Source of the DNA: a phage
Assembly (NCBI GenBank): GCA_014685065.1
Contig: GCA_014685065.1_4092.2
Direction: 5' to 3' (one strand)
Length of the DNA stretch: 64,000 nt
The translations under genes were made by a program, and so were the position numbers. This document shows, in pieces, positions 1-64,000 of the stretch. The notes below the pieces were generated by a model. It searched no databases, had not been told where the DNA came from, and saw only the letters and a list, made by a program, of their open reading frames with translations. Numbering within the stretch: position 1 is the first letter of the stretch; the number at the start of each line of letters is the position of its first letter.

Positions 1-9
1 TACAAAACA

Positions 10-252
10 TTGTTCAACCGAATGTACCCAAATCATCCAATTGTAGTTGTACTTTTGATTCTTTCAGTTTCTCAAATAATCGTTGAAACTACAATGGGTA
101 TCAGTAGTGTACATTATAGTTTTGGCACTATAGTAATTATTACTATGCTTATTGCATACATTTTAGTACTTGGATATGGTATCTTTGGTAATATTGGTAT
201 GAAAATGTATCATCGAATTAAAACATTACGTGATAATCTACCGGAGCGTTGA
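10..252 (+). CDS. small hydrophobic membrane protein with basic C-tail; frame open to window edge, may be 5'-truncated
   Basis: ORF track (TTG at 10, ATG at 22); hydrophobic runs; resembles 254..598 and the 6603..9383 family. Confidence 0.4.
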   Translation: MFNRMYPNHPIVVVLLILSVSQIIVETTMGISSVHYSFGTIVIITMLIAYILVLGYGIFGNIGMKMYHRIKTLRDNLPER

Positions 253-253
253 T

Positions 254-598
254 ATGTATAATTTGAACCTAATCTCATATATTATAACAACACTGTTTAC
301 ATTCTATGCCTTTGTTGGTATAATCCTACTGTACTTTAAATTTTATAAAGTGTTTAACCGTTTCTATCCTTCAATGGAGAATGAGTTTTTCTTTGTGTTG
401 TACGTATGTTACACATTAATGGCTACATGTTTCACTGTAGCCGATGGTGTCATCGGCATTAAAACTGCTTCCCCAAATGGTAGTACGCTGGTTGCATTTA
501 TTCTTACTGGATTCCTTGCAACTTATATTGCCTTCATTACAACATGGTCAGTGGTTGAATTTCTCTTGCGACTACGAAAGAATATGCCGAATCGATAG
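254..598 (+). CDS. small membrane protein paralog
   Basis: ATG at 254 one nt after previous stop; hydrophobic; C-terminal LRLRKNMPNR basic tail like 7282..7629. Confidence 0.5.
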   Translation: MYNLNLISYIITTLFTFYAFVGIILLYFKFYKVFNRFYPSMENEFFFVLYVCYTLMATCFTVADGVIGIKTASPNGSTLVAFILTGFLATYIAFITTWSVVEFLLRLRKNMPNR

Positions 599-607
599 GA
601 GACATAT

Positions 608-862
608 ATGTTTGCGTTGCGTAATAAAAACACTAAAGAATTATTATGTATTGATACCGTATGGGATTGTGCGGGATCAACTACAGTTCTTGAAGAAGGA
701 ACTGGATATTGCGTGTTTGTTGTACATGATAGGAATGAACTCGAATTATTACTTGCTGAGTTCAATGCTGGTGGTAATCCTAACTGTACTGAATACCCTG
801 AGATTATCAATCCAGCACCACCAGGCTCTTATGAAATTCTACAACTGTGGGAGTTGAAGTAA
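608..862 (+). CDS. hypothetical protein
   Basis: ORF track; SD-like GGAGA upstream. Confidence 0.5.
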   Translation: MFALRNKNTKELLCIDTVWDCAGSTTVLEEGTGYCVFVVHDRNELELLLAEFNAGGNPNCTEYPEIINPAPPGSYEILQLWELK

Positions 863-1242
863 TGCGTCAAATGCACAAAGTAACCGAGCTAAACAAGCGT
901 CTGGTTAAACAATCAATGTTCGAGGATAAAGAGTCTTATTATAACTTTAAACGTGCAGTAGAGGCTGCTATCCACATTCAGAAGCTTAAAGAACGTGGTT
1001 GTATTATTCTGGAAAATGGTTCGGAAGTTGTAACGGATGACTTTAGTGTAGCGTTTGATGTTTCACCTGACGGGACGCTATCAATGCCCCGCTTAGGAAC
1101 TGGAAACATGACTGTTTGGGTTGGCTTCACTATGGGGAATGTACCTGGTACTGTGTACGTAGATGATGCAGAATTGAAAGACAGTTTCAAAAACTTATCT
1201 TATCTTGAACCACAATACGCACATGAAATGAATTTATTTTGA
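862..1242 (+). CDS. hypothetical protein
   Basis: TAATG overlap with previous gene; ATG at 862 inside tracked ORF 847..1242. Confidence 0.55.
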   Translation: MRQMHKVTELNKRLVKQSMFEDKESYYNFKRAVEAAIHIQKLKERGCIILENGSEVVTDDFSVAFDVSPDGTLSMPRLGTGNMTVWVGFTMGNVPGTVYVDDAELKDSFKNLSYLEPQYAHEMNLF

Positions 1243-1243
1243 G

Positions 1244-1300
1244 TTGACAAACACATTCAGTACTGTATAATGCTTATCAAGGGGATGAACTTCTCATCCC
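1244..1300 (+). promoter_or_regulatory. sigma70-like promoter (TTGACA 1244-1249, TATAAT 1266-1271, 16-bp spacer) plus leader hairpin GGGATGA-N5-TCATCCC
   Basis: hexamers and inverted repeat read directly; precedes 1319 gene. Confidence 0.55.
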
Positions 1301-1318
1301 TACAATCGAGGAACTACC

Positions 1319-1873
1319 ATGATTACTTTTAAGAAAACTGCTAACCACATCCATGAAATCTACATTAACGGTCACAAAGCTGGCCTTCTTCGTTTACTCG
1401 CCCATCACCCTGATGCTACCGTATCTGATAATGAACCTAAAGATTGGCGTGTCTTTTTCTTTGGAAAGTACAGTGATTTTCAAGTATCAAACCTGAAGAA
1501 CATTCGTTCAGTATGCACGTTAACTGAAATTAAAGAAAAGTTAGCACAAGCATTGAAAACTAATCCAGATGGTGTTCTTCCACCTGATAACTTTGTAGAG
1601 AAAGGTTATGCCTTAGCTCATTTCAAAGATGGTACTATTCAATCTATCAGTACTGAATATGAATATCATTGGACTGAGTACTTCACTTATGGTTCGAGTA
1701 ATACATTGATGGATTCACGTAGTAAATTGGAAGAAGTACTGACTCGTATGAATGAACGCGAGCGTCAGTTATATGACAAACCAGAAATGTGGAGTTCAAC
1801 TTACATTGACCGTATTGACTATGTTATTATGACTCCAATCTTTGACACTGCTTACTATGATTCTTTGAAATAA
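1319..1873 (+). CDS. hypothetical protein (184 aa)
   Basis: ORF track; SD GAGGAA 8 nt upstream. Confidence 0.65.
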   Translation: MITFKKTANHIHEIYINGHKAGLLRLLAHHPDATVSDNEPKDWRVFFFGKYSDFQVSNLKNIRSVCTLTEIKEKLAQALKTNPDGVLPPDNFVEKGYALAHFKDGTIQSISTEYEYHWTEYFTYGSSNTLMDSRSKLEEVLTRMNERERQLYDKPEMWSSTYIDRIDYVIMTPIFDTAYYDSLK

Positions 1874-1884
1874 GGATAACTTAT

Positions 1885-2061
1885 ATGAAACTACGTACTC
1901 GTAATCGACTGATGGATGCACTGTACAATGAACAGCTTTCACTGAATGAAGTGAAGCGTCAGTTAATGTACACATATCAGTTTCCCGCTCGCATTGCAAA
2001 ACAACGTGCTAAAGAATTGCTGAAAGAAGCAATCGAGTACTGGGAATCTGATTCGTACTAA
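1885..2061 (+). CDS. small hypothetical protein (58 aa)
   Basis: hand-translated ORF below the track threshold; SD AAGGA upstream. Confidence 0.4.
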   Translation: MKLRTRNRLMDALYNEQLSLNEVKRQLMYTYQFPARIAKQRAKELLKEAIEYWESDSY

Positions 2062-2100
2062 TATTACGTGATATGTCACGTTAATTAAGTGAGGCGATAA

Positions 2101-2352
2101 ATGAAAATATTATTAGTTCTAATACTACTAATAGTTTTACCATTTACTTTAGTATCCCCTGGACTTGCATGGAATGTATTTGTGTACTTAGTATGTACTA
2201 TTGTAGTAAATGGTATCTTGTTCTTAGTTCTATTCATAAATGGAATAGGACACGGTGGAGGATGGACCAGTACTGCTGATATTGTACATAAAACCACTAT
2301 GTCTTTATTTGTAATGTGGAATTTATTCTGGACTTGGTTTGTGTTCTTCTAA
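2101..2352 (+). CDS. small membrane protein
   Basis: ORF track; SD GAGG; strongly hydrophobic. Confidence 0.5.
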   Translation: MKILLVLILLIVLPFTLVSPGLAWNVFVYLVCTIVVNGILFLVLFINGIGHGGGWTSTADIVHKTTMSLFVMWNLFWTWFVFF

Positions 2353-2360
2353 TTAAAAAT

Positions 2361-2732
2361 ATGAATATAGATTTGAAAGGTGCAACACGAACTGTTATCC
2401 TCATTGGGGAATATGCTATCAAGATTCCAACCTTTAAAAGTTGGAAGCTATTCTTAACAGGGATGATAGCTAACCTCAATGAACGTTCGTGGATGCAGTA
2501 CTCCAATCGTAGTGATAGTAGTATCTGTCCTACGTTGTGGTCATCATGTACTGGACTAGTAACTGTACAGAAACGTTGTAAGCCAGTTCAACATAGGGGT
2601 TTATTTTGGGTGGAGTTGTGTGCTTTAGCATTGAATTCAGAGTTAAGTACTGACTTCTTCTATTCAGATGCGAAGCCAGAAAACTTTGGGTATCTGGGTG
2701 GTAAGTTAGTTAAACTTGATTATGGAGATTAA
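2361..2732 (+). CDS. hypothetical protein
   Basis: internal ATG of tracked ORF 2316..2732 chosen to avoid overlap. Confidence 0.5.
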   Translation: MNIDLKGATRTVILIGEYAIKIPTFKSWKLFLTGMIANLNERSWMQYSNRSDSSICPTLWSSCTGLVTVQKRCKPVQHRGLFWVELCALALNSELSTDFFYSDAKPENFGYLGGKLVKLDYGD

Positions 2733-2733
2733 T

Positions 2734-3003
2734 ATGTACGCACTGTATAATAAAGAAAAGAAACGATTTGCTAAGGTTGAAATTTCGATTGATACATTTG
2801 ATATGTTGGAGTACTGTATTGTAACTGACCTATATGCTAACTTGTATTACGTTCTTGATGACGTATCAGTACTGCAACGATTGCTTGAGAATTCCAAAAG
2901 TCAATGCCAGGGCATCCATGATGGTTCATCTTATGAAACACCTGAGTGTTCCTACGGCTATCTGGACGGGTATGAGATTGTGAAGTTGGGGATCATTGAA
3001 TAA
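2734..3003 (+). CDS. hypothetical protein
   Basis: ATG at 2734 adjacent to previous stop. Confidence 0.5.
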   Translation: MYALYNKEKKRFAKVEISIDTFDMLEYCIVTDLYANLYYVLDDVSVLQRLLENSKSQCQGIHDGSSYETPECSYGYLDGYEIVKLGIIE

Positions 3004-3009
3004 AGAAAA

Positions 3010-3042
3010 GGGTTGACTTCGGTCAGCCCTTTTTGCTATAAT
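3010..3042 (+). terminator. terminator hairpin GGGTTGAC-TTCG-GTCAGCCC + T5 whose arm and tail also spell TTGACT-N18-TATAAT (dual terminator/promoter element, copy 1)
   Basis: read directly; one G-U wobble in stem; UUCG loop. Confidence 0.6.
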
Positions 3043-3070
3043 TATTTCATCAAGACGAGAGGATGAATAC

Positions 3071-3586
3071 ATGACACGCATTAACTTAGTACACGTTAAA
3101 GAACTTGCTGACCAACATCTGATGGCTGAATATCGTGAACTCCCACGTGTATTTGGTGCTGTACAAAAACACGTTCAAGCACGTAAGCGTGTACGTGATT
3201 TCAAAATTAACAGTACTTATCTGTTAGGTTCAGGTCATGTGACATTCTTTTACGACAAGTTGCTGTACTTACAGAAGCGTCATATCGATATTGTTAACGA
3301 ATGTTTGCGTCGTGGTATGAAGATTCAAAACACTGAAGTAAACGACATTAGCGGCTTCCCTGCTGAGTTTTGTAATGACTACGTACCAACGGAGTCAGAG
3401 ATTAAAATGTCTCGTGATCGTTTGATTGAGAAGCTCCAGATGAAGCCTACGTGGTATAAGTTTACTGATGTTGAATGTCCACAGTACGTTAAAGATATGC
3501 AGAACGTAAGTAGTAAGAACGAATCTAGTACTGATATGTTCGACGAAATTGAAGAACAAATCAAAGATGAAATGAATAATTATTAA
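3071..3586 (+). CDS. denV: pyrimidine-dimer DNA glycosylase / endonuclease V
   Basis: N-terminal ~130 aa align with T4 DenV as I recall it ([50 protein letters not shown]); extra acidic C-tail. Confidence 0.85.
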
Positions 3587-3624
3587 AGGAAAGGGTTGAC
3601 TTCGGTTACACAAAGGAACATAAC

Positions 3625-3819
3625 ATGTTATTAGTATATTCAAAGCGTTTCTGGATTTCTTTTATTGTACTATCGCTAATCGGCTTCGGTTTGAGTATAC
3701 TCTTTTCGTGGGATGAATTGGGTACATGGTATTATGAAGTCCCGTGGTACATGAAGATAGCTCCTTGTTATGCGGCATTGTTCGTGTCATTCCTTATTGT
3801 TGTCTTCAGCGAGGATTAG
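3625..3819 (+). CDS. small membrane protein
   Basis: ORF track; hydrophobic. Confidence 0.45.
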   Translation: MLLVYSKRFWISFIVLSLIGFGLSILFSWDELGTWYYEVPWYMKIAPCYAALFVSFLIVVFSED

Positions 3820-3870
3820 TTGATGTAGTATGTGCTACACCAAAGTATTTGGATATTTTAGATATAAACA

Positions 3871-3899
3871 TTGACACCTGTTCTATCTTTCTGTATTAT
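3871..3899 (+). promoter_or_regulatory. sigma70-like promoter TTGACA-N17-TATTAT
   Basis: read directly; precedes 3926 gene. Confidence 0.5.
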
Positions 3900-3925
3900 G
3901 TACATCACCAAATGAGGAATACAAC

Positions 3926-4285
3926 ATGGCATCTTTAAGTGAAATCGCAGAATACAACCCACTAACAATCTCAACAATTCAACGTACAAAAACTTTTTAT
4001 TTCCGTCCTGCTGATGGATGGAAACGTGGAATGAATGGTGACTATCGAGTACTGGAAGATTCACTAATCGAGCGTATCAACTCTGAACTACAGAAGTATG
4101 AAGGTGTTAAAGTTGTGCGTTCAACTTCTCGTTATTTTGAGTACTACATTGAGTCTTCAACTGTAAATGAAAACTCATCATTCTCGGTGGACAACACTGA
4201 TATTCTTCGTAATGCTGTTGGTCTTTTATGCAGGATTGCAGAAGAAATTGGATTAACTATCACCACAATGAGTGAGTTAGAATAA
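3926..4285 (+). CDS. hypothetical protein
   Basis: ORF track; SD GAGGAA. Confidence 0.6.
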   Translation: MASLSEIAEYNPLTISTIQRTKTFYFRPADGWKRGMNGDYRVLEDSLIERINSELQKYEGVKVVRSTSRYFEYYIESSTVNENSSFSVDNTDILRNAVGLLCRIAEEIGLTITTMSELE

Positions 4286-4291
4286 CATAAA

Positions 4292-4324
4292 GGGTTGACT
4301 TCGGTCAGCCCTTTTTGCTATAAT
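4292..4324 (+). terminator. terminator/promoter dual element, copy 2
   Basis: GGGTTGACTTCGGTCAGCCCTTTTTGCTATAAT. Confidence 0.6.
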
Positions 4325-4350
4325 TATTTCATCAACACAAGAGGTAACAA

Positions 4351-4587
4351 ATGAAACTATCTTTTATACGATTAGCTGAATTCTTCGGTACTGATGTAAT
4401 TACTTTACAACAAATTGCAGATAATACTTCATTAAGTACACAAGAAGTACTTGACTTAGATGTAATTCAGTGCGATAATACTTCCATCGATTTCAAAGAA
4501 GGTCTTGTCGAAAAAGATAAGATTAAAGCTAAGATTAATGGTGCTGGGCGGGTTCAGTACTGGAAAGGAGTATTAAGTAATGTTTGA
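4351..4587 (+). CDS. hypothetical protein
   Basis: ORF track; SD GAGG. Confidence 0.5.
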   Translation: MKLSFIRLAEFFGTDVITLQQIADNTSLSTQEVLDLDVIQCDNTSIDFKEGLVEKDKIKAKINGAGRVQYWKGVLSNV

Positions 4588-5698
4588 ACAGTATTATTTA
4601 AATGAAGATGGTGAAAAAGTTTATTTTCATGAAGAACTTGGTATGCGTTTTGAATGGATGAAGCCTGAAGATATAAAAAGGGTTTCAAAAGGACTCACTG
4701 CTAAGGATCATGTTGATGACATAGAAGCAAAATTAAAAAACAAAGATATTGACAATATTACTATTATTGGATTATCAGTTAAATCATCACGTGAGTTTGG
4801 TAAAAACGGAAATAGTAATAACAATTTACTGATTATGTATAATGGGGTATTGTATGATAATTATAAAATAACTGGTTTAAAAACAAAGCTTGAAAAAATA
4901 ACAAACAATAAATTCAAGCCATCATTTACCTATACAGATGAAAATTATTATTACTATGTAACCAAATTGGGTTCTCTTGAGGAAAGAGGATGCTATATAT
5001 ATGAAAATGAACATTTAGACAATGGGATAATGTCATATATTAAATTCACATATTCCGATGGATTTACACAACCACGAAGAATAAATGATATAATTACAAA
5101 AACATCAATGAACGTTAGATATTTTATAACACCTGAAATGCGTGAAACAATTGCTAACACACGCTGTAATGAACTAGGATATACATTAAAAGAAGTTTAC
5201 AAGAAATCAAATGGTCGTTATTATGTAAAATATATATGTGATAAAGGACACGAGTGTAATCAAGACTATTATGCGTTTACTAGTAAACAAGCACAAAAGT
5301 GTGGATGCTGTTCCCAATTAGAAACACACTCATTTGGTCATAATGATTGTAAAGAGTTTTTGAGAGGAATGTTTGTTACTGAAAGAGAGAAAACATTTCC
5401 TGATTTAAAAAATAAATCAAAACTTCCATATGATTTTTATATTCGTGATATTAATACGTTATTTGAATATGATGGTAGTAATCACTTTGAAGAACGTGAA
5501 TCAGGATGGGGAAACGGACTTATGAGGAAAAAACACGATAAAATCAAAACAGAATACGCAATAAAAAATGGATATAACTTCATTCGTATTGCGTATTATG
5601 AAGACCATATTGGAGCATTGAAATCTTTCCTTAAACTCATTGAAGAGAATCCAGGAAAGCAAATCGTGCAGATCTATGGTGAAGTACAAATTATCTAA
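4580..5698 (+). CDS. putative endonuclease with C-terminal Vsr/DUF559-like PD-(D/E)XK domain and Cys/His cluster; very AT-rich
   Basis: motifs PYDFYI..LFEYDGSNHFE..RKKHDKIKTEYAIKNGYNFIRI; CDKGHEC..CGCC; SD GGAAAGGAG. Confidence 0.55.
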   Translation: MFEQYYLNEDGEKVYFHEELGMRFEWMKPEDIKRVSKGLTAKDHVDDIEAKLKNKDIDNITIIGLSVKSSREFGKNGNSNNNLLIMYNGVLYDNYKITGLKTKLEKITNNKFKPSFTYTDENYYYYVTKLGSLEERGCYIYENEHLDNGIMSYIKFTYSDGFTQPRRINDIITKTSMNVRYFITPEMRETIANTRCNELGYTLKEVYKKSNGRYYVKYICDKGHECNQDYYAFTSKQAQKCGCCSQLETHSFGHNDCKEFLRGMFVTEREKTFPDLKNKSKLPYDFYIRDINTLFEYDGSNHFEERESGWGNGLMRKKHDKIKTEYAIKNGYNFIRIAYYEDHIGALKSFLKLIEENPGKQIVQIYGEVQII

Positions 5699-5705
5699 AA
5701 CAAAA

Positions 5706-5738
5706 GGGTTGACTTCGGTCAGCCCTTTTTGCTATAAT
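5706..5738 (+). terminator. terminator/promoter dual element, copy 3
   Basis: GGGTTGACTTCGGTCAGCCCTTTTTGCTATAAT. Confidence 0.6.
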
Positions 5739-5766
5739 CATTTCATCAACTGAAGAGGGTAAAGAA

Positions 5767-6537
5767 ATGACCAGAGAAGCACGCAGCATTCAAATTCAGA
5801 AAAACTTCAACTCCATGATGGTTGCTCTTGAGTGTTTGCTCGATGATAGCAGTACTGTAAAAAGTATGGTTGTCAGTGGTGCTCCTGGTGTTGGTAAGAC
5901 TTACACCTTGTCCCAACGTCTCCAGAAGGCTCATGACGCAGCAGAATGGAACGTAGCTACTATCAGTGGTAAGATGACTACACTGGCTCTGTACGAAGTT
6001 CTGTACAAGAATCGTCACAGCACCAACGTGTTAGTACTGGATGATATGGACAGCATCTTTGATTCTGAAGACGGTATGAACCTGCTCAAAGCTGTTTTGG
6101 ATAGTGGTAAGCGTACTGTATCTTATATGACTAGCTCTAAGTACTTGAGCACTAACGGCATTCCTAATAGCTTTGATTTTAATGGTCGCATCGTATTCAT
6201 TACTAACAAAGATTTAGCGTTAGATGCTAAAGCTAAAACTAAAATGTCTGCTCATTATGCTGCTCTTATGTCTCGTTCTGTGTACGTGGATTTACAGATT
6301 CAGACTAAAAGTGATATCATGATTCATATTGAAAATGTAATGACTAAGACTAATATTCTTGCATCTAAAGGTGTTAACAGTAACGGTAGTAAAGCAATTC
6401 TGAATTGGATGTTGAAGCACGAAGATTCTCTTCGTTCACCTTCACTGCGTATGCCACTGTTGATTTCGGCAGTATATAACAACAACCCATACGATTGGGA
6501 AGAACAGTGCGAAAACTTGTTCCTTGAAAAAATTTAA
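5767..6537 (+). CDS. P-loop NTPase (AAA-like ATPase)
   Basis: Walker A GAPGVGKT, Walker B VLVLDDMD. Confidence 0.7.
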   Translation: MTREARSIQIQKNFNSMMVALECLLDDSSTVKSMVVSGAPGVGKTYTLSQRLQKAHDAAEWNVATISGKMTTLALYEVLYKNRHSTNVLVLDDMDSIFDSEDGMNLLKAVLDSGKRTVSYMTSSKYLSTNGIPNSFDFNGRIVFITNKDLALDAKAKTKMSAHYAALMSRSVYVDLQIQTKSDIMIHIENVMTKTNILASKGVNSNGSKAILNWMLKHEDSLRSPSLRMPLLISAVYNNNPYDWEEQCENLFLEKI

Positions 6538-6602
6538 TTCAATATTGACAGTACTAACAATGTGTAGTACTATAACAAAAGTTTAATCACTGGAGACACC
6601 CA

Positions 6603-6944
6603 ATGCGTGAGTTTTTTGAATCTAATATAATGCTTGGTATTACACTGATATACATGTTTGTATTCTTGTTTTATCATTCAATTGTAATTAGTCTTTGGTA
6701 TTTTAAAAGGAAAGTTGTTTTTAAATTGTATTCGTATGATAATGTATTCTTAGTTGTATATAGCATTATACAAGGTGGGTTTATTTTATTTGGTGTGATG
6801 ACATATGTGATTTACATGTTACAAATTGATAACACACCACACATTACACAATATGTTGTGTTTTCAGGACTAATCGTCTGGTTATTGGTGTGTACTATGT
6901 ACTTTATTATTAAAGCTCGTAATAACTTTAAATGGGGATTCTAA
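6603..6944 (+). CDS. small membrane protein paralog
   Basis: ORF track; near-duplicate of 6944..7282. Confidence 0.55.
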   Translation: MREFFESNIMLGITLIYMFVFLFYHSIVISLWYFKRKVVFKLYSYDNVFLVVYSIIQGGFILFGVMTYVIYMLQIDNTPHITQYVVFSGLIVWLLVCTMYFIIKARNNFKWGF

Positions 6945-7282
6945 TGTTAGAATTTTTTAAATCAGATACAATGATTAGTATTACTTTGATTTATCTGTTT
7001 GGTTTTTTCTTTTATCATGCACTAGTTGTAGTACTATGGTATTTTAAAAAGAAAATTGTTTTTAAACTGTATCCAGTGAGGAATTCATCACTAGTTCTTT
7101 ACACACTTGTTCAAGGTTTGTTTGCAATTGTTGGTCTTATGGCACACTTAATTTATTGTGCTAATCCTCACTTGAACTCAATCTCACAATATATTGTATT
7201 CTTTGGGTTGTTCATTTGGTTAGTTGTATACTTAATCCATCTCATTATTCATGGTAGAGATAAAATTCGCGGAGACTTCTAA
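6944..7282 (+). CDS. small membrane protein paralog
   Basis: TAATG overlap; WYFKKKIVFKLY motif shared with 6603 gene. Confidence 0.55.
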   Translation: MLEFFKSDTMISITLIYLFGFFFYHALVVVLWYFKKKIVFKLYPVRNSSLVLYTLVQGLFAIVGLMAHLIYCANPHLNSISQYIVFFGLFIWLVVYLIHLIIHGRDKIRGDF

Positions 7283-7629
7283 TGTTTGAAGCTTATCTTG
7301 AGTTTTTAAGGAGTAGTCCAGTTGCACATTCACTTGCAGGGATTATTCTAACAACTTATGTATCATTTTGGGTAGTTATGTTTCTAGGATGGTATTTTAA
7401 ACGACAATTCTATAAACGTAATGGTGAAGATTTTATGAATTCTGTCATTAATCAATCGTTGTTTGCATCAACATTGATTGCATGTATTGTAGCAACACTC
7501 ACAGGAAAGGTACTACCAGCTTTTTCCGCAGTTTACGGCACACTTGGGATGATATGTTTAACTTTTATATTGACCATTAAAATTTGTTGTGTTATGATTG
7601 AACTTCGAAATAAGATACCGGAGGAATGA
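7282..7629 (+). CDS. small membrane protein paralog
   Basis: TAATG overlap; hydrophobic; WYFKRQ motif. Confidence 0.5.
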   Translation: MFEAYLEFLRSSPVAHSLAGIILTTYVSFWVVMFLGWYFKRQFYKRNGEDFMNSVINQSLFASTLIACIVATLTGKVLPAFSAVYGTLGMICLTFILTIKICCVMIELRNKIPEE

Positions 7630-7964
7630 TGGAGTACTTTATTGATTTACTGCCGTGGTATATGAAAGTTAGTACTTTGTACTATATTATTAGTGCTGGA
7701 TTCTACTTTCTGATGTGGTTCTTCAAACGACCAATTTCAGTATTCATCGCTGATAACATGCTGCAATTAAAATTACACGCATGGTTTGGTATGGCGATGA
7801 TTATGCCTATTATTCACTACTCAATGATTAGTAGAGGTTTCCGTTCTAATGGTGAACCAATTGTATTAGTATTCTATTGGGGTTCAACTATTGCATATGT
7901 AAGTTTGTTGTTGTTCCCAGTCGTTCATAAATTACGTGCTAAAGTTCCTGATGCGAGGTACTAA
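7626..7964 (+). CDS. small membrane protein paralog
   Basis: ATGATG overlap; hydrophobic; WFFKRP motif. Confidence 0.5.
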   Translation: MMEYFIDLLPWYMKVSTLYYIISAGFYFLMWFFKRPISVFIADNMLQLKLHAWFGMAMIMPIIHYSMISRGFRSNGEPIVLVFYWGSTIAYVSLLLFPVVHKLRAKVPDARY

Positions 7965-8278
7965 TGGATATCGTAACATTGATTTACACGTTGTATTCAT
8001 TCTATTTCATTATGTGTTGGGTTGGATTTTTATTTGTACTGAAGATGTTTGATTATGTTGAAAAACAGATAAAAGAATTTTGTATTCCTTTTATTGGGTC
8101 AACCATTATTAGTATTACTTGTTTGTATTATTTGGTATGTGATCCACCTGATAATACAGCAATGATTGACTTGATGTTACTACCAACAACTGTTACTTTT
8201 TTATGTAGTCTGATGCCGCCGATTAGCCGTGGACTAACAGAATTTAGACGCAATCAAAAGCGTAAACGAGGGATGTAA
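7964..8278 (+). CDS. small membrane protein paralog
   Basis: TAATG overlap; hydrophobic. Confidence 0.5.
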   Translation: MDIVTLIYTLYSFYFIMCWVGFLFVLKMFDYVEKQIKEFCIPFIGSTIISITCLYYLVCDPPDNTAMIDLMLLPTTVTFLCSLMPPISRGLTEFRRNQKRKRGM

Positions 8279-8646
8279 TGGAAATTGCTCTTATTATCTT
8301 AACTGCTATGCTGTTTATTAGTACTGTGGTTATAATTGGTAAATTCTTTTGTGTATCATTTTTAGAAACGGTATACGATGAAATTGCTGATGATTATGAA
8401 TTACAAGCCGGATTTTTCATTACGTATTGGCTTAGTTTATTTTGTCTAGTCATTGCTTGGATTTTACATATCTTTAAATGGGGTATGGTAGACGGTGATC
8501 CTATTATGGCAATTATTGTTCTAGTGTTTGGTATCCTTGGTGGTGCAGTGCATAATCTAATGGTTATCTGGCAAACTGTTCAATATGTTTTGGTTCCCTA
8601 TTTCGAAAAGATGCACAGTACAATTAAAAAACGTAAACGAGGTTAG
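8278..8646 (+). CDS. small membrane protein paralog
   Basis: TAATG overlap; hydrophobic. Confidence 0.5.
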   Translation: MEIALIILTAMLFISTVVIIGKFFCVSFLETVYDEIADDYELQAGFFITYWLSLFCLVIAWILHIFKWGMVDGDPIMAIIVLVFGILGGAVHNLMVIWQTVQYVLVPYFEKMHSTIKKRKRG

Positions 8647-8647
8647 T

Positions 8648-9010
8648 ATGAACGGGATAGAATTATCTTTCGTTGGTCAATTACTAGTAATGGCGTATAC
8701 ATTTATCTTCTCACTGAATGCATTCGTGTGCATTGGGAAGTACTTCCATAAGCGACCATTATCAAATATATATGATGTAATCCAAAAGAGATATAGTCCA
8801 GCATATACTGTGTTGGGTACAGTATTCAATTTTGGTTTTATTGTATTAATAATTGGACTGTTCACATCCTCTTTGAATACAATAACCTTCGGTCTTATGA
8901 TATGTTCATTGGTATTAGCCGTAATTATATGTTGTTTAGTACTGCACCTTGTGGTACTATTGTATATAAAGATCTCTGAAATCCACCAACGTTTGGGTAT
9001 GAGGAAATAA
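8648..9010 (+). CDS. small membrane protein paralog
   Basis: ATG at 8648 after previous stop; hydrophobic. Confidence 0.5.
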   Translation: MNGIELSFVGQLLVMAYTFIFSLNAFVCIGKYFHKRPLSNIYDVIQKRYSPAYTVLGTVFNFGFIVLIIGLFTSSLNTITFGLMICSLVLAVIICCLVLHLVVLLYIKISEIHQRLGMRK

Positions 9011-9011
9011 T

Positions 9012-9383
9012 ATGAGTTACCGTGAGATATTTTCCATTATTTCAATTATTATGTTCAGTACTGGAACACTGGTATGGTTATTATACTTCTTCTGTATTAA
9101 TCCAGTGTATAATATGTTATGTAATATTAAATCAAGTGCCGGATATATCACTTTTATGGTCTTTATGGGATATTATTGTCTAAGCATTTTAGGTGTTGTT
9201 TTGGTTGTTATATTTGATGTGGGACCAAATAGTGATGGTATGGAAATACATGAATTAATAACCATGTTTGGATGTATGATACCAACAGCACTACTGTTTG
9301 TAGCTACTGGTAGTGGATTGATAAAATTATATAATTATTTAAAATCCATTCATAATTCCATTCATAATAAGCGTATGTCATAA
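9012..9383 (+). CDS. small membrane protein paralog
   Basis: ORF track; hydrophobic. Confidence 0.5.
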   Translation: MSYREIFSIISIIMFSTGTLVWLLYFFCINPVYNMLCNIKSSAGYITFMVFMGYYCLSILGVVLVVIFDVGPNSDGMEIHELITMFGCMIPTALLFVATGSGLIKLYNYLKSIHNSIHNKRMS

Positions 9384-9424
9384 TAAAAATCCAGTACTTA
9401 ATAGTACTGGATGTATAAGGAGTT

Positions 9425-19740: not shown

Positions 19741-19804
19741 ATTCCCTCCTTTATTTGTTATACTATATTTAATACAAATAAGAAAGCCAGTACAGTGTAC
19801 TGGC
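19741..19804 (-). promoter_or_regulatory. array intergenic terminator/promoter cassette
   Basis: hairpin 19786-19804 + conserved block. Confidence 0.5.
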
Positions 19805-19810
19805 ATTATG

Positions 19811-20920
19811 TTATTTTGGTAAATCAATTTTAGTAAAGACTGCAACATCCTCGATTGCACCTGGAATGGCGTAATACGATCCAGTACTATACACATCTCC
19901 ATTTTTGGTTAATATCGATGTCAAACCATCACTAAAAAGAACATCCCTAATCTCACTAACTTCAACGGGTAATTGTAAATTGGTAGCACTATATATAGCA
20001 CCAGTTTGAGAATTGTTTAATCCCAAACCACGGTTCGCCCCAACACCCTTCTGATATGTACTAGTAATTACCATTTGTGTAGCAGTATTTAAGGCAGGTG
20101 AATTCGTCATAAACAATGGAGAACTATTAGGCAAAGTACTTACAGGAACTGCACGGAATGTAGTCGTACCTGAACTAAGAAAGTTTGGAGTTTGACCACA
20201 TACGAAATATGATGTACCATTATAGTAATTTAATGCATTACCACCAATGGCTGCATCGATTACACCAGAACTACGCAATCCCCAAGTGTTAATTTGTGTT
20301 TGGTTCCCCGTACCATGCTGCCCACTACTATTCCATCCAGAACTATATAGCTTATTATCTAATGTAAGATACATACTATCATTCGCATTGGTCATTACTT
20401 TACGAACGTTCGTAGCACATTGAGTTAATGTGTAAATTGATGAGGAACCAATACCCAAAGAACCACGATATCCATTATCTCCTGCACCATAGAGTACTGA
20501 ATTAGTGCTAAGTACAAATATTAAACCATTTGTACATACAATATTAGCAATTTCACTTACTGGTATAGCATTGGTAAACCAATTAGTTCTTTCAACTAAT
20601 ACAGTACTGTAAGAAGTAGTTGTAGAAGATGAGAACCAGTACGTTTGACCTGATGTCCATATCGTATTATCATTTTTAATAATAACAAGTGTACGATCAC
20701 CCACGAAAAAATTAGAAACATCTGCACTTACTAATGTCCACGAAGACACCGTGTTGGTATTACCATTTCCAGATTCACCACCTTGATTTCTACCTATGTA
20801 ATATAAATCATGTGAATCAGTCAATAAGAATTGGCCTTGGGTAGAAGCACCAACTTTAATTATTTTTTTAGGACCAGGGACAATATTTCCATACCTAATC
20901 ATTCTTCCAAAAGGTAACAT
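19811..20920 (-). CDS. RCC1-like beta-propeller protein with MLPFGRM leader
   Basis: ATG at 20918-20920 after AGGAGGG. Confidence 0.75.
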   Translation of the reverse strand: MLPFGRMIRYGNIVPGPKKIIKVGASTQGQFLLTDSHDLYYIGRNQGGESGNGNTNTVSSWTLVSADVSNFFVGDRTLVIIKNDNTIWTSGQTYWFSSSTTTSYSTVLVERTNWFTNAIPVSEIANIVCTNGLIFVLSTNSVLYGAGDNGYRGSLGIGSSSIYTLTQCATNVRKVMTNANDSMYLTLDNKLYSSGWNSSGQHGTGNQTQINTWGLRSSGVIDAAIGGNALNYYNGTSYFVCGQTPNFLSSGTTTFRAVPVSTLPNSSPLFMTNSPALNTATQMVITSTYQKGVGANRGLGLNNSQTGAIYSATNLQLPVEVSEIRDVLFSDGLTSILTKNGDVYSTGSYYAIPGAIEDVAVFTKIDLPK

Positions 20921-20928
20921 ATTCCCTC

Positions 20929-22131
20929 CTATTGTTGCCATAACTGCGTTGGCATTAATGTTAGTGTAGTAATACTATAAGTACCATTAGGTAATCTACC
21001 ACCATTTCCATTCCAGCCACCACATGCATATAATTTATAATCTTTAGTAATTATTATGGTTCTGCTCCAATCTTTAGATGCCATAAGAACATTGTCATAA
21101 CCACCACTTATTGCACTAAGATTAAAAATATTCCAAGTTCTAACTAATGTATTAGTTCCATTACCTTCTTGACCATATGAGTTAGCACCACTACTTCTAA
21201 CATATGGTGCGTATTGTGCCATAGGTGCACCAATTGATGCATTTCCCATATTACTTGGACAAATAAAAGTACTGTACTTACTTACATCAACCGTGACCGA
21301 TGTGTTCCTAATTGGTGTTAGCTGATTTACCGATGTAGTCGTACCATTACCAGCTTGTCCAGTACTGTTAGCCCCGCTATAATATACAGACCCACCAGTA
21401 GTAAACCACCAAGTAACATCGTATGTAGTACTAATATGTTCTACATTACTAATCACGAATTTGTTCAAATATACAACAGAACTACCACCACATCCACTTT
21501 CACCAAAGTTATCCTTACCACAAAACCATGCATCTTTATTTGATTTGATATAGTGCGTTCCTTGTAATGAACATGCCATATGTGTAACTTCACCCATATT
21601 AGTCATAACTGTGAGTGTAGGGATGGAATTTTTATTACCAGAGCCACATTCACCATTGGTATTTCTTCCACACGCAATTACTCTACCATCGGTTAATAAT
21701 ATTCTAGTACTTTCACCTATATATACACTCTTGATCATATTAGCCATAACACCTATTTTATTAAATGCAACAGTAACATCAGTCCATGTTGTCAAATAAC
21801 CATTAACAGGTGTTGCATCTCCATAATCAGAAAATGCACCAACCGACCCAGTGTAGTATATTTTATTATCCAAATCAATCATCAATGAACCTTGAACACC
21901 AAGCCAAAAGGCTGCACAGTTCCTTGCAAGTACTGTAAATGACGAAACTGCTGCTGAATTCCCAAGACCAAATTGATAAAAGTTATTACTACCATAACCA
22001 TATAAAGTATTAGTTGGGTTATGGAGATACATACAGTTTGTATAATGTTGTTGTAAAACATCTGAGAACTCTACAGGTTCTGGACCTGGTGCAATATTTG
22101 CGTACTTAACCATTCTTCCAAAAGGTAACAT
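20929..22131 (-). CDS. RCC1-like beta-propeller protein with MLPFGRM leader
   Basis: ORF track; motifs GANSTGQAGNG, GANSYGQEGNG. Confidence 0.75.
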   Translation of the reverse strand: MLPFGRMVKYANIAPGPEPVEFSDVLQQHYTNCMYLHNPTNTLYGYGSNNFYQFGLGNSAAVSSFTVLARNCAAFWLGVQGSLMIDLDNKIYYTGSVGAFSDYGDATPVNGYLTTWTDVTVAFNKIGVMANMIKSVYIGESTRILLTDGRVIACGRNTNGECGSGNKNSIPTLTVMTNMGEVTHMACSLQGTHYIKSNKDAWFCGKDNFGESGCGGSSVVYLNKFVISNVEHISTTYDVTWWFTTGGSVYYSGANSTGQAGNGTTTSVNQLTPIRNTSVTVDVSKYSTFICPSNMGNASIGAPMAQYAPYVRSSGANSYGQEGNGTNTLVRTWNIFNLSAISGGYDNVLMASKDWSRTIIITKDYKLYACGGWNGNGGRLPNGTYSITTLTLMPTQLWQQ

Positions 22132-22209
22132 ATTTCCCTCCTTTATTTGTTATATCATATTTACCACAAAAAGAAAACCCTTGACATCCTTTCTGGACTC
22201 ATTTATAAT
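22132..22209. promoter_or_regulatory. divergent promoter region: plus-strand TTGACA(22181)-N17-TATAAT(22204); minus-strand TATGATATAACAAATAAAGGAGG block
   Basis: read directly. Confidence 0.5.
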
Positions 22210-22232
22210 AGAAAAAATATAAGGAGAAATTC

Positions 22233-22478
22233 ATGAACAATGTAATAGATCACTACCAAGCACTTAGCCAAAGTACTAAGAACTATATGAGCTACATGAA
22301 CGCAGAAGATTTCGCATTCTTCCTCTCAAAATTCTGTGCAATCAATACCCTCAAAAAAAGTACTACCCCAACAAGTGCACTTATGTTGAATTGCTTTATA
22401 GAGGACATCTTTGAGGGACTACAAAACCCTGACGAAAGTAAACGATTCATTAACCTTTTAGTACTGGCATCTATATGA
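22233..22478 (+). CDS. HKEYY-family small protein (divergent member)
   Basis: ORF track; SD AAGGAG. Confidence 0.5.
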   Translation: MNNVIDHYQALSQSTKNYMSYMNAEDFAFFLSKFCAINTLKKSTTPTSALMLNCFIEDIFEGLQNPDESKRFINLLVLASI

Positions 22479-22684
22479 CCCAAGAACAAATTATGCAGTA
22501 CTACCTATGTGCTCTGTCAAAAGGTGAACAGAATAGCATAGAGCATCAACAAATTATACTTGCAAATGCAAAACGTTCGGCACTTCTGCTTAACTCAGTC
22601 AGAAATAACCTCATAAGGAATTTCCTTGAAGGTAACGAGTCTATGCAGTACTATTTCATCTTAACACTATTAATCGAGTACTAA
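22475..22684 (+). CDS. HKEYY-family small protein
   Basis: ATGA overlap; C-terminal LTLLIEY. Confidence 0.5.
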   Translation: MTQEQIMQYYLCALSKGEQNSIEHQQIILANAKRSALLLNSVRNNLIRNFLEGNESMQYYFILTLLIEY

Positions 22685-22685
22685 T

Positions 22686-22895
22686 ATGAATACTGAACAT
22701 AAAGAATTCTACACCAAATACCTTAGCAACGAAGAACAATTGTTTCTAAGGAGTGTATCACCTTTAAGTATAGATACACCACACGCCAGAGATTGCTTTA
22801 ATAATTGTATACGTAGTACTATAGAAGCAATCGAATGTAATAACAAAAATATTATGTACTCAGGTTTAATAGGACTAATATATTTCTATGAATAA
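22686..22895 (+). CDS. HKEYY-family small protein
   Basis: MNTEHKEFYTKYL..LIGLIYFYE. Confidence 0.55.
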   Translation: MNTEHKEFYTKYLSNEEQLFLRSVSPLSIDTPHARDCFNNCIRSTIEAIECNNKNIMYSGLIGLIYFYE

Positions 22896-23082
22896 TCATA
22901 AAGATTTCTATTGTAGTAAACTACCCAAACAAGAACAGCTATCATTCTCTTTAGCACCACCTATGAGAAAGGATAATCTGTATTATAATTACGATTTCAG
23001 GATGGTGACACGTTATGCAATAGAACATACGTTCCCTGCAACTAAGTACCGCTCTATCCTGAACCTCATCTTTAAGTTCTAA
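22888..23082 (+). CDS. HKEYY-family small protein
   Basis: MNNHKDFY..LNLIFKF. Confidence 0.55.
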   Translation: MNNHKDFYCSKLPKQEQLSFSLAPPMRKDNLYYNYDFRMVTRYAIEHTFPATKYRSILNLIFKF

Positions 23083-23134
23083 AAGGTACACCAAGGACCG
23101 AGTACTTTAATATAGTAAGGCTAATTACATTATA

Positions 23135-23320
23135 ATGAATCATATAAGCTACTACTACCAACAACTATCCGACAGAGACAAGTACAGTCACAACTCCCAT
23201 GTGTGGTACTACAAACGCGGCAGTATAAGAGACAAACAACATTACTTCTGTATTTCTATTAAAGAAGCACTAACAACTAAGTACACGTACCGAGCAGTAC
23301 TTAAACTTATTGAAATGTAA
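23135..23320 (+). CDS. HKEYY-family small protein (divergent)
   Basis: ORF track. Confidence 0.45.
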   Translation: MNHISYYYQQLSDRDKYSHNSHVWYYKRGSIRDKQHYFCISIKEALTTKYTYRAVLKLIEM

Positions 23321-23328
23321 GGAAGAAA

Positions 23329-23511
23329 ATGAATATAGAATTCTATTTAACTAAACTACAACACGCCGAAAGATTCAATTTCAATAAGTTCAGTATTTTC
23401 TACAATTGCGGGAACAAAAAAGATAAACACACCTTCCTATATGTCGTCACAAGAGATGCACAAAACGAAAAGTACACATACAGAGAAGTAATGAAACTAA
23501 TCGCTATTTAA
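23329..23511 (+). CDS. HKEYY-family small protein (divergent)
   Basis: ORF track; shares KYTYR.V.KLI with 23135 gene. Confidence 0.45.
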   Translation: MNIEFYLTKLQHAERFNFNKFSIFYNCGNKKDKHTFLYVVTRDAQNEKYTYREVMKLIAI

Positions 23512-23519
23512 GGAATACT

Positions 23520-23699
23520 ATGCAACAATTCTATATAGAACGTATAACCATAAAAGACCGTTTCATGTACGACACCTTCGTTGATTACTACAACCTAGGA
23601 ACAAAAAGTACTAAAAATATTAATCTCAATAGCTGCATTTATGCTGTACTAACACAAGATAATCCCTACAGGGAAATCCTCGCCTTGGCATCTATATAA
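23520..23699 (+). CDS. HKEYY-family small protein (59 aa)
   Basis: hand-translated MQQFYIER..ILALASI; below track threshold. Confidence 0.4.
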   Translation: MQQFYIERITIKDRFMYDTFVDYYNLGTKSTKNINLNSCIYAVLTQDNPYREILALASI

Positions 23700-23709
23700 A
23701 GGAAACCAA

Positions 23710-24381
23710 ATGAAACTTAATGCACACAGCAAACAATACCTTAAGCACTTTAAGTACCTCAATAGTATTCAGGCAGAATCAGTTACATCTGCATATACGT
23801 ATCACCCGAATGTACTAAAGAAACGAAATAAAAAGGAAAAAACCAGTACAAATGGAGTTAACGTATCAAAGAACCTTGAATTGTACATGAAGAAAAATAA
23901 TATAGCTGTTCATTATATGAATATCTATAATACTGATTTAAAAGTATTGAGTACTAATACGAGCATGAAGGTACTAAAGAACGCATCCTTCATCATCCAT
24001 ATGCAGTTGGATAATACCCCGTGCACTTTAATGCTATACTTCGGGAATACATACTTCTTCGGGAATTGTAACACCTCCCACGATGTCAATACAGCACAAT
24101 TCCAAATGGGTGGCATATACAATATGGGTTCAAAAAAAGTACACGAGAATATGCACTTCTGGCAAGCACAACGTACAGAAGAAACTAAATCAATTGTAGA
24201 TTTCCTCAAAGAACTAGAACACAAAGAACTACAGGAAGAAGAACTATTCATGTACAGTACTGTAATCGATAATCCAGTACTCTATAAAAACGCGTACAAT
24301 CTGACAAAACATGTACAGGAAATTATCAGTACTAATAAGAAAATGCATCACCTCATTACGTATATTACAAACTATGTATAA
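23710..24381 (+). CDS. hypothetical protein (223 aa) embedded in the small-gene array
   Basis: ORF track. Confidence 0.6.
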   Translation: MKLNAHSKQYLKHFKYLNSIQAESVTSAYTYHPNVLKKRNKKEKTSTNGVNVSKNLELYMKKNNIAVHYMNIYNTDLKVLSTNTSMKVLKNASFIIHMQLDNTPCTLMLYFGNTYFFGNCNTSHDVNTAQFQMGGIYNMGSKKVHENMHFWQAQRTEETKSIVDFLKELEHKELQEEELFMYSTVIDNPVLYKNAYNLTKHVQEIISTNKKMHHLITYITNYV

Positions 24382-24556
24382 AGAATACTATATCTCTAAA
24401 CTACCCGTGCAGCAAAAATACTTTGCTGCATACAAAGTTCTTCTCATAACTCGTGCCGCTCGATCTAACTACATGAATAGCGTAAAACGTGCTATAGAAA
24501 ATGATGACGCAATGAACCAGTACTATAACATTTTACTACTAATATATAAGTACTAA
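24374..24556 (+). CDS. HKEYY-family small protein
   Basis: MYKEYYISKLP..LLLIYKY. Confidence 0.55.
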   Translation: MYKEYYISKLPVQQKYFAAYKVLLITRAARSNYMNSVKRAIENDDAMNQYYNILLLIYKY

Positions 24557-24566
24557 AGAGAACAAC

Positions 24567-24749
24567 ATGCACAAAGAATACTACAGGGATAAAATACCTA
24601 TGCATCTCCAGCACCATATACCAACAGAACCAATAGGAATAAAAGATCACGCAAAGATAATGTTCCAACAATGTACTAAGTACACGCTCATATACGATGA
24701 TAATCCATATATGCTGTACTACGTAGTAATGCTAACATTCAGGTACTAA
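24567..24749 (+). CDS. HKEYY-family small protein
   Basis: MHKEYY..MLTFRY. Confidence 0.6.
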   Translation: MHKEYYRDKIPMHLQHHIPTEPIGIKDHAKIMFQQCTKYTLIYDDNPYMLYYVVMLTFRY

Positions 24750-24750
24750 T

Positions 24751-24942
24751 ATGAATAACCACAAAGAATACTACATAGAGAAACTCCCAATGTATCTCCA
24801 ACACCTTGTACCAACAGAACCATTGGGTATAGAAAAAAACTACGAAAAAGACTACTTCATTCAGTGCACTAAATCCTCGATATATATTGAAGACTATAAT
24901 CGAGTACTGTATCACATCCTTTTACTAATATATAAGTACTAA
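24751..24942 (+). CDS. HKEYY-family small protein
   Basis: MNNHKEYYIEKLP..LLLIYKY. Confidence 0.6.
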   Translation: MNNHKEYYIEKLPMYLQHLVPTEPLGIEKNYEKDYFIQCTKSSIYIEDYNRVLYHILLLIYKY

Positions 24943-24943
24943 T

Positions 24944-25126
24944 ATGCACAAAGAATACTACACACAATTTCTCCCCAGCATTTTTGAACACTACGCCAGA
25001 TATAAAGTCCCTCTGGATAACGATTTGGCAGTACTGGGATTCAATAACTGCATAGAACGAAGTATAGAAAATAGTAGTAGTTATGACCAGCTATATAACA
25101 CTATCCTACTTATATTCAGGTACTAA
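24944..25126 (+). CDS. HKEYY-family small protein
   Basis: MHKEYYTQFLP..LLIFRY. Confidence 0.6.
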   Translation: MHKEYYTQFLPSIFEHYARYKVPLDNDLAVLGFNNCIERSIENSSSYDQLYNTILLIFRY

Positions 25127-25127
25127 C

Positions 25128-25316
25128 ATGCATAAAGAATACTACACAAAATATTTCCCAATGTACCTCAGAACTAATCTATTAGATAAACCTCGCGGTA
25201 TCAATGCACAAAATGATAAAGTGTATTTTACTATGTGCACTAAAGCATGTATACTAGATTTTGACAGCTACCATCGAGTACTGTATCATACCCTGTACCT
25301 AGCTTTCGTATTCTAA
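25128..25316 (+). CDS. HKEYY-family small protein
   Basis: MHKEYYTKYFP..YLAFVF. Confidence 0.6.
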   Translation: MHKEYYTKYFPMYLRTNLLDKPRGINAQNDKVYFTMCTKACILDFDSYHRVLYHTLYLAFVF

Positions 25317-25325
25317 GAGAACAAT

Positions 25326-25511
25326 ATGCATAAAGAATTCTACTTAAGCCATCTGGATCTAAACTCCCAAATGCTTATACCACTAATCCCAATAGATATC
25401 AAGGATAAGAAAAATACCGAACAATTCATTTACCATACACAGTGTGCGATCACCCCAAATTACATTCCATATGAATTGTACTACATTCTCGCCCTAATAT
25501 ATAGGTACTAA
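25326..25511 (+). CDS. HKEYY-family small protein
   Basis: MHKEFYLSHL..LALIYRY. Confidence 0.6.
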   Translation: MHKEFYLSHLDLNSQMLIPLIPIDIKDKKNTEQFIYHTQCAITPNYIPYELYYILALIYRY

Positions 25512-25512
25512 T

Positions 25513-25698
25513 ATGCATAGAGAATACTACACACAATTTGTTAAAGGGAACTACAAACATGCCGTACCCAGAACCCCTTTAAATTCTCATGACCCAAGTA
25601 CTATATTCTTGTTTAATGACGCAATACGTACAGTACTCAATACTAAAGATGAAGATGTGCAGTACGTATTCTTACTATTACTTATATACAGACACTAA
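25513..25698 (+). CDS. HKEYY-family small protein
   Basis: MHREYYTQFV..LLLIYRH. Confidence 0.6.
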   Translation: MHREYYTQFVKGNYKHAVPRTPLNSHDPSTIFLFNDAIRTVLNTKDEDVQYVFLLLLIYRH

Positions 25699-25703
25699 CT
25701 AAT

Positions 25704-25886
25704 ATGAATAAAGAACATAAAGAATTCTATATAAGAAAACTAACATTCGTCCCCGTAAGAATATATAAAGAATGCGACCCAAGATTATACCTATGGCACT
25801 TCAATGAGTGCATAAAAGATTCTATATACCCTAAGAACTATAAAGAACAATTGTGCTCAGTACTAACACTAGTACTATCATATTAA
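25704..25886 (+). CDS. HKEYY-family small protein
   Basis: MNKEHKEFYIRKL.. Confidence 0.55.
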   Translation: MNKEHKEFYIRKLTFVPVRIYKECDPRLYLWHFNECIKDSIYPKNYKEQLCSVLTLVLSY

Positions 25887-25901
25887 TTAATAGAGAATAC
25901 T

Positions 25902-26093
25902 ATGTATAAAAACTTCTATATAAGTAAACTAAAAGAAAATGAACAAGTATGGATTAGATCTATAATTCCACTGGCATTTAATAGATATGCATTTAACAGA
26001 TGTACCGAGATTGCTATAGACCCTTATAATATTAAAGAGAATGTACAGTATAATCAGTACTACTATATCTTAATGCTTATATATAGGAAGTAA
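25902..26093 (+). CDS. HKEYY-family small protein
   Basis: MYKNFYISKL..LMLIYRK. Confidence 0.55.
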   Translation: MYKNFYISKLKENEQVWIRSIIPLAFNRYAFNRCTEIAIDPYNIKENVQYNQYYYILMLIYRK

Positions 26094-26207
26094 TTAAACA
26101 CAAGTAGACAGGGGAAGCTCCTAGTGAACAACCTTTATGTACAGGCGAATTGTTAAAATTCAGCCTGGACAAATGCGATCACTAGGATTCTCCCCAGGCT
26201 AAACCCC

Positions 26208-26300
26208 GTAATCATAGGTAGTCATAAGTAATCATATATAAACATTTAAGTAATCATTTATAATCACTGTAGTGATCAGTAGTGATCAGTAGTGAGTACT
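26208..26300. repeat. cluster of GTAATCA(T) motifs plus tandem AGTGATCAGT x2 and AGTGAGTACT
   Basis: read directly in non-coding DNA. Confidence 0.6.
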
Positions 26301-26426
26301 AGAGTACAGGAATGTTCACGTTTAATCAAGAACGTAGCAGTACTGATATGCCACTAAGTAGGCAGAGGAAGTCTGCCGTACTTTGTAGTTTCCAAGCTCC
26401 TTTTCCATTTTGCAAATTACATCAAA

Positions 26427-26456
26427 TGTAATCAAAAGTAATCAAAAGTAATCACG
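26427..26456. repeat. tandem 10-bp repeat GTAATCAAAA x2 + GTAATCACGC
   Basis: read directly. Confidence 0.65.
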
Positions 26457-27141
26457 CAATGATTAGTACTGAATTATTACTTTCACCTTAATTTCAATTA
26501 CCCCTTTACCCTTCGGGGTAAAATTCAATTACCCCTTGAGGCTCCAGCAAAAAGTTGGTTAGTACTCCATCCTAAATCTCGATCCTAAAAATTTTGGAGT
26601 ACCTATGAAATAAAAGTTGGATCTTCGAAAGTTGAAATTTACGTTGGGACATATAGGATTTGTGGGATATAATGAGTTTTGTAGCGATACAGATTATACG
26701 ATTTCAGTACTGAATAATGAAAGAAAGCTATTGACATTATGATTCAGTACTGTATAATGTTCTACATAGAGAGATGAGTTGCTGCGAACAATTCATTTAC
26801 TCTACCTCCTGTCGTGAGACAGTACAGAAAAGATAGTTCCTCCTGTGGTGGTACATCTTTTTGAACCTCATATGAAAATCGTAATAACAGTACTGATATT
26901 AACAGAATGGTGTCAGTACTGATTTTAATCTAAAGCATTATGCCACCAGCTTGTGCTGGTGGATTCCCTCTAACAGTATTCAGTACTACATGATAGTCTT
27001 CATCCTCCTACAGTAACAGTGAGGGCTATTGTGGCAGTACTGAATACTCCCTTTCAAAAGATAGATCTATGGTATAGTACTGACGGATTTTGGGCGTAGT
27101 AACCCTAGGTTGAATTTAGACGTAGAGATGTCTAGACCTCC

Positions 27142-27298
27142 AGATGGCTGGAAGTAAAGATGGCTATCCCTCTAGGCGGCTGGATGGCTAGATTTCTAGA
27201 TGGCTGTACTGCTAGACGTTTGGACGGCTAAACGGCTAGATGGTTACACGTCTGGATGTATAGACGGCTAAATCAAAATTTTTATTTTATTTTTTCCA
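27142..27298. repeat. iteron-like array (about 9 copies of RGAYGGCT, 27142-27269) followed by AT tract (27271-27298); candidate origin or packaging signal
   Basis: copies at 27142, 27158, 27182, 27198, 27222, 27231, 27238, 27262 plus degenerate ones. Confidence 0.45.
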
Positions 27299-27951
27299 AT
27301 AGTTCCCCTACCGCGTGGGGATGGTTTCCCCGCAGTATCTGGAGTTAGATTTTTCTGAATCTGGAATCATTATCCCCGTTTTCGCCTGGTATGTCAACCG
27401 TCTGGATGAATAATTTTAAAAAATAATCTAGTACTGAATTTTGGGCGTAACTATGCACCCGGTGGGCTTGAGTCTTTCTCGACTTGATGAAACTATTATA
27501 CAGTACTGAAAAAATAAAGCAATACCCTAAACGCAAAAAGTTTTAATTAATTTGCTTGCCATCCTGGGGCGTACTATGGTACTATATTTCAGTACTGAGA
27601 AAGTGCTATGACCTGCTAAGGTGCGGGAGTGTATCCTTTTTAAATTTACTGAATTTTGGGCGTAATTCCGCACCCCCAGGGGTATCCGCTTTCTCGCGTC
27701 TATGTAGTAATTATACGCTTTTTCGGTGCTGAGTCAATAGCTAAAAACAAAATAATTGAAAATAATTTAACGCGTTTAAACGGCCCGTAAAGCCCTGGTT
27801 AGCTGGTGGCGGTGCAAATGTATAGCTTAGGTGTATTAATGCGTTAGAAAGCGGCTGAGGCCGTTTTATGGTGTATAGTACTGATTCAGTACTGAAAGAT
27901 AGTTCCCCTATATAGAAAGAAAACTATTTTAAAAGTATTTGTAGAAAGTAC

Positions 27952-28010
27952 TTGCAAAGTATTGGGAAAGGTGTAGAATGTTTTACATCGAGACGGGGGA
28001 TACGCTCCCG
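27952..28010 (+). promoter_or_regulatory. early promoter cassette: TTGCAA-N16-TAGAAT, TACATCG start region, leader hairpin CGGGGGATACGCTCCCG
   Basis: read directly. Confidence 0.55.
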
Positions 28011-28036
28011 ACTCACTTTTAAAAGAGATTAAAACG

Positions 28037-28399
28037 ATGGCGACTCAAATCAATACTATCATGCTTAACCTGGTTTCTTTCCGTGAAGAGATGAAAGATC
28101 TTCCCGCTGAGACTGTACGGATTCACATTGCAGCTTATCGGGAATTGATTGCAATGCTGCCGCTTAAGCGTGAACAGTACGCCGCTACTGCAATGCTGGA
28201 CGCAATGATACATAAGATGATCCAGACTGATTTAACGATGGCTTATCAGTACATGGGCGAAATGTTTGCAGTGTATAGCAAGCCAGTACCAGGAATGGAA
28301 AGTACAGAAGTATTGCACGGCTTAAACTTAAAACAAGATGCATGGGATAATATGCCTCGTTTCCTGGTATGGGCTGACAGCGGCAAGATTTACGAATAA
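28037..28399 (+). CDS. hypothetical protein
   Basis: ORF track; promoter cassette upstream. Confidence 0.6.
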   Translation: MATQINTIMLNLVSFREEMKDLPAETVRIHIAAYRELIAMLPLKREQYAATAMLDAMIHKMIQTDLTMAYQYMGEMFAVYSKPVPGMESTEVLHGLNLKQDAWDNMPRFLVWADSGKIYE

Positions 28400-28413
28400 G
28401 TTTAATAAAGTAC

Positions 28414-28473
28414 TTGCAAACTAAGTTTAAAAGCGTATAATGTTTTACATCAGGTGGGGAATAGTTCCCCACT
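28414..28473 (+). promoter_or_regulatory. early promoter cassette (TTGCAA 28414, TATAAT 28436) + 5' hairpin GTGGGGAATAGTTCCCCAC
   Basis: read directly. Confidence 0.6.
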
Positions 28474-28492
28474 ATATAAGAGGATTAAAAAA

Positions 28493-28732
28493 ATGGCTAA
28501 ATCAAAAATGTTCTTAGGTCACAAAAACAAAACTCAATGGAATGTAAGCCTTTGGATTAATAACGACGAATCATTATACCGGTTGGCCCAGGACTTTATT
28601 GCCGCTAACACTAATCGTAATGATGCGGCCCGTCATATGATGCTATTTTTAGAACAGACTGGACAAGATAAAACACCGGACGGCTTTAAGTATAGCACTA
28701 CTGCGATCCGTGCGGCGATGGTTGGAATGTAA
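28493..28732 (+). CDS. hypothetical protein
   Basis: ATG at 28493 after SD AGAGGA downstream of hairpin. Confidence 0.55.
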   Translation: MAKSKMFLGHKNKTQWNVSLWINNDESLYRLAQDFIAANTNRNDAARHMMLFLEQTGQDKTPDGFKYSTTAIRAAMVGM

Positions 28733-28814
28733 GAGAATAGATTAAAAGTACTATTGCACGGTGATAGTACTTTATAATAGATTTCTTTTATACAACAACG
28801 ATAGGGGTAACAGC

Positions 28815-29081
28815 ATGAATATTATATACTTTGCAACGCGTGAACTTGCTCGGATTGCCGCACGCCAGGACGGGGCGACGTTTAAAGATATGGGCGTACA
28901 ATCTGAACGTGGTAAACGTTGGGCCGTAGTAAAGCAAAGTACAGCCCGATCAATTCAGTACTGGCTATCTGCTTTAAAGCGTCCTGATAGTGTATCGCGT
29001 CGCGTGGTAGAAATAAAGCACGACCGCAAGGGCAACCGCGTTACTGTGTACAGTACTAAAAAGATTGCAGTACTTGAATAA
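28815..29081 (+). CDS. hypothetical protein, paralog of 40786..41181
   Basis: shared FATRE.AR..AR..G.TFKDMG..RWAV and HDRKGNRVTVYS. Confidence 0.55.
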   Translation: MNIIYFATRELARIAARQDGATFKDMGVQSERGKRWAVVKQSTARSIQYWLSALKRPDSVSRRVVEIKHDRKGNRVTVYSTKKIAVLE

Positions 29082-29203
29082 AAGTACTTGACAGTTATCC
29101 GGCTTAGTGAGATAATACTTACAAGCCGGACACAAGGCGATAGCCCATAGGGTGCGGGAGTGTATCTATAGGAAAGTACTAAAAACTATTTTCAAAAAAG
29201 TAC

Positions 29204-29349
29204 TTGCAAACTATGTTTAAAGGCGTATAATGTTTTACATCAGGACGGGGAATGAAATAAGTAACTCCCTGTTAAGTAGTCCAGGAGTAAGACTTACGAA
29301 AAACTCCCCTGATAAAATAGTTTGACAAAGATTTATAAAAGCGTATAAT
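29204..29349 (+). promoter_or_regulatory. duplicated long leader module with two tandem promoters (TTGCAA 29204/TATAAT 29226; TTGACA 29322/TATAAT 29344) flanking a conserved ~80-nt segment
   Basis: near-identical copy at 39531-39700. Confidence 0.5.
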
Positions 29350-29381
29350 ACTTACATCAACTAATGAATGAGGGTTACAAA

Positions 29382-29993
29382 ATGAAAACTATCACTACTA
29401 CTACTTTTGTTATGGCTTTTTCTGAACTGAACGCAGAACAACAAACGGCGGCTATCGAACTGGTTCGGGATCGGGAACGTGCAAGTGAGGATAATTTCTT
29501 TGCTGAGTCAGTACTGGAATACTATAAAGAAACAGTACTGCCAGAATACGGCATAGATGAAGCTGAATTGCAATACAGTGGTTTTTGGTCGCAAGGTGAC
29601 GGTGCATCAATCAGTACTGACCACGTTGACGCTGAGAAGTTTTTACGCAAGGTTAAGGCGTTAACTAAGTATCGCACTATCCGTCACCTGTTGAACGAAG
29701 ATGATTTAGAAATGAGTGTAGAACGTTCCCAATCGCGTTATGCACACGAAAACACGGTAGGCGGTTGCGTTGATACTCGCTACACTGATTTAACTGTAAA
29801 ACAGGCTGCATTAGCTGAGGATCTGGAAAACTTACTGACTGATACTATCCGAGAATTATCTTGTAAGCTGTACCGTGATTTAGAAAATGCTTATGAAGAC
29901 CAGTTTACTACTGAAAACATTGTAGCACTGATTGAGGGTAACGAATATCAATTTAATGTTATCGATGGTGTAGTAGAATCTATCGCATATTAA
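29382..29993 (+). CDS. hypothetical protein (203 aa)
   Basis: ATG at 29382 after SD GAGGG. Confidence 0.6.
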   Translation: MKTITTTTFVMAFSELNAEQQTAAIELVRDRERASEDNFFAESVLEYYKETVLPEYGIDEAELQYSGFWSQGDGASISTDHVDAEKFLRKVKALTKYRTIRHLLNEDDLEMSVERSQSRYAHENTVGGCVDTRYTDLTVKQAALAEDLENLLTDTIRELSCKLYRDLENAYEDQFTTENIVALIEGNEYQFNVIDGVVESIAY

Positions 29994-30010
29994 TTCAGTA
30001 CTGAATCACT

Positions 30011-30030
30011 GGCGGGGAATGGTTCCCGCC
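30011..30030 (+). promoter_or_regulatory. 5'-leader hairpin GGCGGGGAATGGTTCCCGCC
   Basis: hairpin-family member; no clean -10 found upstream. Confidence 0.4.
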
Positions 30031-30051
30031 TATATCCCAGGAGTAAGAGAA

Positions 30052-30288
30052 ATGATCGAACAAATCAAAACTACAACGCCAAACGTAACGGGTACAGTAT
30101 CACACTTCATTGGTGACGATTCGCGGGGCGTTCCTTATTGTGCAGTACATGTAAACCAAAATGGCGACTACTGGCTAACGGTTTACGGTTCTTATTCTTT
30201 CGGGCGTAGTGCACACCAAAAGATCCTGGATAAAGTACAGCCAACGGGTAAAAATATCACCGCTGAGATGTTTTATAAAAAGCACTAA
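30052..30288 (+). CDS. hypothetical protein
   Basis: ATG at 30052 after SD AGGAG. Confidence 0.55.
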   Translation: MIEQIKTTTPNVTGTVSHFIGDDSRGVPYCAVHVNQNGDYWLTVYGSYSFGRSAHQKILDKVQPTGKNITAEMFYKKH

Positions 30289-30295
30289 AAAGTAC

Positions 30296-30354
30296 TTGCA
30301 AAGTAATTAGATTAACGTATAATACTTTATATCGAGAGCGGGAATAGTTCCCGC
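30296..30354 (+). promoter_or_regulatory. early promoter cassette + hairpin GCGGGAATAGTTCCCGC
   Basis: TTGCAA 30296, TATAAT 30318. Confidence 0.6.
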
Positions 30355-30373
30355 CTTTAATGAGGATTATCTA

Positions 30374-30658
30374 ATGAGCAAAGTAATTAATAGTAAAGTA
30401 CTAACTAAAACTTTATCTATAACTGAGTGCACCGATGGTTTTTGGCTGTACGATGAAACGCGTGGCATGAATTTAGCTATGCAGGAGAAAACTGCTGATG
30501 CGGCATATCTTAAAGCACTGGAATACTACCAGAAGCGTTTAAAGGAAGTAGAAAACGATTATAATAACCTGAAAGCGAAAGTAGATCATTTTGTCGGTCA
30601 ATTCGTTGACGATGACGAGGACGGGCACTACTGCGACCGTTGCGGATCTTACAATTGA
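30374..30658 (+). CDS. hypothetical protein
   Basis: ORF track; SD GAGGA. Confidence 0.6.
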   Translation: MSKVINSKVLTKTLSITECTDGFWLYDETRGMNLAMQEKTADAAYLKALEYYQKRLKEVENDYNNLKAKVDHFVGQFVDDDEDGHYCDRCGSYN

Positions 30659-30675
30659 GTACTGAGGATTATCTA

Positions 30676-30879
30676 ATGAGTGATTTAATTGAACGTATCA
30701 AAGAGCTTGAAGAAAAAGAATTGCAGTTGATCGGGTTACGGAATAAAGTATTCCATGATTTAGGTGGCTTCATTAATGCCTGGGATAGTGGCGATCCTGA
30801 TGCGTTACCTGCTAACCGCCAGGCGATGATCAATGATGTGCGTGGTGTCTTTGATTATGTTTTAAAGCAATTAAATTAA
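30676..30879 (+). CDS. hypothetical protein
   Basis: same GAGGATTATCTAATG start context as 30374. Confidence 0.55.
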   Translation: MSDLIERIKELEEKELQLIGLRNKVFHDLGGFINAWDSGDPDALPANRQAMINDVRGVFDYVLKQLN

Positions 30880-30887
30880 AAAAGTAC

Positions 30888-30947
30888 TTGCAATTAGTTT
30901 TTAGTACTGTATAATAGTTTACATCAAGGGGGGAAATGGTTCTCCCC
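30888..30947 (+). promoter_or_regulatory. early promoter cassette + hairpin
   Basis: TTGCAA 30888, TATAAT 30910, GGGGGAAATGGTTCTCCCC. Confidence 0.6.
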
Positions 30948-30966
30948 ACTAATAAGGAGTTTTACA

Positions 30967-31188
30967 ATGGCTAATATCACTACTCTTTCCCAGCTTGAAG
31001 CACTGGTTAAATCTATGCGGGCACATGTTGACAGTATCGGCGTAGAAGATCCGGCTGTATGTTTTTGTGACGAAATAAATGATGATACGCTCGTCATTGC
31101 AGAAGTACAAGACGTTTCTAACTATTCATCGCGTTACACTTGCGGAGTATCAAAGAAAGGTGATTTCTGTTTATATCTTACTAAGTAA
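30967..31188 (+). CDS. hypothetical protein
   Basis: ORF track; SD AAGGAG. Confidence 0.6.
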   Translation: MANITTLSQLEALVKSMRAHVDSIGVEDPAVCFCDEINDDTLVIAEVQDVSNYSSRYTCGVSKKGDFCLYLTK

Positions 31189-31356
31189 TACAGAGGGGAT
31201 CAATTGATCCCCTTTATATTTTTTGTACTGAATCATTTAATAGACGGATCTATGCACCCTGTGGGTTAGTGACTATCTCGTCTTTATGTAAGTATTATGC
31301 CAGTACTGGATGCAGTTGTCAAGACTTTTTTTTCAAATACTTTTATATCAAAGTAC

Positions 31357-31384
31357 TTGATAATAGTTTTTAAATGCGTATAAT
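31357..31384 (+). promoter_or_regulatory. sigma70-like promoter TTGATA-N16-TATAAT
   Basis: read directly. Confidence 0.5.
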
Positions 31385-31434
31385 GTTTTACATCTAATCG
31401 GGAATACTCCCTAGTACTAACAAAGGATATACAA

Positions 31435-31734
31435 ATGAAAACTGCAATCATCGCCCTGGCTTTATCTGTTTCCTCTTTCGCTGTTAACGCTTCCGTTGAT
31501 GTACCGAAAGAAAAATTCATTCAGTGCACTGTTGCAATGACTAACGAGGAAACGGCTGAGATCGTTACCAAATCCCTGGAACTGGCCCCTGCAATGTTTG
31601 CTAATGGCCCGTACCATGAAGAAGATGATCAGGGTAGCACGACCATCTATTACGATGCAAAAAGTAAACGCGGTTCTGTCACTGTAATGGATACAGAGAA
31701 AGTTACATTCACTGGCGTAATTAATTGTTTATAA
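31435..31734 (+). CDS. secreted/periplasmic protein (N-terminal signal peptide)
   Basis: MKTAIIALALSVSSFAVNASVD signal-like N-terminus. Confidence 0.6.
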   Translation: MKTAIIALALSVSSFAVNASVDVPKEKFIQCTVAMTNEETAEIVTKSLELAPAMFANGPYHEEDDQGSTTIYYDAKSKRGSVTVMDTEKVTFTGVINCL

Positions 31735-31751
31735 TATAGTACTGAATCACT

Positions 31752-31779
31752 AGCCCACTATAAGCAGTGGGCTTTTTTG
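31752..31779 (+). terminator. intrinsic terminator AGCCCACT-N6-AGTGGGCT + T6
   Basis: read directly. Confidence 0.7.
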
Positions 31780-31832
31780 TTTTTGTAGTATTGTAGTACT
31801 GGTATACTTTGAAAATAGTTTTAAAAAAGTAG

Positions 31833-31860
31833 TTGACATTACCAGGGAAAAGCGTAGAAT
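31833..31860 (+). promoter_or_regulatory. sigma70-like promoter TTGACA-N16-TAGAAT with ~110-nt leader
   Basis: read directly. Confidence 0.5.
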
Positions 31861-31974
31861 GTATTACATCAAGACGGGGAACATTAAGTAGACCGCCAGT
31901 AAGTCGAATGAAAAACTGGACACGTCAATAAAACTTTGATAAACTAACTTAAACTTTAATTGAGGATTTATAAA

Positions 31975-32457
31975 ATGGCTAATGTAAAATCATTTCTGAA
32001 AGCACTGATTTCTAACGATACTGTTATTGCTGCTGAATTGCTGGCTGACCTGGATAATGATACCATGAAAGCAGTACGCAACAATTTTAACATTGCTTAC
32101 AGTGAAGCGAAAGAACTACAAGCCAAAAAGGTAGCAGAACTGGAAGAACAGAAAAAAGCCCGTGAAGCAGAACTGCAAGCAACAATAGAAAGTATTCAGG
32201 CGGCGGTGTCTGGTTTAGATCTGGAAGTGGTTATTGAAATGGCACATAAAGCCCTGGCGGTTAAGTACGGTGAAGATAAGCCGGAATCTAAGCCTAAAAA
32301 ATGGATTCAAGAACGTGTTACGGTTGTCCTTGATAACGGGGAAGAACATTTGATTCCTGTACGCGGTAACTGCATTGCGGTAGTACTAGATGCAATCAAA
32401 GAAAGCGGTATGACTCGCGAGGAATGGATCGAAGCTCACCGCAAAGTTGAAGCATAA
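31975..32457 (+). CDS. hypothetical protein (alanine/glutamate-rich, likely helical)
   Basis: ATG at 31975 after SD GAGGA. Confidence 0.6.
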   Translation: MANVKSFLKALISNDTVIAAELLADLDNDTMKAVRNNFNIAYSEAKELQAKKVAELEEQKKAREAELQATIESIQAAVSGLDLEVVIEMAHKALAVKYGEDKPESKPKKWIQERVTVVLDNGEEHLIPVRGNCIAVVLDAIKESGMTREEWIEAHRKVEA

Positions 32458-32478
32458 CAATTAAAGTACTGAATCACT

Positions 32479-32505
32479 AGCCCACTTATACAGTGGGCTT
32501 TTTTG
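32479..32505 (+). terminator. intrinsic terminator AGCCCACT-N6-AGTGGGCT + T-run
   Basis: read directly. Confidence 0.7.
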
Positions 32506-32657
32506 TGTCTATAGTATTCCATGCCGTCAGCACCTCATAGAATCGATTCTAACGCATTAAACTGATTATCTGATGCATCGCCCTAGCTGGTGGAGTTAAG
32601 GCCGTTAGAATGCGATTGAGAGTGTTAAAAGTATTTTACAAAAAGTAATAAAAAGTA

Positions 32658-32685
32658 CTTGCACGATTCAGAGATTAGCGTATAA
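32658..32685 (+). promoter_or_regulatory. sigma70-like promoter TTGCAC-N16-TATAAT
   Basis: read directly. Confidence 0.5.
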
Positions 32686-32731
32686 TGTTTTACATCAAGG
32701 CGAAACACCTTAACTAACTGAGGATATAAAG

Positions 32732-32884
32732 ATGAATACTTATGAACTGGATTGTTTCACTATGCAAGTAATGTTAGTATGCAGTAAAAAAGAATGGTCA
32801 TCAAAGGAATTTAAAGCAGTTATTGCATGTTCAAAAAAAGGTAAGTCTATTATTGAAACGGCAGCTATCGTAGATAGTCTTTAA
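32732..32884 (+). CDS. small hypothetical protein (50 aa)
   Basis: hand-translated; SD GAGGA. Confidence 0.4.
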   Translation: MNTYELDCFTMQVMLVCSKKEWSSKEFKAVIACSKKGKSIIETAAIVDSL

Positions 32885-32892
32885 AAAATAGT

Positions 32893-32921
32893 TTGACAAT
32901 AGTTTTAAGTACTGACATAAT
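32893..32921 (+). promoter_or_regulatory. sigma70-like promoter TTGACA-N17-CATAAT
   Basis: read directly. Confidence 0.5.
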
Positions 32922-32954
32922 ACATACATCAACTACTGAATAGGAATCAAAACA

Positions 32955-33182
32955 ATGGCTATCGTAATCACTCGCGTATCTGGTACTACTGGCAATTCTT
33001 CTACTGTTGCTGTAATTACTAATAAGAAAGGTGCGGAATTACATTTTGCAATGAATACCTGGGCGGTGAATGAGTTCGGTCAGTGGGCTAGTGTAGAATA
33101 CATTGAAACCTATCAAGTGCCAACCATTAGCTTAACGGATCTCGGCGTAGATCGTATCTTATGCCTGGATGAATTAAACTAA
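32955..33182 (+). CDS. hypothetical protein
   Basis: ORF track. Confidence 0.55.
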   Translation: MAIVITRVSGTTGNSSTVAVITNKKGAELHFAMNTWAVNEFGQWASVEYIETYQVPTISLTDLGVDRILCLDELN

Positions 33183-33189
33183 AAAGTAC

Positions 33190-33249
33190 TTGCAAAGTAA
33201 ATCGGATAAAGTATAATACATTACATCAAGGGGAGAAATGATTCTCCCC
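33190..33249 (+). promoter_or_regulatory. early promoter cassette + hairpin GGGGAGAAATGATTCTCCCC
   Basis: TTGCAA 33190, TATAAT 33212. Confidence 0.6.
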
Positions 33250-33267
33250 ACTAAGAGGAAACTAAAA

Positions 33268-33411
33268 ATGAAAACTTGTCAATGTGGTAAAAAATCTATC
33301 ACTGGTTTGAAACGGGGCGTTGCTCTTTGTCAGTATCACTATAACGCTCAAGTATGGGGTAAAGAGTGGGCCGACCAGGTGGAAGCAATAAAGAAAGCAA
33401 AAAGTAAGTAA
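33268..33411 (+). CDS. small Cys-rich protein (47 aa; CxCG..C..H zinc-ribbon-like)
   Basis: hand-translated MKTCQCGKK..ALCQYHY; SD AAGAGGAAA. Confidence 0.45.
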   Translation: MKTCQCGKKSITGLKRGVALCQYHYNAQVWGKEWADQVEAIKKAKSK

Positions 33412-33420
33412 AATTATTAT

Positions 33421-33459
33421 CACAGTACTATTGACATAGATTGATAGTACTGGCATAAT
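33421..33459 (+). promoter_or_regulatory. class II promoter: TTGACA-N17-CATAAT with AGTACTAT/ATAGTACT inverted repeat over -35 and spacer
   Basis: read directly. Confidence 0.55.
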
Positions 33460-33492
33460 AGATTTTATCAAGACAACTAAGAGGAAACAAAA

Positions 33493-33705
33493 ATGGCTAT
33501 CATTACAAAAATCAAAGTAAACAATTCACTGGTTAAACTGGAACAAGTGAAAGCGGGTTATAAAGTATCATGGTGCGGAATGTATCGGATGTTCGCAGAT
33601 ATTGACGATGCAATCAAATATTATACTGATACGGTTGCTAACTTTGTTCGTGCTGATGTAGTGATGGCAGTTGCACAACATAAAGCATCAAAGCAAAGTA
33701 AGTAA
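33493..33705 (+). CDS. hypothetical protein
   Basis: ORF track. Confidence 0.55.
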   Translation: MAIITKIKVNNSLVKLEQVKAGYKVSWCGMYRMFADIDDAIKYYTDTVANFVRADVVMAVAQHKASKQSK

Positions 33706-33710
33706 AATTA

Positions 33711-33753
33711 TTATCACAGTACTATTGACATAGTTTGATAGTACTGGCATAAT
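33711..33753 (+). promoter_or_regulatory. class II promoter with AGTACT inverted repeat (near-identical to 33421 copy)
   Basis: TTGACA 33725, CATAAT 33748. Confidence 0.55.
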
Positions 33754-33786
33754 AGATTTTATCAAGACAACTAAGAGGAAATTAAA

Positions 33787-34131
33787 ATGGCTAACATCAA
33801 CACTATCTCAGCACAAAATATCAACCTGTCTTCTGTTGAAGTTGTACATATTGCCGCTCGGCGTTGGTTCCAGGCTTCATATGGTAACACTTATTTCTCT
33901 TTAAGTGTAGACGTAGAAATTGATGGTAATTTTATTGAAGTAGTAAACGTGCCGTTCCAATATGGATACGGGGATCACTTTGACACTGTAGCAATGGAAG
34001 AATTTAGCAAGGTTATTAATATGGAAGATAAAGAGTTTTTACGCGGTTCTTATCTTTCCCGTTTTTGCCGTGACAATAATATCACTGTTTACAGTTCGGT
34101 AACTGATGTTAAACGCAAAAAAGATCTTTAA
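33787..34131 (+). CDS. hypothetical protein
   Basis: ORF track. Confidence 0.6.
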   Translation: MANINTISAQNINLSSVEVVHIAARRWFQASYGNTYFSLSVDVEIDGNFIEVVNVPFQYGYGDHFDTVAMEEFSKVINMEDKEFLRGSYLSRFCRDNNITVYSSVTDVKRKKDL

Positions 34132-34211
34132 TTAGCTTTACTTTATGCAGATACTTTGATATAGTGTCTGCATAGGGGAAAGAAATTAAATCAAATTAAG
34201 AGGATAGTAAA

Positions 34212-34481
34212 ATGAAAAATATCAGTACTTTAATCGATGCAGGTACTCATGTTCGTCGGTCAATGGTTGCAACCAGTACTACAAAACAAGTAGCAAGCGG
34301 TTATCTTGTATTTGTACACGAAGGAAAGCTATTGGAACGTTCAATCAATTTTGATGTTAAAAACAATTGCCGTTTTATTATTTTTAAGCGTGAACAATAT
34401 AAAATTGATTTGCCAGCAAAGCCCATTAGCGGGGCGTACAACGTGCAATCATTGTTTGAGCGTCAACCATACACCTATTAA
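34212..34481 (+). CDS. hypothetical protein
   Basis: ORF track; SD AAGAGGA. Confidence 0.55.
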   Translation: MKNISTLIDAGTHVRRSMVATSTTKQVASGYLVFVHEGKLLERSINFDVKNNCRFIIFKREQYKIDLPAKPISGAYNVQSLFERQPYTY

Positions 34482-34532
34482 TCAAAACATCGTTAGCGGT
34501 CGATTTAGGCCGCTTATATTGGGGATTATACC

Positions 34533-34703
34533 ATGAACGTTAATCAAGTACTGAATGAAGTTGAAAGCATCATTAAACCAATGAAACGTATTGATGCTGT
34601 TCCTACACCGGAAGAATGCCGCCTTTATGAGCGTTACAGTGTGGAACAAGCCCAGGAAATGGCCCGTATCCGTCCGGTTGCCAGTACTGATAAGGCGGCG
34701 TAA
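34533..34703 (+). CDS. small hypothetical protein (56 aa)
   Basis: hand-translated; SD-like GGGGA. Confidence 0.4.
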   Translation: MNVNQVLNEVESIIKPMKRIDAVPTPEECRLYERYSVEQAQEMARIRPVASTDKAA

Positions 34704-34704
34704 T

Positions 34705-34911
34705 ATGCTTACTGTACAGGATAAGATCGACATCTTAAAGGTTAATATGTATGTGATTGATGCAGATCCTGAAAAAGTATTTGCATACGATGATTCTAAT
34801 CGTAGTCCTTTTTATTGTAGTCATGTAGTTGGATACGTGCCGTTAGCGTATGTTATCGAAAGAGTGGTTGATTCAGCTTATAAACATTACTTAGAAAGTA
34901 CTTGCAATTAG
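34705..34911 (+). CDS. hypothetical protein
   Basis: ATG one nt after previous stop. Confidence 0.45.
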   Translation: MLTVQDKIDILKVNMYVIDADPEKVFAYDDSNRSPFYCSHVVGYVPLAYVIERVVDSAYKHYLESTCN

Positions 34912-34961
34912 TTTTCAGTACTGTATAATTGTTTACATAGAGGGGGGGAATGGTTCTCCCC
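34902..34961 (+). promoter_or_regulatory. early promoter cassette + hairpin
   Basis: TTGCAA 34902, TATAAT 34924, GGGGGGGAATGGTTCTCCCC. Confidence 0.6.
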
Positions 34962-34979
34962 GATACTAGGAGAAACAAA

Positions 34980-35132
34980 ATGAAACAATATAACGCTCGG
35001 TTTGATGTTACTATCGGTAACGGGAAAGGTCAGTACTCTTTCAGTACTCGTAAAAGTTATACAGAAAACTTCCTGCGTAATTGTGCACTGACCGCCGCAC
35101 AAATTAAACATTACTTTCAGGCTAAAAAATGA
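34980..35132 (+). CDS. small hypothetical protein (50 aa)
   Basis: ATG after SD AGGAG. Confidence 0.45.
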   Translation: MKQYNARFDVTIGNGKGQYSFSTRKSYTENFLRNCALTAAQIKHYFQAKK

Positions 35133-35218
35133 AATCATTAGCTTACTATAGTTCGGCCCTGGTCGGTGCAGTACTGGCGGCATTGTTAGTAACCTATCTA
35201 TTCTTTATGGTGATTTAA
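35129..35218 (+). CDS. micro membrane peptide (29 aa)
   Basis: ATGA overlap; single hydrophobic helix; speculative. Confidence 0.3.
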   Translation: MKSLAYYSSALVGAVLAALLVTYLFFMVI

Positions 35219-35356
35219 ATGAATCCAAATAATATTATCTATCCTAACGCTAAAACGAAAGCAGATAAGGTAAACGCAAAAAAAGCGAAAGTAAAGCAGT
35301 ACATCAAGCAAGGCATGACACGCAAAGCGGCATTGCTTAAAGCTAAAAATAAATGA
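35219..35356 (+). CDS. small basic protein (45 aa)
   Basis: hand-translated; Lys-rich. Confidence 0.3.
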   Translation: MNPNNIIYPNAKTKADKVNAKKAKVKQYIKQGMTRKAALLKAKNK

Positions 35357-35362
35357 AAAAAG

Positions 35363-35394
35363 TGGTTGACTTCGGTCAGCCATTTTGCTATTAT
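35363..35394 (+). terminator. terminator/promoter dual element, copy 4 (variant)
   Basis: TGGTTGACTTCGGTCAGCCA + TTTTG + TATTAT. Confidence 0.55.
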
Positions 35395-35498
35395 ATATTC
35401 ATTGAGAGATAGCTCACTAGCCCACAGGGTGCAGGAATGTATCTATTGTATAATGATTGAGTACTGAAAACTATTTTAAAGTATTTGATAAAAAGTAC

Positions 35499-35557
35499 TT
35501 GCAAACTATCTCAATAAGCGTATAATGTTTTACATCGCAAGGGGAAACGGTTTCCCC
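35499..35557 (+). promoter_or_regulatory. early promoter cassette + hairpin GGGGAAACGGTTTCCCC
   Basis: TTGCAA 35499, TATAAT 35521. Confidence 0.6.
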
Positions 35558-35577
35558 TGGTAATAAGGAAACGAATC

Positions 35578-35919
35578 ATGACTATTGCAATTGCTCAATC
35601 TAACTTTGAAAACGAAATCATCGCTCAGGCACTGCGTTTAAATGATGGTCGGGCCGAAATCAATTACGGTTTCAATAGTGGTGGATGTGAAAAATATCAG
35701 TACTTTGTAACGGCTGATGGCTGTGTCCTGGGTATCAATACAGTTATTGTAAACATTCAGAAAATTAATTTCAATGATCCAGACGATAGCCAGTTTTACA
35801 TCACGGGCGTAGACGTGAACTACGAAGATGATTCCTTAACTGATGATTACACTGGCGAGAAGTTAGAAAGTGCATACGGTGAGGATGATTATCAGTCCGG
35901 TCCAGAAGATTTTGAATAA
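35578..35919 (+). CDS. hypothetical acidic protein
   Basis: ORF track. Confidence 0.6.
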   Translation: MTIAIAQSNFENEIIAQALRLNDGRAEINYGFNSGGCEKYQYFVTADGCVLGINTVIVNIQKINFNDPDDSQFYITGVDVNYEDDSLTDDYTGEKLESAYGEDDYQSGPEDFE

Positions 35920-35933
35920 TATTAAAAAATAGT

Positions 35934-35992
35934 TTGACAATAGTTTCCAGTACTGTATAATTAATTACATCAAGGGGAGAATAGTTCTCCCC
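35934..35992 (+). promoter_or_regulatory. early promoter cassette + hairpin GGGGAGAATAGTTCTCCCC
   Basis: TTGACA 35934, TATAAT 35956. Confidence 0.65.
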
Positions 35993-36014
35993 ACTAACAG
36001 AGAGAGAAAACAAA

Positions 36015-36197
36015 ATGGCTGAATTAATCGCTCGGAATACAATTGCAGGCGTTGAAGATGTAACATTATCATATGATTCAGATAAACAAGTTTACGTCAT
36101 TCGTTATGGTCTGATTGGTGTTAACGTTGATTCAATTGACGAAGCCTTTGAAAAATACTTTGAATTTATCAACCTGGCTTATGATGATTATCGTTAA
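36015..36197 (+). CDS. hypothetical protein
   Basis: ORF track. Confidence 0.5.
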   Translation: MAELIARNTIAGVEDVTLSYDSDKQVYVIRYGLIGVNVDSIDEAFEKYFEFINLAYDDYR

Positions 36198-36205
36198 AAA
36201 ATAGT

Positions 36206-36264
36206 TTGACAATAGTTTTAAGTACTGTATAATTAATTACATCAAGGGGAGAATAGTTCTCCCC
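36206..36264 (+). promoter_or_regulatory. early promoter cassette + hairpin (near-identical copy of 35934)
   Basis: TTGACA 36206, TATAAT 36228. Confidence 0.65.
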
Positions 36265-36281
36265 ACTAAGAGGAAAACAAA

Positions 36282-36500
36282 ATGGCTAATATCCGCACTG
36301 TACTGAAAAATGCAAAACAAGTTTTATTTTCTGACGATGAATATTTTAATCGCAATATCAAAGGCGTTCGGAACATTGAGGATGTAAAGGAATTATTTGG
36401 AATCAAAGGTAACGTATATCGTAAAGGATTGCACGGTAATCATTTTGAATATAAGTTAGCTGATAGTGATTATAACTTTACACTGACTATCATTAACTAA
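36282..36500 (+). CDS. hypothetical protein
   Basis: ORF track. Confidence 0.55.
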   Translation: MANIRTVLKNAKQVLFSDDEYFNRNIKGVRNIEDVKELFGIKGNVYRKGLHGNHFEYKLADSDYNFTLTIIN

Positions 36501-36510
36501 AAATATTATC

Positions 36511-36548
36511 ACAGTACTATTGACAACTGCCGATAGTACTGGCATAAT
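36511..36548 (+). promoter_or_regulatory. class II promoter with AGTACT inverted repeat
   Basis: TTGACA 36520, CATAAT 36543. Confidence 0.55.
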
Positions 36549-36592
36549 AACTTTTATCAACAGTAGTTAACTTAACCTAAGAGAGAAACATC

Positions 36593-36736
36593 ATGACAGC
36601 ATTAGATTCATTCATCGACGCAGTACTGGCAAAAACTGGCGAGGATCTGACCGCAGAACAATACGCGATGATCGAGCAATGCCAGCAAAACGGTAAATCG
36701 GTGAAAGATACTGTTAAGATTATCCGCAAGATGTAA
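36593..36736 (+). CDS. small hypothetical protein (47 aa)
   Basis: hand-translated; SD AAGAGAGAAA. Confidence 0.4.
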   Translation: MTALDSFIDAVLAKTGEDLTAEQYAMIEQCQQNGKSVKDTVKIIRKM

Positions 36737-36841
36737 GAATATAGCCCACTGGTTAACGCTGGTGGGCTTTAATCATTTACCCTATACAATGCCAGTACTA
36801 AACCGTTTATCTCGTTAGAATGCGTTACAGGACGTTTAACA

Positions 36842-37039
36842 ATGATTAGCATGAAATCAGTACAAAAACAAATTGATACATTATCAAAAATTAAACGTAA
36901 ACAGTACTCCTTAGAATATACAATCAATGGTAACTATCATCTAATGAAAGAAAATAATTTTATAGTCATTGATGAATCATTGCAAATCATTAGTATAGTA
37001 CTGAAAGCATTAATCAATGACAGAAAAAAGTTAAAATAA
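36842..37039 (+). CDS. hypothetical protein
   Basis: ORF track; weak SD. Confidence 0.4.
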   Translation: MISMKSVQKQIDTLSKIKRKQYSLEYTINGNYHLMKENNFIVIDESLQIISIVLKALINDRKKLK

Positions 37040-37370
37040 TCTATTGACAATATTATCCAGTACTGGCATAATACTTACATCAAGACGAGAACGTCACTAA
37101 CCCATAGGGTGCACAAATGTAACTGTATAATATTGATCAAAAAATGATCTGATCAATACTTGATCAATTTGCGTAAAGTAGTATAATTCTATGCAGTTGG
37201 TTAGACGAAAGGTTATGATTAGTAGTGGAAGTGTATAAAAATTTTCATGGTGTGGTGATCCGCACATATGGGGATGAATATGTCGTGTCGTATGGATTGG
37301 AAAAAGTAAGAACAAGTAATATACTTGTCGCGTTACAGTACTATAGTAATTTTATAATGAGGTTAAAATA

Positions 37371-37628
37371 ATGGCTGTAGGATTCACGAAAGATGGGGCC
37401 GAGCAAGACGAGATTAACGCAGTGATTCAGGCCGCTGTTAACCACGCTAGAACGCAAATTAACGCACAAATAGAATCACTGATACATTGCCTCGACTGCG
37501 GCGATAAAATCCCTGAGAATCGCCGCCAGGCAGTTAAGGGGTGTAAGTACTGCATCACTTGCCAGGCTGATCATGATAGCATATTCAAACGCAATCCCCG
37601 TAATTGTTGGCATAGATCTATGAGATAA
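37371..37628 (+). CDS. DksA/TraR-family C4 zinc-finger protein
   Basis: CLDCGDKIPENRRQAVKGCKYCITCQ matches CxxCG..IP..RR.A....CxxCQ. Confidence 0.7.
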   Translation: MAVGFTKDGAEQDEINAVIQAAVNHARTQINAQIESLIHCLDCGDKIPENRRQAVKGCKYCITCQADHDSIFKRNPRNCWHRSMR

Positions 37629-37634
37629 AAAGTA

Positions 37635-37662
37635 TTGACAGTGCTGTTAGTTAGTGTATAAT
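37635..37662 (+). promoter_or_regulatory. sigma70-like promoter TTGACA-N16-TATAAT
   Basis: read directly. Confidence 0.5.
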
Positions 37663-37691
37663 ATTTTATATCTTAACTGAGGATTGAAATC

Positions 37692-38048
37692 ATGGGTATA
37701 CAACATATCACGCGTACTACAGACAATGGTGAGATCACTGGCTATCAAGTACAAGGCAAAGTAGCACAATTGCAGTACTGGTTTGTTAAACGTGGCATTG
37801 TTGCACCAGATCTTGATTATAATCGTGTAGCGTTTATTGATTCTCTTTATGTTGATCCCGATAATCGCGGTAACGGTGAAGGTACTGAATTAATGAATGC
37901 CTTTATTGATGCCGCCGATGATTCAGATTGTATCATCTTAGAATGCGATACGGGAGAAGATAACGCATTTAATCTTAAAGAATGGTATGAAAGTTTTGGT
38001 TTTGAAGTGCTGATGGACTGCGAATATCCTATAATGATTTTATCCTAG
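37692..38048 (+). CDS. possible GNAT-type acetyltransferase
   Basis: motif-A-like YVDPDNRGNGEGTELMNAF (R-x-x-G-x-G); weak. Confidence 0.4.
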   Translation: MGIQHITRTTDNGEITGYQVQGKVAQLQYWFVKRGIVAPDLDYNRVAFIDSLYVDPDNRGNGEGTELMNAFIDAADDSDCIILECDTGEDNAFNLKEWYESFGFEVLMDCEYPIMILS

Positions 38049-38051
38049 TAC

Positions 38052-38110
38052 TTGCAATTAGTTTTAAGTACTGTATAATAGTTTACATGAAGGGGAGAAT
38101 AGTTCTCCCC
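38052..38110 (+). promoter_or_regulatory. early promoter cassette + hairpin
   Basis: TTGCAA 38052, TATAAT 38074, GGGGAGAATAGTTCTCCCC. Confidence 0.65.
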
Positions 38111-38127
38111 ACTACAAGGAAAGACAA

Positions 38128-38316
38128 ATGCAAAACTTATCAAGTATTTTAGTACAAGATGATTTCGGTAATCCTGGAAGTGCTATCATTGTTCGGGGTA
38201 ATAAAGCAACATTTGTTATTGCTGGTGGACCTGTACAGCGTAGCATTAAAAACAATGCAGTTACAATCAATAATGTTCGCTATCGCTTGGATAAAGAATT
38301 GATTCATAAACTGTAA
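38128..38316 (+). CDS. hypothetical protein
   Basis: ORF track. Confidence 0.5.
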   Translation: MQNLSSILVQDDFGNPGSAIIVRGNKATFVIAGGPVQRSIKNNAVTINNVRYRLDKELIHKL

Positions 38317-38343
38317 TATTAATTTAATAGAGGATAAAAATAA

Positions 38344-38667
38344 ATGTATATTCATACTACTATCACAAAAGAAGTTCGTTGTCAATTCGAAAGTATCCCT
38401 GGTGTATGTTTCATTACAGGCACTTTCTCACCTGGTGACCGTGATAATCCAGTACTGTTACAGTTACGCCATCCATTATGGGATAAAGCATTTGATCTGC
38501 CGTTGAATGAATTCGCAACCACTGCTGATAAGTACATTAAAAATATTCGCGAGAATGATTGCCTATTCATTAATGCTTTTAGTGATGCCGCGTTAAGTGA
38601 GATCCATGCTGTATTGGTTGCAATCATGGAATCAATGGAGAAAACTATATTCAAACAAGGTGAATAA
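38344..38667 (+). CDS. hypothetical protein
   Basis: ORF track; SD GAGGA. Confidence 0.55.
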   Translation: MYIHTTITKEVRCQFESIPGVCFITGTFSPGDRDNPVLLQLRHPLWDKAFDLPLNEFATTADKYIKNIRENDCLFINAFSDAALSEIHAVLVAIMESMEKTIFKQGE

Positions 38668-38673
38668 AAACTA

Positions 38674-38733
38674 TTGACAATGTAATCTAGTACTGTATAA
38701 TAGTTTACATGAAGGGGAGAAATGATTCTCCCC
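38674..38733 (+). promoter_or_regulatory. early promoter cassette + hairpin
   Basis: TTGACA 38674, TATAAT 38696. Confidence 0.65.
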
Positions 38734-38750
38734 ACTAAGAGGAAAGAAAC

Positions 38751-38963
38751 ATGCAAGGTCAACTAATCGTTCGTAAATGGTCTGATACTAACGAAAAACC
38801 GTGGGATGTTCAATATATCGGACCGGACGGTGTTTCACGTTATCAACCTGGCGTAACGCATAGTACTGAGCAATATGCCGCCGCTCACCGTGAACGCCTG
38901 TTAGAATCTATGAAACAGGGATTCTGTGAAAAATTCATTCAAGATCATTGGCTGAAAGATTAA
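38751..38963 (+). CDS. hypothetical protein
   Basis: ORF track. Confidence 0.55.
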   Translation: MQGQLIVRKWSDTNEKPWDVQYIGPDGVSRYQPGVTHSTEQYAAAHRERLLESMKQGFCEKFIQDHWLKD

Positions 38964-38980
38964 TAGAAGGAGTACAGCTT

Positions 38981-39073
38981 ATGCAAATGAATCCGATGAT
39001 TGTTGTGTTAGCTGTACTTATGGTCATTCATGCCATCGTAGAAGTACTAACACAATCAGGAGTAATACAATGA
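38981..39073 (+). CDS. micro membrane peptide (30 aa)
   Basis: SD AAGGAG 8 nt upstream; hydrophobic; speculative. Confidence 0.35.
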   Translation: MQMNPMIVVLAVLMVIHAIVEVLTQSGVIQ

Positions 39074-39240
39074 TCCAGGTGGAATTATCAGTACTGAAAG
39101 ATCTGTTTTATCGGTTAGGCACTACTGGCGAATACCCTAAAGGGGATACTGCTAAACTATACATTGCATTGGATGTATGGCAACGTAATGAACTGGCTAA
39201 CGCCTGGCGTAAAGGTAAATCAGAGGGGATTGCAGCATGA
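39070..39240 (+). CDS. small hypothetical protein (56 aa)
   Basis: ATGA overlap; SD AGGAG. Confidence 0.4.
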   Translation: MIQVELSVLKDLFYRLGTTGEYPKGDTAKLYIALDVWQRNELANAWRKGKSEGIAA

Positions 39241-39386
39241 AAGAATTCTTATTCGAAGTAGTGTTCCAGGGCGTAGGAAGTAACCAACTGATTCGATCAA
39301 GTGGTTACAATGTTAACCAGGCATGGAATAACATTAAACAAATGTACCCGAACGCTATCACATATCGCAACCCAAAACAAGTTTAA
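39237..39386 (+). CDS. small hypothetical protein (49 aa)
   Basis: ATGA overlap. Confidence 0.35.
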   Translation: MKEFLFEVVFQGVGSNQLIRSSGYNVNQAWNNIKQMYPNAITYRNPKQV

Positions 39387-39400
39387 AAAGAATTAAAAAA

Positions 39401-39433
39401 GGGATTGACTCCGGTCAGTCCCTTTGCTATTAT
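39401..39433 (+). terminator. terminator/promoter dual element, copy 5 (GGGATTGAC-TCCG-GTCAGTCCC variant)
   Basis: read directly. Confidence 0.55.
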
Positions 39434-39530
39434 ATACGCATAGAAACAAATCAGCCCACAGGGTGCATAAATGTATCTATTATATGCTGGTGGCTAGTAC
39501 TATCAAGTACTGAAAACTATTTTTAAAAAG

Positions 39531-39700
39531 TACTTGCAAAGTATCACGATAAGCGTATAATGTTTTACATCAGGACGGGGAACGAAACAAGTAACTCCCC
39601 GTTAAGTAGTCCAGGAGTAAGACATACGAAAACCTCCCCTGATAAAATAGTTTGACAATACCAAGTAAACGAGTATAATACTTACATCAACCACAAAGAG
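39531..39700 (+). promoter_or_regulatory. second copy of the long tandem-promoter leader module seen at 29204-29349
   Basis: near-identical ~170 bp. Confidence 0.5.
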
Positions 39701-39709
39701 GAATACAAA

Positions 39710-39910
39710 ATGAAACATTTTACTTTCGGTGTAGTAGGCTTTACAGTATCCAGCGGCGTTTATAAATCAGAACGCGGTGCTAAAAATGCAGCAAGTCGGG
39801 CGTATGGTTCACAGCGTGACTTACAGGTCGGTTATATTAGTAACATTAATAACATGTTTATTCCTGTTTCACAGCGTAAAGCGGGTAACATGAAATGGGA
39901 AACAATTTGA
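39710..39910 (+). CDS. hypothetical protein
   Basis: ORF track; SD AAGAGGAA. Confidence 0.55.
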   Translation: MKHFTFGVVGFTVSSGVYKSERGAKNAASRAYGSQRDLQVGYISNINNMFIPVSQRKAGNMKWETI

Positions 39911-39918
39911 TAAAATAG

Positions 39919-39978
39919 TTTGACAATAGTTTTTAGTACTGTATAATAGTTTACATCAAGTGGGGAATAGTTCCCCAC
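39919..39978 (+). promoter_or_regulatory. early promoter cassette + hairpin GTGGGGAATAGTTCCCCAC
   Basis: TTGACA 39919, TATAAT 39942. Confidence 0.65.
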
Positions 39979-39999
39979 CTAACAAAGAGAGAAATTAAA

Positions 40000-40275
40000 A
40001 TGCGGATTCTACTGACAGCTAACGAAATCGAGCAAGTACTGACTACTAACCTGGAAGACTGGAAACGTGATGCAGATATCCAGGCGGTGCAATGGCTCAA
40101 TGATAAGTTAACGCCGGATGATTTAAGTAAGATTGTAGATCCACAATTCTATGAAGATATTCACGACACGGCTTTAAGCGTCGAGGATGTACTTGATAAG
40201 CACTACATTGATATTGATTTGCAGGTTTACGGTCGTAAAAACTTTATCACTATTCACGACATTTATAATAATTAA
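40000..40275 (+). CDS. hypothetical protein
   Basis: ORF track. Confidence 0.55.
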   Translation: MRILLTANEIEQVLTTNLEDWKRDADIQAVQWLNDKLTPDDLSKIVDPQFYEDIHDTALSVEDVLDKHYIDIDLQVYGRKNFITIHDIYNN

Positions 40276-40278
40276 GTA

Positions 40279-40338
40279 TTGACAAAGTATCTTAGTACTG
40301 TATAATAGTTTACATCAAGGCAGGGGAATGGTTCCCCT
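40279..40338 (+). promoter_or_regulatory. early promoter cassette + hairpin
   Basis: TTGACA 40279, TATAAT 40301, AGGGGAATGGTTCCCCT. Confidence 0.65.
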
Positions 40339-40362
40339 CCTAACTAAAAGAGAGAAATTAAA

Positions 40363-40686
40363 ATGACTATGATCCTTACCCAGAAAGTAGAAATGAAAAT
40401 TGTAACTTCCTTTGACATTAAAGTTAATCGGTGGACTGATAGCCACGGCAATACTTACCACTCATGCTACGTGTCTGCATTGATTGGTGACCGCTGGGAA
40501 GACCTGGGACATGAAACCTTTACTTACGGTTACGGTACACAAGGCGAATACACGGGCTTGGAGATCATTAAAGAAACTGTAATAGGTTTCAACCCGAAAG
40601 AGAAAGTACTACACAGAATTGAGGATGAGATCAACAAAGAAATTACAGTTCGTTACTACGATGTAAAACGTAAGAAAGACATGTAA
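40363..40686 (+). CDS. hypothetical protein
   Basis: ORF track. Confidence 0.55.
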   Translation: MTMILTQKVEMKIVTSFDIKVNRWTDSHGNTYHSCYVSALIGDRWEDLGHETFTYGYGTQGEYTGLEIIKETVIGFNPKEKVLHRIEDEINKEITVRYYDVKRKKDM

Positions 40687-40700
40687 TAGAATCCATTTAA

Positions 40701-40737
40701 AGTACTATTTGACATTGCCCAGATAGTACTTTATAAT
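40701..40737 (+). promoter_or_regulatory. class II promoter with AGTACT inverted repeat
   Basis: TTGACA 40709, N17, TATAAT 40732. Confidence 0.55.
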
Positions 40738-40785
40738 AGACTCTAACTTGTAGTACTAATTAACTTAACTAATAGGATGTACACC

Positions 40786-41181
40786 ATGATTACTAAATTC
40801 TTCGCTACCCGTGAACAAGCTCGCATCGTTGCTCGTGAAGAAGGTGAAACATTTAAAGACATGGGCAAAGATGCACCGAAAGGACAACGCTGGGCGGTAC
40901 AGTTCAAAGAGATCTCTGATATTGTGAATTCACCTGAGCCTGTACTTACTGAAGCAGAACTGAAGAAAGCTCAAGAACTGGCTGAAGTACTGAACGCTCA
41001 AGATGACTTCTTGGAAGGTTCTGATATTGAAGTTACAGTTAACGCAAATGCATGGACTCACGCGGATCACCTGGCAAACCTTAAGCGTCCAAGTGAACTG
41101 ATTCGTAACCAGAAAGAGATCCGTCATGACCGTAAAGGAAACCGTGTAACAGTATACAGTAAACGCCGCCAGGTTATCTAA
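40786..41181 (+). CDS. hypothetical protein, paralog of 28815..29081
   Basis: shared N- and C-terminal motifs. Confidence 0.55.
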   Translation: MITKFFATREQARIVAREEGETFKDMGKDAPKGQRWAVQFKEISDIVNSPEPVLTEAELKKAQELAEVLNAQDDFLEGSDIEVTVNANAWTHADHLANLKRPSELIRNQKEIRHDRKGNRVTVYSKRRQVI

Positions 41182-41204
41182 TAACTTTGCAGTACTAACA
41201 ACAC

Positions 41205-41229
41205 GGCGGGAATAGTTCCCGCCTTTTTT
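41205..41229 (+). terminator. intrinsic terminator: hairpin GGCGGGAATAGTTCCCGCC (same family as 5' hairpins) + T6
   Basis: read directly. Confidence 0.65.
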
Positions 41230-41244
41230 ATAGGATAAACTAAA

Positions 41245-41499
41245 ATGATGAAGGTACAACTATCTAAAGATAATATCTTGCGGGTACACTATAAAGCACC
41301 ACAGAGAATCATCACAAAGGCCGTACAGCTTGCTAATGAGTTTATTAATGGTAGTCTATTACCCAGGAAGTTAAGCAACGGGAAACTACGTGTTATCGAT
41401 GTAGACACTAACAATAGAATAGTAATTGAGAGTACTGGAAAAATTAATCTATATGAACACCAACAATACAATAAAAAAATAAAACTAATATCACGTTGA
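41245..41499 (+). CDS. hypothetical protein
   Basis: ORF track. Confidence 0.5.
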   Translation: MMKVQLSKDNILRVHYKAPQRIITKAVQLANEFINGSLLPRKLSNGKLRVIDVDTNNRIVIESTGKINLYEHQQYNKKIKLISR

Positions 41500-41555
41500 C
41501 AGTACTCAATTGTTTTAGTATTATGTATCTATACCAACACAGAGAGAGAAACAAA

Positions 41556-41774
41556 ATGAAATTATCTAAAATCGAAAAGAAAACTATTGATGAAGCAGTG
41601 AAGCACGGTTATACCTTTCGTAATGATTCACACTTCACCAGTTTTCAACAGGGAAACCGTACCATCAAAAAACTCATTGATAAAGGTTTACTCACTAAGG
41701 TTGATAACGGGAACGGTGTAGAATATCAACCGACAGAAGACGCATTATCACTAAAGAAATATTCTATTATCTAA
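41556..41774 (+). CDS. hypothetical protein
   Basis: ATG at 41556 after a TTGACAGTACTCAAWTGTTTTAGTA leader repeat. Confidence 0.5.
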   Translation: MKLSKIEKKTIDEAVKHGYTFRNDSHFTSFQQGNRTIKKLIDKGLLTKVDNGNGVEYQPTEDALSLKKYSII

Positions 41775-41831
41775 TTGACAGTACTCAAATGTTTTAGTAC
41801 TATGTACGCATACCAACACGGGGAAAACAAA

Positions 41832-42074
41832 ATGATTACTTTAGAAAAACGTATCAAAGAGACTACAACGCTGGTGGAACTGTTAACCGTTCTTAAATGC
41901 CGGGTAACTCCATTCAGTACACCGGACTTTATCAACATGGTGGACGTTAACGGTCGCTATCGTATTGCGGTCGAACAAGGTACGGCAAAAGTATTCAGTA
42001 CTAAAAATACGCGTGAAGTATTCCACGCAGTAAGTACGAAAAAAGTAGTTGCCATTGATAGTAAAGTACTGTAA
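41832..42074 (+). CDS. hypothetical protein
   Basis: ATG at 41832; same upstream repeat as 41556 gene. Confidence 0.5.
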   Translation: MITLEKRIKETTTLVELLTVLKCRVTPFSTPDFINMVDVNGRYRIAVEQGTAKVFSTKNTREVFHAVSTKKVVAIDSKVL

Positions 42075-42105
42075 TATAGTTTCATTAACTCAAGGAGTCA
42101 ACACA

Positions 42106-42690
42106 ATGCGTAACTATACTAAATTCATCCGTTCACTTCATGCAATGGAAACCAACAAAGAGATCCTTTCAGCTTGTCGGTTAGCTGGACTGGAGATCGT
42201 CGGTGCGGGTTCTTCCCGTATTGTATTCGCTTTAAATGATCGGTTAGTGATTAAGGTCGCGAATTGTGATGCGGGTGTAGAACAAAATGAAACTGAATGT
42301 AAGGTATGGAATTTTTTAGATTATGACCGTCCGCACCTTAAACAGTTCTTTGCCAAGGTGCATATGCATTTATGCGATCCTGATAATCTGTTTATTGTTA
42401 TGGATCGTTTGAGTACTGCAAGCAAAGGCAGTGTAAAGCACGTAACCGCATGTAATGAGTTAAAGTACAATATTAAACGTAACACTATTGAACGCCATCA
42501 CCATTTCGCTGATGCTCTCAATCACGTTGATGATACATTATCCACACTAACGATAAGAGATATCAGAAAACAGAATATCGGCCAGGATCGCAACGGCTTG
42601 ATTAAAGTACTTGATTACGGTTTAACCCGCAATATCTGGAATCAGTACTATAAAAAACGTGATGTTAACGCGATAACTATAACACGATAA
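42106..42690 (+). CDS. protein-kinase-like protein
   Basis: Gly loop VGAGSSRIV, VIKVA lysine, RDIRKQNIG catalytic-loop-like, VLDYG DFG-like. Confidence 0.45.
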   Translation: MRNYTKFIRSLHAMETNKEILSACRLAGLEIVGAGSSRIVFALNDRLVIKVANCDAGVEQNETECKVWNFLDYDRPHLKQFFAKVHMHLCDPDNLFIVMDRLSTASKGSVKHVTACNELKYNIKRNTIERHHHFADALNHVDDTLSTLTIRDIRKQNIGQDRNGLIKVLDYGLTRNIWNQYYKKRDVNAITITR

Positions 42691-42704
42691 AAAAGATTAA
42701 AAAA

Positions 42705-42737
42705 GGGATTGACTCCAGTCAGTCCCTTTGCTATTAT
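42705..42737 (+). terminator. terminator/promoter dual element, copy 6
   Basis: GGGATTGAC-TCCA-GTCAGTCCC + TATTAT. Confidence 0.55.
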
Positions 42738-42831
42738 ATATTCATTGAGAGATAACTCACTGACCCATAGGGTGCGGAAGTGTATCTATTATATAAGTAT
42801 TCAGTACTGAAAACTATTTGATAAAAAGTAC

Positions 42832-42891
42832 TTGCAAACTATCTTAATGAGCGTATAATGTTTTATATCGAGAGGGGGAAATGGTTCTCCC
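42832..42891 (+). promoter_or_regulatory. early promoter cassette + hairpin
   Basis: TTGCAA 42832, TATAAT 42854. Confidence 0.6.
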
Positions 42892-42914
42892 TGGTACTAA
42901 AAGGAATCAAAACG

Positions 42915-43136
42915 ATGGCTACTATGACCTGCGTTCACGCTTCAAATCTTCTGAATGATGCAGCATTTAAAGCAGGTGAAGAATATCAATGCTATCGGGA
43001 TGAAAATAAAAAAGTTTTCGTCGTTGATGCTAACGGTTTCCATATTGAATTGCAATCCGGCTTCACTGGTTTAAATGGTAAATCAGTATGGGGCGTTAAT
43101 GATGATAATGGTCTTTATCACTTTATCCGTAATTAA
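42915..43136 (+). CDS. hypothetical protein
   Basis: ATG after SD AAAGGAA. Confidence 0.55.
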   Translation: MATMTCVHASNLLNDAAFKAGEEYQCYRDENKKVFVVDANGFHIELQSGFTGLNGKSVWGVNDDNGLYHFIRN

Positions 43137-43139
43137 GTA

Positions 43140-43199
43140 TTGACAAAGTATATCAGTACTGTATAATAGTTTACATCAAGGGGAGAATAGTTCTCCCCA
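43140..43199 (+). promoter_or_regulatory. early promoter cassette + hairpin
   Basis: TTGACA 43140, TATAAT 43162, GGGGAGAATAGTTCTCCCC. Confidence 0.65.
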
Positions 43200-43220
43200 C
43201 CAATAAAAGGAAACAAAATT

Positions 43221-43493
43221 ATGTCTAGCTACTCCGCTACTATGATCATTAAAGATATGAACGGTAATCCTACTTCTGCTGGTGGATCATTTGGAAACAT
43301 TAACTTAGATGGTCGGTTATCAATTGAATCAGCCATCAATGCAGCGAAAGAAGTTTTTAAGAATGAATGCACTGTAAGTAAGCTGGATTATATGGGATTC
43401 GCTATCGAGAAAACTAATCGTTTTGTGAACTACAAAAATCCACTGATGATTGATACTAACCTGAAAGCTAACGAAGTGGAATACTTATTATGA
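43221..43493 (+). CDS. hypothetical protein
   Basis: ORF track. Confidence 0.55.
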   Translation: MSSYSATMIIKDMNGNPTSAGGSFGNINLDGRLSIESAINAAKEVFKNECTVSKLDYMGFAIEKTNRFVNYKNPLMIDTNLKANEVEYLL

Positions 43494-43681
43494 CAGTTGA
43501 AGAAGTTAAAAAAGTACTGGCAGTACTACGCTATCATAATCATTGTAAGGTGAAGAATGATCCTGATTATGTTGATTCATCCCTGGAGGAAGACACCTTA
43601 AACGCGATAAGCTATATGCAAACATTAGCAAAGCGTATGACCGAAAAGAATAGGCCGGACTATATCGGAAATAAAATTTAA
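43490..43681 (+). CDS. hypothetical protein
   Basis: ATGA overlap. Confidence 0.5.
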   Translation: MTVEEVKKVLAVLRYHNHCKVKNDPDYVDSSLEEDTLNAISYMQTLAKRMTEKNRPDYIGNKI

Positions 43682-43687
43682 AAAGTA

Positions 43688-43748
43688 CTTGCATTGTAGT
43701 TAGATTAACGTATAATGTTTTATATCGAGAGGGGGAAATGGTTTCCCC
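43688..43748 (+). promoter_or_regulatory. early promoter cassette + hairpin
   Basis: TTGCAT 43688, TATAAT 43710, AGGGGGAAATGGTTTCCCCT. Confidence 0.6.
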
Positions 43749-43768
43749 TCAAGTCCAGGAGATACACC

Positions 43769-44032
43769 ATGAACACTATCGAAATCACTATCAATGCACA
43801 CGTATACGACAACGTAGTACTGCAAACTACTATGACCGCTAATGATACCAGTACTTTGCGGAATATCGTTATTAGTTCAGTATGTGCCGCTATCGGTGAT
43901 GTTGCCCTTGAAAATGCAAAACACGTCAACGATGCCTTTACGATGTGCAAACGTGATAACTCAAAACATATCATCTGCGAAGGTTACGGCGGTGTAGAAT
44001 ACAATGTTTATATGAAAAAAGTACTTGCATAA
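43769..44032 (+). CDS. hypothetical protein
   Basis: ATG after SD AGGAG. Confidence 0.55.
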   Translation: MNTIEITINAHVYDNVVLQTTMTANDTSTLRNIVISSVCAAIGDVALENAKHVNDAFTMCKRDNSKHIICEGYGGVEYNVYMKKVLA

Positions 44033-44081
44033 TAACTAAAACAAAGTATAATGTTTTGCATAGGGGGAGATATCCTCCCCC
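44025..44081 (+). promoter_or_regulatory. early promoter cassette + hairpin GGGGGAGATATCCTCCCCC (altered loop, pairing kept)
   Basis: TTGCAT 44025, TATAAT 44047. Confidence 0.6.
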
Positions 44082-44100
44082 ACTAATAAGGAGTACTAAA

Positions 44101-44325
44101 ATGGCTAACTTTGATGAACTGATGCGGGAAGTAGCTACCCTGGCAGAAGAGAAGAAATCATTCGATTCTATATATAACACCGCTTACAGTGATTCAGTAC
44201 TGGCATGTACTCAGGATCAAAAAGATGAACTGATCGCCACCTATCATGAAGCATGGAAGTATTACCGCCAATGGGAGAAAGAAGAAAGCGAGTCTACCAT
44301 CAACGGCATCAATAATCTAATCTAA
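44101..44325 (+). CDS. hypothetical protein
   Basis: ATG after SD AAGGAG. Confidence 0.55.
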   Translation: MANFDELMREVATLAEEKKSFDSIYNTAYSDSVLACTQDQKDELIATYHEAWKYYRQWEKEESESTINGINNLI

Positions 44326-44399
44326 AGTTTTATTTCAGTACTATTGACAATGCGTGATAGTACTGATGTGATAACTTTACTAACTAAAGGGGAAACATA

Positions 44400-44657
44400 A
44401 TGGAACAGTTCACACAATATCGGGTAAATCCTCAAGCTATGGCCTACGTAGAAGACCATAAAACGTTACCAGTACTAACACCAATTAAAGGCCATATCTA
44501 TCGTGCTATGCAGTGGAATAACGCCTATAATGGCTATAAAGCGGTATCCGCTGCAATGTACTTAGGGGATGGCGAATGGTTTGATCCAAATAATCCTGGT
44601 GCACTCGATAGTACTGAAAAAATGACATGGGCCGACTATATCGAAGATATCTCATAA
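44400..44657 (+). CDS. hypothetical protein
   Basis: ORF track. Confidence 0.55.
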   Translation: MEQFTQYRVNPQAMAYVEDHKTLPVLTPIKGHIYRAMQWNNAYNGYKAVSAAMYLGDGEWFDPNNPGALDSTEKMTWADYIEDIS

Positions 44658-44664
44658 AAACTAT

Positions 44665-44726
44665 TTGACAGTACTACAAGATAATGTATAATGTTTTACA
44701 TAGAGCGGGGGAATAGTTCTCCCGCA
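44665..44726 (+). promoter_or_regulatory. early promoter cassette + hairpin
   Basis: TTGACA 44665, TATAAT 44687, GCGGGGGAATAGTTCTCCCGC. Confidence 0.6.
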
Positions 44727-44745
44727 CCTTTAGGAGTAAAACATT

Positions 44746-44946
44746 ATGTCAATCGCTAACGAATTGGTTGCAGTACTGAATGAAGCAAAAGCCAACTGCA
44801 TCGATGTACAGATAAAAGAGCTTGGCAATGGCTTGATCGGCTGTACTTGTTCCGTGCAAACGGCTACCGATTATCGGGAAGTGGAATCACTCGAATCACT
44901 GGTACGGTATATTAAAATCCTGGTAGAAGATTGGAGAATCATCTAA
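44746..44946 (+). CDS. hypothetical protein
   Basis: ORF track; SD AGGAG. Confidence 0.55.
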   Translation: MSIANELVAVLNEAKANCIDVQIKELGNGLIGCTCSVQTATDYREVESLESLVRYIKILVEDWRII

Positions 44947-44965
44947 CAAAAAAGAATAAAAAAAA

Positions 44966-44999
44966 GGGATTGACTCCGGTCAGTCCCTTTGCTATTATA
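44966..44999 (+). terminator. terminator/promoter dual element, copy 7
   Basis: GGGATTGAC-TCCG-GTCAGTCCC + TATTAT. Confidence 0.55.
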
Positions 45000-45122
45000 T
45001 ACGCATAGACAAAAACTAGCCCACAGGGTGCAGAGAAGTATCTGTAAGATAGTTAATAACGGTGAGTAACTATCTGCTGGTGGATGTAATTCCAGTACTC
45101 AAAACTATTTCAAAAAAAGTAT

Positions 45123-45150
45123 TGACAAAGTATATCAGTACTGCGATAAT
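45123..45150 (+). promoter_or_regulatory. sigma70-like promoter TTGACA-N16-GATAAT
   Basis: read directly. Confidence 0.5.
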
Positions 45151-45203
45151 GTATCTCGTAGGGCGGCGATGGTGCGACGGCCCACAAAGTTAGGAGATTC
45201 AAA

Positions 45204-45530
45204 ATGAGTACTTCAATCGCTATCGTTAAAGCTTTCATCCGTACCAATTTCGACCGCATTACTGTTGATGGTAATGATCGGGAAGTAGAATACTCTTTCA
45301 TTGTTGCACAAACCGCAAACGGTGCACGCTATATCTTAAACGATAGTGAAGCTAACCACTACTTCTATAATAAAGGATTACACTACATCCCTAGCGAAGT
45401 AGTCTACAGTAAGATGAATAAGCTGGTAGACAAGATTAACGCAAAGGGTACTATAGATTTACAGTACTGGACCGAAACAGATCCAGAATACGGCTCGTAT
45501 CGTTACCTGAATCCAGGAATTAAAATGTAA
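45204..45530 (+). CDS. hypothetical protein
   Basis: ORF track; SD AGGAG. Confidence 0.6.
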   Translation: MSTSIAIVKAFIRTNFDRITVDGNDREVEYSFIVAQTANGARYILNDSEANHYFYNKGLHYIPSEVVYSKMNKLVDKINAKGTIDLQYWTETDPEYGSYRYLNPGIKM

Positions 45531-45537
45531 AAAGTAC

Positions 45538-45600
45538 TTGCATAGTACTTAGAATCAAGTATAATGTTTTACATAGAGAGGGGGAAATGGTTCTCCCTCC
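45538..45600 (+). promoter_or_regulatory. early promoter cassette + hairpin
   Basis: TTGCAT 45538, TATAAT 45560. Confidence 0.6.
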
Positions 45601-45619
45601 TACATTAAGGAGTTTTATC

Positions 45620-46021
45620 ATGACTTTCTCAATCACTTCCTTTGCTGACGTTTTAGTACTGGCTCGGACTTTTGGTAAAGATGCACTGGAGTACGCTGTA
45701 AGTAATGGCACTCTCCAACCGGAACAATGCCGCATCATTGGAAACTGTAAACGTTGGGCGGTATCCAATACTATTGCACTAGAAAACTTCAACGATGGTA
45801 ACAATGAGTATTCAGTTGATGCAGTATTCGAAGCCGTTGATCTTGGCGGTATCTATAACACTAACCTAAATGATGTGCGTATCGTTCGCACGGGGTTCGG
45901 TGCTTATGATGTATCTATCCGTGAAGCTATGAACACCGGATACATTAGTAAGGACTTACTTGCTCACATCATGCAGCTATGGACGGAACGTAACGAAGCA
46001 CGCACTATCTTAGGACTATAA
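45620..46021 (+). CDS. hypothetical protein
   Basis: ATG after SD AAGGAG. Confidence 0.6.
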   Translation: MTFSITSFADVLVLARTFGKDALEYAVSNGTLQPEQCRIIGNCKRWAVSNTIALENFNDGNNEYSVDAVFEAVDLGGIYNTNLNDVRIVRTGFGAYDVSIREAMNTGYISKDLLAHIMQLWTERNEARTILGL

Positions 46022-46089
46022 GCATTACACATCACCAAACATCATAGGCCGCTCTCTAGCGGCCTTAACTATATCAGGAGGGCATACAT

Positions 46090-46299
46090 ATGTTCTATAC
46101 AGTATACAGCGTTCTAGGTACTATTGCTGGCGTACATGATAACGTCAGTGATGCTATGCGTACAGTACTGCAACAGGTTCCACTAAAGCCTAAGACTGTT
46201 AAGCAGATGACAGCACGACTAACCAGGGCGACGGATGGCGTGGAAGTATGGCAGGACTACGGGGATACACAGATAATCGTTAGCGTAACGAAGGATTAA
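46090..46299 (+). CDS. hypothetical protein
   Basis: ORF track; SD AGGAGG. Confidence 0.55.
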   Translation: MFYTVYSVLGTIAGVHDNVSDAMRTVLQQVPLKPKTVKQMTARLTRATDGVEVWQDYGDTQIIVSVTKD

Positions 46300-46548
46300 T
46301 GCGTAAAGGGATCTAGTACTGATTCAGAAAAAAGTCAAGGCGTTTTTAAAATTATGCGTTAAAAAAATGCATAGGTAATCCCTTGACTTTTTTGAAATAA
46401 AAGGGATTGGACTATGGCAAAATGCGTAGGGGGCTAAAGGGCGGGTAACCTTAGCGACTTCGATAAAGGGGTATTACGAATAAAATGTTATTGACTTTTT
46501 ATACAAATCGTATAAAATATGATTGATATTAATTTTAAGGGAGTCCCT

Positions 46549-46746
46549 ATGCGTATTTTAACTCAAGCAGAACACCACGAAAGACTTATCAATAACATGG
46601 CTATGATAATGTATAAGTCACATGAACGTGGTATTGCCTATAAGCGTGAATTAATTATGGCACTATTCATTGGAACTAACTTTCAGGAAAGGTATGTCAA
46701 GGATTGGATTTGGTATTTAATTGAAGATGTAACGAGTAAACTATGA
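46549..46746 (+). CDS. LGTNYQ-family small protein
   Basis: ATG after SD AAGGGAG; motif IGTNFQERYV. Confidence 0.55.
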   Translation: MRILTQAEHHERLINNMAMIMYKSHERGIAYKRELIMALFIGTNFQERYVKDWIWYLIEDVTSKL

Positions 46747-46943
46747 AAATGCGTAAATTAACCGAAAAAGAATATCAAGCACTGTTACGTAAAAACTTCA
46801 CAAAGATTTATAATACAGACTCACACGTAGAACGAATGGAGTTATACCTTTTGATTACATTGGGAACTAACTATCAGGATGCATGGGTAACGAAATATGT
46901 GGATACATTGAAAAATAAAACATTGTCCACGAGGAAACAATGA
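46743..46943 (+). CDS. LGTNYQ-family small protein
   Basis: ATGA overlap; LGTNYQDAWV. Confidence 0.6.
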   Translation: MKMRKLTEKEYQALLRKNFTKIYNTDSHVERMELYLLITLGTNYQDAWVTKYVDTLKNKTLSTRKQ

Positions 46944-47155
46944 AAACTATAACACGAACCCAATCATTCGGACTTATCTTGAAATACATGGACTTAATGG
47001 TGGATATCAGCAAAGACCTTAGTAAAACTGAAATTGAAGTTGCAATTGCAAGAGCAGAGTTCCGCATGTTGGCTGTACTGAACACAAACCATCAGGAAGA
47101 TTATGTTGAAGAATGGATTCATTTTTTAATAGAAGATATAAAGAGTAAATTATGA
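46940..47155 (+). CDS. LGTNYQ-family small protein
   Basis: ATGA overlap; LNTNHQEDYV. Confidence 0.6.
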   Translation: MKTITRTQSFGLILKYMDLMVDISKDLSKTEIEVAIARAEFRMLAVLNTNHQEDYVEEWIHFLIEDIKSKL

Positions 47156-47367
47156 TTATTATAGAAAACTCATATCAATATACTGAACGCATCGCTGCCA
47201 GACAACTTGAAATCCTCATAATATACGAAGAGACTTCTGATTTAAACTTAGCCGAGGTATTGGAAAATGATATACTATTGGGTGCATTCTTAGGAACAGA
47301 CTATCAGAAGTATTATGAGGAAAAGTATTTGTCATCTCTTGAGAAATACATCAGGAGTAAACTATGA
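47152..47367 (+). CDS. LGTNYQ-family small protein
   Basis: ATGA overlap; LGTDYQKYYE. Confidence 0.6.
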   Translation: MIIIENSYQYTERIAARQLEILIIYEETSDLNLAEVLENDILLGAFLGTDYQKYYEEKYLSSLEKYIRSKL

Positions 47368-47576
47368 TTTTTTTAACACCAGAAGAATATAAGAAACGTT
47401 TCAAATCCGCACAGGGTGAAATCTTACTTATATACCTTTCAAATGCAGACCTTGACTTATCAAGGGTATTAGAAAAAGATTTACTTATGGGTGCATTTTT
47501 GGATACAGACTTTCAGGAGTATTATGTAGGGGAATACTTAATTGCACTCCAGAAATACATCAGGAGTAAACTATGA
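47364..47576 (+). CDS. LGTNYQ-family small protein
   Basis: ATGA overlap; LDTDFQEYYV. Confidence 0.6.
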   Translation: MIFLTPEEYKKRFKSAQGEILLIYLSNADLDLSRVLEKDLLMGAFLDTDFQEYYVGEYLIALQKYIRSKL

Positions 47577-47791
47577 AACATTTAAGTATCACCGAGAAGA
47601 ATAAAATTGTCATTGCTGCAATAAACAAATATTTTACACTTCCTCACAAAGAAGGTTTATGTGTAAGGGAACACAGGATAAACACCACCGATATACGCAT
47701 GATGGCTGTACTGGGGACGAACTTTCAGGAAGAGTATGTTGTTGCACACATAGTTGCCCTCACAAATCTAATAAGGGATAAATGTAAATGA
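47573..47791 (+). CDS. LGTNYQ-family small protein
   Basis: ATGA overlap; LGTNFQEEYV. Confidence 0.6.
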   Translation: MKHLSITEKNKIVIAAINKYFTLPHKEGLCVREHRINTTDIRMMAVLGTNFQEEYVVAHIVALTNLIRDKCK

Positions 47792-48045
47792 AATACTTAA
47801 CTTCTGACGAATATTCACTTAGAATTCGTAAACTCACCCCAGAAGCAAGAGTAATCTACGATGACGATGCACTTTCATGGGTCGAGATGAAAGTTAAAGT
47901 TCATGAGCTATGGTTGCTGTACTTTGTGGGAACCCAATATCAAGAGAAATATTGTACCGATTATCTTGAACAACTAATGGATCTTATACAGGAAAAACTA
48001 AATGATCGAATTGTGGAAAAATATGAAAACTTTATCAAGCACTGA
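47788..48045 (+). CDS. LGTNYQ-family small protein
   Basis: ATGA overlap; VGTQYQEKY. Confidence 0.55.
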   Translation: MKYLTSDEYSLRIRKLTPEARVIYDDDALSWVEMKVKVHELWLLYFVGTQYQEKYCTDYLEQLMDLIQEKLNDRIVEKYENFIKH

Positions 48046-48274
48046 GTATCAAACTGCCCTCTTCTCCCTTCTAAACACCCTCCGCACGAACAATAAACTT
48101 TATAATTCCCGTGAAGCTGATATCATCAATGCTGAGGTATATCTTAATAAATTCATAGGGACAAACTATCAAGAAATGTTCACTCAACGATATATCTCTG
48201 CACTGAGAAACGCAATATGTGATAAAACCCGCCAAGCCCAAAGAGAATGGAATAAACAATGCGACAAAGACTAA
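48023..48274 (+). CDS. LGTNYQ-family small protein
   Basis: internal ATG of tracked ORF; IGTNYQEMF. Confidence 0.5.
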   Translation: MKTLSSTEYQTALFSLLNTLRTNNKLYNSREADIINAEVYLNKFIGTNYQEMFTQRYISALRNAICDKTRQAQREWNKQCDKD

Positions 48275-48510
48275 ATCACAAAATGTATTGTAAACTATTG
48301 CAGACACTGGCACAGAAACACTATGACACTGTATCTGAAATATTACCCTATGATATCATGCGTTTAATTCATAGTGAGGCAGAGATGCTTGTACTGATGA
48401 CAGGCACTGATAAAAAAGCAATTGCCAAATCAATAGATATGTTCATCGAAGCACAATGTCAACACATTAGAACCGAGATATGGAGACGAGAGAATGATAA
48501 CACTAAATGA
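48259..48510 (+). CDS. LGTNYQ-family small protein (divergent)
   Basis: ORF track; start uncertain. Confidence 0.45.
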   Translation: MRQRLNHKMYCKLLQTLAQKHYDTVSEILPYDIMRLIHSEAEMLVLMTGTDKKAIAKSIDMFIEAQCQHIRTEIWRRENDNTK

Positions 48511-48709
48511 GTTTCAGTATCATTGGAGGTTACAAACTATCAAATCAAAAGTGTATAGTATTGTGTTAAACAAATCTATTGCACAAGAGGACAAATGTGT
48601 TATAATAGCTGAAATGAAGTTGGGTGCTTTCGTAGGGACAAACTATCAAAACATCTACACTGACGTATTGTTAAGTGCCTTACGTAACAAGGTGGTATCC
48701 AAAATATGA
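48494..48709 (+). CDS. LGTNYQ-family small protein
   Basis: VGTNYQNIY. Confidence 0.55.
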   Translation: MITLNEFQYHWRLQTIKSKVYSIVLNKSIAQEDKCVIIAEMKLGAFVGTNYQNIYTDVLLSALRNKVVSKI

Positions 48710-48924
48710 GAAATTTACAAGGCTTTGAATACATCAGACTCCTGAAAACATGCACCAGCAGAAGGAAAATCTTATCAAGCGATAAGAGCATCCAAGCTAA
48801 CCTTAAGCACGCACTAGTAACTGAACTCTATGTAGGTGCACTCTTAGGCACAAATTATCAACAAATGTATGTAGATCTATGGATTGACGCTCTACAGAAA
48901 GAGGTTAAAAGTAAATGCAAATGA
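48706..48924 (+). CDS. LGTNYQ-family small protein
   Basis: ATGA overlap; LGTNYQQMYV. Confidence 0.6.
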   Translation: MRNLQGFEYIRLLKTCTSRRKILSSDKSIQANLKHALVTELYVGALLGTNYQQMYVDLWIDALQKEVKSKCK

Positions 48925-49133
48925 TTAATTTAAGTAAAGACGAATTTTATGTTATACTGGCGAAAACTTATCCAGCACGTAAGGCCGTTTATGATAGTCA
49001 CATTATTGAACCCTCAAAGAAGTTGATTTTAGTAAATGAGATAAAGATGCTTTCAGTCTTAGGAACAAACTATCAAGAGAATGCTGTACTGATGTTAATT
49101 GATGCCCTCCAGCGAGAGGTTAAACGTAAATGA
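48915..49133 (+). CDS. LGTNYQ-family small protein
   Basis: LGTNYQENAV. Confidence 0.6.
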   Translation: MQMINLSKDEFYVILAKTYPARKAVYDSHIIEPSKKLILVNEIKMLSVLGTNYQENAVLMLIDALQREVKRK

Positions 49134-49360
49134 AAATGATTAATTTAACTTACCATGAATATCAAAAACGTTTAAATGCATCCAGAGATATAAGGATTCA
49201 AATATTCAATAACAAAAGATTGAAGCCTGATATCAGGAAAATCAAAATCATAGAAGCCGTGTTGTGCAACTTCCTAGGGACTAACTATCAGGAAGGTAAG
49301 GTAGAAAACTATCTTATAGAACTCATGAATAGTATTGAAAATAAATGTAAGGGTAATTAA
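49130..49360 (+). CDS. LGTNYQ-family small protein
   Basis: ATGA overlap; LGTNYQEGKV. Confidence 0.6.
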   Translation: MKMINLTYHEYQKRLNASRDIRIQIFNNKRLKPDIRKIKIIEAVLCNFLGTNYQEGKVENYLIELMNSIENKCKGN

Positions 49361-49361
49361 C

Positions 49362-49601
49362 ATGAAAATGATTAAATTATCTCAAGCAAAATATAAAGAA
49401 CGCCTGGTAAAAATTGCACCTGGACTTAATGAAATCCATCACGGAGAAGTCATTAAACACGGAAATAAGATGATTATGAAACTTGAGTTAAAGGTGGGTG
49501 CATTCATAGGAACAAACTATCAGGAGTATTATGTAGATGAATACATAATCGCACTTAAGAGATACATTGGAAGAAAACTATATCTACAAACTAAAGAATA
49601 G
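49362..49601 (+). CDS. LGTNYQ-family small protein
   Basis: IGTNYQEYYV; internal ATG of tracked ORF. Confidence 0.55.
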   Translation: MKMIKLSQAKYKERLVKIAPGLNEIHHGEVIKHGNKMIMKLELKVGAFIGTNYQEYYVDEYIIALKRYIGRKLYLQTKE

Positions 49602-49630
49602 TATTGAAAATAAATGTAAGGGTAATTAAC

Positions 49631-49894
49631 ATGCAAATGATCAATTTAAGTAAAGATGAATATACCGAGCGTATGACAAAAATTACGCACAAACGTAATA
49701 CAATCTATCACAACCCAGAAATTCAACACAGTAAGAAAATGATTATGATGCGTGAGTTAAAGATGGGTGTATTCTTAGGAACAAACTATCAAGATACAGA
49801 AGTAAATCGCTTAATCGCGGAGTTACTACTGGAAATCAGAGGTAAGCTGTACTTTCATCAAATGACCCAACCACTGAGGTGTACTAAGAAATGA
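49631..49894 (+). CDS. LGTNYQ-family small protein
   Basis: LGTNYQDTEV; upstream junction is a duplicate of 49320-49365. Confidence 0.55.
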   Translation: MQMINLSKDEYTERMTKITHKRNTIYHNPEIQHSKKMIMMRELKMGVFLGTNYQDTEVNRLIAELLLEIRGKLYFHQMTQPLRCTKK

Positions 49895-50106
49895 TCAACA
49901 TCACATTGCAAGAAAGATTCATCCGAATCAACTATGCAATTACCAAATTAGATGCTACTATAGGATTCCAAAGTCTACCATACAAAACCAGATTGTTATT
50001 AGAGTGTGAAGCTAAGTTGGGTGTACTATTAGGGACGCAACACCAACAACGATATGTGGAAATCTGGATTGATCTTTTAACCCAGGATGTACATGAGAGA
50101 ATGTAA
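49891..50106 (+). CDS. LGTNYQ-family small protein
   Basis: ATGA overlap; LGTQHQQRYV. Confidence 0.6.
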   Translation: MINITLQERFIRINYAITKLDATIGFQSLPYKTRLLLECEAKLGVLLGTQHQQRYVEIWIDLLTQDVHERM

Positions 50107-50364
50107 ATGCAAAATGAAATGATATACTTAACCTATAATGAATACGTCGAGAGATTAGTTCGTGCCAAGAGATATACCAATAAACGTCCAATTGACCTAA
50201 ACCAAACCCCTGCCGAAAGGAGTGCAGAAGTTTTATACATTCAACTCATGTACTTTCTTGGCACTGACAGACAAGAGTATTACATTGAAAGTATGCTTCG
50301 ATATCTTAAATTCTCTATAAAGGAAAAGATACATGCTCAAGAATTTAAAAATCCTAACAGTTAA
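50107..50364 (+). CDS. LGTNYQ-family small protein
   Basis: LGTDRQEYY. Confidence 0.55.
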   Translation: MQNEMIYLTYNEYVERLVRAKRYTNKRPIDLNQTPAERSAEVLYIQLMYFLGTDRQEYYIESMLRYLKFSIKEKIHAQEFKNPNS

Positions 50365-50575
50365 TGAATATCATACGATTGTAATGAAAACTAATAGTGC
50401 AATTTCTAAAAAATCAAACCCAAAGTACATACTGGAACACACATTCGAAGAACGTCAATTAGCTTTAGTTGAAGCAAAACTTCTTGCACTCCTAGGAACA
50501 AACTATCAAGAAGAATACATCAGAAAACTAATATACCTTTTAACTAAACATATAAGAAAAAGAAAAAATGCATGA
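50333..50575 (+). CDS. LGTNYQ-family small protein
   Basis: LGTNYQEEYI; 32-nt overlap with previous gene. Confidence 0.5.
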   Translation: MLKNLKILTVNEYHTIVMKTNSAISKKSNPKYILEHTFEERQLALVEAKLLALLGTNYQEEYIRKLIYLLTKHIRKRKNA

Positions 50576-50802
50576 AACACTTGACAGATGATGAACATGG
50601 GCTTATAGTAATGGATGTAATCAACATCGAATACAAAAAGTTGATACGCTACCGTTGTTATGAAGATAAGCAACTCGTTCTAGCAGAACAGAAGTTGTTT
50701 CGACTCTTAAACACAAACTTCCAAGCACAATACGAAGAATCGTATATGTACCTTTTGGCGAGGAAAGCAAAAAGAGATTATGAAAATTTTAAGCAAAGGT
50801 GA
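50572..50802 (+). CDS. LGTNYQ-family small protein
   Basis: ATGA overlap; LNTNFQAQY. Confidence 0.55.
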   Translation: MKHLTDDEHGLIVMDVINIEYKKLIRYRCYEDKQLVLAEQKLFRLLNTNFQAQYEESYMYLLARKAKRDYENFKQR

Positions 50803-50995
50803 TTCAGTAATATTACTTATAGAGAGTTCAAGTAAATTCTTAAACATAACATTGTCTGATATAGATGAGGATGAAAAAGAGTTACTGAGAGCAGATTTAA
50901 GAGTACTGTTACATATCGGAACAAACCTACAAGAAGAATATGTAGAGTGCTACATCAATGAACTTAAAGAATCAGTACTGAGAAAATGCAAATGA
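50780..50995 (+). CDS. LGTNYQ-family small protein
   Basis: IGTNLQEEYV. Confidence 0.55.
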   Translation: MKILSKGDSVILLIESSSKFLNITLSDIDEDEKELLRADLRVLLHIGTNLQEEYVECYINELKESVLRKCK

Positions 50996-51213
50996 AAATC
51001 ATTACCGATGTAGAATACCTAACAATCATAAATGGACTGTTTTTGAAGCTCTTCGTCATTAACACATCAGATATACCAGATATGGATAAAATTATTAAGA
51101 GAAATGAAGTCTATGTTCTAGCTACCCTGGGAACGAACTATCAAGAACACGACATTAATGATTATATTAATACACTTAAACGAGCGATTGAATTAAAATG
51201 CCAAAACCCCTAG
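50986..51213 (+). CDS. LGTNYQ-family small protein
   Basis: LGTNYQEHDI. Confidence 0.6.
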   Translation: MQMKIITDVEYLTIINGLFLKLFVINTSDIPDMDKIIKRNEVYVLATLGTNYQEHDINDYINTLKRAIELKCQNP

Positions 51214-51413
51214 GAACAGCAGAATACATTGAACTCATGGGATTACACTTCTCATCCTTTCAGAAACTTATGCGAGAATCAAAGAATGATTTAGAATATC
51301 ACATCAAAAGTTCAGATTTAAGAATGCTTCTCACTCTAAACACAGATTCCCAAGAGCGTTTTGTCAATGAGCATATTAGAGCACTTTTAAATGGCATCAA
51401 GGATAGACTATGA
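51198..51413 (+). CDS. LGTNYQ-family small protein
   Basis: LNTDSQERFV. Confidence 0.55.
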   Translation: MPKPLGTAEYIELMGLHFSSFQKLMRESKNDLEYHIKSSDLRMLLTLNTDSQERFVNEHIRALLNGIKDRL

Positions 51414-51625
51414 AGGAAATATCAAATCAAGAGTACTTGGCACTATTCAGGAAGAATAATCACAAATATATGGCACTTGATTCAAGAACTGATATAGGGG
51501 AACTTGAAAAAAATCTTTTGCGTTCAGAGATGATAGTACTGACACTCTTAGGAACACAGCATCAAGAGAGAACTGTTAATTCACACATAGGTATTCTTAT
51601 ACAGATAGTACAGGAAAAGATATGA
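51410..51625 (+). CDS. LGTNYQ-family small protein
   Basis: ATGA overlap; LGTQHQERTV. Confidence 0.6.
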   Translation: MKEISNQEYLALFRKNNHKYMALDSRTDIGELEKNLLRSEMIVLTLLGTQHQERTVNSHIGILIQIVQEKI

Positions 51626-51843
51626 GAATCATAACACAACAAGATATTCTTAAGTTCACAAGGGTTCATGCATCTGAATTTGATGCTATATTATCAAAAA
51701 GTTACAACAACCCTTATACAGAAGATGTACACTACAATGAATTATGGATGTATATACTTTTAGGTACAAATAAGCAAGAGCAAGCAGTACAGAAGTATTT
51801 GACAGCTTTACGTGATGCTACAGCTAATGGAGTATGTGTTTAA
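51622..51843 (+). CDS. LGTNYQ-family small protein
   Basis: ATGA overlap; LGTNKQEQAV. Confidence 0.6.
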   Translation: MRIITQQDILKFTRVHASEFDAILSKSYNNPYTEDVHYNELWMYILLGTNKQEQAVQKYLTALRDATANGVCV

Positions 51844-51844
51844 T

Positions 51845-52096
51845 ATGAAAGTACTGACAGAACTAGAAATGTATCATAGATTTAATAAGTACTCACATTT
51901 ACTGAAACCTATACATAGGATTAAGTGTTCTTGTTATGAGAAACAGGTTTTAATCTATGAGCACAAGTTCTTTGTATCATTAGGTACAGATCAACAAGAG
52001 TACTATTTGACGTTGTACTTGATTACATTAATAGATTTAATTCACTATAAAACCACAAAATCTAAACAAGCTAATAAAGAGAAATATGAAAACTAA
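51845..52096 (+). CDS. LGTNYQ-family small protein
   Basis: LGTDQQEYYL. Confidence 0.55.
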   Translation: MKVLTELEMYHRFNKYSHLLKPIHRIKCSCYEKQVLIYEHKFFVSLGTDQQEYYLTLYLITLIDLIHYKTTKSKQANKEKYEN

Positions 52097-52430
52097 TATA
52101 CAACTCAAGGTATATAAATCATTTGAACATACATATATCAAAAGTAGTCTATGTAGAGATGTAATGGATTACAAGGGTAAGCCATTCACAATTACCTATG
52201 ATTCTTATGTTAGTGATTTATATATATCATTTGTTAATTACGAAAATAAAATATACAAGCACGTTGATATTAAAGATTTAAGTACTTTATCTGAAGAGGA
52301 ATACTTTCAGGAATCATTAGTATGGGATTTAGAGTTTCCTATGCCATTAGTCCATAAAATGATAGTACTAATGAAAGAATCTAAACAGGAGCCTAATGGT
52401 GATTATGAAGAACACACAGTTGAGTATTAA
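52086..52430 (+). CDS. EEYFQ-family protein
   Basis: motif LSEEEYFQESLVWD. Confidence 0.6.
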   Translation: MKTNIQLKVYKSFEHTYIKSSLCRDVMDYKGKPFTITYDSYVSDLYISFVNYENKIYKHVDIKDLSTLSEEEYFQESLVWDLEFPMPLVHKMIVLMKESKQEPNGDYEEHTVEY

Positions 52431-52782
52431 GAGTTATACAAGCTCAAGTACTGTGACAATCGAAGTGAATTCTATTAATGCTGGTAATGCAGTAGATAAG
52501 TTCTTTATTGCTCAAGGGTACAGGAAAGATATTCATCAATATTGTTCAGTATATGGGGAGTACAATTCCACTGAAGATATAATTTATTGGTCAACACATC
52601 AAGATTATCTAACTAAAATTGGAGTTCCAGATGTTAGTACTTTATCTGAAGAAGAATACTTTCAGTACAGCTTAGTACATGATGTACCTATACCTTTAGG
52701 GTTAATCAAGGGTATACAGGAAGAGGTTCATAAGCTTAAATCCATGAGTTCAGGCACTTTCATTAGAACAGTGCAATACTAG
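52396..52782 (+). CDS. EEYFQ-family protein
   Basis: LSEEEYFQYSLVHD; SD AGGAG; start could be 52405. Confidence 0.55.
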   Translation: MVIMKNTQLSIKSYTSSSTVTIEVNSINAGNAVDKFFIAQGYRKDIHQYCSVYGEYNSTEDIIYWSTHQDYLTKIGVPDVSTLSEEEYFQYSLVHDVPIPLGLIKGIQEEVHKLKSMSSGTFIRTVQY

Positions 52783-52841
52783 CTTGATAGTACTTTTCAT
52801 TACTGATATAGTACACTAACGTTAATCATAGGGTAAAAATT

Positions 52842-53087
52842 ATGTTAAATTTTTTAAATTTCCTTATCGTCTTGTGTATTGTTCTTGGGATTGCACCATT
52901 TGTATTGTATTTCATGGATTCAGATGAAATGCAGAAGATGAATTGCACAAGGACAGGACAGAGTAGAGAAGAGACGATTCTTATGCCTGTTACGGTTATT
53001 GTTAACAACATGCCCATTACAAACATGGTCCCTACCCTAACGACAACGTACCAGTACTCTTGTGCTGACGGAGAGAGGTGGAGATGA
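52842..53087 (+). CDS. small membrane protein
   Basis: ORF track; hydrophobic N-terminus. Confidence 0.45.
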   Translation: MLNFLNFLIVLCIVLGIAPFVLYFMDSDEMQKMNCTRTGQSREETILMPVTVIVNNMPITNMVPTLTTTYQYSCADGERWR

Positions 53088-53404
53088 AATTTAATATAGC
53101 AAAAACATCGAGTATATGTATTTTTGGTTATGCAGAAGAGTTAGGTGATATTGACATTCTTTTGTACAAAAAGGATGGTGTTATGCATTTCAAGTACCAG
53201 GATGAAGAGGCAGACAATTATCCTTTACCTAATTTAGTACAAATGCAGGAAGATGAATTATTCCAGTACAGCTTAGTATACGACATTGATATTTGCACGA
53301 TGCCAGTACTAATTAATATTCAAAAAGTGATGCTCGATATGTATGATAAGCTAATACAAGGTATGTCAGGGAGAATCATTGAAATCGATATACAAGACAA
53401 TTAA
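53084..53404 (+). CDS. EEYFQ-family protein
   Basis: QEDELFQYSLVYD; ATG at 53084 (tracked ORF begins at GTG 53078). Confidence 0.55.
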   Translation: MKFNIAKTSSICIFGYAEELGDIDILLYKKDGVMHFKYQDEEADNYPLPNLVQMQEDELFQYSLVYDIDICTMPVLINIQKVMLDMYDKLIQGMSGRIIEIDIQDN

Positions 53405-53597
53405 TCAAGAATGGAAGACCCAAAAGTACAGGGAATTCAACAGGAATTTTACAAAAGATGCATTGAATTTAAAAACAACAGAGTTTGATATGTTTATTTT
53501 TCTTGGAACACGTTCACAAGAACAATTTGTTCATTATTATATAAATTCGTTGCGAACGGAGATAGTATGCAAAACACAGGGTATTATAAAAAGGTAA
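53379..53597 (+). CDS. LGTNYQ-family small protein (dispersed copy)
   Basis: LGTRSQEQFV. Confidence 0.5.
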   Translation: MKSIYKTINQEWKTQKYREFNRNFTKDALNLKTTEFDMFIFLGTRSQEQFVHYYINSLRTEIVCKTQGIIKR

Positions 53598-53833
53598 ACC
53601 AATATTTGTACGCTACAAAGTACAGGGATTTTTGTTTAAAGGGTGGTGATGAAGATTTTTCTTTGCGATTATCAGAATTTAATCTGTTATTTTATCTTGG
53701 TACAAAAGAACAAGAAGAAATGGCACAGAAATTTATCAAGCACCTTGTACAAAAAATTAATATGCAAATTTTGATGCTTAAGATACAGAATGAGATAAAT
53801 GAATATGAATCCAGAAATAGTTCAGGATCTTAA
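53567..53833 (+). CDS. LGTNYQ-family small protein (dispersed copy)
   Basis: LGTKEQEEM. Confidence 0.5.
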   Translation: MQNTGYYKKVNQYLYATKYRDFCLKGGDEDFSLRLSEFNLLFYLGTKEQEEMAQKFIKHLVQKINMQILMLKIQNEINEYESRNSSGS

Positions 53834-54191
53834 AAAAGTAATATTTCTTTTGAATACAAGAAGTGAATTGTATACAGAGTTAAAAGAGATTAATGCATTT
53901 TATCAGAATTTTGTAATCCAAGAGTTCAGTGATTTAATTACAGATGCATTATTTGAATTCTCGGAGAAATACAAAGGAACAGAGTTCAGTGTTAAGAATG
54001 TTATTCGTCCAAGTACAAGGAAAATTATATTATCACATTTTACATTTGACAATAAAGATTTATTCAGTCATAATCCAAGTACAGCTTTATATTTTATTCC
54101 TGATTCAGACAAATATCATCCTATTCATTACGGATGGATTTTGTCATATATAGTACAAGGAAAGGAGTATCCTATTAAATGGAAAGATTAG
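53799..54191 (+). CDS. hypothetical protein
   Basis: ORF track. Confidence 0.5.
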   Translation: MNMNPEIVQDLKKVIFLLNTRSELYTELKEINAFYQNFVIQEFSDLITDALFEFSEKYKGTEFSVKNVIRPSTRKIILSHFTFDNKDLFSHNPSTALYFIPDSDKYHPIHYGWILSYIVQGKEYPIKWKD

Positions 54192-54339
54192 GGCGATTAG
54201 ATTATTACACAATTAATACAAATTATTTGTTGCGTAATATAAAATCCGATTACAAAATATGGATAAAGAACAGAGATAGTATGTGTTATGAATTTTATTT
54301 AGATTATGCCATCAAACGCTTTTTAAGAGAAGAACATTA

Positions 54340-54540
54340 ATGCACACACCGCACAAAGAGCACACAGAGCACAAAAATACAAAAACGATAAATGTTTTAA
54401 ATGATTCTTTATTGGTGAGTATAAATTTATATTATAAAATTCATTTAAATGGTGGTATTGAAAATTTTAGTTATTATTTGAGTGCAATATCGCAAGAGCA
54501 TTTAATATACCAAGATCATTTATTGCACCCGAATCCATAA
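54340..54540 (+). CDS. hypothetical protein
   Basis: ORF track. Confidence 0.4.
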   Translation: MHTPHKEHTEHKNTKTINVLNDSLLVSINLYYKIHLNGGIENFSYYLSAISQEHLIYQDHLLHPNP

Positions 54541-54548
54541 GGCAAATT

Positions 54549-64000: not shown

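What the first reader, a model, noticed from the sequence alone, without database searches (positions are those of the whole stretch)
27600..45020. Recurrent TAGCCCACAGGGTGC element of unknown function
Variants of (C/T)ACTAGCCCA(C/T)AGGGTGC(A/G)GGAATGTATCT occur at about 29140, 35415, 37095, 39455, 42755 and 45010, usually just after a dual terminator/promoter element and before a class I promoter. A related CACTAGCCCAC is also the 5' arm of the terminators at 31752 and 32479. It could be a degenerate terminator, a recombination site, or a protein-binding site.
Basis: seen in the sequence. Interest (0 to 1): 0.35.

Follow-up and report, generated by a model that had tools for sequence, protein, structure and literature searches.

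The report
Conserved 5' RNA motif, jumbo-phage early transcripts
The repeated TAGCCCACAGGGTGC sequence is real and is the start of the RNA made from a set of strong early promoters in the terminal repeat of a giant E. coli phage; it folds into two small hairpins, is kept in all related giant phages of enterobacteria, matches no Rfam family or searched paper, and its function is unknown.

Summary
The window is an Asteriusvirus-type jumbo coliphage (121Q/PBECO4 group). The core motif occurs 8 times (0.42 expected), and a covariance model adds a degenerate face-to-face pair at 27587-27705. All copies lie at 27.4-45.05 kb, inside the ~20-kb direct terminal repeat. Each copy starts 6-8 nt after the -10 box of a sigma-70 promoter, always in the direction of transcription, so it is the first ~50 nt of a transcript. 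It is not a terminator remnant. It has two parts. The first is a 5' hairpin (P1) with a covarying stem and a purine-rich loop. The second is an invariant hairpin, RCCC-(3-4 nt loop)-GGGU, followed by GC and a pyrimidine-rich segment. In a 50,697-record phage collection the element is found only in 68 Rak2-like jumbo phages (at least 310 kb) of Enterobacterales. In phage CBB all 12 copies lie in its terminal repeat. After the element comes either a second promoter plus a gene, a terminator ~20-50 nt on (giving a ~95-nt small RNA), or a facing copy. There is no Rfam match and no paper. My best reading is a new structured early RNA module, part leader and part small RNA, probably bound by a protein. 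The function is inferred, not shown.

The parts
27439..27490 (-). Element copy. Its promoter is TTGCTT (27522-27517) and TATAAT (27500-27495), with the start near 27488. P1 is AGUC-GAGAAA-GACU and the core is AGCCCACCGGGUGC. A further leftward promoter (27397-27369) follows.
   Evidence: (48.5 bits)
27654..27705 (-). Degenerate element copy. Its promoter is TTGACT-16-TATAAT (27737-27710). P1 is CGC-GAGAAA-GCG. The core is ACCC-CUGG-GGGUGC, with a 4-nt loop. It faces the + strand copy at 27587.
   Evidence: (22.1 bits, E 1e-3)
27587..27640 (+). Possible degenerate partner of the face-to-face pair. P1 is AGUAC-UGAGAAA-GUGCU. The core is CCU-GCUA-AGGUGC, with a U-A pair in place of C-G, followed by a U-run.
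   Evidence: (13 bits, E 0.6: weak on its own). It is credible only through its context and because the same face-to-face pairs occur in relatives.
29119..29171 (+). Element copy after the promoter TTGACA-17-GATAAT (29088-29116). P1 is GCC-GGACACAA-GGC and the core is AGCCCAUAGGGUGC.
   Evidence: 35 bits
31185..31289 (-). Stand-alone small-RNA-like unit. The promoter is TTGACA-17-CATAAT (31322-31294) and the start is near 31287. The element spans 31289-31238. It is followed by AGUAC and then the hairpin GGGGAUCAAUUGAUCCCC (31212-31195) plus a U-rich tail, which would give about 100 nt of RNA. No ORF lies in this direction.
   Evidence: (49.9 bits). The same unit with the same terminator occurs in Klebsiella phage RaK2 (L007 2717-2769, -).
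35359..35448 (+). Cassette made of a terminator hairpin (35359-35386) that holds the promoter TTGACT-17-TATTAT (35366-35394), then the element (35397-35448). P1 is UGAG-AGAUAG-CUCA.
   Evidence: 62.7 bits
37044..37128 (+). Promoter TTGACA-17-CATAAT with an extended -10 (37044-37072), then the element (37077-37128). P1 is GACG-AGAA-CGUC. This cassette is absent from phage G17.
   Evidence: (37.8 bits)
39398..39482 (+). Cassette made of a terminator hairpin (39398-39425) with the promoter (39405-39433), then the element (39436-39482). This copy has no P1 stem; its 5' end is AUAGAAACAAAUC. A Chi site follows at 39486.
   Evidence: (38 bits)
42702..42791 (+). Cassette made of a terminator hairpin (42702-42729) with the promoter (42709-42737), then the element (42740-42791). 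The core is GACCCAUAGGGUGC.
   Evidence: 66.9 bits
44963..45047 (+). Cassette made of a terminator hairpin (44963-44990) with the promoter (44970-44998), then the element (45007-45047). This copy has no P1 stem. A 9-bp hairpin and a Chi site (45076) follow.
   Evidence: (35.1 bits)

Best explanation
The motif is the transcribed 5' end (about the first 50 nt) of a dedicated class of host sigma-70 early promoters. These promoters lie in the phage's ~20-kb direct terminal repeat.

The RNA starts at the A of a conserved CA and has three parts:
- P1, a hairpin 1-6 nt from the 5' end. Its stem varies by compensatory changes and its loop is purine-rich (AGAUAA, GAGAAA, AGAACAA, GCGAAA).
- After a 1-3 nt linker, P2, an invariant small hairpin RCCC-(AYN or 4 nt)-GGGU followed by GC.
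- A purine-rich hexamer and a pyrimidine-rich segment (YRYYY). This segment could pair with GGGUG instead of CCC (P3), so P2 and P3 exclude each other.

In the solo units the RNA runs about 20-50 nt further to an intrinsic terminator. That would give a non-coding RNA of about 95 nt. In the cassette units the element is the leader of a transcript that reads across a second promoter into the next small early gene.

Proposed mechanism (inferred): P1 shields the 5' end from 5'-end-dependent decay. The invariant P2 hairpin is a recognition site for a protein, either host or phage. The many strongly expressed copies would then act, straight after DNA entry, as a multi-copy binding or recruiting RNA.

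Shown here: position, promoter, orientation, covariation, and conservation across genera. Not shown: that the RNA is made, where it ends, what binds it, and what it does.
For: Promoter association: 96% of 74 distinct copies have a sigma-70 match of at least 9/12, and 81% at least 10/12. The -10 box ends 2-4 nt before the model start in 67 of the 74 copies. At random positions the figures are 9% and 2.5%. Orientation is always that of the promoter.

Structure:
- P1: all 4 pairs show changes on both sides. There are 119 compensatory cells against 40 +/- 4.6 in shuffles (0 of 500), and 90.5% of cells are paired against at most 54% when the partner is slid. An independent hairpin scan finds a stem in 43 of 55 copies, against a mean of 25 and a maximum of 35 in shuffles.
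- P2: 98.6% paired. The closing pair is A-U or G-U in equal numbers. Loop length and sequence vary (ACA, AUA, ACC, ACU, AUU, UCAA, UUUA, CAGA, UAGA, CUGG) while CCC and GGG stay fixed. One copy has CCU/AGG.
- P3: the register gives 97% pairing against at most 72% in other registers, with only transition-type, wobble-compatible changes.

Conservation: 68 of 50,697 phage records carry the element. All are jumbo phages of at least 310 kb from Escherichia, Klebsiella, Salmonella, Erwinia, Yersinia, Pectobacterium, Cronobacter and Serratia. Copies are syntenic in G17, JP4 and 121Q. In CBB, a different genus, all 12 copies lie inside the 22,456-bp terminal repeat and none in the next 25 kb. In this window all copies lie inside the repeat, which I place at about 26357-46451 (repeat verified for fEgEco12 in PMC13070987).

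Small-RNA units: at least 10 of 78 copies are followed within 18-50 nt by a GC-rich hairpin plus a U-rich tail, with no ORF.

Specificity control: 100 unrelated loci that hold the exact 14-mer give only 3 model hits, all at or below 28 bits. True copies score mostly 30-70 bits, though the weakest accepted ones (24-29 bits in relatives, 22 and 13 bits at the degenerate window pair) overlap this range and rest on their promoter and P1 context.
Against: There are no transcript data, so starts, ends and abundance are all predicted.

The core never varies on both sides. P2 and P3 therefore cannot be told apart by covariation, and the pairing of the core is supported only by one-sided changes, loop-length changes and one or two compensatory cases.

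Alignment A4 was fitted to the model, which favours the structure.

About a quarter of copies have no P1 stem, so P1 is dispensable.

No binding protein was identified. Ten proteins of the repeat, nine of them with homologues in CBB's repeat, include no recognisable RNA-binding domain.

Most copies have no terminator of their own, so 'small RNA' applies to a minority.
Confidence: 0.6

Rival explanations
1. A cis-acting antitermination or anti-pausing RNA, working like HK022 put or like a lambda nut site. The nascent 5' hairpins stay bound to the RNA polymerase that made them, alone or with a phage factor. They carry it through the many intrinsic terminators of the early region.
For: The element starts right at the transcription start, as putL does, and like put it is made of two stem-loops (PMC9378689). 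The region is dense in intrinsic terminators. Some P1 loops are purine-rich pentaloop-like sequences (GAGAA), reminiscent of boxB. The core is invariant in sequence, as expected for a contact with polymerase or a factor.
Against: The element is about 45-50 nt against about 70 nt for put, and has no sequence similarity to it. There is no boxA. Four copies sit immediately after a terminator, which an upstream antiterminated polymerase would ignore. At least 10 copies are followed by a terminator within 50 nt and nothing to express beyond it. No N-like protein was found.
Confidence: 0.15
2. An operator on double-stranded DNA. A phage repressor binds ARCCCAYAGGGTGC just downstream of these promoters and shuts them off after the immediate-early phase.
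For: The core is invariant and partly palindromic (CCC N3 GGG). It lies at +13 to +35 of strong promoters, a classical roadblock position. Dispersed asymmetric operators are known, for example the phage P1 C1 operators (own knowledge).
Against: The spacing between CCC and GGG varies between 3 and 4 bp. The distance to the -10 box varies by up to 8 nt. The flanking P1 stem covaries, which double-stranded DNA does not need. The variable positions downstream change only in ways that keep RNA wobble pairing. No copy was found in any other position relative to a promoter.
Confidence: 0.1
3. The motif is only a passenger in mobile or recombining promoter-terminator cassettes, like the PeSL elements of T4-type phages. 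It recurs because the cassettes copy themselves by recombination, not because the motif itself does anything.
For: The cassettes at 35344-35584, 39376-39582 and 42688-42921 are 73-84% identical to each other. Several breaks of homology with G17 fall at cassettes: 29090/29175, the 37040-37347 insertion, and a module swap at 30014-31393. PeSLs are stem-loop plus early-promoter units at indel boundaries (PMC4122927).
Against: The 14-nt core and its distance from the start are kept across genera that share only about 23-29% nucleotide identity, while the promoter type, the P1 sequence and the flanks differ (PMC13070987). Copies behind plain promoters and in antisense solo units are not PeSL-like. 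Passive repeats would decay evenly rather than keep pairing.
Confidence: 0.1
4. A degenerate or unusual terminator.
For: The terminators at 31752 and 32479 share CACTAGCCCAC with the element. In the face-to-face copies the P3 hairpin is followed by a U-run: window 27587(+), and L006, L016 and L102.
Against: Typical copies have AUWRUWUA after P3, not a U-tract. The P3 stems are mostly G-U pairs, and P2 is favoured in the fold (0.64 against 0.12). The copies lie after a promoter rather than after a gene. The element model does not hit the true terminators.
Confidence: 0.03

Closest known systems
PeSL (promoter-early stem-loop) cassettes of T4-type phages (Arbiol 2010; Comeau 2014, PMC4122927)
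   Same: Both are composite terminator stem-loop plus sigma-70 early promoter units. Both are repeated between small early ORFs in a plastic region and are found at indel and module-swap boundaries.
   Different: PeSLs run straight into a Shine-Dalgarno sequence and a start codon. Here a ~50-nt conserved structured leader and usually a second promoter intervene. The leader also occurs behind ordinary promoters and in solo antisense units. Its core is conserved across genera, which PeSL sequences are not.
HK022 put RNA (putL)
   Same: Both are promoter-proximal and begin within a few nt of the transcription start. Both are made of two stem-loops and lie in phage early operons transcribed by the host polymerase.
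   Different: The element is shorter (about 45-50 nt against about 70 nt) and has no sequence or detailed structural similarity. It has 9-12 copies per repeat rather than 2. Several copies are followed directly by a terminator. Activity has not been tested.
Lambda nut sites (boxA + boxB)
   Same: Both combine a small hairpin that has a purine-rich loop with a sequence-conserved segment, in the leader of early transcripts.
   Different: The order is reversed, with the hairpin first. There is no boxA consensus. The conserved segment is itself a hairpin. No N-like protein was identified.
Terminator-ended bacterial and phage small RNAs, and the non-coding RNAs of the terminal repeat of Pseudomonas jumbo phage PA5oct (PMC7318152)
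   Same: The solo units have their own promoter, a structured 5' domain, an AU-rich stretch and an intrinsic terminator, about 95 nt in all, with no ORF. PA5oct also makes abundant non-coding RNAs from its terminal repeat.
   Different: The conserved part is a hairpin rather than a single-stranded seed. Most copies lack a terminator of their own. There is no sequence relation to the PA5oct RNAs, which are 236-451 nt, and no Rfam match.

Membership tests
PeSL cassette | A terminator-like stem-loop immediately upstream of, or overlapping, a sigma-70 early promoter | tested here: met
   Met for 4 of 10 window copies (35359, 39398, 42702, 44963). Not met for the other six.
PeSL cassette | The promoter is followed directly by a Shine-Dalgarno sequence and the start codon of the downstream ORF | tested here: not met
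   The element and usually a second promoter lie between the promoter and the next ORF.
PeSL cassette | Located at indel or replacement boundaries between close relatives | tested here: inconclusive
   Some breakpoints against G17 fall at cassettes (29090/29175; 37040-37347). However, nearly all intergenic regions here carry promoters, so specificity is not shown.
HK022 put RNA | Two stem-loops of about 70 nt in the nascent RNA just after the early promoter | tested here: inconclusive
   There are two small hairpins starting at +2 to +7, but the total is about 45-50 nt and the architecture differs (PMC9378689).
HK022 put RNA | Factor-independent read-through of downstream terminators, dependent on the beta' zinc-binding domain | not testable with these tools
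   This needs transcription assays.
Lambda-type nut site | A boxA consensus (CGCUCUUA) together with a boxB hairpin and an N-family protein | tested here: not met
   No boxA-like sequence appears in the aligned copies. Pfam finds no N-like domain among the 10 proteins of the repeat that were scanned.
Intrinsic terminator | A G+C-rich hairpin followed directly by a U-tract, placed at the end of a transcription unit | tested here: not met
   Most copies have no U-tract. They are placed after a promoter. The terminator scan does not call them.
Any Rfam 15 family | A match to a curated covariance model | tested here: not met
   There are no gathering-score hits in the window. At E up to 5 over 27000-46500 no hit overlaps an element copy.
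Stand-alone small RNA gene | Own promoter, no ORF, own intrinsic terminator within about 50-300 nt | tested here: met
   Met for the window unit 31289-31185(-) and for at least 9 copies in relatives. Not met for the cassette copies. Transcription itself is not tested.

The most novel reading that the evidence does not exclude
The element defines a new class of phage RNA. It would be produced in about ten copies from the first DNA to enter the cell and would act on the host machinery in one of two ways. Either it stays bound to the RNA polymerase that made it (a second, unrelated put-type element), or it acts as a multi-copy decoy that titrates a host RNA-binding or defence protein during takeover by Rak2-like jumbo phages.
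Probability: 0.2. Interest if true: 0.75.

Novelty: new member of a known kind. Interest (0 to 1): 0.5.

Why it matters
Rak2-like jumbo phages (121Q, PBECO4, RaK2, K64-1, GAP32, CBB and others) are being developed for therapy, yet their early programme is almost unannotated. The terminal repeat is a string of 'hypothetical proteins'.

A structured RNA motif that marks 9-12 early transcription starts per repeat, and is conserved in every member of the clade, gives three things:
- precise predictions of early transcription starts;
- a candidate regulatory RNA that current annotation misses or overwrites with spurious ORFs (for example CBB_7 and several short JP4 ORFs);
- a concrete handle for asking how these phages control or protect their immediate-early RNAs.

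If it proves to be a polymerase-modifying or decoy RNA, it would be a second independent example of a rare mechanism.

Tried and rejected
1. Long-range pairing between the purine-rich 5' end and the pyrimidine-rich 3' segment looked attractive in single folds. Native 5'/3' pairs are no better than permuted ones (-5.14 against -4.93 +/- 0.24 kcal/mol, 934 of 5000 permutations at least as good). Rejected.

2. A pseudoknot between the P1 loop and the 3' segment fits only the AGAUA/UAUCU family. Rejected by inspection.

3. A mini-ORF (AGGGUG acting as a Shine-Dalgarno sequence, plus AUG): the AUG is absent from many copies. Rejected.

4. A CsrA-type GGA site in the P3 loop: by inspection of the aligned copies, GGA is present in fewer than half of them. 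Not general.

5. tRNA, tmRNA or a known RNA family: none found.

6. A host homologue or mimic: no blastn match of a 62-nt element-plus-linker query in 5,426 complete E. coli genomes. Sensitivity for short matches is low.

7. The exact 14-mer in IMG/VR is mostly chance or an unrelated coding sequence. Those loci served as negative controls.

8. A search for a cognate RNA-binding protein among proteins of the terminal repeat found only DksA/TraR and ParE-like domains.

9. A literature search for the sequence and for transcript studies of this phage group found nothing relevant.


Full report
**What the window is.** Megablast of 27000-46000 against 50,697 phage records finds 205 records. The best matches are ~350-380-kb coliphages of the genus Asteriusvirus: JP4 (88.7% identity over 92% of the query), BAU.Micro_ELP-22, BF17, 121Q, G17, phAPEC6 and slurp01 (taxonomy). 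In several records whose ends were determined, the match begins about 635 bp from the left end. The direct terminal repeat (DTR) of fEgEco12 is 20,993 bp and was verified by restriction mapping (PMC13070987). In JP4, whose record carries the repeat in tandem, window 46451 joins back to window 26357. I therefore place the DTR at about 26357-46451 of the window.

**The observation.** TAGCCCACAGGGTGC with up to 3 mismatches occurs 8 times against 0.42 expected. Two more sit on the - strand at 27455 and 31254. A covariance model (R1) run without filters over the whole window recovers these 8 at 35-67 bits. It adds 27654-27705(-) at 22 bits and a weak facing copy 27587-27640(+) at 13 bits. It finds nothing else credible in 64 kb. 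All copies lie in the DTR.

**Position relative to promoters.** An alignment of the copies with their flanks shows that each lies about 20-30 nt after a -10 hexamer. Across 74 distinct copies from this window and relatives, 96% have a sigma-70 match of at least 9/12 and 81% at least 10/12. In 67 of the 74 the -10 ends 2-4 nt before the model start, and 47 have an extended -10 TG. Random positions give 9% and 2.5%. The predicted start is the A of a conserved CA, so the element is the first ~50 nt of a transcript. Four window promoters are built into a terminator hairpin, with TTGACT in the stem and TATTAT in the tail. The others are ordinary promoters.

**Anatomy.** Directly after the start there is a small hairpin, P1. 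Its stem differs from copy to copy (UGAG/CUCA, GACG/CGUC, GGAG/CUCC, ACAAA/UUUGU, GCCA/UGGC, AGCA/UGCU, ACCAC/GUGGU, AGUC/GACU, GGAA/UUCC, ACCG/CGGU and more), while its loop stays purine-rich.
- On the model-based alignment of 89 hits (73 distinct), all four P1 pairs show changes on both sides. There are 119 compensatory cells against 40 +/- 4.6 in shuffles (0 of 500), and 90.5% of cells are paired against at most 54% when the partner is slid. That alignment is fitted to the model.
- An independent scan of the ungapped sequences also finds a stem in 43 of 55 copies, against 25 (maximum 35) in shuffles.
- About a quarter of copies have no stem but keep an A-rich 5' end (AUAGAAACAAAUC).

Then comes the core.
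- RCCC and GGGU can form a 4-bp hairpin (P2). The closing pair is A-U in half the copies and G-U in the other half.
- The loop is ACA, AUA, ACC, ACU or AUU, or four bases (UCAA, UUUA, CAGA, UAGA, CUGG).
- One copy has CCU/AGG. The weak copy at 27587 shows the same CCU...AGG change.
- Six bases after GGGUGC, a segment YRYYY can pair with GGGUG (P3). In register 97% of cells pair, against at most 72% in other registers. The four variable positions show only transitions that keep G-C/G-U or U-A/U-G pairs.
- P2 and P3 exclude each other. Thermodynamic folding prefers P2 (mean pair probability 0.64 against 0.12). Because the core itself does not vary, covariation cannot decide between them.
- A long-range helix between the 5' end and the 3' segment is not supported.

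**RNA or DNA?** Five observations point to RNA. Orientation is strict with respect to transcription. The distance from the -10 is variable while the distance from the 5' end is kept short. P1 covaries. The spacing between the invariant CCC and GGG changes between 3 and 4. The downstream substitutions are wobble-compatible. All five are expected for a structured RNA and are not expected for a protein site on double-stranded DNA. None of this is direct evidence of transcription.

**Distribution.** The exact 14-mer also occurs in IMG/VR contigs whose lengths equal those of RaK2 (345,809), GAP32 (358,663), CBB (378,379) and 121Q (348,532), always in the same promoter context. A 48-nt consensus query finds 68 of 50,697 phage records. 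All are at least 310 kb: Escherichia 33, Klebsiella 10, Salmonella 8, Erwinia 7, Yersinia 4, Pectobacterium 2, Cronobacter 2, Serratia 2. The hits are mostly annotated 'none' or as terminal repeat.
- In CBB (genus Mimasvirus), 12 model hits all lie between 984 and 20,932. That is inside its 22,456-bp repeat and between the annotated genes. None lies in the following 25 kb. Three are face-to-face pairs.
- Within Asteriusvirus the copies are syntenic.
- As a control, 100 unrelated loci that contain the exact 14-mer give only three hits, at or below 28 bits. The weakest accepted copies (24-29 bits in relatives, 22 and 13 bits at the degenerate window pair) fall in this same range and are accepted on their promoter and P1 context.
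- There is no Rfam match even at E up to 5, no tRNA, no match in complete E. coli genomes, and no paper containing the sequence.

**What follows the element.**
- In at least 28 of 78 distinct contexts, including all six + strand window copies, another sigma-70 promoter starts 20-75 nt downstream. It has its own 5' hairpin, ribosome-binding site and gene.
- In at least 10 contexts a G+C-rich hairpin with a U-rich tail follows within 18-50 nt, and there is no ORF in that direction. This predicts a ~95-100-nt RNA. The window example is 31287 to about 31185 on the - strand. RaK2 has the same unit with nearly the same terminator but a different, still paired, P1.
- Some copies face each other about 15-60 nt apart: window 27587/27654, and CBB 984/1049, 3794/3859 and 20816/20881.
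- A conserved AGUACUG follows the element by 10-25 nt in both the cassette and the solo classes.

**Interpretation.** I conclude that the motif is a structured RNA module at the 5' end of immediate-early transcripts from the terminal repeat. In some places it is part of a small non-coding RNA, and in others it is the leader of a read-through transcript.
- P1 has the placement (1-6 unpaired 5' nt) of a protective 5'-terminal stem-loop. This rests on established knowledge of E. coli mRNA decay, not on a test here.
- A stability role does not explain the invariance of P2 and the bases next to it. That invariance suggests recognition by a protein or by RNA polymerase.
- I favour a protein-binding or decoy-type RNA (overall confidence 0.6 that it is a functional RNA module, much less for the specific role).
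- A put/nut-like antitermination role is the main rival (0.15). It fits the position and the terminator-rich setting. It fits poorly with copies placed directly behind a terminator, or directly in front of one.
- A DNA operator (0.1), a purely passive PeSL-like repeat (0.1) and a degenerate terminator (0.03) are less likely, for the reasons given under each.

**Relation to the terminators at 31752 and 32479.** They share the 11-mer CACTAGCCCAC, which is unlikely by chance. But they end genes, have a perfect 3' arm and a T-run, and are not hits of the element model. Whether they derive from an element is open.

**Relation to recombination.** Whole cassettes of about 200 bp are 73-84% identical to each other. 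Some homology breaks against G17 lie at them, including a ~300-bp cassette present here and in 121Q but absent in G17, and a swap of two modules. This resembles PeSL-mediated shuffling (PMC4122927). It concerns the cassette, not the core motif.

**Verdict.** The finding is a real, clade-wide, apparently undescribed RNA motif of unknown function: a new member of the known kind 'phage early leader or small-RNA motif'. It is of moderate interest now, and of higher interest if it proves to act on RNA polymerase or to titrate a host factor.

Noticed in passing
window 26943-45083 (+ strand sites at 26955, 27802, 32586, 36758, 38221, 39486, 41870, 43278, 45076): The recombination hotspot Chi (GCTGGTGG) occurs 14 times in the window against 0.59 expected. 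Nine sites are on the + strand inside the terminal repeat. The few whose context I read (27802, 32586, 39486, 45076) lie between genes, and two of these sit right after element copies. One oppositely oriented site (26943-26950, - strand) lies 5 bp from the first + strand site, about 600 bp from the inferred left genome end. This looks like deliberate protection of the terminal repeat against RecBCD.
   Followed up: partly
whole window, densest at 24-48 kb: The palindrome AGTACT occurs 248 times against about 22 expected from base composition. It sits in promoter spacers (CCAGTACTGGCATAAT), just upstream of -35 boxes (AAAAAGTACTTGCAA) and 10-25 nt after the element (AGUACUG). It may be the site of an unknown DNA- or RNA-binding factor.
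   Followed up: partly
window 29232-29330 and 39562-39660: A second repeated leader of about 90 nt (AUCAGGACGGGGAA...CUCCCCUGAUAAAAUAG) is 96% identical between its two copies. It lies between a TTGCAA-16-TATAAT promoter and the next TTGACA promoter. Its predicted fold is not significantly stable (z = -1.5).
   Followed up: partly
window ~26357 and ~46451: These are the inferred boundaries of the ~20-kb direct terminal repeat, taken from the tandem junction in the JP4 record and from the start of end-determined relatives. The window therefore spans a circularly joined genome end. The leftmost ~1 kb (26357-27400) has no convincing ORF, but three leftward promoters point at the end.
   Followed up: partly
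window 41245-41499 and 37371-37628: Two small early ORFs have recognisable Pfam domains. One is a ParE-like toxin domain (E 3e-10). The other is a DksA/TraR C4 zinc finger (E 1.5e-11), a family known to bind the secondary channel of RNA polymerase.
   Followed up: no
window 30014-31393 and 37040-37347, compared with L001 (phage G17): Two adjacent gene modules are in the opposite order in G17. A ~300-bp promoter-plus-element cassette is present here and in 121Q but absent from G17. This is modular shuffling at promoter cassettes, as described for PeSLs.
   Followed up: partly
window 31748-31780 and 32475-32506: Two near-identical terminators (AGCCCAC-loop-GTGGGCT plus a T-run) share the 11-mer CACTAGCCCAC with the element. 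They give weak sub-threshold Rfam matches to the trp leader (29 and 21 bits, against a gathering score of 41). This reflects a generic terminator shape, not an attenuator.
   Followed up: partly
window 46519-50106: Just beyond the terminal repeat lies a tight array of about 16 + strand ORFs of 66-96 aa, many overlapping by a few bases. It has no promoters or elements between the ORFs. The organisation differs sharply from the promoter-rich repeat.
   Followed up: no
L124 (CBB) 3793-3966; L002 (JP4) several 30-40-aa ORFs, e.g. 8123-8242 and 2645-2764: Some annotated 'hypothetical protein' ORFs in public records overlap, or lie next to, element copies and promoter cassettes, in some cases on the opposite strand. 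They are probably annotation artefacts.
   Followed up: no

What the first reader, a model, noticed from the sequence alone, without database searches (positions are those of the whole stretch)
27952..45600. About 20 copies of an early promoter fused to a 5'-proximal palindromic hairpin that abuts the SD, with compensatory base changes
Across 28-46 kb most genes are preceded by AAAGTACTTGCAA/TTGACA-N16-TATAAT-N4-TACATCAAG, then a perfect inverted repeat (GGGGAGAATAGTTCTCCCC; variants GCGGGAATAGTTCCCGC, GGGGAAACGGTTTCCCC, GGGGGAGATATCCTCCCCC), then ACTAAGAGGAAA and ATG. Stem bases change between copies but pairing is preserved, so the structure is selected. Its position a few nt from the likely 5' end and directly before the SD suggests an mRNA-stabilising 5' hairpin, a translational operator, or a DNA operator for a dimeric regulator acting on the whole early regulon. 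At 41205 the same hairpin plus a T-run acts as a terminator.
Basis: partly seen in the sequence, partly recalled or inferred. Interest (0 to 1): 0.7.

Follow-up and report, generated by a model that had tools for sequence, protein, structure and literature searches.

The report
Early-promoter cassettes with leader hairpins
The repeat is real: 19 genes in the terminal repeat of a 121Q-like giant coliphage carry the same strong host-type promoter, a short RNA hairpin and a ribosome-binding site, which makes it a relative of the known "PeSL" promoter/stem-loop cassettes of T4-like phages, not a new kind of element.

Summary
The window comes from a 121Q-like jumbo phage (Asteriusvirus). Positions about 26,357-46,450 correspond to its roughly 20-kb direct terminal repeat.

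That repeat holds 19 full cassettes, and one more lies at 1,244. Each consists of:
- TTGCAA or TTGACA, a 16-nt spacer, then TATAAT
- the motif TTTACATCAAG
- a 6-9 bp stem with a purine-rich 5' arm and a pyrimidine-rich 3' arm
- an A-rich linker, the SD and ATG

Hairpins follow 19 of 27 motif promoters, against about 1% by chance. Pairing is selected on the sense strand:
- all 7 core pairs show double changes
- internal mismatches are G·U 16 to A·C 1
- loop length varies from 3 to 6 nt

These points argue against a DNA operator. The absence of a U-run argues against termination.

The same layout occurs in Klebsiella (Alcyoneusvirus) and Serratia (Eneladusvirus) jumbo phages. It also occurs in 140-150 kb myoviruses (Vequintavirinae, Phapecoctavirus).

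It matches the PeSL cassettes of RB49/phi1 in its parts, in its start-site motif and in indels bounded by cassettes. It differs in that the stem-loop lies inside the transcript.

The most likely role is a cis-acting leader hairpin that keeps the SD open and slows decay. This is unproven. "Most genes" is overstated: about 2 in 5 carry a full cassette.

The parts
26357..46450 (+). Region equivalent to the direct terminal repeat of Asteriusvirus genomes, collapsed to one copy here. It holds all cassettes of the finding.
   Evidence: The restriction-confirmed left end of fEgEco12 (position 1) aligns to window 26357, and its repeat end (20,993) aligns to about 46,450 (PMC13070987).
27952..28039 (+). 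Cassette: TTGCAA-16-TAGAAT, hairpin 27994-28010 (CGGGGG/CUCCCG, one G·U), ATG 28037
   Evidence: orthologues carry different stems
28414..28495 (+). Cassette: TTGCAA-16-TATAAT, hairpin 28453-28473 (GGUGGGGAA uag UUCCCCACU), ATG 28493
30296..30376 (+). Cassette: hairpin 30338-30354 (GCGGGAA uag UUCCCGC), ATG 30374
30888..30969 (+). Cassette: hairpin 30928-30947 (GGGGGGAA augg UUCUCCCC, G·U), ATG 30967
33190..33270 (+). Cassette: hairpin 33230-33249 (GGGGAGAA auga UUCUCCCC), ATG 33268
34902..34982 (+). Cassette: hairpin 34943-34961 (GGGGGGAA ugg UUCUCCCC, G·U), ATG 34980
35499..35580 (+). Cassette: hairpin 35540-35558 (AGGGGAAA cgg UUUCCCCU), ATG 35578
35934..36017 (+). Cassette: hairpin 35974-35992 (GGGGAGAA uag UUCUCCCC), ATG 36015. 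Together with the next cassette it flanks a gene that 121Q lacks.
36206..36284 (+). Cassette: hairpin 36246-36264 (GGGGAGAA uag UUCUCCCC), ATG 36282. The UE-S1 orthologue has GGGAAGUA acag UACUUCCC.
38052..38130 (+). Cassette: hairpin 38092-38110, ATG 38128
38674..38753 (+). Cassette: hairpin 38714-38733, ATG 38751
39920..40002 (+). Cassette: hairpin 39960-39978 (GUGGGGAA uag UUCCCCAC), ATG 40000
40279..40365 (+). Cassette: hairpin 40322-40338 (AGGGGAA ugg UUCCCCU), ATG 40363
42832..42917 (+). Cassette: hairpin 42873-42892 (AGGGGGAA augg UUCUCCCU, G·U), ATG 42915
43140..43223 (+). Cassette: hairpin 43180-43198, ATG 43221
43689..43771 (+). Cassette: hairpin 43729-43750 (GAGGGGGAA augg UUUCCCCUC), ATG 43769. 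It bounds a gene absent from 121Q.
44025..44103 (+). Cassette: TTGCAT-16-TATAAT, hairpin 44063-44081 (GGGGGAG auauc CUCCCCC), ATG 44101
44665..44748 (+). Cassette: hairpin 44705-44725 (GCGGGGGAA uag UUCUCCCGC), ATG 44746
45538..45622 (+). Cassette: hairpin 45578-45599 (GAGGGGGAA augg UUCUCCCUC), ATG 45620
1244..1321 (+). The only full cassette outside the terminal-repeat region: TTGACA-16-TATAAT, hairpin 1281-1301 (GGGGAUGA acuuc UCAUCCCU), ATG 1319
31357..31437 (+). Same promoter with a decayed hairpin (GGGA auac UCCC). The orthologues in UE-S1 and SHEFM2K keep AGGGGGAG cgg UUCCCCCU.
30011..30030 (+). Same hairpin type without a promoter or T-run. It lies between two genes, 5 nt before an SD, and follows the motif AGTACTGAATCACT.
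41205..41231 (+). Same hairpin type (GGCGGGAA uag UUCCCGCC) followed by TTTTTT: terminator-like, after ORF 40786-41181
29204..29321 (+). Same promoter driving a conserved structured leader of about 80 nt instead of the hairpin. A second consensus promoter follows at 29322. A twin lies at 39534-39651 and a short form at 31833-31975.
39398..39439 (+). Terminator/promoter composite: the stem-loop AAAGGGAUUGAC uccg GUCAGUCCCUUU holds the -35, followed by TATTAT. This is the classical PeSL layout. Other copies lie at 35359, 42702, 44963, 3005, 4289 and 5702.

Best explanation
The repeats are PeSL-type early-gene cassettes of a 121Q-like jumbo phage. They are packed into the direct terminal repeat, presumably the first DNA to enter the cell.

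Each cassette gives one small gene three things: a near-consensus host sigma-70 promoter, a short leader and an SD. The leader probably starts at the A of the conserved ATCAAG.

The palindrome works as RNA. Within about 5 nt of the start, the purine-rich initial transcript (GGGGAGAA and variants) pairs with a following pyrimidine-rich arm. This forms a stable stem-loop of -11 to -16 kcal/mol that ends 17-24 nt before the AUG.

I take it to be a cis-acting leader element. It locks the only G/C-rich part of the leader into a local helix, so the A-rich SD region stays open whatever gene or upstream read-through RNA is attached. Together with the bound ribosome, it leaves little naked leader for RNase E or 3' exonucleases. 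This would raise and standardise the output of immediate-early mRNAs.

Because the roughly 100-bp cassette is repeated, it also serves as homology for gain, loss and exchange of genes.

Shown here: the promoter consensus, the position, RNA-sense selection of pairing, the free SD, the absence of a U-run, the spread across phage groups, and cassette-bounded indels.

Inferred, not shown: the start site, and the effect on stability or translation.
For: **Real and non-random**
- Motif enrichment.
- Hairpins follow 19 of 27 motif promoters, against about 1% by chance.

**Pairing is selected on the sense strand**
- All 7 core pairs have double changes, and 97.4% of cells are paired.
- Orthologous sites keep a hairpin with different stems. 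Examples: GGGGAGAA/UUCUCCCC against GGGAAGUA/UACUUCCC, and GAGGGGGAA against GCGGGGGAA with a matching change in the 3' arm.
- Internal mismatches are G·U 16 to A·C 1.

**Geometry**
- The -10 to stem distance is mostly 10-15 nt.
- The stem to ATG distance is 17-24 nt.
- The SD is unpaired in all 14 folds.

**Not a terminator**
- None of the 19 has a U-run.
- The phage does place T-runs after hairpins where ends are expected: 41205, 31752, 32479 and the seven composites.

**Conserved layout with unrelated stem sequences**
- Klebsiella phage Muenster, an Alcyoneusvirus.
- Serratia phage BF, an Eneladusvirus, and a 109-kb contig.
- Vequintavirinae and Phapecoctavirus.

**Context**
- The region equals the terminal repeat.
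- Relatives use host RNA polymerase and RpoD-like early promoters (PMC7318152, PMC5259590).

**Cassette-bounded indels against 121Q**
- 35934/36206, 43689/44025 and 29090/29175.

**Background, from my own knowledge**
- 5' stem-loops are known stabilisers: the ompA leader and the T7 gene 10 leader.
Against: - No start site has been mapped.
- With +1 at the A of ATCAAG, 1-6 nt (median 5) stay unpaired at the 5' end. From my own knowledge, ompA-type protection needs about 4 or fewer.
- RNase E readily bypasses simple stem-loops when scanning (PMC9943677).
- In RB49, homologous cassettes hold the G-run/C-run stem-loop inside the -35/-10 spacer, outside their own transcript. If the stem-loop has one function across all PeSLs, that function cannot be protection of the 5' end.
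- The published test of a phi1/RB49 stem-loop showed reduced downstream lacZ expression, which the authors read as termination (PMC2839356).
- Pairing alone does not explain the invariant polarity, purine-rich arm first in 55 of 55 hairpins.
- Other promoters in the same region do without a leader hairpin.
Confidence: 0.45

Rival explanations
1. Read-through attenuator or 3'-end element, which is the published PeSL model. The stem-loop acts on transcripts coming from the upstream gene. It either stops RNA polymerase or blocks 3' exonucleases, so that expression does not pile up along the row of strong promoters. Its place relative to its own promoter would then be incidental.
For: - Stem-loops of the same G-run/C-run type sit at various places in PeSLs. 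A phi1/RB49 stem-loop cut lacZ expression as strongly as rrnB T1 (PMC2839356).
- RB49 copies lie in the promoter spacer.
- The window uses the same hairpin type between genes without a promoter (30011) and with a T-run (41205).
- Other window promoters carry stem-loops over the -35 or -10.
Against: - None of the 19 has a U-run, so intrinsic termination should be weak.
- The hairpin would equally cut the cassette's own transcript.
- Separate terminators with T-runs punctuate the region, with several cassettes between them.
- The tight spacing to the -10 and to the ATG is not needed for this role.
Confidence: 0.2
2. RNA operator for a trans-acting factor. A phage or host protein or nuclease recognises the G-run/C-run stem next to the SD. 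It then switches the whole immediate-early set off, or on, after infection, in the manner of T4 RegA or RegB.
For: - One shared element sits next to the SD of about 20 co-timed genes.
- The base of the stem is conserved (GGG...CCC), and the polarity is invariant.
- The spacing to the ATG is tight.
Against: - Loops (UAG, AUGG, AUGA, CGG, CAC, ACAUC, GUAC and others) and inner stems are not conserved.
- GGAG is absent from many copies.
- The stems (6-10 bp) are too short for RNase III.
- No RNA-binding protein was recognised among 20 terminal-repeat proteins scanned. The hits were DksA/TraR, GNAT, a ParE/RelE-like toxin and a weak kinase match.
Confidence: 0.15
3. DNA-level element. The palindrome would be an operator for a dimeric DNA-binding regulator, or a cruciform or hairpin used to start recombination between cassettes.
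For: - Most copies are perfect palindromes.
- Cassette-bounded indels occur.
- Crossovers were mapped in or near PeSL stem-loops (PMC2839356).
Against: - The arm spacing varies from 3 to 6 nt.
- Stem sequences are unrelated between lineages.
- Mismatches are strand-asymmetric, G·T 16 to A·C 1.
- A far better candidate for a protein-bound DNA site flanks the promoter hexamers: AGTACT, 248 copies against 21 expected.
Confidence: 0.07

Closest known systems
PeSL (promoter-early stem-loop) cassettes of T4-like phages RB49/phi1, T4/PST and KVP40/nt-1 (Arbiol et al. 2010, PMC2839356; Comeau et al. 2014, PMC4122927)
   Same: - An AT-rich upstream region, a near-consensus sigma-70 promoter, a G-run/C-run stem-loop with G-T pairs, then the SD and ATG.
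- Dozens of copies before small orphan early genes in a plastic region.
- Indels between close relatives bounded by cassettes.
- The window's seven terminator/promoter composites have the classical layout.
- The start-site motif CATAAT-N6/7-ATCAAGAC(G/A)A is shared with RB49.
   Different: - In the 19 copies of the finding the stem-loop begins 10-15 nt after the -10, so it lies inside the cassette's own transcript. It has no U-run.
- In RB49 it mostly fills the -35/-10 spacer or overlaps the -10, and it is described as a terminator. The paper lists a minor subclass 'downstream of the -10' but treats it as lying before the start site.
- The host phages here are Rak2-like jumbo phages, and the cassettes fill the terminal repeat.
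- blastn found no T4-like match to the cassette.
5'-terminal stabilising stem-loops (E. coli ompA leader; T7 gene 10 leader) - from my own knowledge
   Same: A stable hairpin near the 5' end of an mRNA, upstream of an accessible SD.
   Different: - Those hairpins sit within about 0-4 nt of the 5' end and were shown to prolong half-life.
- Here the predicted single-stranded 5' tail is 1-6 nt (median 5), and nothing has been measured.
Pre-early region in the terminal repeat of phage T5 - from my own knowledge
   Same: A long direct terminal repeat that carries the first-expressed genes under strong host-type promoters.
   Different: - No homology was tested.
- As far as I know, T5 is not known for a repeated leader hairpin.
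Engineered leader insulators such as RiboJ, a ribozyme plus hairpin placed before the RBS - from my own knowledge
   Same: A local hairpin just upstream of the SD that makes expression independent of what lies upstream.
   Different: - It is synthetic and includes a self-cleaving ribozyme.
- It is an analogy of function only.

Membership tests
PeSL cassette | Sigma-70-type early promoter with an AT-rich upstream region | tested here: met
   TTGCAA or TTGACA, 16 nt, TATAAT, preceded by an A-rich stretch, in all 20 copies.
PeSL cassette | Adjacent stable stem-loop, often a G-run followed by a C-run, with G-T pairs | tested here: met
   Stems of 6-9 bp in the window (7-10 bp, once 12, in other lineages), -11 to -16 kcal/mol, purine-rich arm first in 55 of 55, with G·U pairs present.
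PeSL cassette | SD and start codon of the downstream gene at the 3' end | tested here: met
   The SD core lies 5-11 nt and the ATG 17-26 nt after the stem.
PeSL cassette | Many copies clustered in a plastic region of small orphan genes | tested here: met
   19 copies in about 20 kb, and 1 in the other 44 kb. The genes are mostly hypothetical.
PeSL cassette | Insertions, deletions and replacements between close relatives are bounded by cassettes | tested here: met
   Breakpoints against 121Q fall at 29090/29175, 36020/36194, 38666, 43739/44016 and 45114/45175. Twin cassettes flank the extra gene 36015-36197. Weak point: intergenic DNA here consists mostly of cassettes.
PeSL cassette | Stem-loop placed upstream of or inside the promoter, acting as a terminator for upstream transcription | tested here: not met
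   In the 19 copies it starts 10-15 nt after the -10 and lacks a U-run. The layout is met only by the seven composites. Terminator activity itself cannot be tested here.
PeSL cassette | Formation of mini-circles by recombination between flanking cassettes | not testable with these tools
   Needs inverse PCR on infected cells.
Intrinsic (Rho-independent) terminator | G+C-rich hairpin followed directly by a U-run | tested here: not met
   The tails are ACUAAGAGG, CCUAAC, GGUAAUAAGG and similar. Only 41205 (and 31192) has the T-run.
5'-terminal mRNA-stabilising hairpin (ompA type) | Stem-loop within about 4 nt of the 5' end | tested here: inconclusive
   The predicted +1 (the A of ATCAAG, 7-8 nt after the -10) leaves 1-6 unpaired nt, median 5. 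In some lineages the stem starts only 10 nt after the -10. The start site is not mapped.
5'-terminal mRNA-stabilising hairpin (ompA type) | Removing the hairpin shortens mRNA half-life | not testable with these tools
   Needs a rifampicin chase with reporter constructs.
Operator for a dimeric DNA-binding regulator | Conserved half-site sequence at fixed spacing, recognised in duplex DNA | tested here: not met
   Loops are 3, 4, 5 and 6 nt in 25, 14, 14 and 2 unique hairpins. Stems are unrelated between lineages. The mismatch asymmetry is G·T 16 to A·C 1.
Lambdoid nut/boxB-type antitermination hairpin | Conserved loop sequence bound by an N-like protein, with a boxA partner | tested here: not met
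   26 different loop sequences, no Rfam match, and no second conserved box.
RNase III processing site / T4 RegB target | About two helical turns of duplex (RNase III); an exposed GGAG (RegB) | tested here: not met
   Stems are 6-10 bp, once 12. GGAG is absent from the GUGGGGAA, GCGGGAA and AGGGGAAA variants, and is paired where it is present.

The most novel reading that the evidence does not exclude
The leader hairpin is a shared RNA handle that defines an immediate-early regulon across several unrelated groups of large enterobacterial phages. These are Asteriusvirus, Alcyoneusvirus, Eneladusvirus, Vequintavirinae and Phapecoctavirus. A still unknown phage or host factor would read the G-run/C-run stem next to the SD to time the shut-off, or the protection, of all these mRNAs at once. 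The cassette itself would move genes between phage families.
Probability: 0.15. Interest if true: 0.7.

Novelty: new variant of a known kind. Interest (0 to 1): 0.42.

Why it matters
Rak2/121Q-like jumbo phages are under study for therapy, yet their gene control is almost undescribed. The genome papers I could search mention only RpoD-like promoters, or nothing at all (PMC5259590, PMC3622015, PMC11895373, PMC13070987).

This result does four things:
- It places their immediate-early genes in the terminal repeat.
- It shows how those genes are wired.
- It links that wiring to the PeSL cassettes of T4-like phages.
- It shows the same cassette design, and sometimes nearly the same sequence, in phage families that are otherwise unrelated.

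If the leader hairpin proves to raise or standardise expression, it is a ready-made, naturally diversified set of strong promoter and leader parts for E. coli. It would also give a handle on how orphan early genes are swapped among phages.

Tried and rejected
- **Rfam.** No match at gathering threshold on the whole window. At E<=1 on 26-46.5 kb there were only two chance-level hits elsewhere and none at the hairpins.
- **tRNA/tmRNA scan.** None found.
- **MAFFT alignments.** Alignments of whole cassettes (A1) and of 19-mers with three odd members (A2) put gaps inconsistently with the structure. I used an ungapped set of 33 instead (A3).
- **First mismatch count.** It allowed outer extensions and spurious hairpins, and gave G·T 21+2 against A·C 8+5. 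I replaced it with a count of internal mismatches flanked by two Watson-Crick pairs on each side.
- **Folding z-scores.** For single leaders they are only -0.6 to -2.8, because dinucleotide shuffles keep the G-runs and C-runs. They are weak one by one.
- **Small ORF from ATG in the loops (AUGG, AUGA).** Not general, since most loops are UAG, UGG or CGG.
- **RNase E scanning block.** The literature says simple stem-loops are bypassed (PMC9943677).
- **RNA-binding regulator among terminal-repeat proteins.** None was recognised by Pfam in the 20 proteins scanned.
- **Literature on transcript mapping or leader hairpins in Asteriusvirus, RaK2, rV5 or PA5oct.** Nothing relevant beyond lists of predicted promoters.
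- **Not used.** The large protein-homology and structure tools, because the question concerns non-coding DNA.

Full report
**Source of the window.** Megablast of 30-38 kb finds Asteriusvirus jumbo coliphages. Phage 121Q matches at 93%, SHEFM2K at 90%, and G17, UE-S1 and others also match. The matches are mosaic, with 50-76% coverage in 6-12 pieces.

The restriction-confirmed left genome end of fEgEco12 aligns to window 26357. The end of its 20,993-bp direct terminal repeat aligns to about 46,450 (PMC13070987). The stretch in the finding is therefore the terminal repeat, collapsed here to one copy. In Klebsiella phage Muenster the homologous stretch is annotated as a terminal repeat as well.

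**The observation.** TATAAT-N4-TACATCAAG with up to 3 mismatches occurs 35 times against 8.1 +/- 3.2 expected. Almost all matches are on the + strand between 26.7 and 45.6 kb.

Extraction of the copies shows a cassette of about 85 bp:
- A-rich DNA, then (AAAGTAC)TTGCAA, TTGACA or TTGCAT
- always 16 nt, then TATAAT
- (G/A)nTTTACAT(C/A/G)(A/G)AG
- a stem of 6-9 bp with a loop of 3-5 nt
- an A-rich linker, the SD and ATG

There are 19 full copies in the finding's range and one at 1244-1321. Two copies of the promoter have a decayed hairpin. Three drive a longer structured leader instead.

A hairpin meeting fixed criteria follows 19 of 27 motif promoters, against 1.1-1.6% at random or shuffled sites (P about 2e-31).

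A crude gene count gives about 49 genes in the region (53 are annotated in 121Q). Full cassettes therefore precede about two genes in five, not most of them.

**Is pairing selected, and at what level?** On 33 distinct 19-mers from five lineages, the 7 core pairs are 97.4% paired. All 7 show double changes, and covariation is 0.80 against 0.29 in shuffles and at most 0.27 with slid partners.

These sequences were chosen as hairpins, so the cleaner evidence comes from orthology. Before the same gene, 121Q, UE-S1 and SHEFM2K carry different but always paired stems:
- GGGGAGAA/UUCUCCCC against GGGAAGUA/UACUUCCC
- GAGGGGGAA/UUUCCCCUC against GCGGGGGAA/UUCUCCCGC
- GGGGGGAA/UUCUCCCC against AGGGAGAA/UUCUCCCU

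Some of this variation is exchange of whole cassettes and not point mutation, because the same variants recur at other sites.

Internal mismatches flanked by Watson-Crick pairs are G·T 16 to A·C 1 on the + strand. They fall at about seven different positions or contexts, so there are fewer independent events than 16.

Loop length varies from 3 to 6 nt, and 26 different loops occur.

These facts fit an RNA, or at least a sense-strand, hairpin. They do not fit a duplex-DNA operator with two half-sites.

**Geometry.** MFE folds of 14 leaders give -11 to -15.7 kcal/mol and leave the SD unpaired every time. The z-scores are modest (-0.6 to -2.8), because shuffles keep the G-runs and C-runs.

The conserved A of ATCAAG lies 7-8 nt after the -10. 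It also lies there in RB49 promoters that share CATAAT-N6/7-ATCAAGAC. I take it as +1, which leaves 1-6 (median 5) unpaired 5' nt.

Across lineages the stem-to-ATG distance (17-24 nt, sd 1.6-2.8) is tighter than the -10-to-stem distance (9-24 nt, sd 5-7).

None of the 19 has a U-run. The same hairpin type with TTTTTT at 41205 scores as a terminator, and so do other T-run hairpins. A promoter-less copy sits between genes at 30011.

**Spread.** The layout recurs with unrelated stem sequences in several groups:
- Klebsiella phage Muenster and an IMG/VR RaK2-type contig: GGGGAUACA/UGUAUCCCC, GGGAAUGAA/UUCAUUCCC, AGAGAUUCCA/UGGAAUCUCU
- Serratia phage BF and its relatives: GGGUAAGC/GCUUACCC, GAUUAGGG/CCUUAAUC
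- A 109-kb contig: GGGGGAA/UUCCCCC, eight copies
- Vequintavirinae A73 and A7_1, and Phapecoctavirus nepoznato

In A73 a whole module (promoter, structured leader, second promoter, hairpin) is about 89% identical to the window. That points to exchange between phage families.

**What is known.** Arbiol et al. (PMC2839356) and Comeau et al. (PMC4122927) described PeSLs in T4-like phages. These are sigma-70-like early promoters with an AT-rich upstream region, a stem-loop of poly-G followed by poly-C with G-T pairs, and the SD and ATG. They are repeated in hyperplastic regions before orphan genes, and they mediate indels and mini-circles. The papers distinguish five subclasses by stem-loop position, most often in the spacer or over the -10, and read the stem-loop as a terminator or attenuator.

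I read RB49 directly. TTGACA-GGGGATCaccGATCCCC-TATAAT is typical, and a few copies have the stem-loop after the -10.

The window also contains the classical layout:
- Seven composites in which the stem-loop holds the -35 and a T-run precedes the -10
- Promoters with AGTACT-based stem-loops over the -35

Indels against 121Q are bounded by cassettes. Twin cassettes at 35934 and 36206 flank a gene that 121Q lacks.

Papers on CBB, RaK2, Sharanji, fEgEco12, rV5 and PA5oct list predicted promoters at most. None mentions a leader hairpin.

**Mechanism.** The hairpin is transcribed from its own promoter, is selected in the RNA sense, carries no U-run and leaves the SD free. I therefore favour a cis-acting leader element that keeps the ribosome-binding site open in any context and reduces decay.

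This is inference, and four points weigh against it:
- The 5' tail is probably too long for classical 5'-end protection.
- RNase E steps over simple stem-loops (PMC9943677).
- RB49 keeps its stem-loop outside the transcript.
- The invariant polarity, purine-rich arm first in 55 of 55, is unexplained.

The main rival is the PeSL attenuator model. It unifies all stem-loop positions, but it fits poorly with the missing U-run and with the presence of dedicated terminators. A trans-acting RNA operator is not excluded. A DNA operator is unlikely.

**Verdict.** The feature is real and under selection. It is a variant of a known kind of cassette in phage groups where it had not been described. Its function is still open.

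Noticed in passing
whole window; densest at 26,000-46,500: The palindrome AGTACT occurs 248 times against 20.7 +/- 4.5 expected. The next most common palindromic hexamer has 77 copies. It is enriched in coding DNA in all three frames (2.8/kb) and more so in non-coding DNA (8.1/kb). It abuts the -35 (AAAGTACTTGCAA) or the -10 (CAGTACTG-TATAAT), forms terminator stems, and also occurs in Klebsiella phage Muenster promoters. It is a genome-wide DNA-level signal of unknown meaning.
   Followed up: partly
window 26357 and about 46450: These positions correspond to the ends of the roughly 20-kb direct terminal repeat of Asteriusvirus, by alignment to the restriction-confirmed termini of fEgEco12. 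The window therefore comes from an assembly in which the repeat is collapsed or internal.
   Followed up: yes
window 29239-29321 and 39569-39651 (long form); 31868-31950 (short form): A conserved structured leader or small RNA of about 80 nt is transcribed from cassette promoters and followed at once by a second consensus promoter. Its conserved blocks are GACGGGG, UAAGUAG and GUAAGnCnnAnGAAAA. The outer stem AUCAG/CUGAU covaries to AUCAA/UUGAU. It is present in 121Q, UE-S1, SHEFM2K, fEgEco12 and Vequintavirinae A73, and in diverged form in Muenster. There is no Rfam match.
   Followed up: partly
window 35359, 39398, 42702, 44963 (terminal repeat); 3005, 4289, 5702: In these terminator/promoter composites the stem-loop AAAGGGAUUGAC-uccg-GUCAGUCCCUUU contains the -35, and a T-run leads into the -10. 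Inside the terminal repeat they drive about 60 ORF-free nt holding AGCCCACAGGGTGC-N5-TGTATCTAT, which is also conserved in Muenster. Outside the repeat they sit directly before genes.
   Followed up: partly
window 26357-28030: An ORF-free stretch of about 1.7 kb lies next to the genome end. It has a perfect TTGACA-16-TATAAT promoter at 26731 and strong predicted structure just downstream. It is also unannotated in 121Q and fEgEco12. The related phage PA5oct has highly expressed non-coding RNAs in its terminal repeat (PMC7318152).
   Followed up: no
L004 (phage A73) 5891-6090; L027 (nepoznato); L028 (A7_1): Unrelated 140-150 kb myoviruses carry the same cassette, in part nearly identical in sequence: 89% over the promoter, hairpin and SD in A73. 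This implies exchange of early-gene modules between phage families.
   Followed up: partly
L029 (RB49) against window 33467, 33761, 37079, 31868, 3049: The start-site motif CATAAT-N6/7-ATCAAGAC(G/A)A is shared between RB49 PeSLs and window promoters, even though blastn finds no similarity between the cassettes.
   Followed up: partly
window 37371-37628, 37692-38048, 41245-41499, 42049-42690: Terminal-repeat genes with Pfam matches are a DksA/TraR-type zinc finger, a GNAT acetyltransferase, a ParE/RelE-like toxin domain and a weak protein-kinase match. All are plausible host-takeover functions.
   Followed up: no
window 15286-19804 (- strand) and 9389, 10517: A family of terminators, GCCAGTAC-nnn-GTACTGGC followed by TTTCTT, lies after the minus-strand genes. 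It too is built around (A)GTAC(T).
   Followed up: no
window about 25,300-26,100 and 46,500-64,000: Long tandem arrays of paralogous ORFs of about 60-85 aa without promoters of their own flank the terminal repeat on both sides. SHEFM2K annotates them as PHROG 11711 and PHROG 4148.
   Followed up: no

What the first reader, a model, noticed from the sequence alone, without database searches (positions are those of the whole stretch)
29204..39700. A ~170-bp leader module with two tandem promoters is present in near-identical copies
29204-29360 and 39531-39700 match almost base for base: promoter 1, then TACATCAGGACGGGGAA(T/C)GAAA(T/C)AAGTAACTCCC(T/C)GTTAAGTAGTCCAGGAGTAAGAC(T/A)TACGAAAA(A/C)CTCCCCTGATAAAATAG, then promoter 2. 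A third related copy lies at 31833-31974. The internal segment has paired ACGGGGA/TCCCCGT arms and no ATG, so it may be a small RNA or a structured leader (attenuator or riboregulator).
Basis: seen in the sequence. Interest (0 to 1): 0.5.

Follow-up and report, generated by a model that had tools for sequence, protein, structure and literature searches.

The report
Conserved structured leader RNA, shared with T7
The repeated 170-bp module is real, and its transcribed core is a folded RNA domain of a seemingly undescribed family that also lies between the early promoters A1 and A2 of phage T7 and in hundreds of related phages; its function is still unknown.

Summary
The window comes from a 121Q/PBECO4-type (Asteriusvirus) jumbo coliphage. 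The two modules (29204-29360 and 39534-39690) each have the layout sigma70 promoter P1, 75-nt leader, sigma70 promoter P2. The leaders are 94% identical, but the promoter spacers are only 43-56% identical. So the conserved unit is the transcribed leader.

The leader folds into four parts:
- a closing helix (AUCAGG/CCUGAU);
- a single-stranded UAAGUAG;
- a second hairpin with a conserved 14-nt loop (AAGNCNNAYGAAAA).

The last three parts recur as a third copy at 31873-31926. They also occur in Justusliebigvirus and Vequintavirinae-labelled phages, in T7 (nt 536-593, between A1 and A2), and in about 580 mostly Autographiviridae records.

Stems covary: five variants of the second hairpin and six of the closing or pseudoknot helix. 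The wobble pairs (G·U, U·G) fit only the transcribed strand. No Rfam 15 family matches, no bacterial chromosome carries the motif, and I found no description in the literature searched.

It is neither a terminated small RNA nor a classical attenuator. The best reading is a leader domain acting in cis that binds a host factor. That mechanism is inferred, not shown.

The parts
29204..29231 (+). Copy A, promoter P1 (TTGCAA-16-TATAAT). Predicted start near A29237-A29239.
29239..29313 (+). Copy A, structured leader domain. Closing helix AUCAGG 29239-29244 / CCUGAU 29308-29313. Hairpin H1 ACGGGGA 29245-29251 / UCCCUGU 29266-29272, with a G·U at 29247/29270. Linker UAAGUAG 29273-29279. Hairpin H2 GGAGU 29284-29288 / ACUCC 29303-29307, loop AAGACUUACGAAAA 29289-29302.
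   Evidence: family covariation
29322..29349 (+). Copy A, promoter P2 (TTGACA-16-TATAAT). It drives the gene at 29382-29993 (203 aa, phrog_5162, unknown function).
39534..39561 (+). Copy B, promoter P1 (TTGCAA-16-TATAAT). Predicted start near A39567-A39569.
39569..39643 (+). Copy B, structured leader domain. Closing helix 39569-39574 / 39638-39643. H1 ACGGGGA 39575-39581 / UCCCCGU 39596-39602. UAAGUAG 39603-39609. H2 GGAG 39614-39617 / CUCC 39634-39637, with the loop between them.
39652..39679 (+). Copy B, promoter P2 (TTGACA-16-TATAAT). It drives the gene at 39710-39910 (66 aa, phrog_7744, unknown function).
31833..31860 (+). Copy C, promoter (TTGACA-16-TAGAAT). It lies 60 nt after an intrinsic terminator at 31752-31773.
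31873..31926 (+). Copy C, reduced leader domain with no H1 hairpin. Closing helix GACG 31873-31876 / CGUC 31923-31926. UAAGUAG 31885-31891. H2 CCAGU 31896-31900 / ACUGG 31915-31919, loop AAGUCGAAUGAAAA 31901-31914. The ATG at 31908 opens a 7-codon mini-ORF ending at 31931. No P2 follows. The gene is at 31975-32457 and a terminator at 32479-32499.
39395..39485 (+). A separate repeated element directly upstream of copy B, with a relative at about 29080-29175 upstream of copy A. It is a terminator-like hairpin that contains a -35, followed by a short transcript with a CCCAYAGGG hairpin. It is context only, not part of the leader family.
   Evidence: (family D20)

Best explanation
Each module is a small early promoter array: P1, a 75-nt structured leader, then P2.

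Host RNA polymerase starting at P1 makes the leader as the very 5' end of a transcript. With no terminator in the way, that transcript continues through P2 into the downstream early gene. Polymerase starting at P2 makes the same message without the leader.

The leader folds as it is transcribed into a compact domain:
- a closing helix that ties up the 5' end;
- an optional side hairpin;
- an 11-nt linker carrying the invariant UAAGUAG;
- a 4-5-bp hairpin with a conserved 14-17-nt loop, (N)UAAGNCNNAYGAAAA(N).

This domain belongs to an RNA family I could not find described. In T7-like phages it occupies the A1-to-A2 interval. There the side hairpin's loop, rather than the 5' end, forms the closing helix, which makes a pseudoknot. 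The family also occurs in Justusliebigvirus, Vequintavirinae-labelled and Asteriusvirus phages.

Shown here: the repeat, the fold (by covariation), the strand, the distribution, and the absence of coding potential and of a terminator.

Inferred: the conserved single-stranded linker and loop form a binding surface for a component conserved across the hosts, which are Enterobacterales plus Aeromonas. The domain would act in cis on P1-initiated transcripts or elongation complexes, either by 5'-end protection or by changing polymerase elongation and termination behaviour, as HK022 put RNA does. It would not act as a diffusible small RNA or an attenuator.
For: Repeat and layout:
- The leader is 94% identical between copies while promoter spacers and flanks are 43-57%.
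- The model finds three copies in the window and nothing else above 9 bits.

Distribution:
- 45 phage records carry the 87-nt core at 86-98% identity. They include Justusliebigvirus and Vequintavirinae-labelled phages, and in all ten copies in the seven relatives inspected the core lies between genes with the same P1-core-P2 layout, upstream of at least five unrelated genes.
- The 3' half matches T7-like early regions, in T7 itself at nt 536-593 with the A2 -35 at 589-594.
- 583 records match by blastn, and the motif is the best-conserved part of the A1-A2 interval.
- Six relatives fetched by blastn rather than by pattern score 47-61 bits.

Fold:
- In hairpin H2, the four central pairs are 100% paired in 33 distinct sequences, with CG/GC 25/8, CG/GC/UA 24/8/1 and UA/AU/UG 19/13/1. 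The covariation score is 0.478 against 0.173 in shuffles (0 of 500 reach it) and at most 0.14 when partners are slid.
- In T7-likes, all 5 pairs of the pseudoknot helix change on both sides and 99.2% of cells are paired. Hairpin a has 3 of 4 pairs with compensatory changes. Overall covariation is 0.448 against 0.147 (0 of 500).

Strand:
- Wobble pairs fit only the + strand: G·U 14 times at the outer H2 pair, U·G in L046, and G·U in H1 of copy A and of PBECO4.

Not coding:
- The 31-codon frame that spans the element is broken by indels in 121Q, EmilieFrey and others.

Context:
- Copy C follows a terminator and copy B a terminator-like hairpin.
- In vB_Ec-M-J the three copies lie 3.8, 6.8 and 14.2 kb from the physical left end, inside a 21.5-kb terminal repeat.
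- In T7, blocking just downstream of A1 with dCas9 delayed lysis strongly although A2 and A3 remained (PMC11863960).
Against: - There is no functional evidence of any kind. The binding partner and the effect are guesses.
- Within the jumbo-type copies alone, the closing helix and H1 never vary, so they are untested there. Support for the fold comes mainly from the wider family.
- Most family members were collected with a pattern that fixed the linker and loop bases. Their 'invariance' is therefore partly imposed. Relatives found by blastn do show GAACAAC, UCAAGUAG and UUAAGUGG variants.
- Minimum-free-energy folds of single copies are only modestly better than shuffles (z = -1.9 and -2.1), and the two copies get different predicted folds.
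- A processive anti-termination role fits poorly with copy C, whose single gene is followed by a strong terminator 550 nt downstream. It also fits poorly with the fact that nearly every early gene here has its own promoter.
- The motif resembles an ordinary stop / Shine-Dalgarno / ATG-AAA gene junction, so it may have arisen from one.
Confidence: 0.55

Rival explanations
1. A discrete small RNA of about 80 nt that acts in trans. It would be made from P1 and ended by processing or by polymerase stalling at P2. The conserved linker and loop would be seed or protein-binding regions aimed at a host target.
For: - It has its own strong promoter.
- It has a compact, covarying fold with conserved single-stranded stretches.
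- It has no coding potential.
- It is among the first RNAs made, from DNA near the genome end.
- Two to three copies per genome would raise the dose.
Against: - No intrinsic terminator follows any copy. The closing helix is followed by AAAAUAGUUUGACA.
- In T7 the 3' strand of the fold is the A2 -35 itself.
- From my own knowledge, not checked here: A1 transcripts are known to run on into the T7 early genes.
- The loop positions that could pair with a target vary (NCNNAY).
- The motif was not found in bacterial genomes, and no complementary host target was identified.
Confidence: 0.12
2. An evolutionary relic or recombination linker. It would be the decayed start of a small gene (stop codons, a Shine-Dalgarno-like GGAG, then ATG-AAA-AAC decayed to ACG) trapped between two promoter cassettes. 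Its spread among co-infecting phages would come from promoter-mediated modular shuffling of the PeSL type, with no function of its own.
For: - The region holds dozens of promoter + GGGG/CCCC hairpin + Shine-Dalgarno + ATG cassettes (families D1-D4, D7, D12), like the PeSL elements of T4-type phages (PMC2839356, PMC4122927).
- Module junctions fall inside P2, and the downstream genes differ.
- Some copies keep ATG and a 5-12-codon mini-ORF.
- The same search pattern also hits ordinary gene starts (L014, L018, L040, L042).
Against: - The leader is far better conserved than the promoter spacers next to it.
- Stems covary through at least 5 (H2) and 6 (closing helix) different sequences while staying paired. 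Drift or transfer alone does not produce that.
- The motif persists across Autographiviridae genera that share little else in this interval.
Confidence: 0.1
3. A DNA-level element. It would be an upstream activating (UP-like) sequence or a protein-binding site for the next promoter, or an insulator between tandem promoters.
For: - In T7 and many relatives the GAAAAAC tract and the 3' arm abut the -35 of the next promoter.
- Copies A and B are followed at once by P2.
Against: - The distance to the next promoter varies from 3 to about 40 nt.
- Copy C has no following promoter, and in L031 and L035 none is evident; L035 has a boxA there and L031 a boxA-like sequence.
- Compensatory changes that keep pairing, and wobble pairs that would be A·C mismatches on the other strand, point to RNA rather than duplex DNA.
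Confidence: 0.08
4. A riboswitch or attenuator that controls the downstream gene through alternative pairing of GGGG with either CCCC tract.
For: - The 5' GGGG can pair either with the H1 3' arm or with the distal CUCCCC tract, and the two window copies get different minimum-free-energy folds.
- The fold is compact and pseudoknot-like.
Against: - There is no terminator or Shine-Dalgarno-sequestering expression platform.
- A complete promoter separates the element from the gene, so P2 transcripts escape any control.
- No Rfam family matches.
- The downstream genes are unrelated.
Confidence: 0.05

Closest known systems
The T7 early promoter array A1-A2-A3 (the 'internalisation signal' region, NC_001604 nt 498-750)
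   Same: - Tandem strong sigma70 promoters near the leading genome end.
- The interval after the first promoter carries the same UAAGUAG + hairpin + AAGNCNNAYGAAAA-loop motif: T7 scores 69 bits with the model, though it was one of the training sequences, and the window copies 57-60.
- A helix closes the domain just 3' of the hairpin.
- The P2 spacer of copy B (AAGTAAAC) also resembles those of T7 A2 and A3.
   Different: - In T7-likes the closing helix uses the 6-nt loop of a small hairpin, giving a pseudoknot. In the jumbo copies it uses the 5' end of the transcript, giving a three-way junction.
- T7 has an extra 5' domain, a third promoter, an rrn-type boxA and an RNase III site (the latter from my own knowledge) downstream. 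None of these is in the window.
- As far as I could find, this T7 interval is described only as non-coding (PMC11863960).
HK022 put RNAs (putL, putR)
   Same: - Two similar copies of about 70 nt per genome, just downstream of early host-polymerase promoters.
- Multi-helix fold with functionally important unpaired bases.
- Act in cis without a phage protein (PMC9378689). This is the functional model I borrow.
   Different: - I recognised no sequence or structural similarity, and no Rfam hit reached E = 1.
- Anti-termination, anti-pausing and dependence on the beta' zinc-binding domain are untested.
- Copy C is followed closely by a terminator.
PeSL cassettes of T4-type phages (promoter-early stem-loop)
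   Same: - Strong sigma70 promoter + G/C-tract stem-loop + Shine-Dalgarno units flank small non-essential genes in a plastic region and serve as recombination linkers (PMC2839356, PMC4122927).
- The window's 27.9-45.6 kb region is built of such units, and P1 + H1 looks like one.
   Different: - PeSLs were defined in T4-like phages.
- Their stem-loop is a simple hairpin assayed as a terminator or attenuator.
- The leader here is a larger multi-helix domain with conserved unpaired sequence and covarying long-range pairing, followed by a second promoter rather than a gene.
nut / rrn leader signals (boxB hairpin plus boxA)
   Same: - A short-stem hairpin whose loop contains GAAAA lies in an early leader.
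- In LIMEzero-like contigs it sits about 20 nt upstream of a boxA (CGCTCTTTAACAA in L035) or a boxA-like sequence (L031). T7 has a boxA further down the same leader.
   Different: - The loop is 14-17 nt, not a GNRA-like pentaloop.
- There is no boxA within the window's early region: 5 weak matches against 7.8 expected, none near the copies.
- No N-like protein is known for these phages.
- The model finds nothing in the E. coli rrnB leader.
Pistol self-cleaving ribozyme
   Same: Only a topological resemblance in the T7-like form, recalled from memory. A small hairpin's 6-nt loop pairs with a downstream strand, and an A-rich linker follows (UUAAAUAG in pistol, (U/A)UAAGUAG here).
   Different: - No Rfam match to pistol or to any other family, even at E up to 10.
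- The order of helices differs.
- I identified no conserved G-U cleavage site.

Membership tests
Early-leader UAAGUAG-hairpin motif (family defined here; T7 A1-A2 interval as the reference) | UAAGUAG linker, then 2-4 nt, then a 4-5-bp stem with an (N)UAAGNCNNAYGAAAA(N) loop | tested here: met
   Model R1 scores 59, 57 and 60 bits at 29269-29316, 31881-31928 and 39599-39646. T7 scores 69 bits, though it was one of the training sequences; relatives fetched by blastn, not in the training set, score 47-61 bits.
Early-leader UAAGUAG-hairpin motif (family defined here; T7 A1-A2 interval as the reference) | A helix closes the domain immediately 3' of the hairpin | tested here: met
   AUCAGG/CCUGAU in copies A and B, 100% paired but invariant in 14 sequences. 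GACG/CGUC in copy C. The homologous helix covaries in T7-likes. The topology differs: a three-way junction here, a pseudoknot there.
Early-leader UAAGUAG-hairpin motif (family defined here; T7 A1-A2 interval as the reference) | Lies within the first ~100 nt downstream of a strong sigma70-type early promoter, on the transcribed strand | tested here: met
   Promoters are consensus matches only. Transcription itself was not tested.
HK022 put RNA | Two-stem put fold and sequence (including the triplex in stem I) | tested here: not met
   No sequence or structural similarity that I could recognise, and no Rfam hit reached E = 1. Features of put taken from PMC9378689.
HK022 put RNA | Suppresses downstream terminators and pauses in cis; blocked by mutations in the beta' zinc-binding domain | not testable with these tools
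   Needs in vitro transcription or reporter assays and rpoC mutants.
PeSL cassette (T4-type phages) | Strong sigma70-like promoter with an upstream A/T-rich element, followed by a G/C-tract stem-loop, then Shine-Dalgarno and the start codon of a small gene | tested here: inconclusive
   P1 + H1 + GGAG fit the layout. However, ACG replaces the start codon, a second promoter follows, and the phage is not T4-like.
PeSL cassette (T4-type phages) | Serves as a break-point for modular gene exchange | tested here: met
   The same leader + P2 precedes at least five unrelated genes in different phages, and homology ends just after the P2 start site.
Intrinsic-terminator attenuator or riboswitch | Terminator hairpin with a U-tract, or a sequestered Shine-Dalgarno of the regulated gene, with an alternative anti-terminator | tested here: not met
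   No terminator-like site lies between P1 and the gene in any copy, and P2 intervenes. No Rfam match.
nut / rrn anti-termination leader | boxA (GCTCTTTAACAA-like) next to the hairpin | tested here: not met
   No boxA near any window copy. It is present in T7 and in L035 (L031 has only a boxA-like sequence), so the association is not general.
Any curated RNA family (Rfam 15) | Score at or above a family's gathering threshold | tested here: not met
   0 matches in the whole window. Only chance-level hits at E of 3-6 around copy A and in five T7-like early regions.

The most novel reading that the evidence does not exclude
The element, together with the T7 A1-A2 interval, is a new class of phage leader RNA. 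It would be a compact domain, either a pseudoknot or a three-way junction, exchanged among unrelated virulent phages of enterobacteria: T7-like podoviruses, ~140-kb myoviruses labelled Justusliebigvirus and Vequintavirinae, and Rak2-like jumbo phages. It would bind host RNA polymerase or another conserved host factor as soon as it is transcribed. It would thereby reprogram the first transcription complexes or early transcripts of the infection, for example their processivity during transcription-driven genome entry, their resistance to Rho or RNases, or neutralisation of a host sensor.
Probability: 0.3. Interest if true: 0.85.

Novelty: new variant of a known kind. Interest (0 to 1): 0.68.

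Why it matters
T7's A1 promoter region is one of the most used transcription templates in molecular biology, and its early leader is described as non-coding. If a covariation-supported RNA fold sits there, and the same fold has been kept or exchanged across phage families as different as T7 and 350-kb jumbo phages, then these phages share an unrecognised RNA-level step at the very start of infection.

This is directly testable in T7 with stem-breaking and compensatory mutations. It could explain why A1 behaves differently from A2 and A3.

It would also add a second natural example, after HK022 put, of a phage leader RNA acting without a dedicated phage protein. Alternatively, it could reveal a new host target.

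For annotation, it gives a searchable marker of early transcription units in poorly annotated jumbo phage genomes.

Tried and rejected
- Rfam. The whole window at gathering thresholds gave nothing. Permissive scans around copy A and over five T7-like early regions gave only chance-level hits. That also rules out pistol and other known ribozymes and riboswitches.
- tRNA and tmRNA scan: none found. A resemblance of the loop to the tmRNA resume region and to a stretch of the rrn leader (GUCGCA...CGAAAAA) was recalled from memory. The model finds nothing in the rrnB leader, so I dropped it.
- First IMG/VR scan with the exact 20-mer: only phage 121Q itself.
- E. coli genomes, blastn with copy B: no match.
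- Pattern scan of 185,579 representative bacterial and archaeal genomes: 19 loci. Only one is real (72 bits) and it is a 2.7-kb, probably T7-like phage contig in a metagenome bin. The rest score 12-27 bits and I took them for chance matches without inspecting them.
- boxA search in the window: no more than chance, and none near the copies.
- Coding potential. The 31-codon ORF that starts inside the -10 of P1 is frame-broken in relatives. A reverse-strand 7-codon ORF lacks its ATG in copy A.
- Downstream genes. No Pfam hit, and PHROG families of unknown function, so there is no functional link.
- Literature. Searches by concept and by literal sequence strings found only papers that quote the T7 sequence as a template, with no description of the motif. 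The Rak2-like CBB genome paper notes RpoD-like promoters concentrated in the early region and terminal repeat, but not this element.
- Single-sequence folding is weakly informative (z about -2) and inconsistent between copies. I relied on comparative evidence instead.

Full report
**What the window is.** The region matches 121Q/PBECO4-type jumbo coliphages (genus Asteriusvirus) at about 87-95% identity, in a highly mosaic way. Positions 27.9-45.6 kb form a rightward array of very small genes. Nearly every gene is preceded by a near-consensus sigma70 promoter, a GGGGAG...CUCCCC hairpin, a Shine-Dalgarno sequence and an ATG (families D1-D4, D7, D12). This resembles the promoter-early stem-loop (PeSL) cassettes of T4-type phages (PMC2839356, PMC4122927). 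In the relative vB_Ec-M-J the whole array lies inside an annotated 21.5-kb direct terminal repeat. For another Rak2-like phage, RpoD-like promoters with UP elements were reported to cluster in the presumed early region and terminal repeat (PMC5259590).

**The observation.** It is correct.
- Local alignment pairs 29174-29387 with 39505-39715.
- Identity is uneven. The transcribed stretch between the two promoters is 94%. The spacers inside P1 and P2 are 56% and 43%. Flanks and downstream genes are about 55%.
- The conserved unit is therefore the leader plus the promoter hexamers.
- The third copy shares a P1-like promoter, the first ~17 nt of the leader and the second half of the leader.

**Relatives close to the window.** The 87-nt core occurs in 45 phage records. 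Asteriusviruses have two full copies, or four where terminal repeats are assembled twice. The core is also found at 86-93% identity in ~140-kb myoviruses labelled Justusliebigvirus (muut, outra, EmilieFrey) and Vequintavirinae (A73, W70, A7_1, A5-4).
- In the seven relatives inspected, the ten copies all lie between genes and have the P1-core-P2 layout.
- The core precedes at least five unrelated genes, and homology stops just after the P2 start site. The module therefore moves independently of its gene, as a PeSL-type recombination linker would.
- Indels in the first hairpin's loop and 3' arm break every reading frame across the element, including the 31-codon ORF that begins inside the -10 of P1. 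It is not coding.

**Distant relatives.** I searched with a pattern that fixed only the unpaired bases and left the stems free (TTAAGTAG N7 GTAAGNCNNAYGAAAA, then a looser version).
- The pattern hit 37-45-kb T7-like contigs, a second jumbo contig and two small contigs; the one of these I checked (L035) is related to Pantoea phage LIMEzero.
- In T7 (NC_001604) the motif lies at nt 536-593, in the A1 transcript, ending in the -35 of A2.
- blastn with the A1-A2 interval of phiA1122 finds 583 records. Hosts are Escherichia, Klebsiella, Salmonella, Yersinia, Enterobacter, Citrobacter, Cronobacter, Hafnia, Pantoea and Aeromonas. In most records only the motif part aligns, so it is the best-conserved piece of that interval.
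- Six such relatives, fetched without the pattern, score 47-61 bits with the model. They show limited variation of the 'invariant' bases: GAACAAC, UCAAGUAG and UUAAGUGG.
- A scan of representative bacterial and archaeal genomes found one real site, on a small, probably T7-like phage contig in a metagenome bin. The rest are chance-level matches.
- E. coli genomes have no blastn match to copy B.
- Within the limits of these searches the motif is phage-specific.

**Structure.**
- Across 33 distinct sequences, the four central pairs of the second hairpin (H2) are paired in every sequence while the stem changes: CCUG/CAGG, CUUG/CAAG, CCAG/CUGG, GGAG/CUCC, GGUG/CACC, plus a U·G variant. The covariation score is 0.478 against 0.173 in column shuffles (0 of 500 reach it) and at most 0.14 when partners are slid by 1-3 columns.
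- In 25 T7-like sequences, a small hairpin directly 5' of UAAGUAG covaries: CCGG/CCGG, CCAG/CUGG, CCAC/GUGG, CGGG/CCCG.
- The 6-nt loop of that hairpin pairs with the sequence just 3' of H2, in six different versions: GUCAA/UUGAC, GUGAA/UUCAC, GUCAUC/GAUGAC, GUCGGU/ACCGAC, GUCAGA/UCUGAC and GAUUAG/CUAAUC. All five pairs change on both sides and 99.2% of cells are paired. That is a pseudoknot, or two alternative folds.
- In the jumbo-type copies the equivalent closing strand (CCUGAU) pairs with AUCAGG at the extreme 5' end of the predicted transcript.
- Both layouts place the 11-nt UAAGUAG linker alongside the closing helix and stack H2 on it. The three-dimensional arrangement may therefore be similar, though that is an inference.
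- Within the 14 jumbo-type sequences the closing helix and H1 never vary on both sides. They are consistent with pairing but unproven. H1 shows only G·U-preserving changes and is lost in some copies.
- Wobble pairs occur where the opposite strand would have A·C mismatches, so the folded strand is the transcribed + strand.

*Caveats.* Related sequences are not independent. The shuffle control is not a probability. The model's E-values are rough. Single-sequence folding is only weakly better than random.

**What it is not.**
- No Rfam 15 family matches the window or the T7-like regions.
- No terminator follows any copy, so a discrete small RNA would need processing.
- No expression platform exists, and a full promoter separates the element from the gene. 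A classical attenuator or riboswitch is therefore unlikely.
- A purely DNA-level role as an UP element of the next promoter does not fit. The distance to that promoter varies, copy C and the LIMEzero-like contigs (L031, L035) show no following promoter, and the pairs are wobble-tolerant compensatory ones.
- A functionless relic of a gene start explains the resemblance to a stop / Shine-Dalgarno / AUG-AAA junction and the occasional mini-ORFs. It does not explain the maintained pairing.

**How it most likely works.**

*Shown:* the element is the 5' part of whatever P1 transcribes. It has a conserved fold with conserved unpaired bases, and it is limited to virulent phages of Enterobacterales and Aeromonas that begin infection with host polymerase.

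*Inferred:* it is a cis-acting leader domain whose linker and loop bind a conserved host component. P1-initiated transcripts or complexes would then differ from P2-initiated ones.

Two concrete versions are:
1. 5'-end sequestration plus a bound protein that stabilises early RNA.
2. A put-like effect on the elongating polymerase (PMC9378689).

Version 2 is attractive for T7, where host polymerase pulls the genome into the cell from A1-A3. Blocking just after A1 had an unexpectedly strong effect there (PMC11863960). Version 2 fits poorly with copy C, whose gene is followed by a terminator. Some Autographiviridae place a boxA about 20 nt after the hairpin, and T7 has one further downstream. The window has none.

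I put about 0.55 on 'functional cis-acting structured leader'. I put no more than about 0.3 on any specific mechanism within it.

**Novelty.** The kind is known: a structured leader RNA in a phage early operon. This fold, its presence in T7's A1-A2 interval and its sharing across unrelated phage families appear undescribed in Rfam 15 and in the open literature I could search. Subscription-journal papers on T7 were not searchable, so an older description cannot be excluded.

Noticed in passing
window 29080-29175, 35359-35450, 39395-39485, 42699-42790, 44960-45050: A second repeated non-coding element. It is a terminator-like hairpin (AAAGGGATTGACTCCGGTCAGTCCCTTT) that contains a -35, followed by a TGnTATTAT -10 and a short transcript with a CCCAYAGGG hairpin inside an AUAGA...UCUAU helix. 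blastn finds it in 68 records of Rak2-like jumbo phages of Escherichia, Klebsiella, Salmonella, Cronobacter, Serratia, Erwinia, Pectobacterium and Yersinia. It sits directly upstream of P1 of copies A and B.
   Followed up: partly
L056 (phage K1F, NC_007636 nt ~410-516) versus L063 (E. coli rrnB P1, NC_000913.3 ~4166314-4166411): The first early promoter and leader of K1F-type phages align with the host rrnB P1 promoter from the UP element to about +45. The score is 56 against 20.4 +/- 3.4 in shuffles, and 0 of 500 shuffles reach it. The similarity ends where the UAAGUAG motif begins. T7-like early regions also carry an rrn-type boxA. The phage early promoter looks captured from, or modelled on, rrn P1.
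   Followed up: partly
window 27900-45600: There are dozens of near-consensus sigma70 promoters, each followed by a GGGGAG(A/T-rich loop)CUCCCC hairpin, a Shine-Dalgarno sequence and the ATG of a 40-200-codon gene. This is a PeSL-like cassette architecture in a non-T4 jumbo phage (families D1-D4, D7, D11, D12).
   Followed up: partly
L062 (vB_Ec-M-J, OQ718158.1) 1-21525: The annotated 21.5-kb direct terminal repeat contains the whole early cassette region. Motif copies lie at 3758, 6750 and 14210, so a packaged genome would carry six.
   Followed up: yes
window 31752-31773 and 32479-32499: Two near-identical intrinsic terminators (AGCCCACT...AGTGGGCT + T-run) bracket the single gene served by copy C. 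This looks like a self-contained inserted cassette: terminator, promoter, leader, gene, terminator.
   Followed up: no
window 11666-22207, - strand: An array of about nine repeat units spaced about 1.2 kb apart, whose shared repeat ends in a CAT preceded by a CCTCC-like stretch (a Shine-Dalgarno and start codon if read on the - strand). Hairpins (GCCAGTACnnnGTACTGGC) lie between the units. The corresponding PBECO4 genes are annotated as RCC1-like (families D5, D6, D19).
   Followed up: no
window 47258-51155: Twelve copies of a ~50-nt repeat spaced about 210-270 nt apart. All share GGAACAAACTATCAAGA. This suggests a tandem family of very small paralogous genes (families D8, D10, D16).
   Followed up: no
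L009 (phage EJP2) ~8760-8850 and ~12487-12570: These are extra, rearranged copies of the leader in which the first hairpin is destroyed but UAAGUAG, H2 and the closing helix are kept. One of them carries the compensatory GGUGU/ACACC stem and an ATG-initiated 12-codon mini-ORF.
   Followed up: yes

What the first reader, a model, noticed from the sequence alone, without database searches (positions are those of the whole stretch)
33421..40737. Second promoter class with an AGTACTAT/ATAGTACT inverted repeat over the -35 and spacer
At 33421, 33711, 36511 and 40701 (with related copies near 28741 and 44330) the promoter reads AGTACTATTGACA-N8-ATAGTACT-N2-CATAAT. A perfect 8-bp inverted repeat is centred on the spacer, as expected for an operator overlapping a promoter. 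Two of the copies are duplicated together with the 3' end of the upstream gene (..KAKSK stop).
Basis: partly seen in the sequence, partly recalled or inferred. Interest (0 to 1): 0.5.

Follow-up and report, generated by a model that had tools for sequence, protein, structure and literature searches.

The report
Early promoter cassette built from AGTACT boxes
The inverted repeat is real and sits on strong host-type early promoters of a giant E. coli phage, but its arms are two copies of AGTACT, a six-letter palindrome that this phage group carries about eleven times more often than chance across its genome, so it is not a private switch of one promoter class.

Summary
The motif AGTACTA-TTGACA-N7-ATAGTACT-NN-(C/T)ATAAT occurs at 33424, 33718, 36513 and 44337. 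There is a +2 bp variant at 40701 and a short variant at 28747. Shuffled sequence gives none.

The window comes from a 121Q/G17-type jumbo coliphage (Asteriusvirus). The sites lie in its early region of small genes. They are near-consensus sigma-70 promoters with a 17-bp spacer and mostly a TGn extended -10. The same architecture occurs in Klebsiella phage RaK2.

- **AGTACT is genome-wide.** It occurs 248 times in 64 kb against 21.6 expected, in coding DNA in all three frames and in terminator stems. Sites are conserved beyond background. The excess is confined to the RaK2/121Q/GAP32 clade.
- **AGTACT is not specific to this promoter class.** 20 of 27 early promoters carry it at fixed positions.
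- **The repeat is part of a larger palindrome.** The 8-bp arms are the core of a ~59-bp imperfect palindrome with A- and T-tracts. The unit behaves as a mobile cassette flanking different ORFs in related phages, like T4 PeSLs.

An operator role is plausible but unproven, and no AGTACT-binding protein was identified. I found no published report of the AGTACT excess.

The parts
33409..33467 (+). Class-C cassette copy 1, a ~59-bp imperfect palindrome. AGTACT boxes at 33424-33429 and 33446-33451. -35 TTGACA at 33431-33436, TGG extended -10 plus CATAAT at 33454-33459. Drives ORF 33493-33705.
33703..33761 (+). Class-C cassette copy 2, a tandem duplicate of copy 1 (101/121 identical including the flanking codons). 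Boxes at 33718 and 33740. -35 at 33725-33730, -10 CATAAT at 33748-33753. Drives ORF 33787-34131.
36498..36556 (+). Class-C cassette copy 3. Boxes at 36513 and 36535. -35 at 36520-36525, -10 CATAAT at 36543-36548. Drives ORF 36593-36736. In 121Q and TH47 this locus has two cassette copies flanking an extra, unrelated ORF.
40691..40744 (+). Variant cassette. AGTACTAT-TTGACA-N8-ATAGTACT-T-TATAAT, boxes 24 bp apart, 12/12 consensus promoter at 40709-40737. Drives ORF 40777-41181.
44327..44378 (+). Class-C cassette with a weak -10 (TGTGAT at 44367-44372; TGTAAT in TH47 and SP27). Boxes at 44337 and 44359. Upstream of ORF 44400-44657.
28737..28785 (+). Short variant. AGTACTAT-N9-ATAGTACT-T-TATAAT, boxes 19 bp apart, no properly spaced -35. 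Upstream of ORF 28815-29081.
26000..46400 (+). Early region: an array of small + strand ORFs, each with its own sigma-70-type promoter. 12 promoters score a perfect 12/12. 20 of 27 gene-proximal promoters carry AGTACT starting at -20/-19, -39 or -43/-42.
1..64000 (.). Genome-wide AGTACT excess: 248 copies against 21.6 expected. Extended consensus T-n-C-AGTACT-G-n-A. 2.85 per kb in coding DNA and 8.3 per kb in non-coding DNA.

Best explanation
The element is a mobile early-gene regulatory cassette of a RaK2/121Q-type jumbo phage. It is a strong promoter for the host sigma-70 RNA polymerase: TTGACA, 17 bp, then TGn-CATAAT or TATAAT. The promoter is built inside a ~59-bp imperfect palindrome.

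The core arms of the palindrome are two copies of AGTACT. This clade keeps that palindromic hexamer at about 4 per kb throughout its genome under purifying selection. The two boxes lie at about -42..-37, abutting the -35 hexamer, and at -20..-15, overlapping the T of the extended -10.

**Most likely mechanism (inferred).** AGTACT is the recognition site of a clade-specific, sequence-specific reader, either a DNA-binding protein or a modification enzyme. At early promoters an occupied box would clash with sigma region 4 or region 3 and turn the promoter down. A two-box cassette would then be the most sensitive arrangement. In read-through RNA the same palindrome folds into a -13 to -18 kcal/mol hairpin followed by a U-tract. 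That would insulate the cassette from the upstream gene, as a composite terminator/promoter does.

**Shown:** promoter likeness, conservation across genera, the extended palindrome, cassette mobility, and the genome-wide excess of and selection on AGTACT.

For: **Promoter**
- The sites match the sigma-70 consensus at 11-12 of 12 positions with a 17-bp spacer. TG precedes the non-consensus -10 elements. They lie directly upstream of a ribosome-binding site and ATG.

**Conservation**
- The same 28-bp core is present in 121Q, TH47, SP27, two RaK2 copies with TATAAT, and 8 metagenomic contigs.
- GAP32 has the analogue AGTACTTTGACA-N10-AGTACTTTATAAT.

**Palindrome**
- 24 pairs are 88.7% paired, against 28-57% when the partner is slid. 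There is one compensatory UA/AU pair and invariant wobble pairs. RNA fold z-scores are -4.1 to -6.5.

**Mobility**
- Window, 121Q and TH47 carry 0, 1 and 1 different ORFs between cassette copies at one locus.
- The 500-bp segment with both 33.4-33.7 kb copies is absent from TH47.

**AGTACT excess and selection**
- 248 copies against 21.6 expected. One-mismatch neighbours are near expectation.
- The flanks are symmetric.
- Coding DNA holds 140 copies, against 47.5 after synonymous-codon shuffling and 22 after codon-order shuffling.
- 81% of sites are conserved against TH47, compared with 58.5% of all hexamers.
- The excess is present in every relative with at least 62% tail-sheath identity and essentially absent beyond that.
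- E. coli K-12 has 3 copies in a 50-kb sample.

**Positions in promoters**
- AGTACT starts cluster at -20/-19 (13 sites), -39 (7) and -43/-42 (4).
Against: - No reader is identified. None of 107 proteins encoded at 22-64 kb has a recognisable DNA-binding domain other than a DksA/TraR zinc finger.
- The genome-wide pressure for AGTACT could by itself place boxes in the only promoter positions that tolerate them, namely the spacer and the region upstream of -35. Shared ancestry of duplicated cassettes could explain the positional clustering. A regulatory role at promoters is therefore not required by the data.
- The hairpin stem is AU-rich, with 3 G-C pairs and a 2x2 internal loop, so it is a poor intrinsic terminator by the usual criteria. 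The simple terminator scan does not call it.
- The core arms never vary, so they give no covariation evidence.
- There are no expression or binding data for this phage group.
Confidence: 0.45

Rival explanations
1. Passenger boxes. AGTACT serves a global, non-transcriptional function, such as a modification target, genome marking, or a signal for replication or recombination, in the manner of the cyanobacterial HIP1 palindrome. Its copies in promoters merely occupy tolerated positions. On this reading the inverted repeat has no operator function, and the class is defined only by common descent of a duplicated cassette.
For: - The excess is almost as strong inside ORFs, in all three frames. AGTACT is also used for terminator stems at 9393, 16099 and 26889.
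- Non-coding density is only about 3 times the coding density.
- Box spacing is variable.
- The cassettes are clearly duplicated modules.
- HIP1 shows the same combination of over-representation and conservation without a gene-level role (PMC5861425).
Against: - In class C the arms (C)AGTACTAT and (G)ATAGTACT(G) are invariant across genera, while the bases between them vary.
- AGTACT starts in promoters are confined to a few positions rather than spread over the free spacer.
Confidence: 0.3
2. The repeat works mainly as a nucleic-acid hairpin. It would act as a terminator, an RNase III-type processing site or a 3' stabiliser for the upstream gene's transcript, or as a supercoil-dependent cruciform. 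This hairpin overlaps the next gene's promoter, making a composite terminator/promoter of the PeSL kind. AGTACT is used simply because it is self-complementary and abundant.
For: - The palindrome extends over 24 pairs, including the complement of the -10 region. It has a compensatory change and conserved G-U wobbles, which pair only in RNA. An A-tract and a T-tract flank it.
- The same window has unambiguous terminator-embedded promoters, AAAGGGATTGACTCCGGTCAGTCCCTTTGCTATTAT.
- PeSLs are defined as composite terminator/promoter motifs (PMC4122927).
Against: - The stem is AU-rich with an internal loop next to the U-tract.
- Single AGTACT boxes occupy the same promoter positions in classes that cannot form the hairpin.
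- The outer arms are A/T-rich on both sides, so part of the complementarity is expected by composition.
Confidence: 0.2
3. The boxes are sites for a host factor of Enterobacterales. The nucleoid-occlusion protein SlmA is the obvious candidate, because its site GTGAGTACTCAC has AGTACT at its centre. The phage would exploit that factor.
For: - The excess is seen in phages of Escherichia, Klebsiella and Cronobacter but not in Pseudomonas phage PA5oct.
- The SlmA site contains AGTACT (PMC3020112).
Against: - SlmA needs G1, T2 and a purine at position 3. The phage sites prefer T at -3 and C at -1, and G at -1 is depleted.
- There are 0 full SlmA-type sites, and only 8 of 496 half-site flanks fit.
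Confidence: 0.05

Closest known systems
PeSL (promoter-early stem-loop) mobile regulatory cassettes of T4-type phages (Arbiol et al. 2010, PMC2839356; Comeau et al. 2014, PMC4122927)
   Same: - Short repeated units that combine a sigma-70 early promoter with a stem-loop.
- They lie between small ORFs of unknown function in plastic regions.
- Close relatives differ by ORFs inserted or replaced between two copies. Here window, 121Q and TH47 differ this way at 36.5 kb, and window and TH47 differ at 33.3-33.8 kb.
   Different: - The phage lineage is different (RaK2/121Q jumbo phages).
- No sequence relationship to T4 PeSLs was tested.
- Here the promoter lies inside the stem-loop rather than beside it.
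- The stem is made of a hexamer that is hyper-abundant genome-wide.
HIP1 (GCGATCGC), the highly iterated palindrome of cyanobacteria (PMC5861425, PMC4390886)
   Same: - A short palindrome over-represented more than 10-fold in both coding and non-coding DNA.
- Sites are conserved between genomes beyond background.
- The excess is clade-specific.
- The function is unresolved.
   Different: - A hexamer in a virus rather than an octamer in a cellular genome.
- It sits at fixed positions in early promoters.
- No associated methyltransferase has been shown here.
- A strand-polar variant island exists.
Dispersed phage repressor sites: mycobacteriophage L5 stoperators, P1 C1 operators, phiC31 conserved inverted repeats (from my own knowledge, not checked here)
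   Same: One short site repeated at many promoters and elsewhere in a phage genome, overlapping core promoter elements.
   Different: - Those systems have tens of sites per genome and a known repressor.
- Extrapolating 3.9 per kb to about 350 kb gives over a thousand sites here, most of them inside genes.
- The phage is strictly lytic, and no binder is known.
Classical operators overlapping sigma-70 promoters (lambda OR/OL, LexA boxes)
   Same: Palindromic boxes overlap the -35 edge and the spacer/extended -10. Two boxes lie about two helical turns apart.
   Different: The box is only 6-12 bp. Its spacing is not fixed. It is not restricted to regulated promoters.

Membership tests
Sigma-70 (host RNA polymerase) promoter | -35 TTGACA and -10 TATAAT hexamers 16-18 bp apart, upstream of a gene | tested here: met
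   Scores are 11/12 at 33431, 33725 and 36520 with TG before the -10, and 12/12 at 40709. Each lies 30-45 bp upstream of an ATG with a ribosome-binding site. The 44337 and 28747 copies are weaker.
Sigma-70 (host RNA polymerase) promoter | Mapped transcription start and dependence on host holoenzyme | not testable with these tools
   No transcriptome of an Asteriusvirus or Alcyoneusvirus phage was found.
Repressor operator | Palindromic site overlapping core promoter elements | tested here: met
   The boxes lie at -42..-37 and -20..-15. The downstream box supplies T-15 of the extended -10.
Repressor operator | A cognate sequence-specific DNA-binding protein | tested here: inconclusive
   Pfam scan of 107 window proteins found no helix-turn-helix or similar domain. 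It found only a DksA/TraR zinc finger, a GNAT acetyltransferase, a ParE-like domain and domains of unknown function. The rest of the ~350-kb genome was not examined.
Repressor operator | Sites confined to the regulated promoters | tested here: not met
   There are 248 AGTACT in 64 kb, 148 of them fully inside ORFs. The site is present in most promoter classes.
PeSL-type mobile promoter/stem-loop cassette | Early promoter combined with a stem-loop in one short repeated unit | tested here: met
   Folding gives -13 to -18 kcal/mol with z-scores of -4.1 to -6.5. The 24-pair palindrome is 88.7% paired across 16 distinct sequences.
PeSL-type mobile promoter/stem-loop cassette | Copies flank variable ORFs, and indel end-points between close relatives fall in the cassettes | tested here: met
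PeSL-type mobile promoter/stem-loop cassette | Sequence homology to T4-type PeSLs, or membership of the T4-like phages | not tested
   The phage is Asteriusvirus. No PeSL sequences were compared.
HIP1-like hyper-abundant palindrome | Over-representation of at least 10-fold in both coding and non-coding DNA | tested here: met
   11.5-fold overall, 8-fold in coding and 24-fold in non-coding DNA. Coding count is 3-fold above the synonymous-shuffle expectation.
HIP1-like hyper-abundant palindrome | Sites conserved between genomes beyond background | tested here: met
   61 of 75 sites conserved, against 58.5% of all hexamers at 88% identity.
HIP1-like hyper-abundant palindrome | Associated orphan methyltransferase acting on the motif | not tested
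   Relatives encode methyltransferases of unknown specificity.
SlmA-binding site | G1, T2 and purine 3 flanking AGTACT (GTGAGTACTCAC) | tested here: not met
Intrinsic terminator | G+C-rich stem directly followed by a U-tract | tested here: inconclusive
   A U-tract (ATTTTAT) follows the stem. The stem has only 3 G-C pairs and an internal loop, and the scan does not call it.

The most novel reading that the evidence does not exclude
AGTACT, read strand by strand as AGTAC(T/A), is a self-marking code of the RaK2/121Q/GAP32 clade. A phage-encoded reader would use the roughly 65-fold higher site density on phage DNA to tell phage DNA from host DNA. It would couple this to early-promoter shut-off and to a strand-reading process such as replication priming, recombination or protection from a nuclease.

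A 7.6-kb island supports a strand-specific reader rather than a simple dimeric repressor. In that island every site is AGTACA on one strand and GTACT is completely absent. This would be a new kind of genome-wide signal in a virus.
Probability: 0.2. Interest if true: 0.85.

Novelty: new variant of a known kind. Interest (0 to 1): 0.6.

Why it matters
How jumbo phages without a nucleus-like shell or their own RNA polymerase organise and time expression of hundreds of genes is poorly understood.

This window shows two things.
- **Modular early region.** It is assembled from a few types of swappable promoter cassettes. This explains how unknown small genes are exchanged between relatives.
- **A pervasive hexamer.** The whole clade maintains one palindromic hexamer at over a thousand copies per genome, at a cost to codon choice and even to protein sequence.

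A signal that pervasive must be read by something important. It offers a direct experimental handle through oligonucleotide pull-down, methylation calling at AGTACT, or ScaI digestion. It is also a simple sequence signature for recognising this clade in metagenomes.

Tried and rejected
- **Literal N8 pattern.** No hits. The spacing had to be corrected to N7.
- **tRNA and Rfam scans of the window.** Nothing found.
- **SlmA site.** Rejected on the flanking bases.
- **Repair-driven origin (VSP-like).** The one-mismatch neighbours of AGTACT are not depleted. AGTACA and TGTACT are in fact enriched. The sites are also conserved.
- **Helical periodicity of site spacing.** There are peaks at 11, 20, 22 and 24 bp, which come from the promoter families and hairpins. 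No periodicity appears beyond that.
- **Assembly or base-calling artefact for the AGTACT-free regions.** Rejected, because the independent genome SP27 shows the same pattern.
- **Replication origin between the two AGTACT-free regions.** No iterons were found, only paralogous gene repeats. The idea is neither supported nor excluded.
- **Polar island in GAP32 (20-37 kb).** Absent.
- **Search for a DNA-binding protein in the window.** None found.
- **Metagenome scan with a 16-base half-pattern.** Most hits were chance. Only 8 loci carried the full element.
- **Literature.** No mention of AGTACT in the RaK2, CBB or Sharanji papers, nor in any paper containing AGTACT together with 'jumbo' and 'phage'.
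- **Practical loss.** Several fetched loci never reached the scripting sandbox, so TH47 50-100 kb could not be analysed by script.

Full report
**What the window is.** Megablast places it in the 121Q/PBECO4/G17 group of jumbo coliphages (Asteriusvirus). Identity is 95% to 121Q over 33-42 kb and 99% to G17 and Sharanji over 1-20 kb. The stretch from 26 to 46 kb is an array of small + strand ORFs of unknown function, each with its own promoter. In records that start at the physical end of the genome, this array lies 8-17 kb from the left end, next to the terminal repeat. That fits early genes read by the host polymerase.

**The observation.** AGTACTAT/ATAGTACT pairs are present at 33424/33444, 33718/33738, 36513/36533, 40701/40723, 44337/44357 and 28747/28764.
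- With the gap freed there are five matches, against none in 100 shuffles.
- The -35 is TTGACA. Its first T is the last base of AGTACTAT.
- Seven variable bases, ATAGTACT and two more bases make a 17-bp spacer.
- In three copies the -10 is CATAAT, preceded by TGG. The last T of the downstream AGTACT is therefore T-15 of an extended -10.
- The 40701 copy is a perfect 12/12 promoter.
- The 44337 copy has only TGTGAT as its -10, and 28747 has no properly spaced -35.
- The copies at 33424 and 33718 share a ~100-bp block. It runs from the last three codons of the upstream gene to the third codon of the downstream gene. The gene bodies are unrelated.

**The arms are copies of a genome-wide hexamer.** AGTACT occurs 248 times in the window against 21.6 expected. 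It is by far the most over-represented hexamer, and the 8-mer excess follows from it.
- One-mismatch variants are near expectation, except AGTACA and TGTACT.
- The flanks are symmetric even without symmetrising: T at -3 and C at -1, G at +1 and A at +3. This indicates recognition of double-stranded DNA over about 12 bp.
- Density is 8.3 per kb in non-coding DNA and 2.85 per kb in ORFs, in all three frames.
- Within ORFs there are 140 copies. Shuffling synonymous codons within genes gives 47.5 ± 5.9, and shuffling codon order gives 22. Both codon choice and amino-acid order are therefore bent toward the motif.
- Against TH47 (88% identity), 61 of 75 sites are intact, compared with 58.5% of all hexamers. 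The result is similar in coding and non-coding DNA.
- A 50-kb sample of E. coli K-12 has 3 copies.

**Phylogenetic spread.** The excess is present in several relatives:
- Klebsiella phage RaK2: 119 copies in 50 kb against 16.9 expected.
- Cronobacter phage GAP32: 253 copies in 50 kb.
- Every IMG/VR relative whose tail sheath is at least 62% identical to RaK2's: 39-56 copies per 22.6 kb of late-gene DNA.

It is absent from Pseudomonas phage PA5oct (0 in 15 kb). It is absent or weak in relatives at 31-47% sheath identity, with one exception. I found no report of this excess.

**AGTACT in promoters generally.** The early region contains 12 perfect sigma-70 consensus promoters in 20 kb and many 10-11/12 ones. 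They fall into a few repeated architectures:
- TTGACA-N9-AGTACTgTATAAT.
- AAAAAGTACTTGCAA-N16-TATAAT.
- Both boxes together.
- TTGACAGTACT-N10-TAGTAYTAT.
- Promoters embedded in a terminator hairpin, AAAGGGATTGACTCCGGTCAGTCCCTTTGCTATTAT, which have no box.

Of 27 gene-proximal promoters, 20 carry AGTACT. Its start is at -20/-19 in 13 cases, at -39 in 7 and at -43/-42 in 4. GAP32 and RaK2 use the same designs.

**What is special about the class.** Three things set it apart.
- *It is conserved across genera as a unit.* RaK2 has two copies with TATAAT, and eight metagenomic contigs carry it. In an alignment of 20 copies, C-AGTACTATTGACA and G-ATAGTACT are invariant, while the bases between them vary.
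- *The inverted repeat is much longer than 8 bp.* The left flank (TAAAATTATTAT) complements the -10 region and the T-tract after it. This gives a 24-pair imperfect palindrome. It is 88.7% paired over 16 distinct sequences, against 28-57% when the partner is slid. It has a compensatory UA/AU pair and two invariant wobble pairs next to the core. As RNA it folds at -13 to -18 kcal/mol, with z-scores of -4.1 to -6.5.
- *It behaves as a mobile cassette.* After the gene ending TLTIIN*, the window has one copy. 121Q and TH47 each have two copies enclosing an extra ORF, and the two extra ORFs are unrelated. The 500 bp holding both 33.4-33.7 kb copies and two ORFs is missing in TH47. This is the pattern described for PeSLs of T4-type phages (PMC2839356, PMC4122927).

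**Mechanism.**
- *Firm:* these are sigma-70-type early promoters packaged in a mobile palindromic cassette, and AGTACT is a selected, clade-wide signal.
- *Inferred:* AGTACT is read by a protein, and at -42..-37 and -20..-15 its occupancy would compete with sigma regions 4 and 3.

The variable box spacing (19, 22, 24 and 31 bp) argues for independent boxes rather than one bipartite operator. The hairpin with A/T tracts suggests an added role in ending or processing the upstream transcript. The main rival reading is that the boxes are passengers of the genome-wide pressure. That pressure also puts AGTACT into terminator stems (9393, 16099, 26889) and into codons. I cannot exclude this reading, and I weight it at 0.3. 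SlmA, whose site has AGTACT at its centre, is excluded by the flanking bases. No DNA-binding protein is recognisable among 107 proteins of the window.

**An unexplained extra.** Two stretches lack AGTACT altogether.
- At 53.2-60.9 kb there are about 43 AGTACA on the + strand in all frames. There is no TGTACT and not a single GTACT.
- At 46.3-50.9 kb the + strand has no AGTAC but 9 TGTACT. Part of these lie in a conserved Ala-Val-Leu motif of a paralogous ORF array.

The same pattern is found in the independent genome SP27, so it is real sequence. It is not present at 20-37 kb of GAP32. No origin-like repeats lie between the two stretches. A strictly strand-polar variant suggests that whatever reads the motif can read one strand at a time.

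**Verdict.** The promoter reading is supported. The reading of a class-specific operator is only partly supported. The more interesting result is the AGTACT system itself and the cassette organisation of the early region.

Noticed in passing
window 53236-60815: This is a strand-polar island. It has about 43 AGTACA on the + strand in all three frames and in intergenic DNA. It has no AGTACT, no TGTACT and no GTACT at all. Phage SP27 shows the same pattern. GAP32 does not show it at 20-37 kb.
   Followed up: partly
window 46315-50902: This stretch is free of AGTACT. It consists of a tight array of overlapping ~70-aa ORFs. AGTAC is absent from the sense strand. There are 9 TGTACT, several of them in a conserved GCTGTACTG (Ala-Val-Leu) motif of the paralogues.
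   Followed up: partly
window 26100-28030: A 1.9-kb stretch without ORFs, tRNA genes or Rfam matches carries 17 AGTACT, mostly as AGTACTGA. It lies next to the strand switch and close to where other records place the genome end. It also contains a 12/12 promoter at 26731.
   Followed up: partly
window 3010-3045, 4290-4325, 5705-5740, 35359-35394, 39398-39433, 42702-42737, 44963-44998: Seven copies of a terminator hairpin whose stem contains a -35 hexamer (AAAGGGATTGACTCCGGTCAGTCCCTTT). It is followed by GCTATTAT, making a literal composite terminator/promoter without AGTACT.
   Followed up: partly
window 28-45 kb, e.g. 33220-33262, 35962-36000, 38080-38120: Most early promoters are followed by a conserved leader, ttacatcaa-GGGGAGAAnnnTTCTCCCC-actaagagg. 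This is a 5' UTR stem-loop just before the ribosome-binding site. The class with the inverted repeat lacks it.
   Followed up: no
window 26500-46400: There are twelve perfect 12/12 sigma-70 consensus promoters (TTGACA-16/17-TATAAT) in 20 kb.
   Followed up: yes
whole window: Several G+C-containing palindromic hexamers are absent: AGCGCT, AGGCCT, CAGCTG, CCATGG and CGATCG each occur 0 times against about 6.4 expected. This looks like restriction-site avoidance, in contrast to the excess of the ScaI site AGTACT.
   Followed up: no
window 36470-36600; L001 8800-9200; L010 3620-4080: This is a gene-cassette polymorphism. The window has no ORF between repeated promoter cassettes at this locus. 121Q has a 60-aa ORF there, and TH47 has an unrelated ORF of about 86 aa.
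   Followed up: yes
window 9393-9408, 16099-16111, 26888-26921: Pairs of AGTACT form the stems of terminator-like hairpins between genes, for example GCCAGTACTGAGTACTGGC with flanking A- and T-runs.
   Followed up: partly
window 22-64 kb proteins: Pfam finds a DksA/TraR zinc-finger protein (37371-37628), a GNAT acetyltransferase (37692-38048), a ParE-like toxin domain, weak protein-kinase matches and several DUFs. The owners of all but the zinc-finger and GNAT matches were not located.
   Followed up: no
L029 (IMG/VR contig 3300027985_000659): This distant relative has only 38% tail-sheath identity to RaK2 yet carries 18 AGTACT in 13 kb. Other relatives at 31-47% identity have 0-13 per 7-23 kb.
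   Followed up: no
window 10000-22200, - strand: An array of ~380-430-aa paralogous genes lies on the opposite strand. Related records annotate them as RCC1 / 'regulator of chromosome condensation' repeat proteins. AGTACT is enriched here too.
   Followed up: no

What the first reader, a model, noticed from the sequence alone, without database searches (positions are those of the whole stretch)
37040..37370. 330-bp non-coding stretch with four GATC-containing TGATCA palindromes in 35 bp
ATTGATCAAAAAATGATCTGATCAATACTTGATCAATTT carries clustered GATC (Dam) sites, a hallmark of origins and Dam/SeqA-regulated promoters, just upstream of the TraR/DksA-like zinc-finger gene. The surrounding DNA holds another CCCATAGGGTGC element and a TTGACA promoter.
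Basis: partly seen in the sequence, partly recalled or inferred. Interest (0 to 1): 0.4.

Follow-up and report, generated by a model that had tools for sequence, protein, structure and literature searches.

The report
Phased GATC operator in phage cassette
The four clustered GATC sites are real and conserved, but they are not an origin: they look like the protein-binding control sites of a promoter inside a small, dispensable gene cassette of a jumbo E. coli phage, always travelling with a tiny 48-residue gene that may encode their binding protein.

Summary
The window comes from an Asteriusvirus (121Q/PBECO4-like jumbo coliphage). Four GATC lie in 31 bp (37135-37165), although GATC is depleted in this phage (observed/expected 0.58 in the window, 0.47 genome-wide). 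It is the densest GATC cluster in a 352-kb relative. Only three sites are TGATCA.

The stretch is not all non-coding. Bases 37225-37371 encode a 48-aa protein under purifying selection (121Q gp293, phrog_38664).

The whole 332 bp is an insertion/deletion cassette bounded by a 13-bp direct repeat. At least seven related phages lack it, which rules out an essential origin or packaging site.

The cassette runs: promoter P1, a CCCAYAGGGTGC leader module, the GATC array, promoter P2, the 48-aa gene, then the DksA-like gene.

The site consensus is the 10-bp palindrome ATTGATCAAW. Sites mostly come in pairs exactly 11 bp apart, placed over or beside the -35 and -10 of P2. The same sites accompany homologues of the small gene in Erwinia phage Hallingskeid and several metagenomic lineages.

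The parts
37028..37040 (+). Left copy of the 13-bp direct repeat AAGTTAAAATAAT. It includes the last codons and the TAA stop (37037-37039) of the gp292-like gene and forms the left edge of the 332-bp indel cassette.
   Evidence: The alignment of 11 relatives shows G17 and phAPEC6 joining ...AGAAAA|A(G/A)GTTAAAATAATGGCT with nothing in between. Sequence read.
37044..37072 (+). Promoter P1, sigma-70-like: TTGACA-17 nt-CATAAT with TG before the -10. It has the phage's usual early-promoter form, with CAGTACTGG in the spacer.
   Evidence: Consensus scan gives 11/12 matches plus TG. The same form occurs at 36520-36548. Function is inferred, not shown.
37073..37125 (+). P1 leader carrying the CCCATAGGGTGC element (37101-37112) followed by ACAAATGTAACT. 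It is one copy of a repeated intergenic module of unknown role.
   Evidence: 8 copies in the window, none of 100 shuffles reaching 8. Contexts of all copies were compared by eye. The same module precedes the GATC array in Hallingskeid and in the metagenome loci.
37132..37141 (.). Site 1, ATTGATCAAA (GATC at 37135). First member of pair 1.
   Evidence: Orthologous site present in type B, Hallingskeid and L014-L019.
37143..37152 (.). Site 2, AATGATCTGA (GATC at 37146). It lies 11 bp from site 1 and is not a TGATCA palindrome.
37148..37157 (.). Site 3, TCTGATCAAT (GATC at 37151). First member of pair 2 and specific to the type A allele.
37159..37168 (.). Site 4, CTTGATCAAT (GATC at 37162). It lies 11 bp from site 3 and overlaps the -35 hexamer of P2.
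37160..37187 (+). Promoter P2, sigma-70-like: TTGATC-16 nt-TATAAT. Predicted start near 37194, giving a 5' UTR of about 30 nt.
   Evidence: Consensus scan gives 10/12 matches. The TATAAT and its flank GTATAATTCT are conserved between the diverged A and B alleles. The equivalent promoter in Hallingskeid is TTGACT-17-AATAAT. Function is inferred.
37126..37330 (+). Mosaic block: the operator array, P2 and the first ~35 codons of the small gene. It exists in two allelic forms, type A here and type B in 121Q.
   Evidence: Window versus 121Q identity is 62-65% inside the block and 95-99% in both flanks. 15 records carry type A identical over 37098-37224, and 13 carry type B.
37207..37212 (+). Shine-Dalgarno-like GAAAGG, 12 nt upstream of the GTG start.
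   Evidence: Read from sequence. Type B has AAAGG at the same distance from a TTG start. Hallingskeid has GAGAGG 7 nt before its ATG.
37225..37371 (+). Gene for a 48-aa protein (121Q gp293 homologue, phrog_38664). The model has four beta strands and a C-terminal helix. It is the candidate binder of the sites. Its stop overlaps the next gene's ATG.
37360..37372 (+). Right copy of the direct repeat, AGGTTAAAATAAT. It forms the right edge of the cassette.
37371..37628 (+). TraR/DksA-like C4 zinc-finger gene (121Q gp294). It is translationally coupled to the small gene here, and to the gp292-like gene in phages that lack the cassette.
   Evidence: PF01258 at E 1.5e-11 and phrog_54. Annotation in relatives.

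Best explanation
The GATC cluster is an operator array: a set of helically phased binding sites for a sequence-specific, probably dimeric, DNA-binding protein that controls promoter P2.

The array sits inside a self-contained, dispensable 332-bp early-gene cassette in the long terminal repeat of an Asteriusvirus jumbo phage. The cassette order is P1, CCCAYAGGGTGC leader, sites, P2, 48-aa gene, with the DksA-like gene directly downstream.

Each site approximates the 10-bp palindrome ATTGATCAAW. [quoted passage not shown] They lie just upstream of, or over, the -35, the -10 or the transcription start.

The most likely ligand is the cassette's own 48-aa product. Binding would repress P2 (negative autoregulation) and might also block read-through from P1. 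This would set the dose of the small protein and of the co-transcribed DksA-like protein early in infection.

Shown here: the sites, their phasing and their conservation; their co-inheritance with the gene; the promoter-like context; the dispensability of the cassette; and that the gene is coding.

Inferred, not shown: that the promoters fire, that any protein binds, that the binder is gp293, and the sign of regulation. Because every site has GATC at its centre, binding could additionally depend on Dam methylation.
For: 1. Co-inheritance. Homologues of the 48-aa protein (29-38% identity to the window protein) carry the same sites in front of the gene although the neighbouring genes differ. This holds in Erwinia phage Hallingskeid and in metagenome loci L014-L019 and L124-L129. 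Five other CCCAYAGGGTGC/P2 modules in this window precede other genes and have no GATC sites.

2. Conservation beyond GATC. Over 21 sites from five lineages: GATC 21/21, T at -1 19/21, T at -2 14/21, A at -3 15/21, A at +4 18/21, A at +5 17/21. This gives the palindrome ATTGATCAAW. Sites that are not orthologous share it too: type A site 3, type B sites 4 and 5, and the Hallingskeid sites over the -10.

3. Phasing. Every intact pair is exactly 11 bp apart in all lineages, while the 4-nt spacers differ.

4. Position. Sites overlap the -35 in the window, flank or overlap the -10 (GATCAATAATTGATC) in the Hallingskeid group, and lie just downstream of the -10 in type B.

5. Constraint. Within type A the 185-bp non-coding part differs at 1-3 positions. 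The small gene differs at 13-15 of 147 and the DksA-like gene at 21-23 of 257. The 127 bp spanning 37098-37224 are identical in 15 genomes.

6. Operator layout and the protein's N-terminal part diverge together as one mosaic block.

8. The cluster is unique in the genome apart from one further ATTGATCAA pair in TH47. This fits a local, gene-specific control element.
Against: 1. There is no experimental datum of any kind.

4. The window's own allele of the protein is not basic in its sheet region (sequence).

5. Two lineages of homologues, Pectobacterium phage CBB and P0013, have plain promoters without any GATC site. The protein therefore does not always come with the operator.

6. In L124 one member of each pair has decayed.

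7. P1 lies upstream and would read through the array, so P2 control alone may not govern expression.

8. The type B -35 (TGGATC) is too weak to pass the promoter scan.
Confidence: 0.45

Rival explanations
1. Dam/SeqA-sensing promoter. The GATC pairs are read through their methylation state. Injected DNA would be fully methylated, by host Dam or by the phage's own Dam-family enzyme. DNA that has replicated is transiently hemimethylated and is bound by host SeqA, which needs two or more GATC on the same helix face. SeqA binding would switch P2 off (or on) once replication starts, giving a replication-coupled timer for these early genes. No dedicated phage repressor is needed.
For: - GATC is the only fully invariant core (21/21 sites).
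- Pairs are 11 bp apart. [quoted passage not shown]
- All known carriers with a named host infect Dam+/SeqA+ Enterobacterales: Escherichia, Salmonella, Erwinia.
- The phage family encodes a PF05869 Dam-family N6-adenine methyltransferase (E 2.3e-31). It is present in TH47 but not in this window.
- GATC is otherwise strongly avoided (observed/expected 0.47-0.58), so a retained cluster is unlikely to be neutral.
- Sites overlap the -35 and -10, as in known methylation-sensitive promoters (own knowledge: IS10 pIN, dnaA P2, lambda pR/SeqA).
Against: - Dam and SeqA need only GATC, yet six flanking positions are conserved into a 10-bp palindrome, including at non-orthologous sites.
- The sites are tied to one small gene family rather than to early promoters in general.
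- In L124 and L127 partners of pairs have decayed to GTTC or other sequence while the remaining site keeps the full ATTGATCAA consensus.
- The specificity of the phage methyltransferase is untested.
Confidence: 0.25
2. Operator for a different trans-acting factor. The binder would be a host transcription factor or another phage protein rather than the adjacent 48-aa product, and the small gene would simply be its regulated target.
For: - All the cis evidence for a sequence-specific binder applies: palindrome, phasing and promoter overlap.
- Evidence that the 48-aa protein binds DNA is weak.
- Homologues without sites exist.
- A second ATTGATCAA-N-ATTGATC pair lies upstream of an unrelated 174-aa ORF in TH47. 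That would fit a small regulon.
Against: - No candidate factor with an ATTGATCAAT site came to mind, and a text search for TTGATCAA gave only noise.
- The second pair occurs only in 9 genomes, all of which also carry the type B cassette. This fits the cassette protein equally well.
- Co-transfer of sites and gene across genera is most simply explained by a self-contained unit.
Confidence: 0.13
3. RNA-level element. Because TGATCA is self-complementary, each 11-bp pair can form a 5-7-bp hairpin with a 4-5-nt loop in the P1 read-through transcript. Such hairpins could affect RNA stability, processing or translation.
For: The array lies inside the predicted P1 transcript. Folding gives hairpins over the pairs. 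The z-score is -1.74 in the window and -2.83 in Hallingskeid.
Against: - Predicted structures differ between lineages.
- The window z-score is weak: 11 of 200 shuffles fold at least as well.
- Outer stem positions change without compensation (TGATCA/TGATCT, CGATCA/TGATCA) while the GATC core never varies.
- Loop length is fixed at exactly the value that gives 11-bp phasing.
- Single unpaired sites are conserved, for example type B site 3.
- No Rfam family matches the region.
Confidence: 0.05
4. Replication origin or P1-type packaging (pac) site. Clustered GATC/TGATCA hexamers would serve as in oriC or in the P1 pac site, which has seven TGATCA/G hexamers in 161 bp and whose cleavage is controlled by methylation.
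For: There is a superficial match of four TGATC(A/T) hexamers to one arm of P1 pac (PMC10028697). An unrelated GC-rich phage contig (L040) has five 20-bp TTGATCAAAAAATGATCAGA repeats between terS-like and terL genes, showing that such arrays can sit at packaging loci.
Against: - The whole segment is absent from at least seven viable relatives.
- It lies about 12 kb inside a 21.5-kb direct terminal repeat, not at a terminus.
- There are no DnaA boxes in it and no skew switch.
- There is no second hexamer arm.
- The sites move relative to the promoter between alleles.
Confidence: 0.02

Closest known systems
Autoregulated operator plus small repressor units of phages (lambda Cro/OR, P22 Arc and Mnt operators)
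   Same: Short palindromic sites lie over the -35/-10 of the promoter that drives an adjacent very small gene. Sites are multiple and helically phased, which suggests cooperative binding. The unit is portable.
   Different: The protein is not helix-turn-helix or ribbon-helix-helix by model: it has four strands plus one helix. Binding is untested. The site core is a Dam site. A strong constitutive-looking promoter (P1) lies upstream.
AP2 / integrase-N-terminal 'DNA-binding domain' fold (plant and apicomplexan AP2; lambda and HPI integrase arm-binding domains)
   Different: There is no sequence-profile match to AP2. Foldseek does not recover it. The model has four strands rather than three. The protein stands alone at 48 aa, without an HNH or integrase partner.
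Dam/SeqA-controlled promoters and sequestration sites (dnaA promoter, oriC, lambda pR activation by SeqA, IS10 pIN)
   Same: GATC clusters lie in or next to core promoter elements. Pairs sit on the same helix face, as SeqA prefers (PMC2691817). The host has Dam and SeqA, and the phage has a Dam-family gene.
   Different: Conservation extends to a 10-bp palindrome. The association is gene-family-specific. No methylation data exist.
Bacteriophage P1 pac site
   Same: It has repeated TGATCA/G hexamers that contain Dam sites (PMC10028697).
   Different: P1 pac has two hexamer arms around a cleavage site inside pacA and is essential. The cluster here is single, sits at a promoter, lies mid-terminal-repeat, and is dispensable.
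PeSL mobile regulatory cassettes of T4-type phages (PMC2839356, PMC4122927)
   Same: Small early genes are each flanked by promoter/stem-loop motifs. Presence/absence polymorphism between close relatives occurs at short repeats. Many P1 copies in this window are embedded in terminator hairpins, like composite promoter-terminator PeSLs.
   Different: This is a different phage lineage with different motif sequences. The repeat mediating this indel is the 13-bp gene end A(A/G)GTTAAAATAAT, not the promoter motif. PeSLs are not described with a gene-specific operator.

Membership tests
Dam/SeqA-regulated promoter | GATC within or next to the -35/-10 of a promoter | tested here: met
   GATC 37162 lies in the -35 of P2. 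In the Hallingskeid group GATC sites flank the -10. The promoters themselves are only consensus predictions.
Dam/SeqA-regulated promoter | Two or more GATC on the same helix face within a few turns (the SeqA requirement) | tested here: met
   Pairs are exactly 11 bp apart in all lineages. SeqA preference from PMC2691817.
Dam/SeqA-regulated promoter | Expression or protein binding changes with the methylation state of the GATC sites | not testable with these tools
   This needs dam/seqA host genetics or 6mA sequencing.
Dam/SeqA-regulated promoter | Recognition explained by GATC alone, with flanks free to vary | tested here: not met
   Flanks are conserved to ATTGATCAAW: T at -1 in 19/21 sites, A at +4 in 18/21, A at +5 in 17/21.
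Replication origin (oriC-like or phage ori) | Present in all replicating relatives | tested here: not met
   The segment is absent from G17 and phAPEC6. By coverage it is also absent from Sharanji, ECO103 4-12-1, EC22.5-2, ph0011 and UE-S1.
Replication origin (oriC-like or phage ori) | Initiator boxes or iterons, and a strand-composition switch | tested here: not met
   There are no DnaA boxes in 37040-37370, and the window count is at chance level. GC skew stays positive across the site.
P1-type pac site | Two clusters of TGATCA/G hexamers flanking a cleavage site at the packaging start | tested here: not met
   There is one cluster only. It lies about 12.1 kb inside the 21,525-bp terminal repeat of vB_Ec-M-J and is dispensable.
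Autoregulated operator plus small DNA-binding protein unit | Palindromic or repeated sites overlapping the core promoter of the regulator's own gene | tested here: met
Autoregulated operator plus small DNA-binding protein unit | Sites and gene are inherited together across different genomic contexts | tested here: met
   Sites and gene occur together in type A, type B, the Hallingskeid group, P0009, P0010, P0011 and P0012. Sites are absent in the CBB and P0013 lineages, which also lack the leader module.
Autoregulated operator plus small DNA-binding protein unit | The adjacent gene product is a DNA-binding protein that recognises the sites | tested here: inconclusive
AP2 / integrase-N DNA-binding domain | Three-stranded antiparallel sheet packed against one helix | tested here: inconclusive
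AP2 / integrase-N DNA-binding domain | Sequence-profile match to the family (PF00847 or relatives) | tested here: not met
   No Pfam hit at E up to 1 for the two members tested. A library-wide HMM search returns only small stand-alone proteins and two long repetitive ones.
PeSL-like mobile regulatory cassette | Presence/absence polymorphism of a small early gene with its own promoter between close relatives, bounded by short repeats | tested here: met
   332-bp indel bounded by 13-bp repeats at 37028-37040 and 37360-37372.
PeSL-like mobile regulatory cassette | The recombining repeat is the promoter/stem-loop motif itself | tested here: not met
   The repeat is the gene-end/start sequence A(A/G)GTTAAAATAAT, not a promoter.

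The most novel reading that the evidence does not exclude
A 48-residue stand-alone AP2/integrase-arm-like protein may be among the smallest sequence-specific repressors known. It would read a GATC-centred palindrome (ATTGATCAAT) whose occupancy is gated by adenine methylation from host Dam and the phage's own PF05869 enzyme. Full methylation on the injected DNA and hemimethylation after replication would give opposite outcomes. The result would be a replication-coupled epigenetic timer for early genes, including a DksA-like RNA-polymerase factor, in the terminal repeat of jumbo phages.
Probability: 0.1. Interest if true: 0.65.

Novelty: new member of a known kind. Interest (0 to 1): 0.4.

Why it matters
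Regulation in Asteriusvirus and Rak2-like jumbo phages is essentially unstudied. My searches of the available paper library returned no study of their promoters or operators.

This locus offers a compact, testable regulatory unit: about 60 bp of sites plus a 48-aa protein. It controls, or at least sits in front of, a DksA-like factor that may act on host RNA polymerase.

If the small protein binds the sites, it defines a new family of mini-repressors (phrog_38664 and perhaps the many same-fold 47-70-aa phage orphans seen in BFVD). It would also be a portable operator/repressor pair.

Either way, the finding corrects current annotations. The small gene is missed or mis-called in several genomes, and a spurious reverse-strand ORF is annotated over the sites in JP4 and ELP-22.

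Tried and rejected
- **Origin reading.** DnaA-box search and skew profile were negative. Dispensability settles it.
- **Pac-site reading.** Rejected on position within the terminal repeat and on dispensability.
- **Known RNA families.** Nothing relevant in Rfam at E up to 1 over 35000-39000.
- **RNA hairpin reading.** Folds are weak and inconsistent, with no compensatory change.
- **Reverse-strand ORF 37097-37315.** It is annotated in shortened form in JP4 and ELP-22, but is broken by stops in all frames in type B, so it was rejected as a gene.
- **IMG/VR scan for GATCAA-N5-GATC...GATCAA-N5-GATC.** It gave 94 stretches of matching DNA, none of them this family. They were collagen-like coding repeats, unrelated 11-bp iterons, and a GC-rich phage array. 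The family is simply rare in that collection: one IMG/VR locus, which is 121Q itself.
- **Sequence-level link of the 48-aa protein to any known family.** Pfam, PDB sequence profile, Foldseek-PDB and the 1.8-billion-protein HMM search all gave nothing. The afdb50 library was unavailable.
- **Upstream region of the remote paralogue gp289 (36015-36197).** It has a plain promoter plus a 5' stem-loop and no repeats, so the site array is not a general property of this fold family.
- **Test using the second site pair (TH47:26415).** The locus exists only in 9 genomes, all of which also carry the type B cassette. It could not separate 'cassette protein' from 'other factor'.
- **Literature search for TTGATCAA as a known binding site.** It returned only noise.

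Full report
**Source and setting**

The window is from an Asteriusvirus, a 121Q/PBECO4-like jumbo myophage of E. coli with a genome of about 350 kb. Bases 36000-39000 match 56 phage records at 80-95% identity. In relatives whose ends were determined, this region lies inside the long direct terminal repeat. In vB_Ec-M-J the repeat is 1-21,525 and the homologous spot is at about 12.1 kb. Records for Pectobacterium phage CBB and Klebsiella phage fENko-Kae01 also annotate terminal repeats over related loci. The neighbourhood is a run of very small + strand genes, each with its own near-consensus sigma-70-type promoter.

**Checking the observation**

The quoted sequence is present, with GATC at 37135, 37146, 37151 and 37162. 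The window has 122 GATC. That is 0.58 of the maximal-order Markov expectation, which makes GATC the second most avoided 4-bp palindrome after GCGC. Four sites in 31 bp never occurred in 400 order-3 Markov simulations. They occurred in 44 of 20,000 random placements of 122 sites.

In the complete 352,450-bp genome of relative TH47, GATC is at 0.47 of expectation, and the homologous locus is the densest GATC cluster in the genome. So the cluster is real and non-random.

Two details of the description are wrong. First, only three of the four sites are TGATCA; the second is TGATCT. Second, the stretch is not all non-coding. Bases 37225-37371 form a 48-codon ORF with a GTG start and a GAAAGG Shine-Dalgarno-like sequence 12 nt upstream. 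It is annotated as gp293 in 121Q and in several other relatives. It matches phrog_38664 at E 1.4e-31. It shows dN/dS of 0.14-0.21 between its two allelic forms, with no indels. A reverse-strand ORF over the sites, annotated in JP4 and ELP-22, is broken in the other allele and is probably spurious.

**The segment is a cassette**

Aligning relatives shows that the entire 332 bp between the stop of the gp292-like gene and the ATG of the TraR/DksA-like gene is a presence/absence polymorphism.

- G17 and phAPEC6 lack it. There the gp292-like stop overlaps the DksA-like ATG.
- Five more records (Sharanji, ECO103 4-12-1, EC22.5-2, ph0011, UE-S1) show the same 455-bp span and so also lack it.
- The segment is bounded by a 13-bp direct repeat, AAGTTAAAATAAT at 37028-37040 and AGGTTAAAATAAT at 37360-37372. 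The cassette therefore reproduces the TAATG stop/start overlap.
- G17 keeps the right-hand variant of the repeat and phAPEC6 the left-hand one. This fits deletion by recombination at different points within the repeat, but the direction of the event is not resolved.

Dispensability in viable phages excludes an essential origin or packaging site.

**Anatomy of the cassette**

| Feature | Coordinates | Evidence |
|---|---|---|
| P1, TTGACA-17-CATAAT with TG | 37044-37072 | |
| Leader with CCCATAGGGTGC | 37101-37112 | |
| Four GATC sites | 37132-37168 | |
| P2, TTGATC-16-TATAAT (10/12 matches) | 37160-37187 | |
| 48-aa gene | 37225-37371 | |
| DksA-like gene (PF01258, E 1.5e-11) | 37371-37628 | |

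The CCCATAGGGTGC leader is one of 8 copies of a repeated module in the window. In the other modules, the same P1-leader unit is followed 60-90 bp later by a second promoter (CTTGCAA-N17-TATAAT). That promoter is preceded by AGTACT/A-rich sequence and has no GATC. The GATC array therefore replaces the usual upstream region of a P2-type promoter, and site 4 supplies its -35.

**Two alleles**

Fifteen records carry the window's form (type A), identical over 37098-37224. Thirteen carry a diverged form (type B; 121Q, fEgEco12, Turkey3 and others). Between the window and 121Q, bases 37126-37330 are only 62-65% identical while both flanks are 95-99% identical. The sites, P2 and the N-terminal two-thirds of the protein therefore form one mosaic block.

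Type B has GATC at relative positions 0, +11 and +27, as in type A. It lacks the +16 site and has an extra pair, again 11 bp apart, just downstream of the -10.

Within type A, the 185-bp non-coding part differs from the window at only 1-3 positions. The small gene differs at 13-15 of 147 and the DksA-like gene at 21-23 of 257.

**Wider conservation**

Erwinia phage Hallingskeid has the same layout: P1 in a terminator hairpin, CCCACAGGGTGC, ATTGATCAAgaaaTGATCAA, a -35 TTGACT, then TTGATCAATAATTGATC over the -10. A 60-aa homologue of the small protein follows (35% identity; phrog_38664 at E 5.8e-7). The neighbouring genes are different.

Six metagenome loci (L014-L019) encoding close relatives of the Hallingskeid protein show the same two pairs, each exactly 11 bp apart.

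A whole-library HMM search found 17 proteins. All are 47-74 aa except two long repetitive proteins that are probably spurious. Among the more remote lineages whose loci were fetched:

- P0009, P0010, P0011 and P0012 keep the leader module and ATTGATCAA sites upstream of the -35 and/or GATCAATAAT over the -10. Some pair partners have decayed.
- P0013 and Pectobacterium phage CBB have neither the module nor any GATC site, only a plain promoter. The CBB homologue is unannotated.

Over 21 sites from five lineages the consensus is ATTGATCAAW, itself a palindrome. Counts are GATC 21/21, T at -1 19/21, T at -2 14/21, A at -3 15/21, A at +4 18/21 and A at +5 17/21.

**The small protein**

An AlphaFold2 model built from a nine-sequence alignment is confident (pLDDT 94.6) and shows four beta strands followed by a C-terminal helix.

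- Foldseek against the PDB finds nothing significant.
- Pfam (two members tested) and a PDB sequence-profile search are negative.
- BFVD shows the same fold in many uncharacterised 47-70-aa phage proteins.
- A remote paralogue in the window (36015-36197, phrog_9374) has an ordinary promoter and no repeats.

A DNA-binding role is therefore a lead, not a result.

**Interpretation**

The best-supported reading is that the GATC cluster is an operator array for promoter P2 of a portable early-gene cassette, bound by a sequence-specific, probably dimeric protein. The cassette's own product is the most economical candidate, acting as a negative autoregulator and possibly as a roadblock to P1 read-through. 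The supporting features are:

- a 10-bp palindromic consensus;
- fixed one-turn phasing with variable spacers;
- placement over core promoter elements;
- stronger conservation than the adjacent coding sequence;
- inheritance together with one small gene family across genera and different gene neighbourhoods.

It is favoured by the invariant GATC core and by same-face pairs, as SeqA prefers (PMC2691817). It is also favoured by Dam+/SeqA+ hosts, by strong genome-wide GATC avoidance, and by a PF05869 Dam-family methyltransferase gene in the phage family (located outside this window). It does not explain the conserved flanks or the gene-specific association. The two readings are compatible, since an operator could be methylation-sensitive.

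Other readings fare worse:

- Hairpins in the P1 transcript are weak and inconsistent, and lack compensatory changes.
- Origin and P1-type pac readings (PMC10028697) are excluded by dispensability, position, and the lack of initiator boxes or a skew switch.

**Genome-wide uniqueness**

In TH47 the cassette is the only place with two or more pairs. One further ATTGATCAAAAATTGATC pair lies upstream of an unrelated 174-aa ORF. That locus exists only in nine genomes that also carry the type B cassette, so it cannot tell us which factor binds the sites.

**Verdict**

This is a real, conserved and previously unannotated cis-regulatory array in a mobile early-gene cassette. It is most likely an operator, and it is not an origin. 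It is a new member of a known kind, with moderate interest. All mechanistic steps (promoter activity, binding, the identity of the binder, methylation dependence) are inferred and need the experiments listed.

Noticed in passing
whole window; also TH47 genome (L116-L123): The tetramer GCGC is completely absent: 0 in the 64-kb window against 52 expected, and 0 in the 352-kb TH47 genome against 172 expected. This looks like total avoidance of a GCGC-specific restriction activity, or a consequence of some other constraint on the DNA.
   Followed up: partly
whole window: GTAC is over-represented (623 copies, observed/expected 1.53). AGTACT occurs 248 times in 64 kb. CAGTACTGG sits in the spacer just 5' of the -10 of the early promoters seen here, and AGTAC directly precedes the -35 of P2-type promoters. 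It is probably part of the phage's promoter grammar.
   Followed up: partly
27455(-), 29144, 31254(-), 35421, 37101, 39455, 42764, 45020: CCCAYAGGGTGC is a repeated, orientation-consistent element. In most copies it lies about 19-28 nt after the -10 of a promoter (P1) and is followed by ATGTATCTAT and, 60-90 bp later, a second promoter. It is conserved in Erwinia phage Hallingskeid and in metagenome contigs. Its function is unknown; a leader or antitermination-type site, or a protein-binding site, are guesses.
   Followed up: partly
35385-35412, 39415-39445, 42725-42755, 44980-45010 (approx.): Several P1 promoters have their TTGACT -35 inside a terminator-like hairpin (for example aaaaaagggaTTGACTccggtcagtccctttgcTATTAT). 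These resemble the composite promoter-terminator PeSL motifs described for T4-like phages in PMC4122927.
   Followed up: no
31194-31211: An 18-bp perfect palindrome, GGGGATCAATTGATCCCC, is followed by a T-run. It is a terminator-like hairpin that happens to carry two GATC 8 bp apart.
   Followed up: no
26262-26300: A short tandem repeat, GTGATCAGTA x2-3 (cactgtagtGATCagtagtGATCagtagtgagtact), lies just after a TATAAT. It accounts for two of the window's 14 TGATCA.
   Followed up: no
42162-42403: A second, looser GATC cluster (5 in 242 bp) lies inside a 194-aa ORF whose N-terminus reads like a protein-kinase glycine loop (by eye, no domain search run). The homologous TH47 region (90512-90599) is the only other place in that genome with 4 GATC in 100 bp.
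   Followed up: partly
L116 (TH47) 26415-26429: A second ATTGATCAAAAATTGATC pair with 11-bp spacing lies about 40-55 nt upstream of a minus-strand 174-aa ORF. The locus is found only in nine genomes that also carry the type B cassette.
   Followed up: partly
L114 (Pectobacterium phage CBB) about 692-838: An unannotated 48-aa homologue of the small protein (38% identity to the Hallingskeid protein) sits between two annotated genes, inside the terminal 'redundant repeat'. It has a plain TTGACA-N17-TATAGT promoter and no GATC sites.
   Followed up: yes
L040 2815-2915 and L101 (IMG/VR contigs): An unrelated GC-rich phage carries four or five 20-bp tandem repeats, TTGATCAAAAAATGATCAGA (8-10 TGATCA hexamers). 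They lie between a terS-like ORF region and a large-terminase gene with an intein-like insertion (both called by eye from the translations). It is a candidate pac-type site.
   Followed up: partly
about 25 IMG/VR contigs (L020, L022, L025, L026 and others): A family of IMG/VR contigs, many from one sample, has 4-8 tandem 11-bp units GATCAATCAGT immediately upstream of TATAAT and a Shine-Dalgarno sequence. This is another GATC-containing, one-turn-phased array at a promoter.
   Followed up: no
36015-36197: The gp289-like 60-aa protein (phrog_9374) is a remote relative of the 48-aa protein (HMM E 7e-4 within the window's ORFs). It has an ordinary promoter plus a 5' stem-loop. The BFVD fold search shows many 47-70-aa phage orphans with this fold.
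   Followed up: partly
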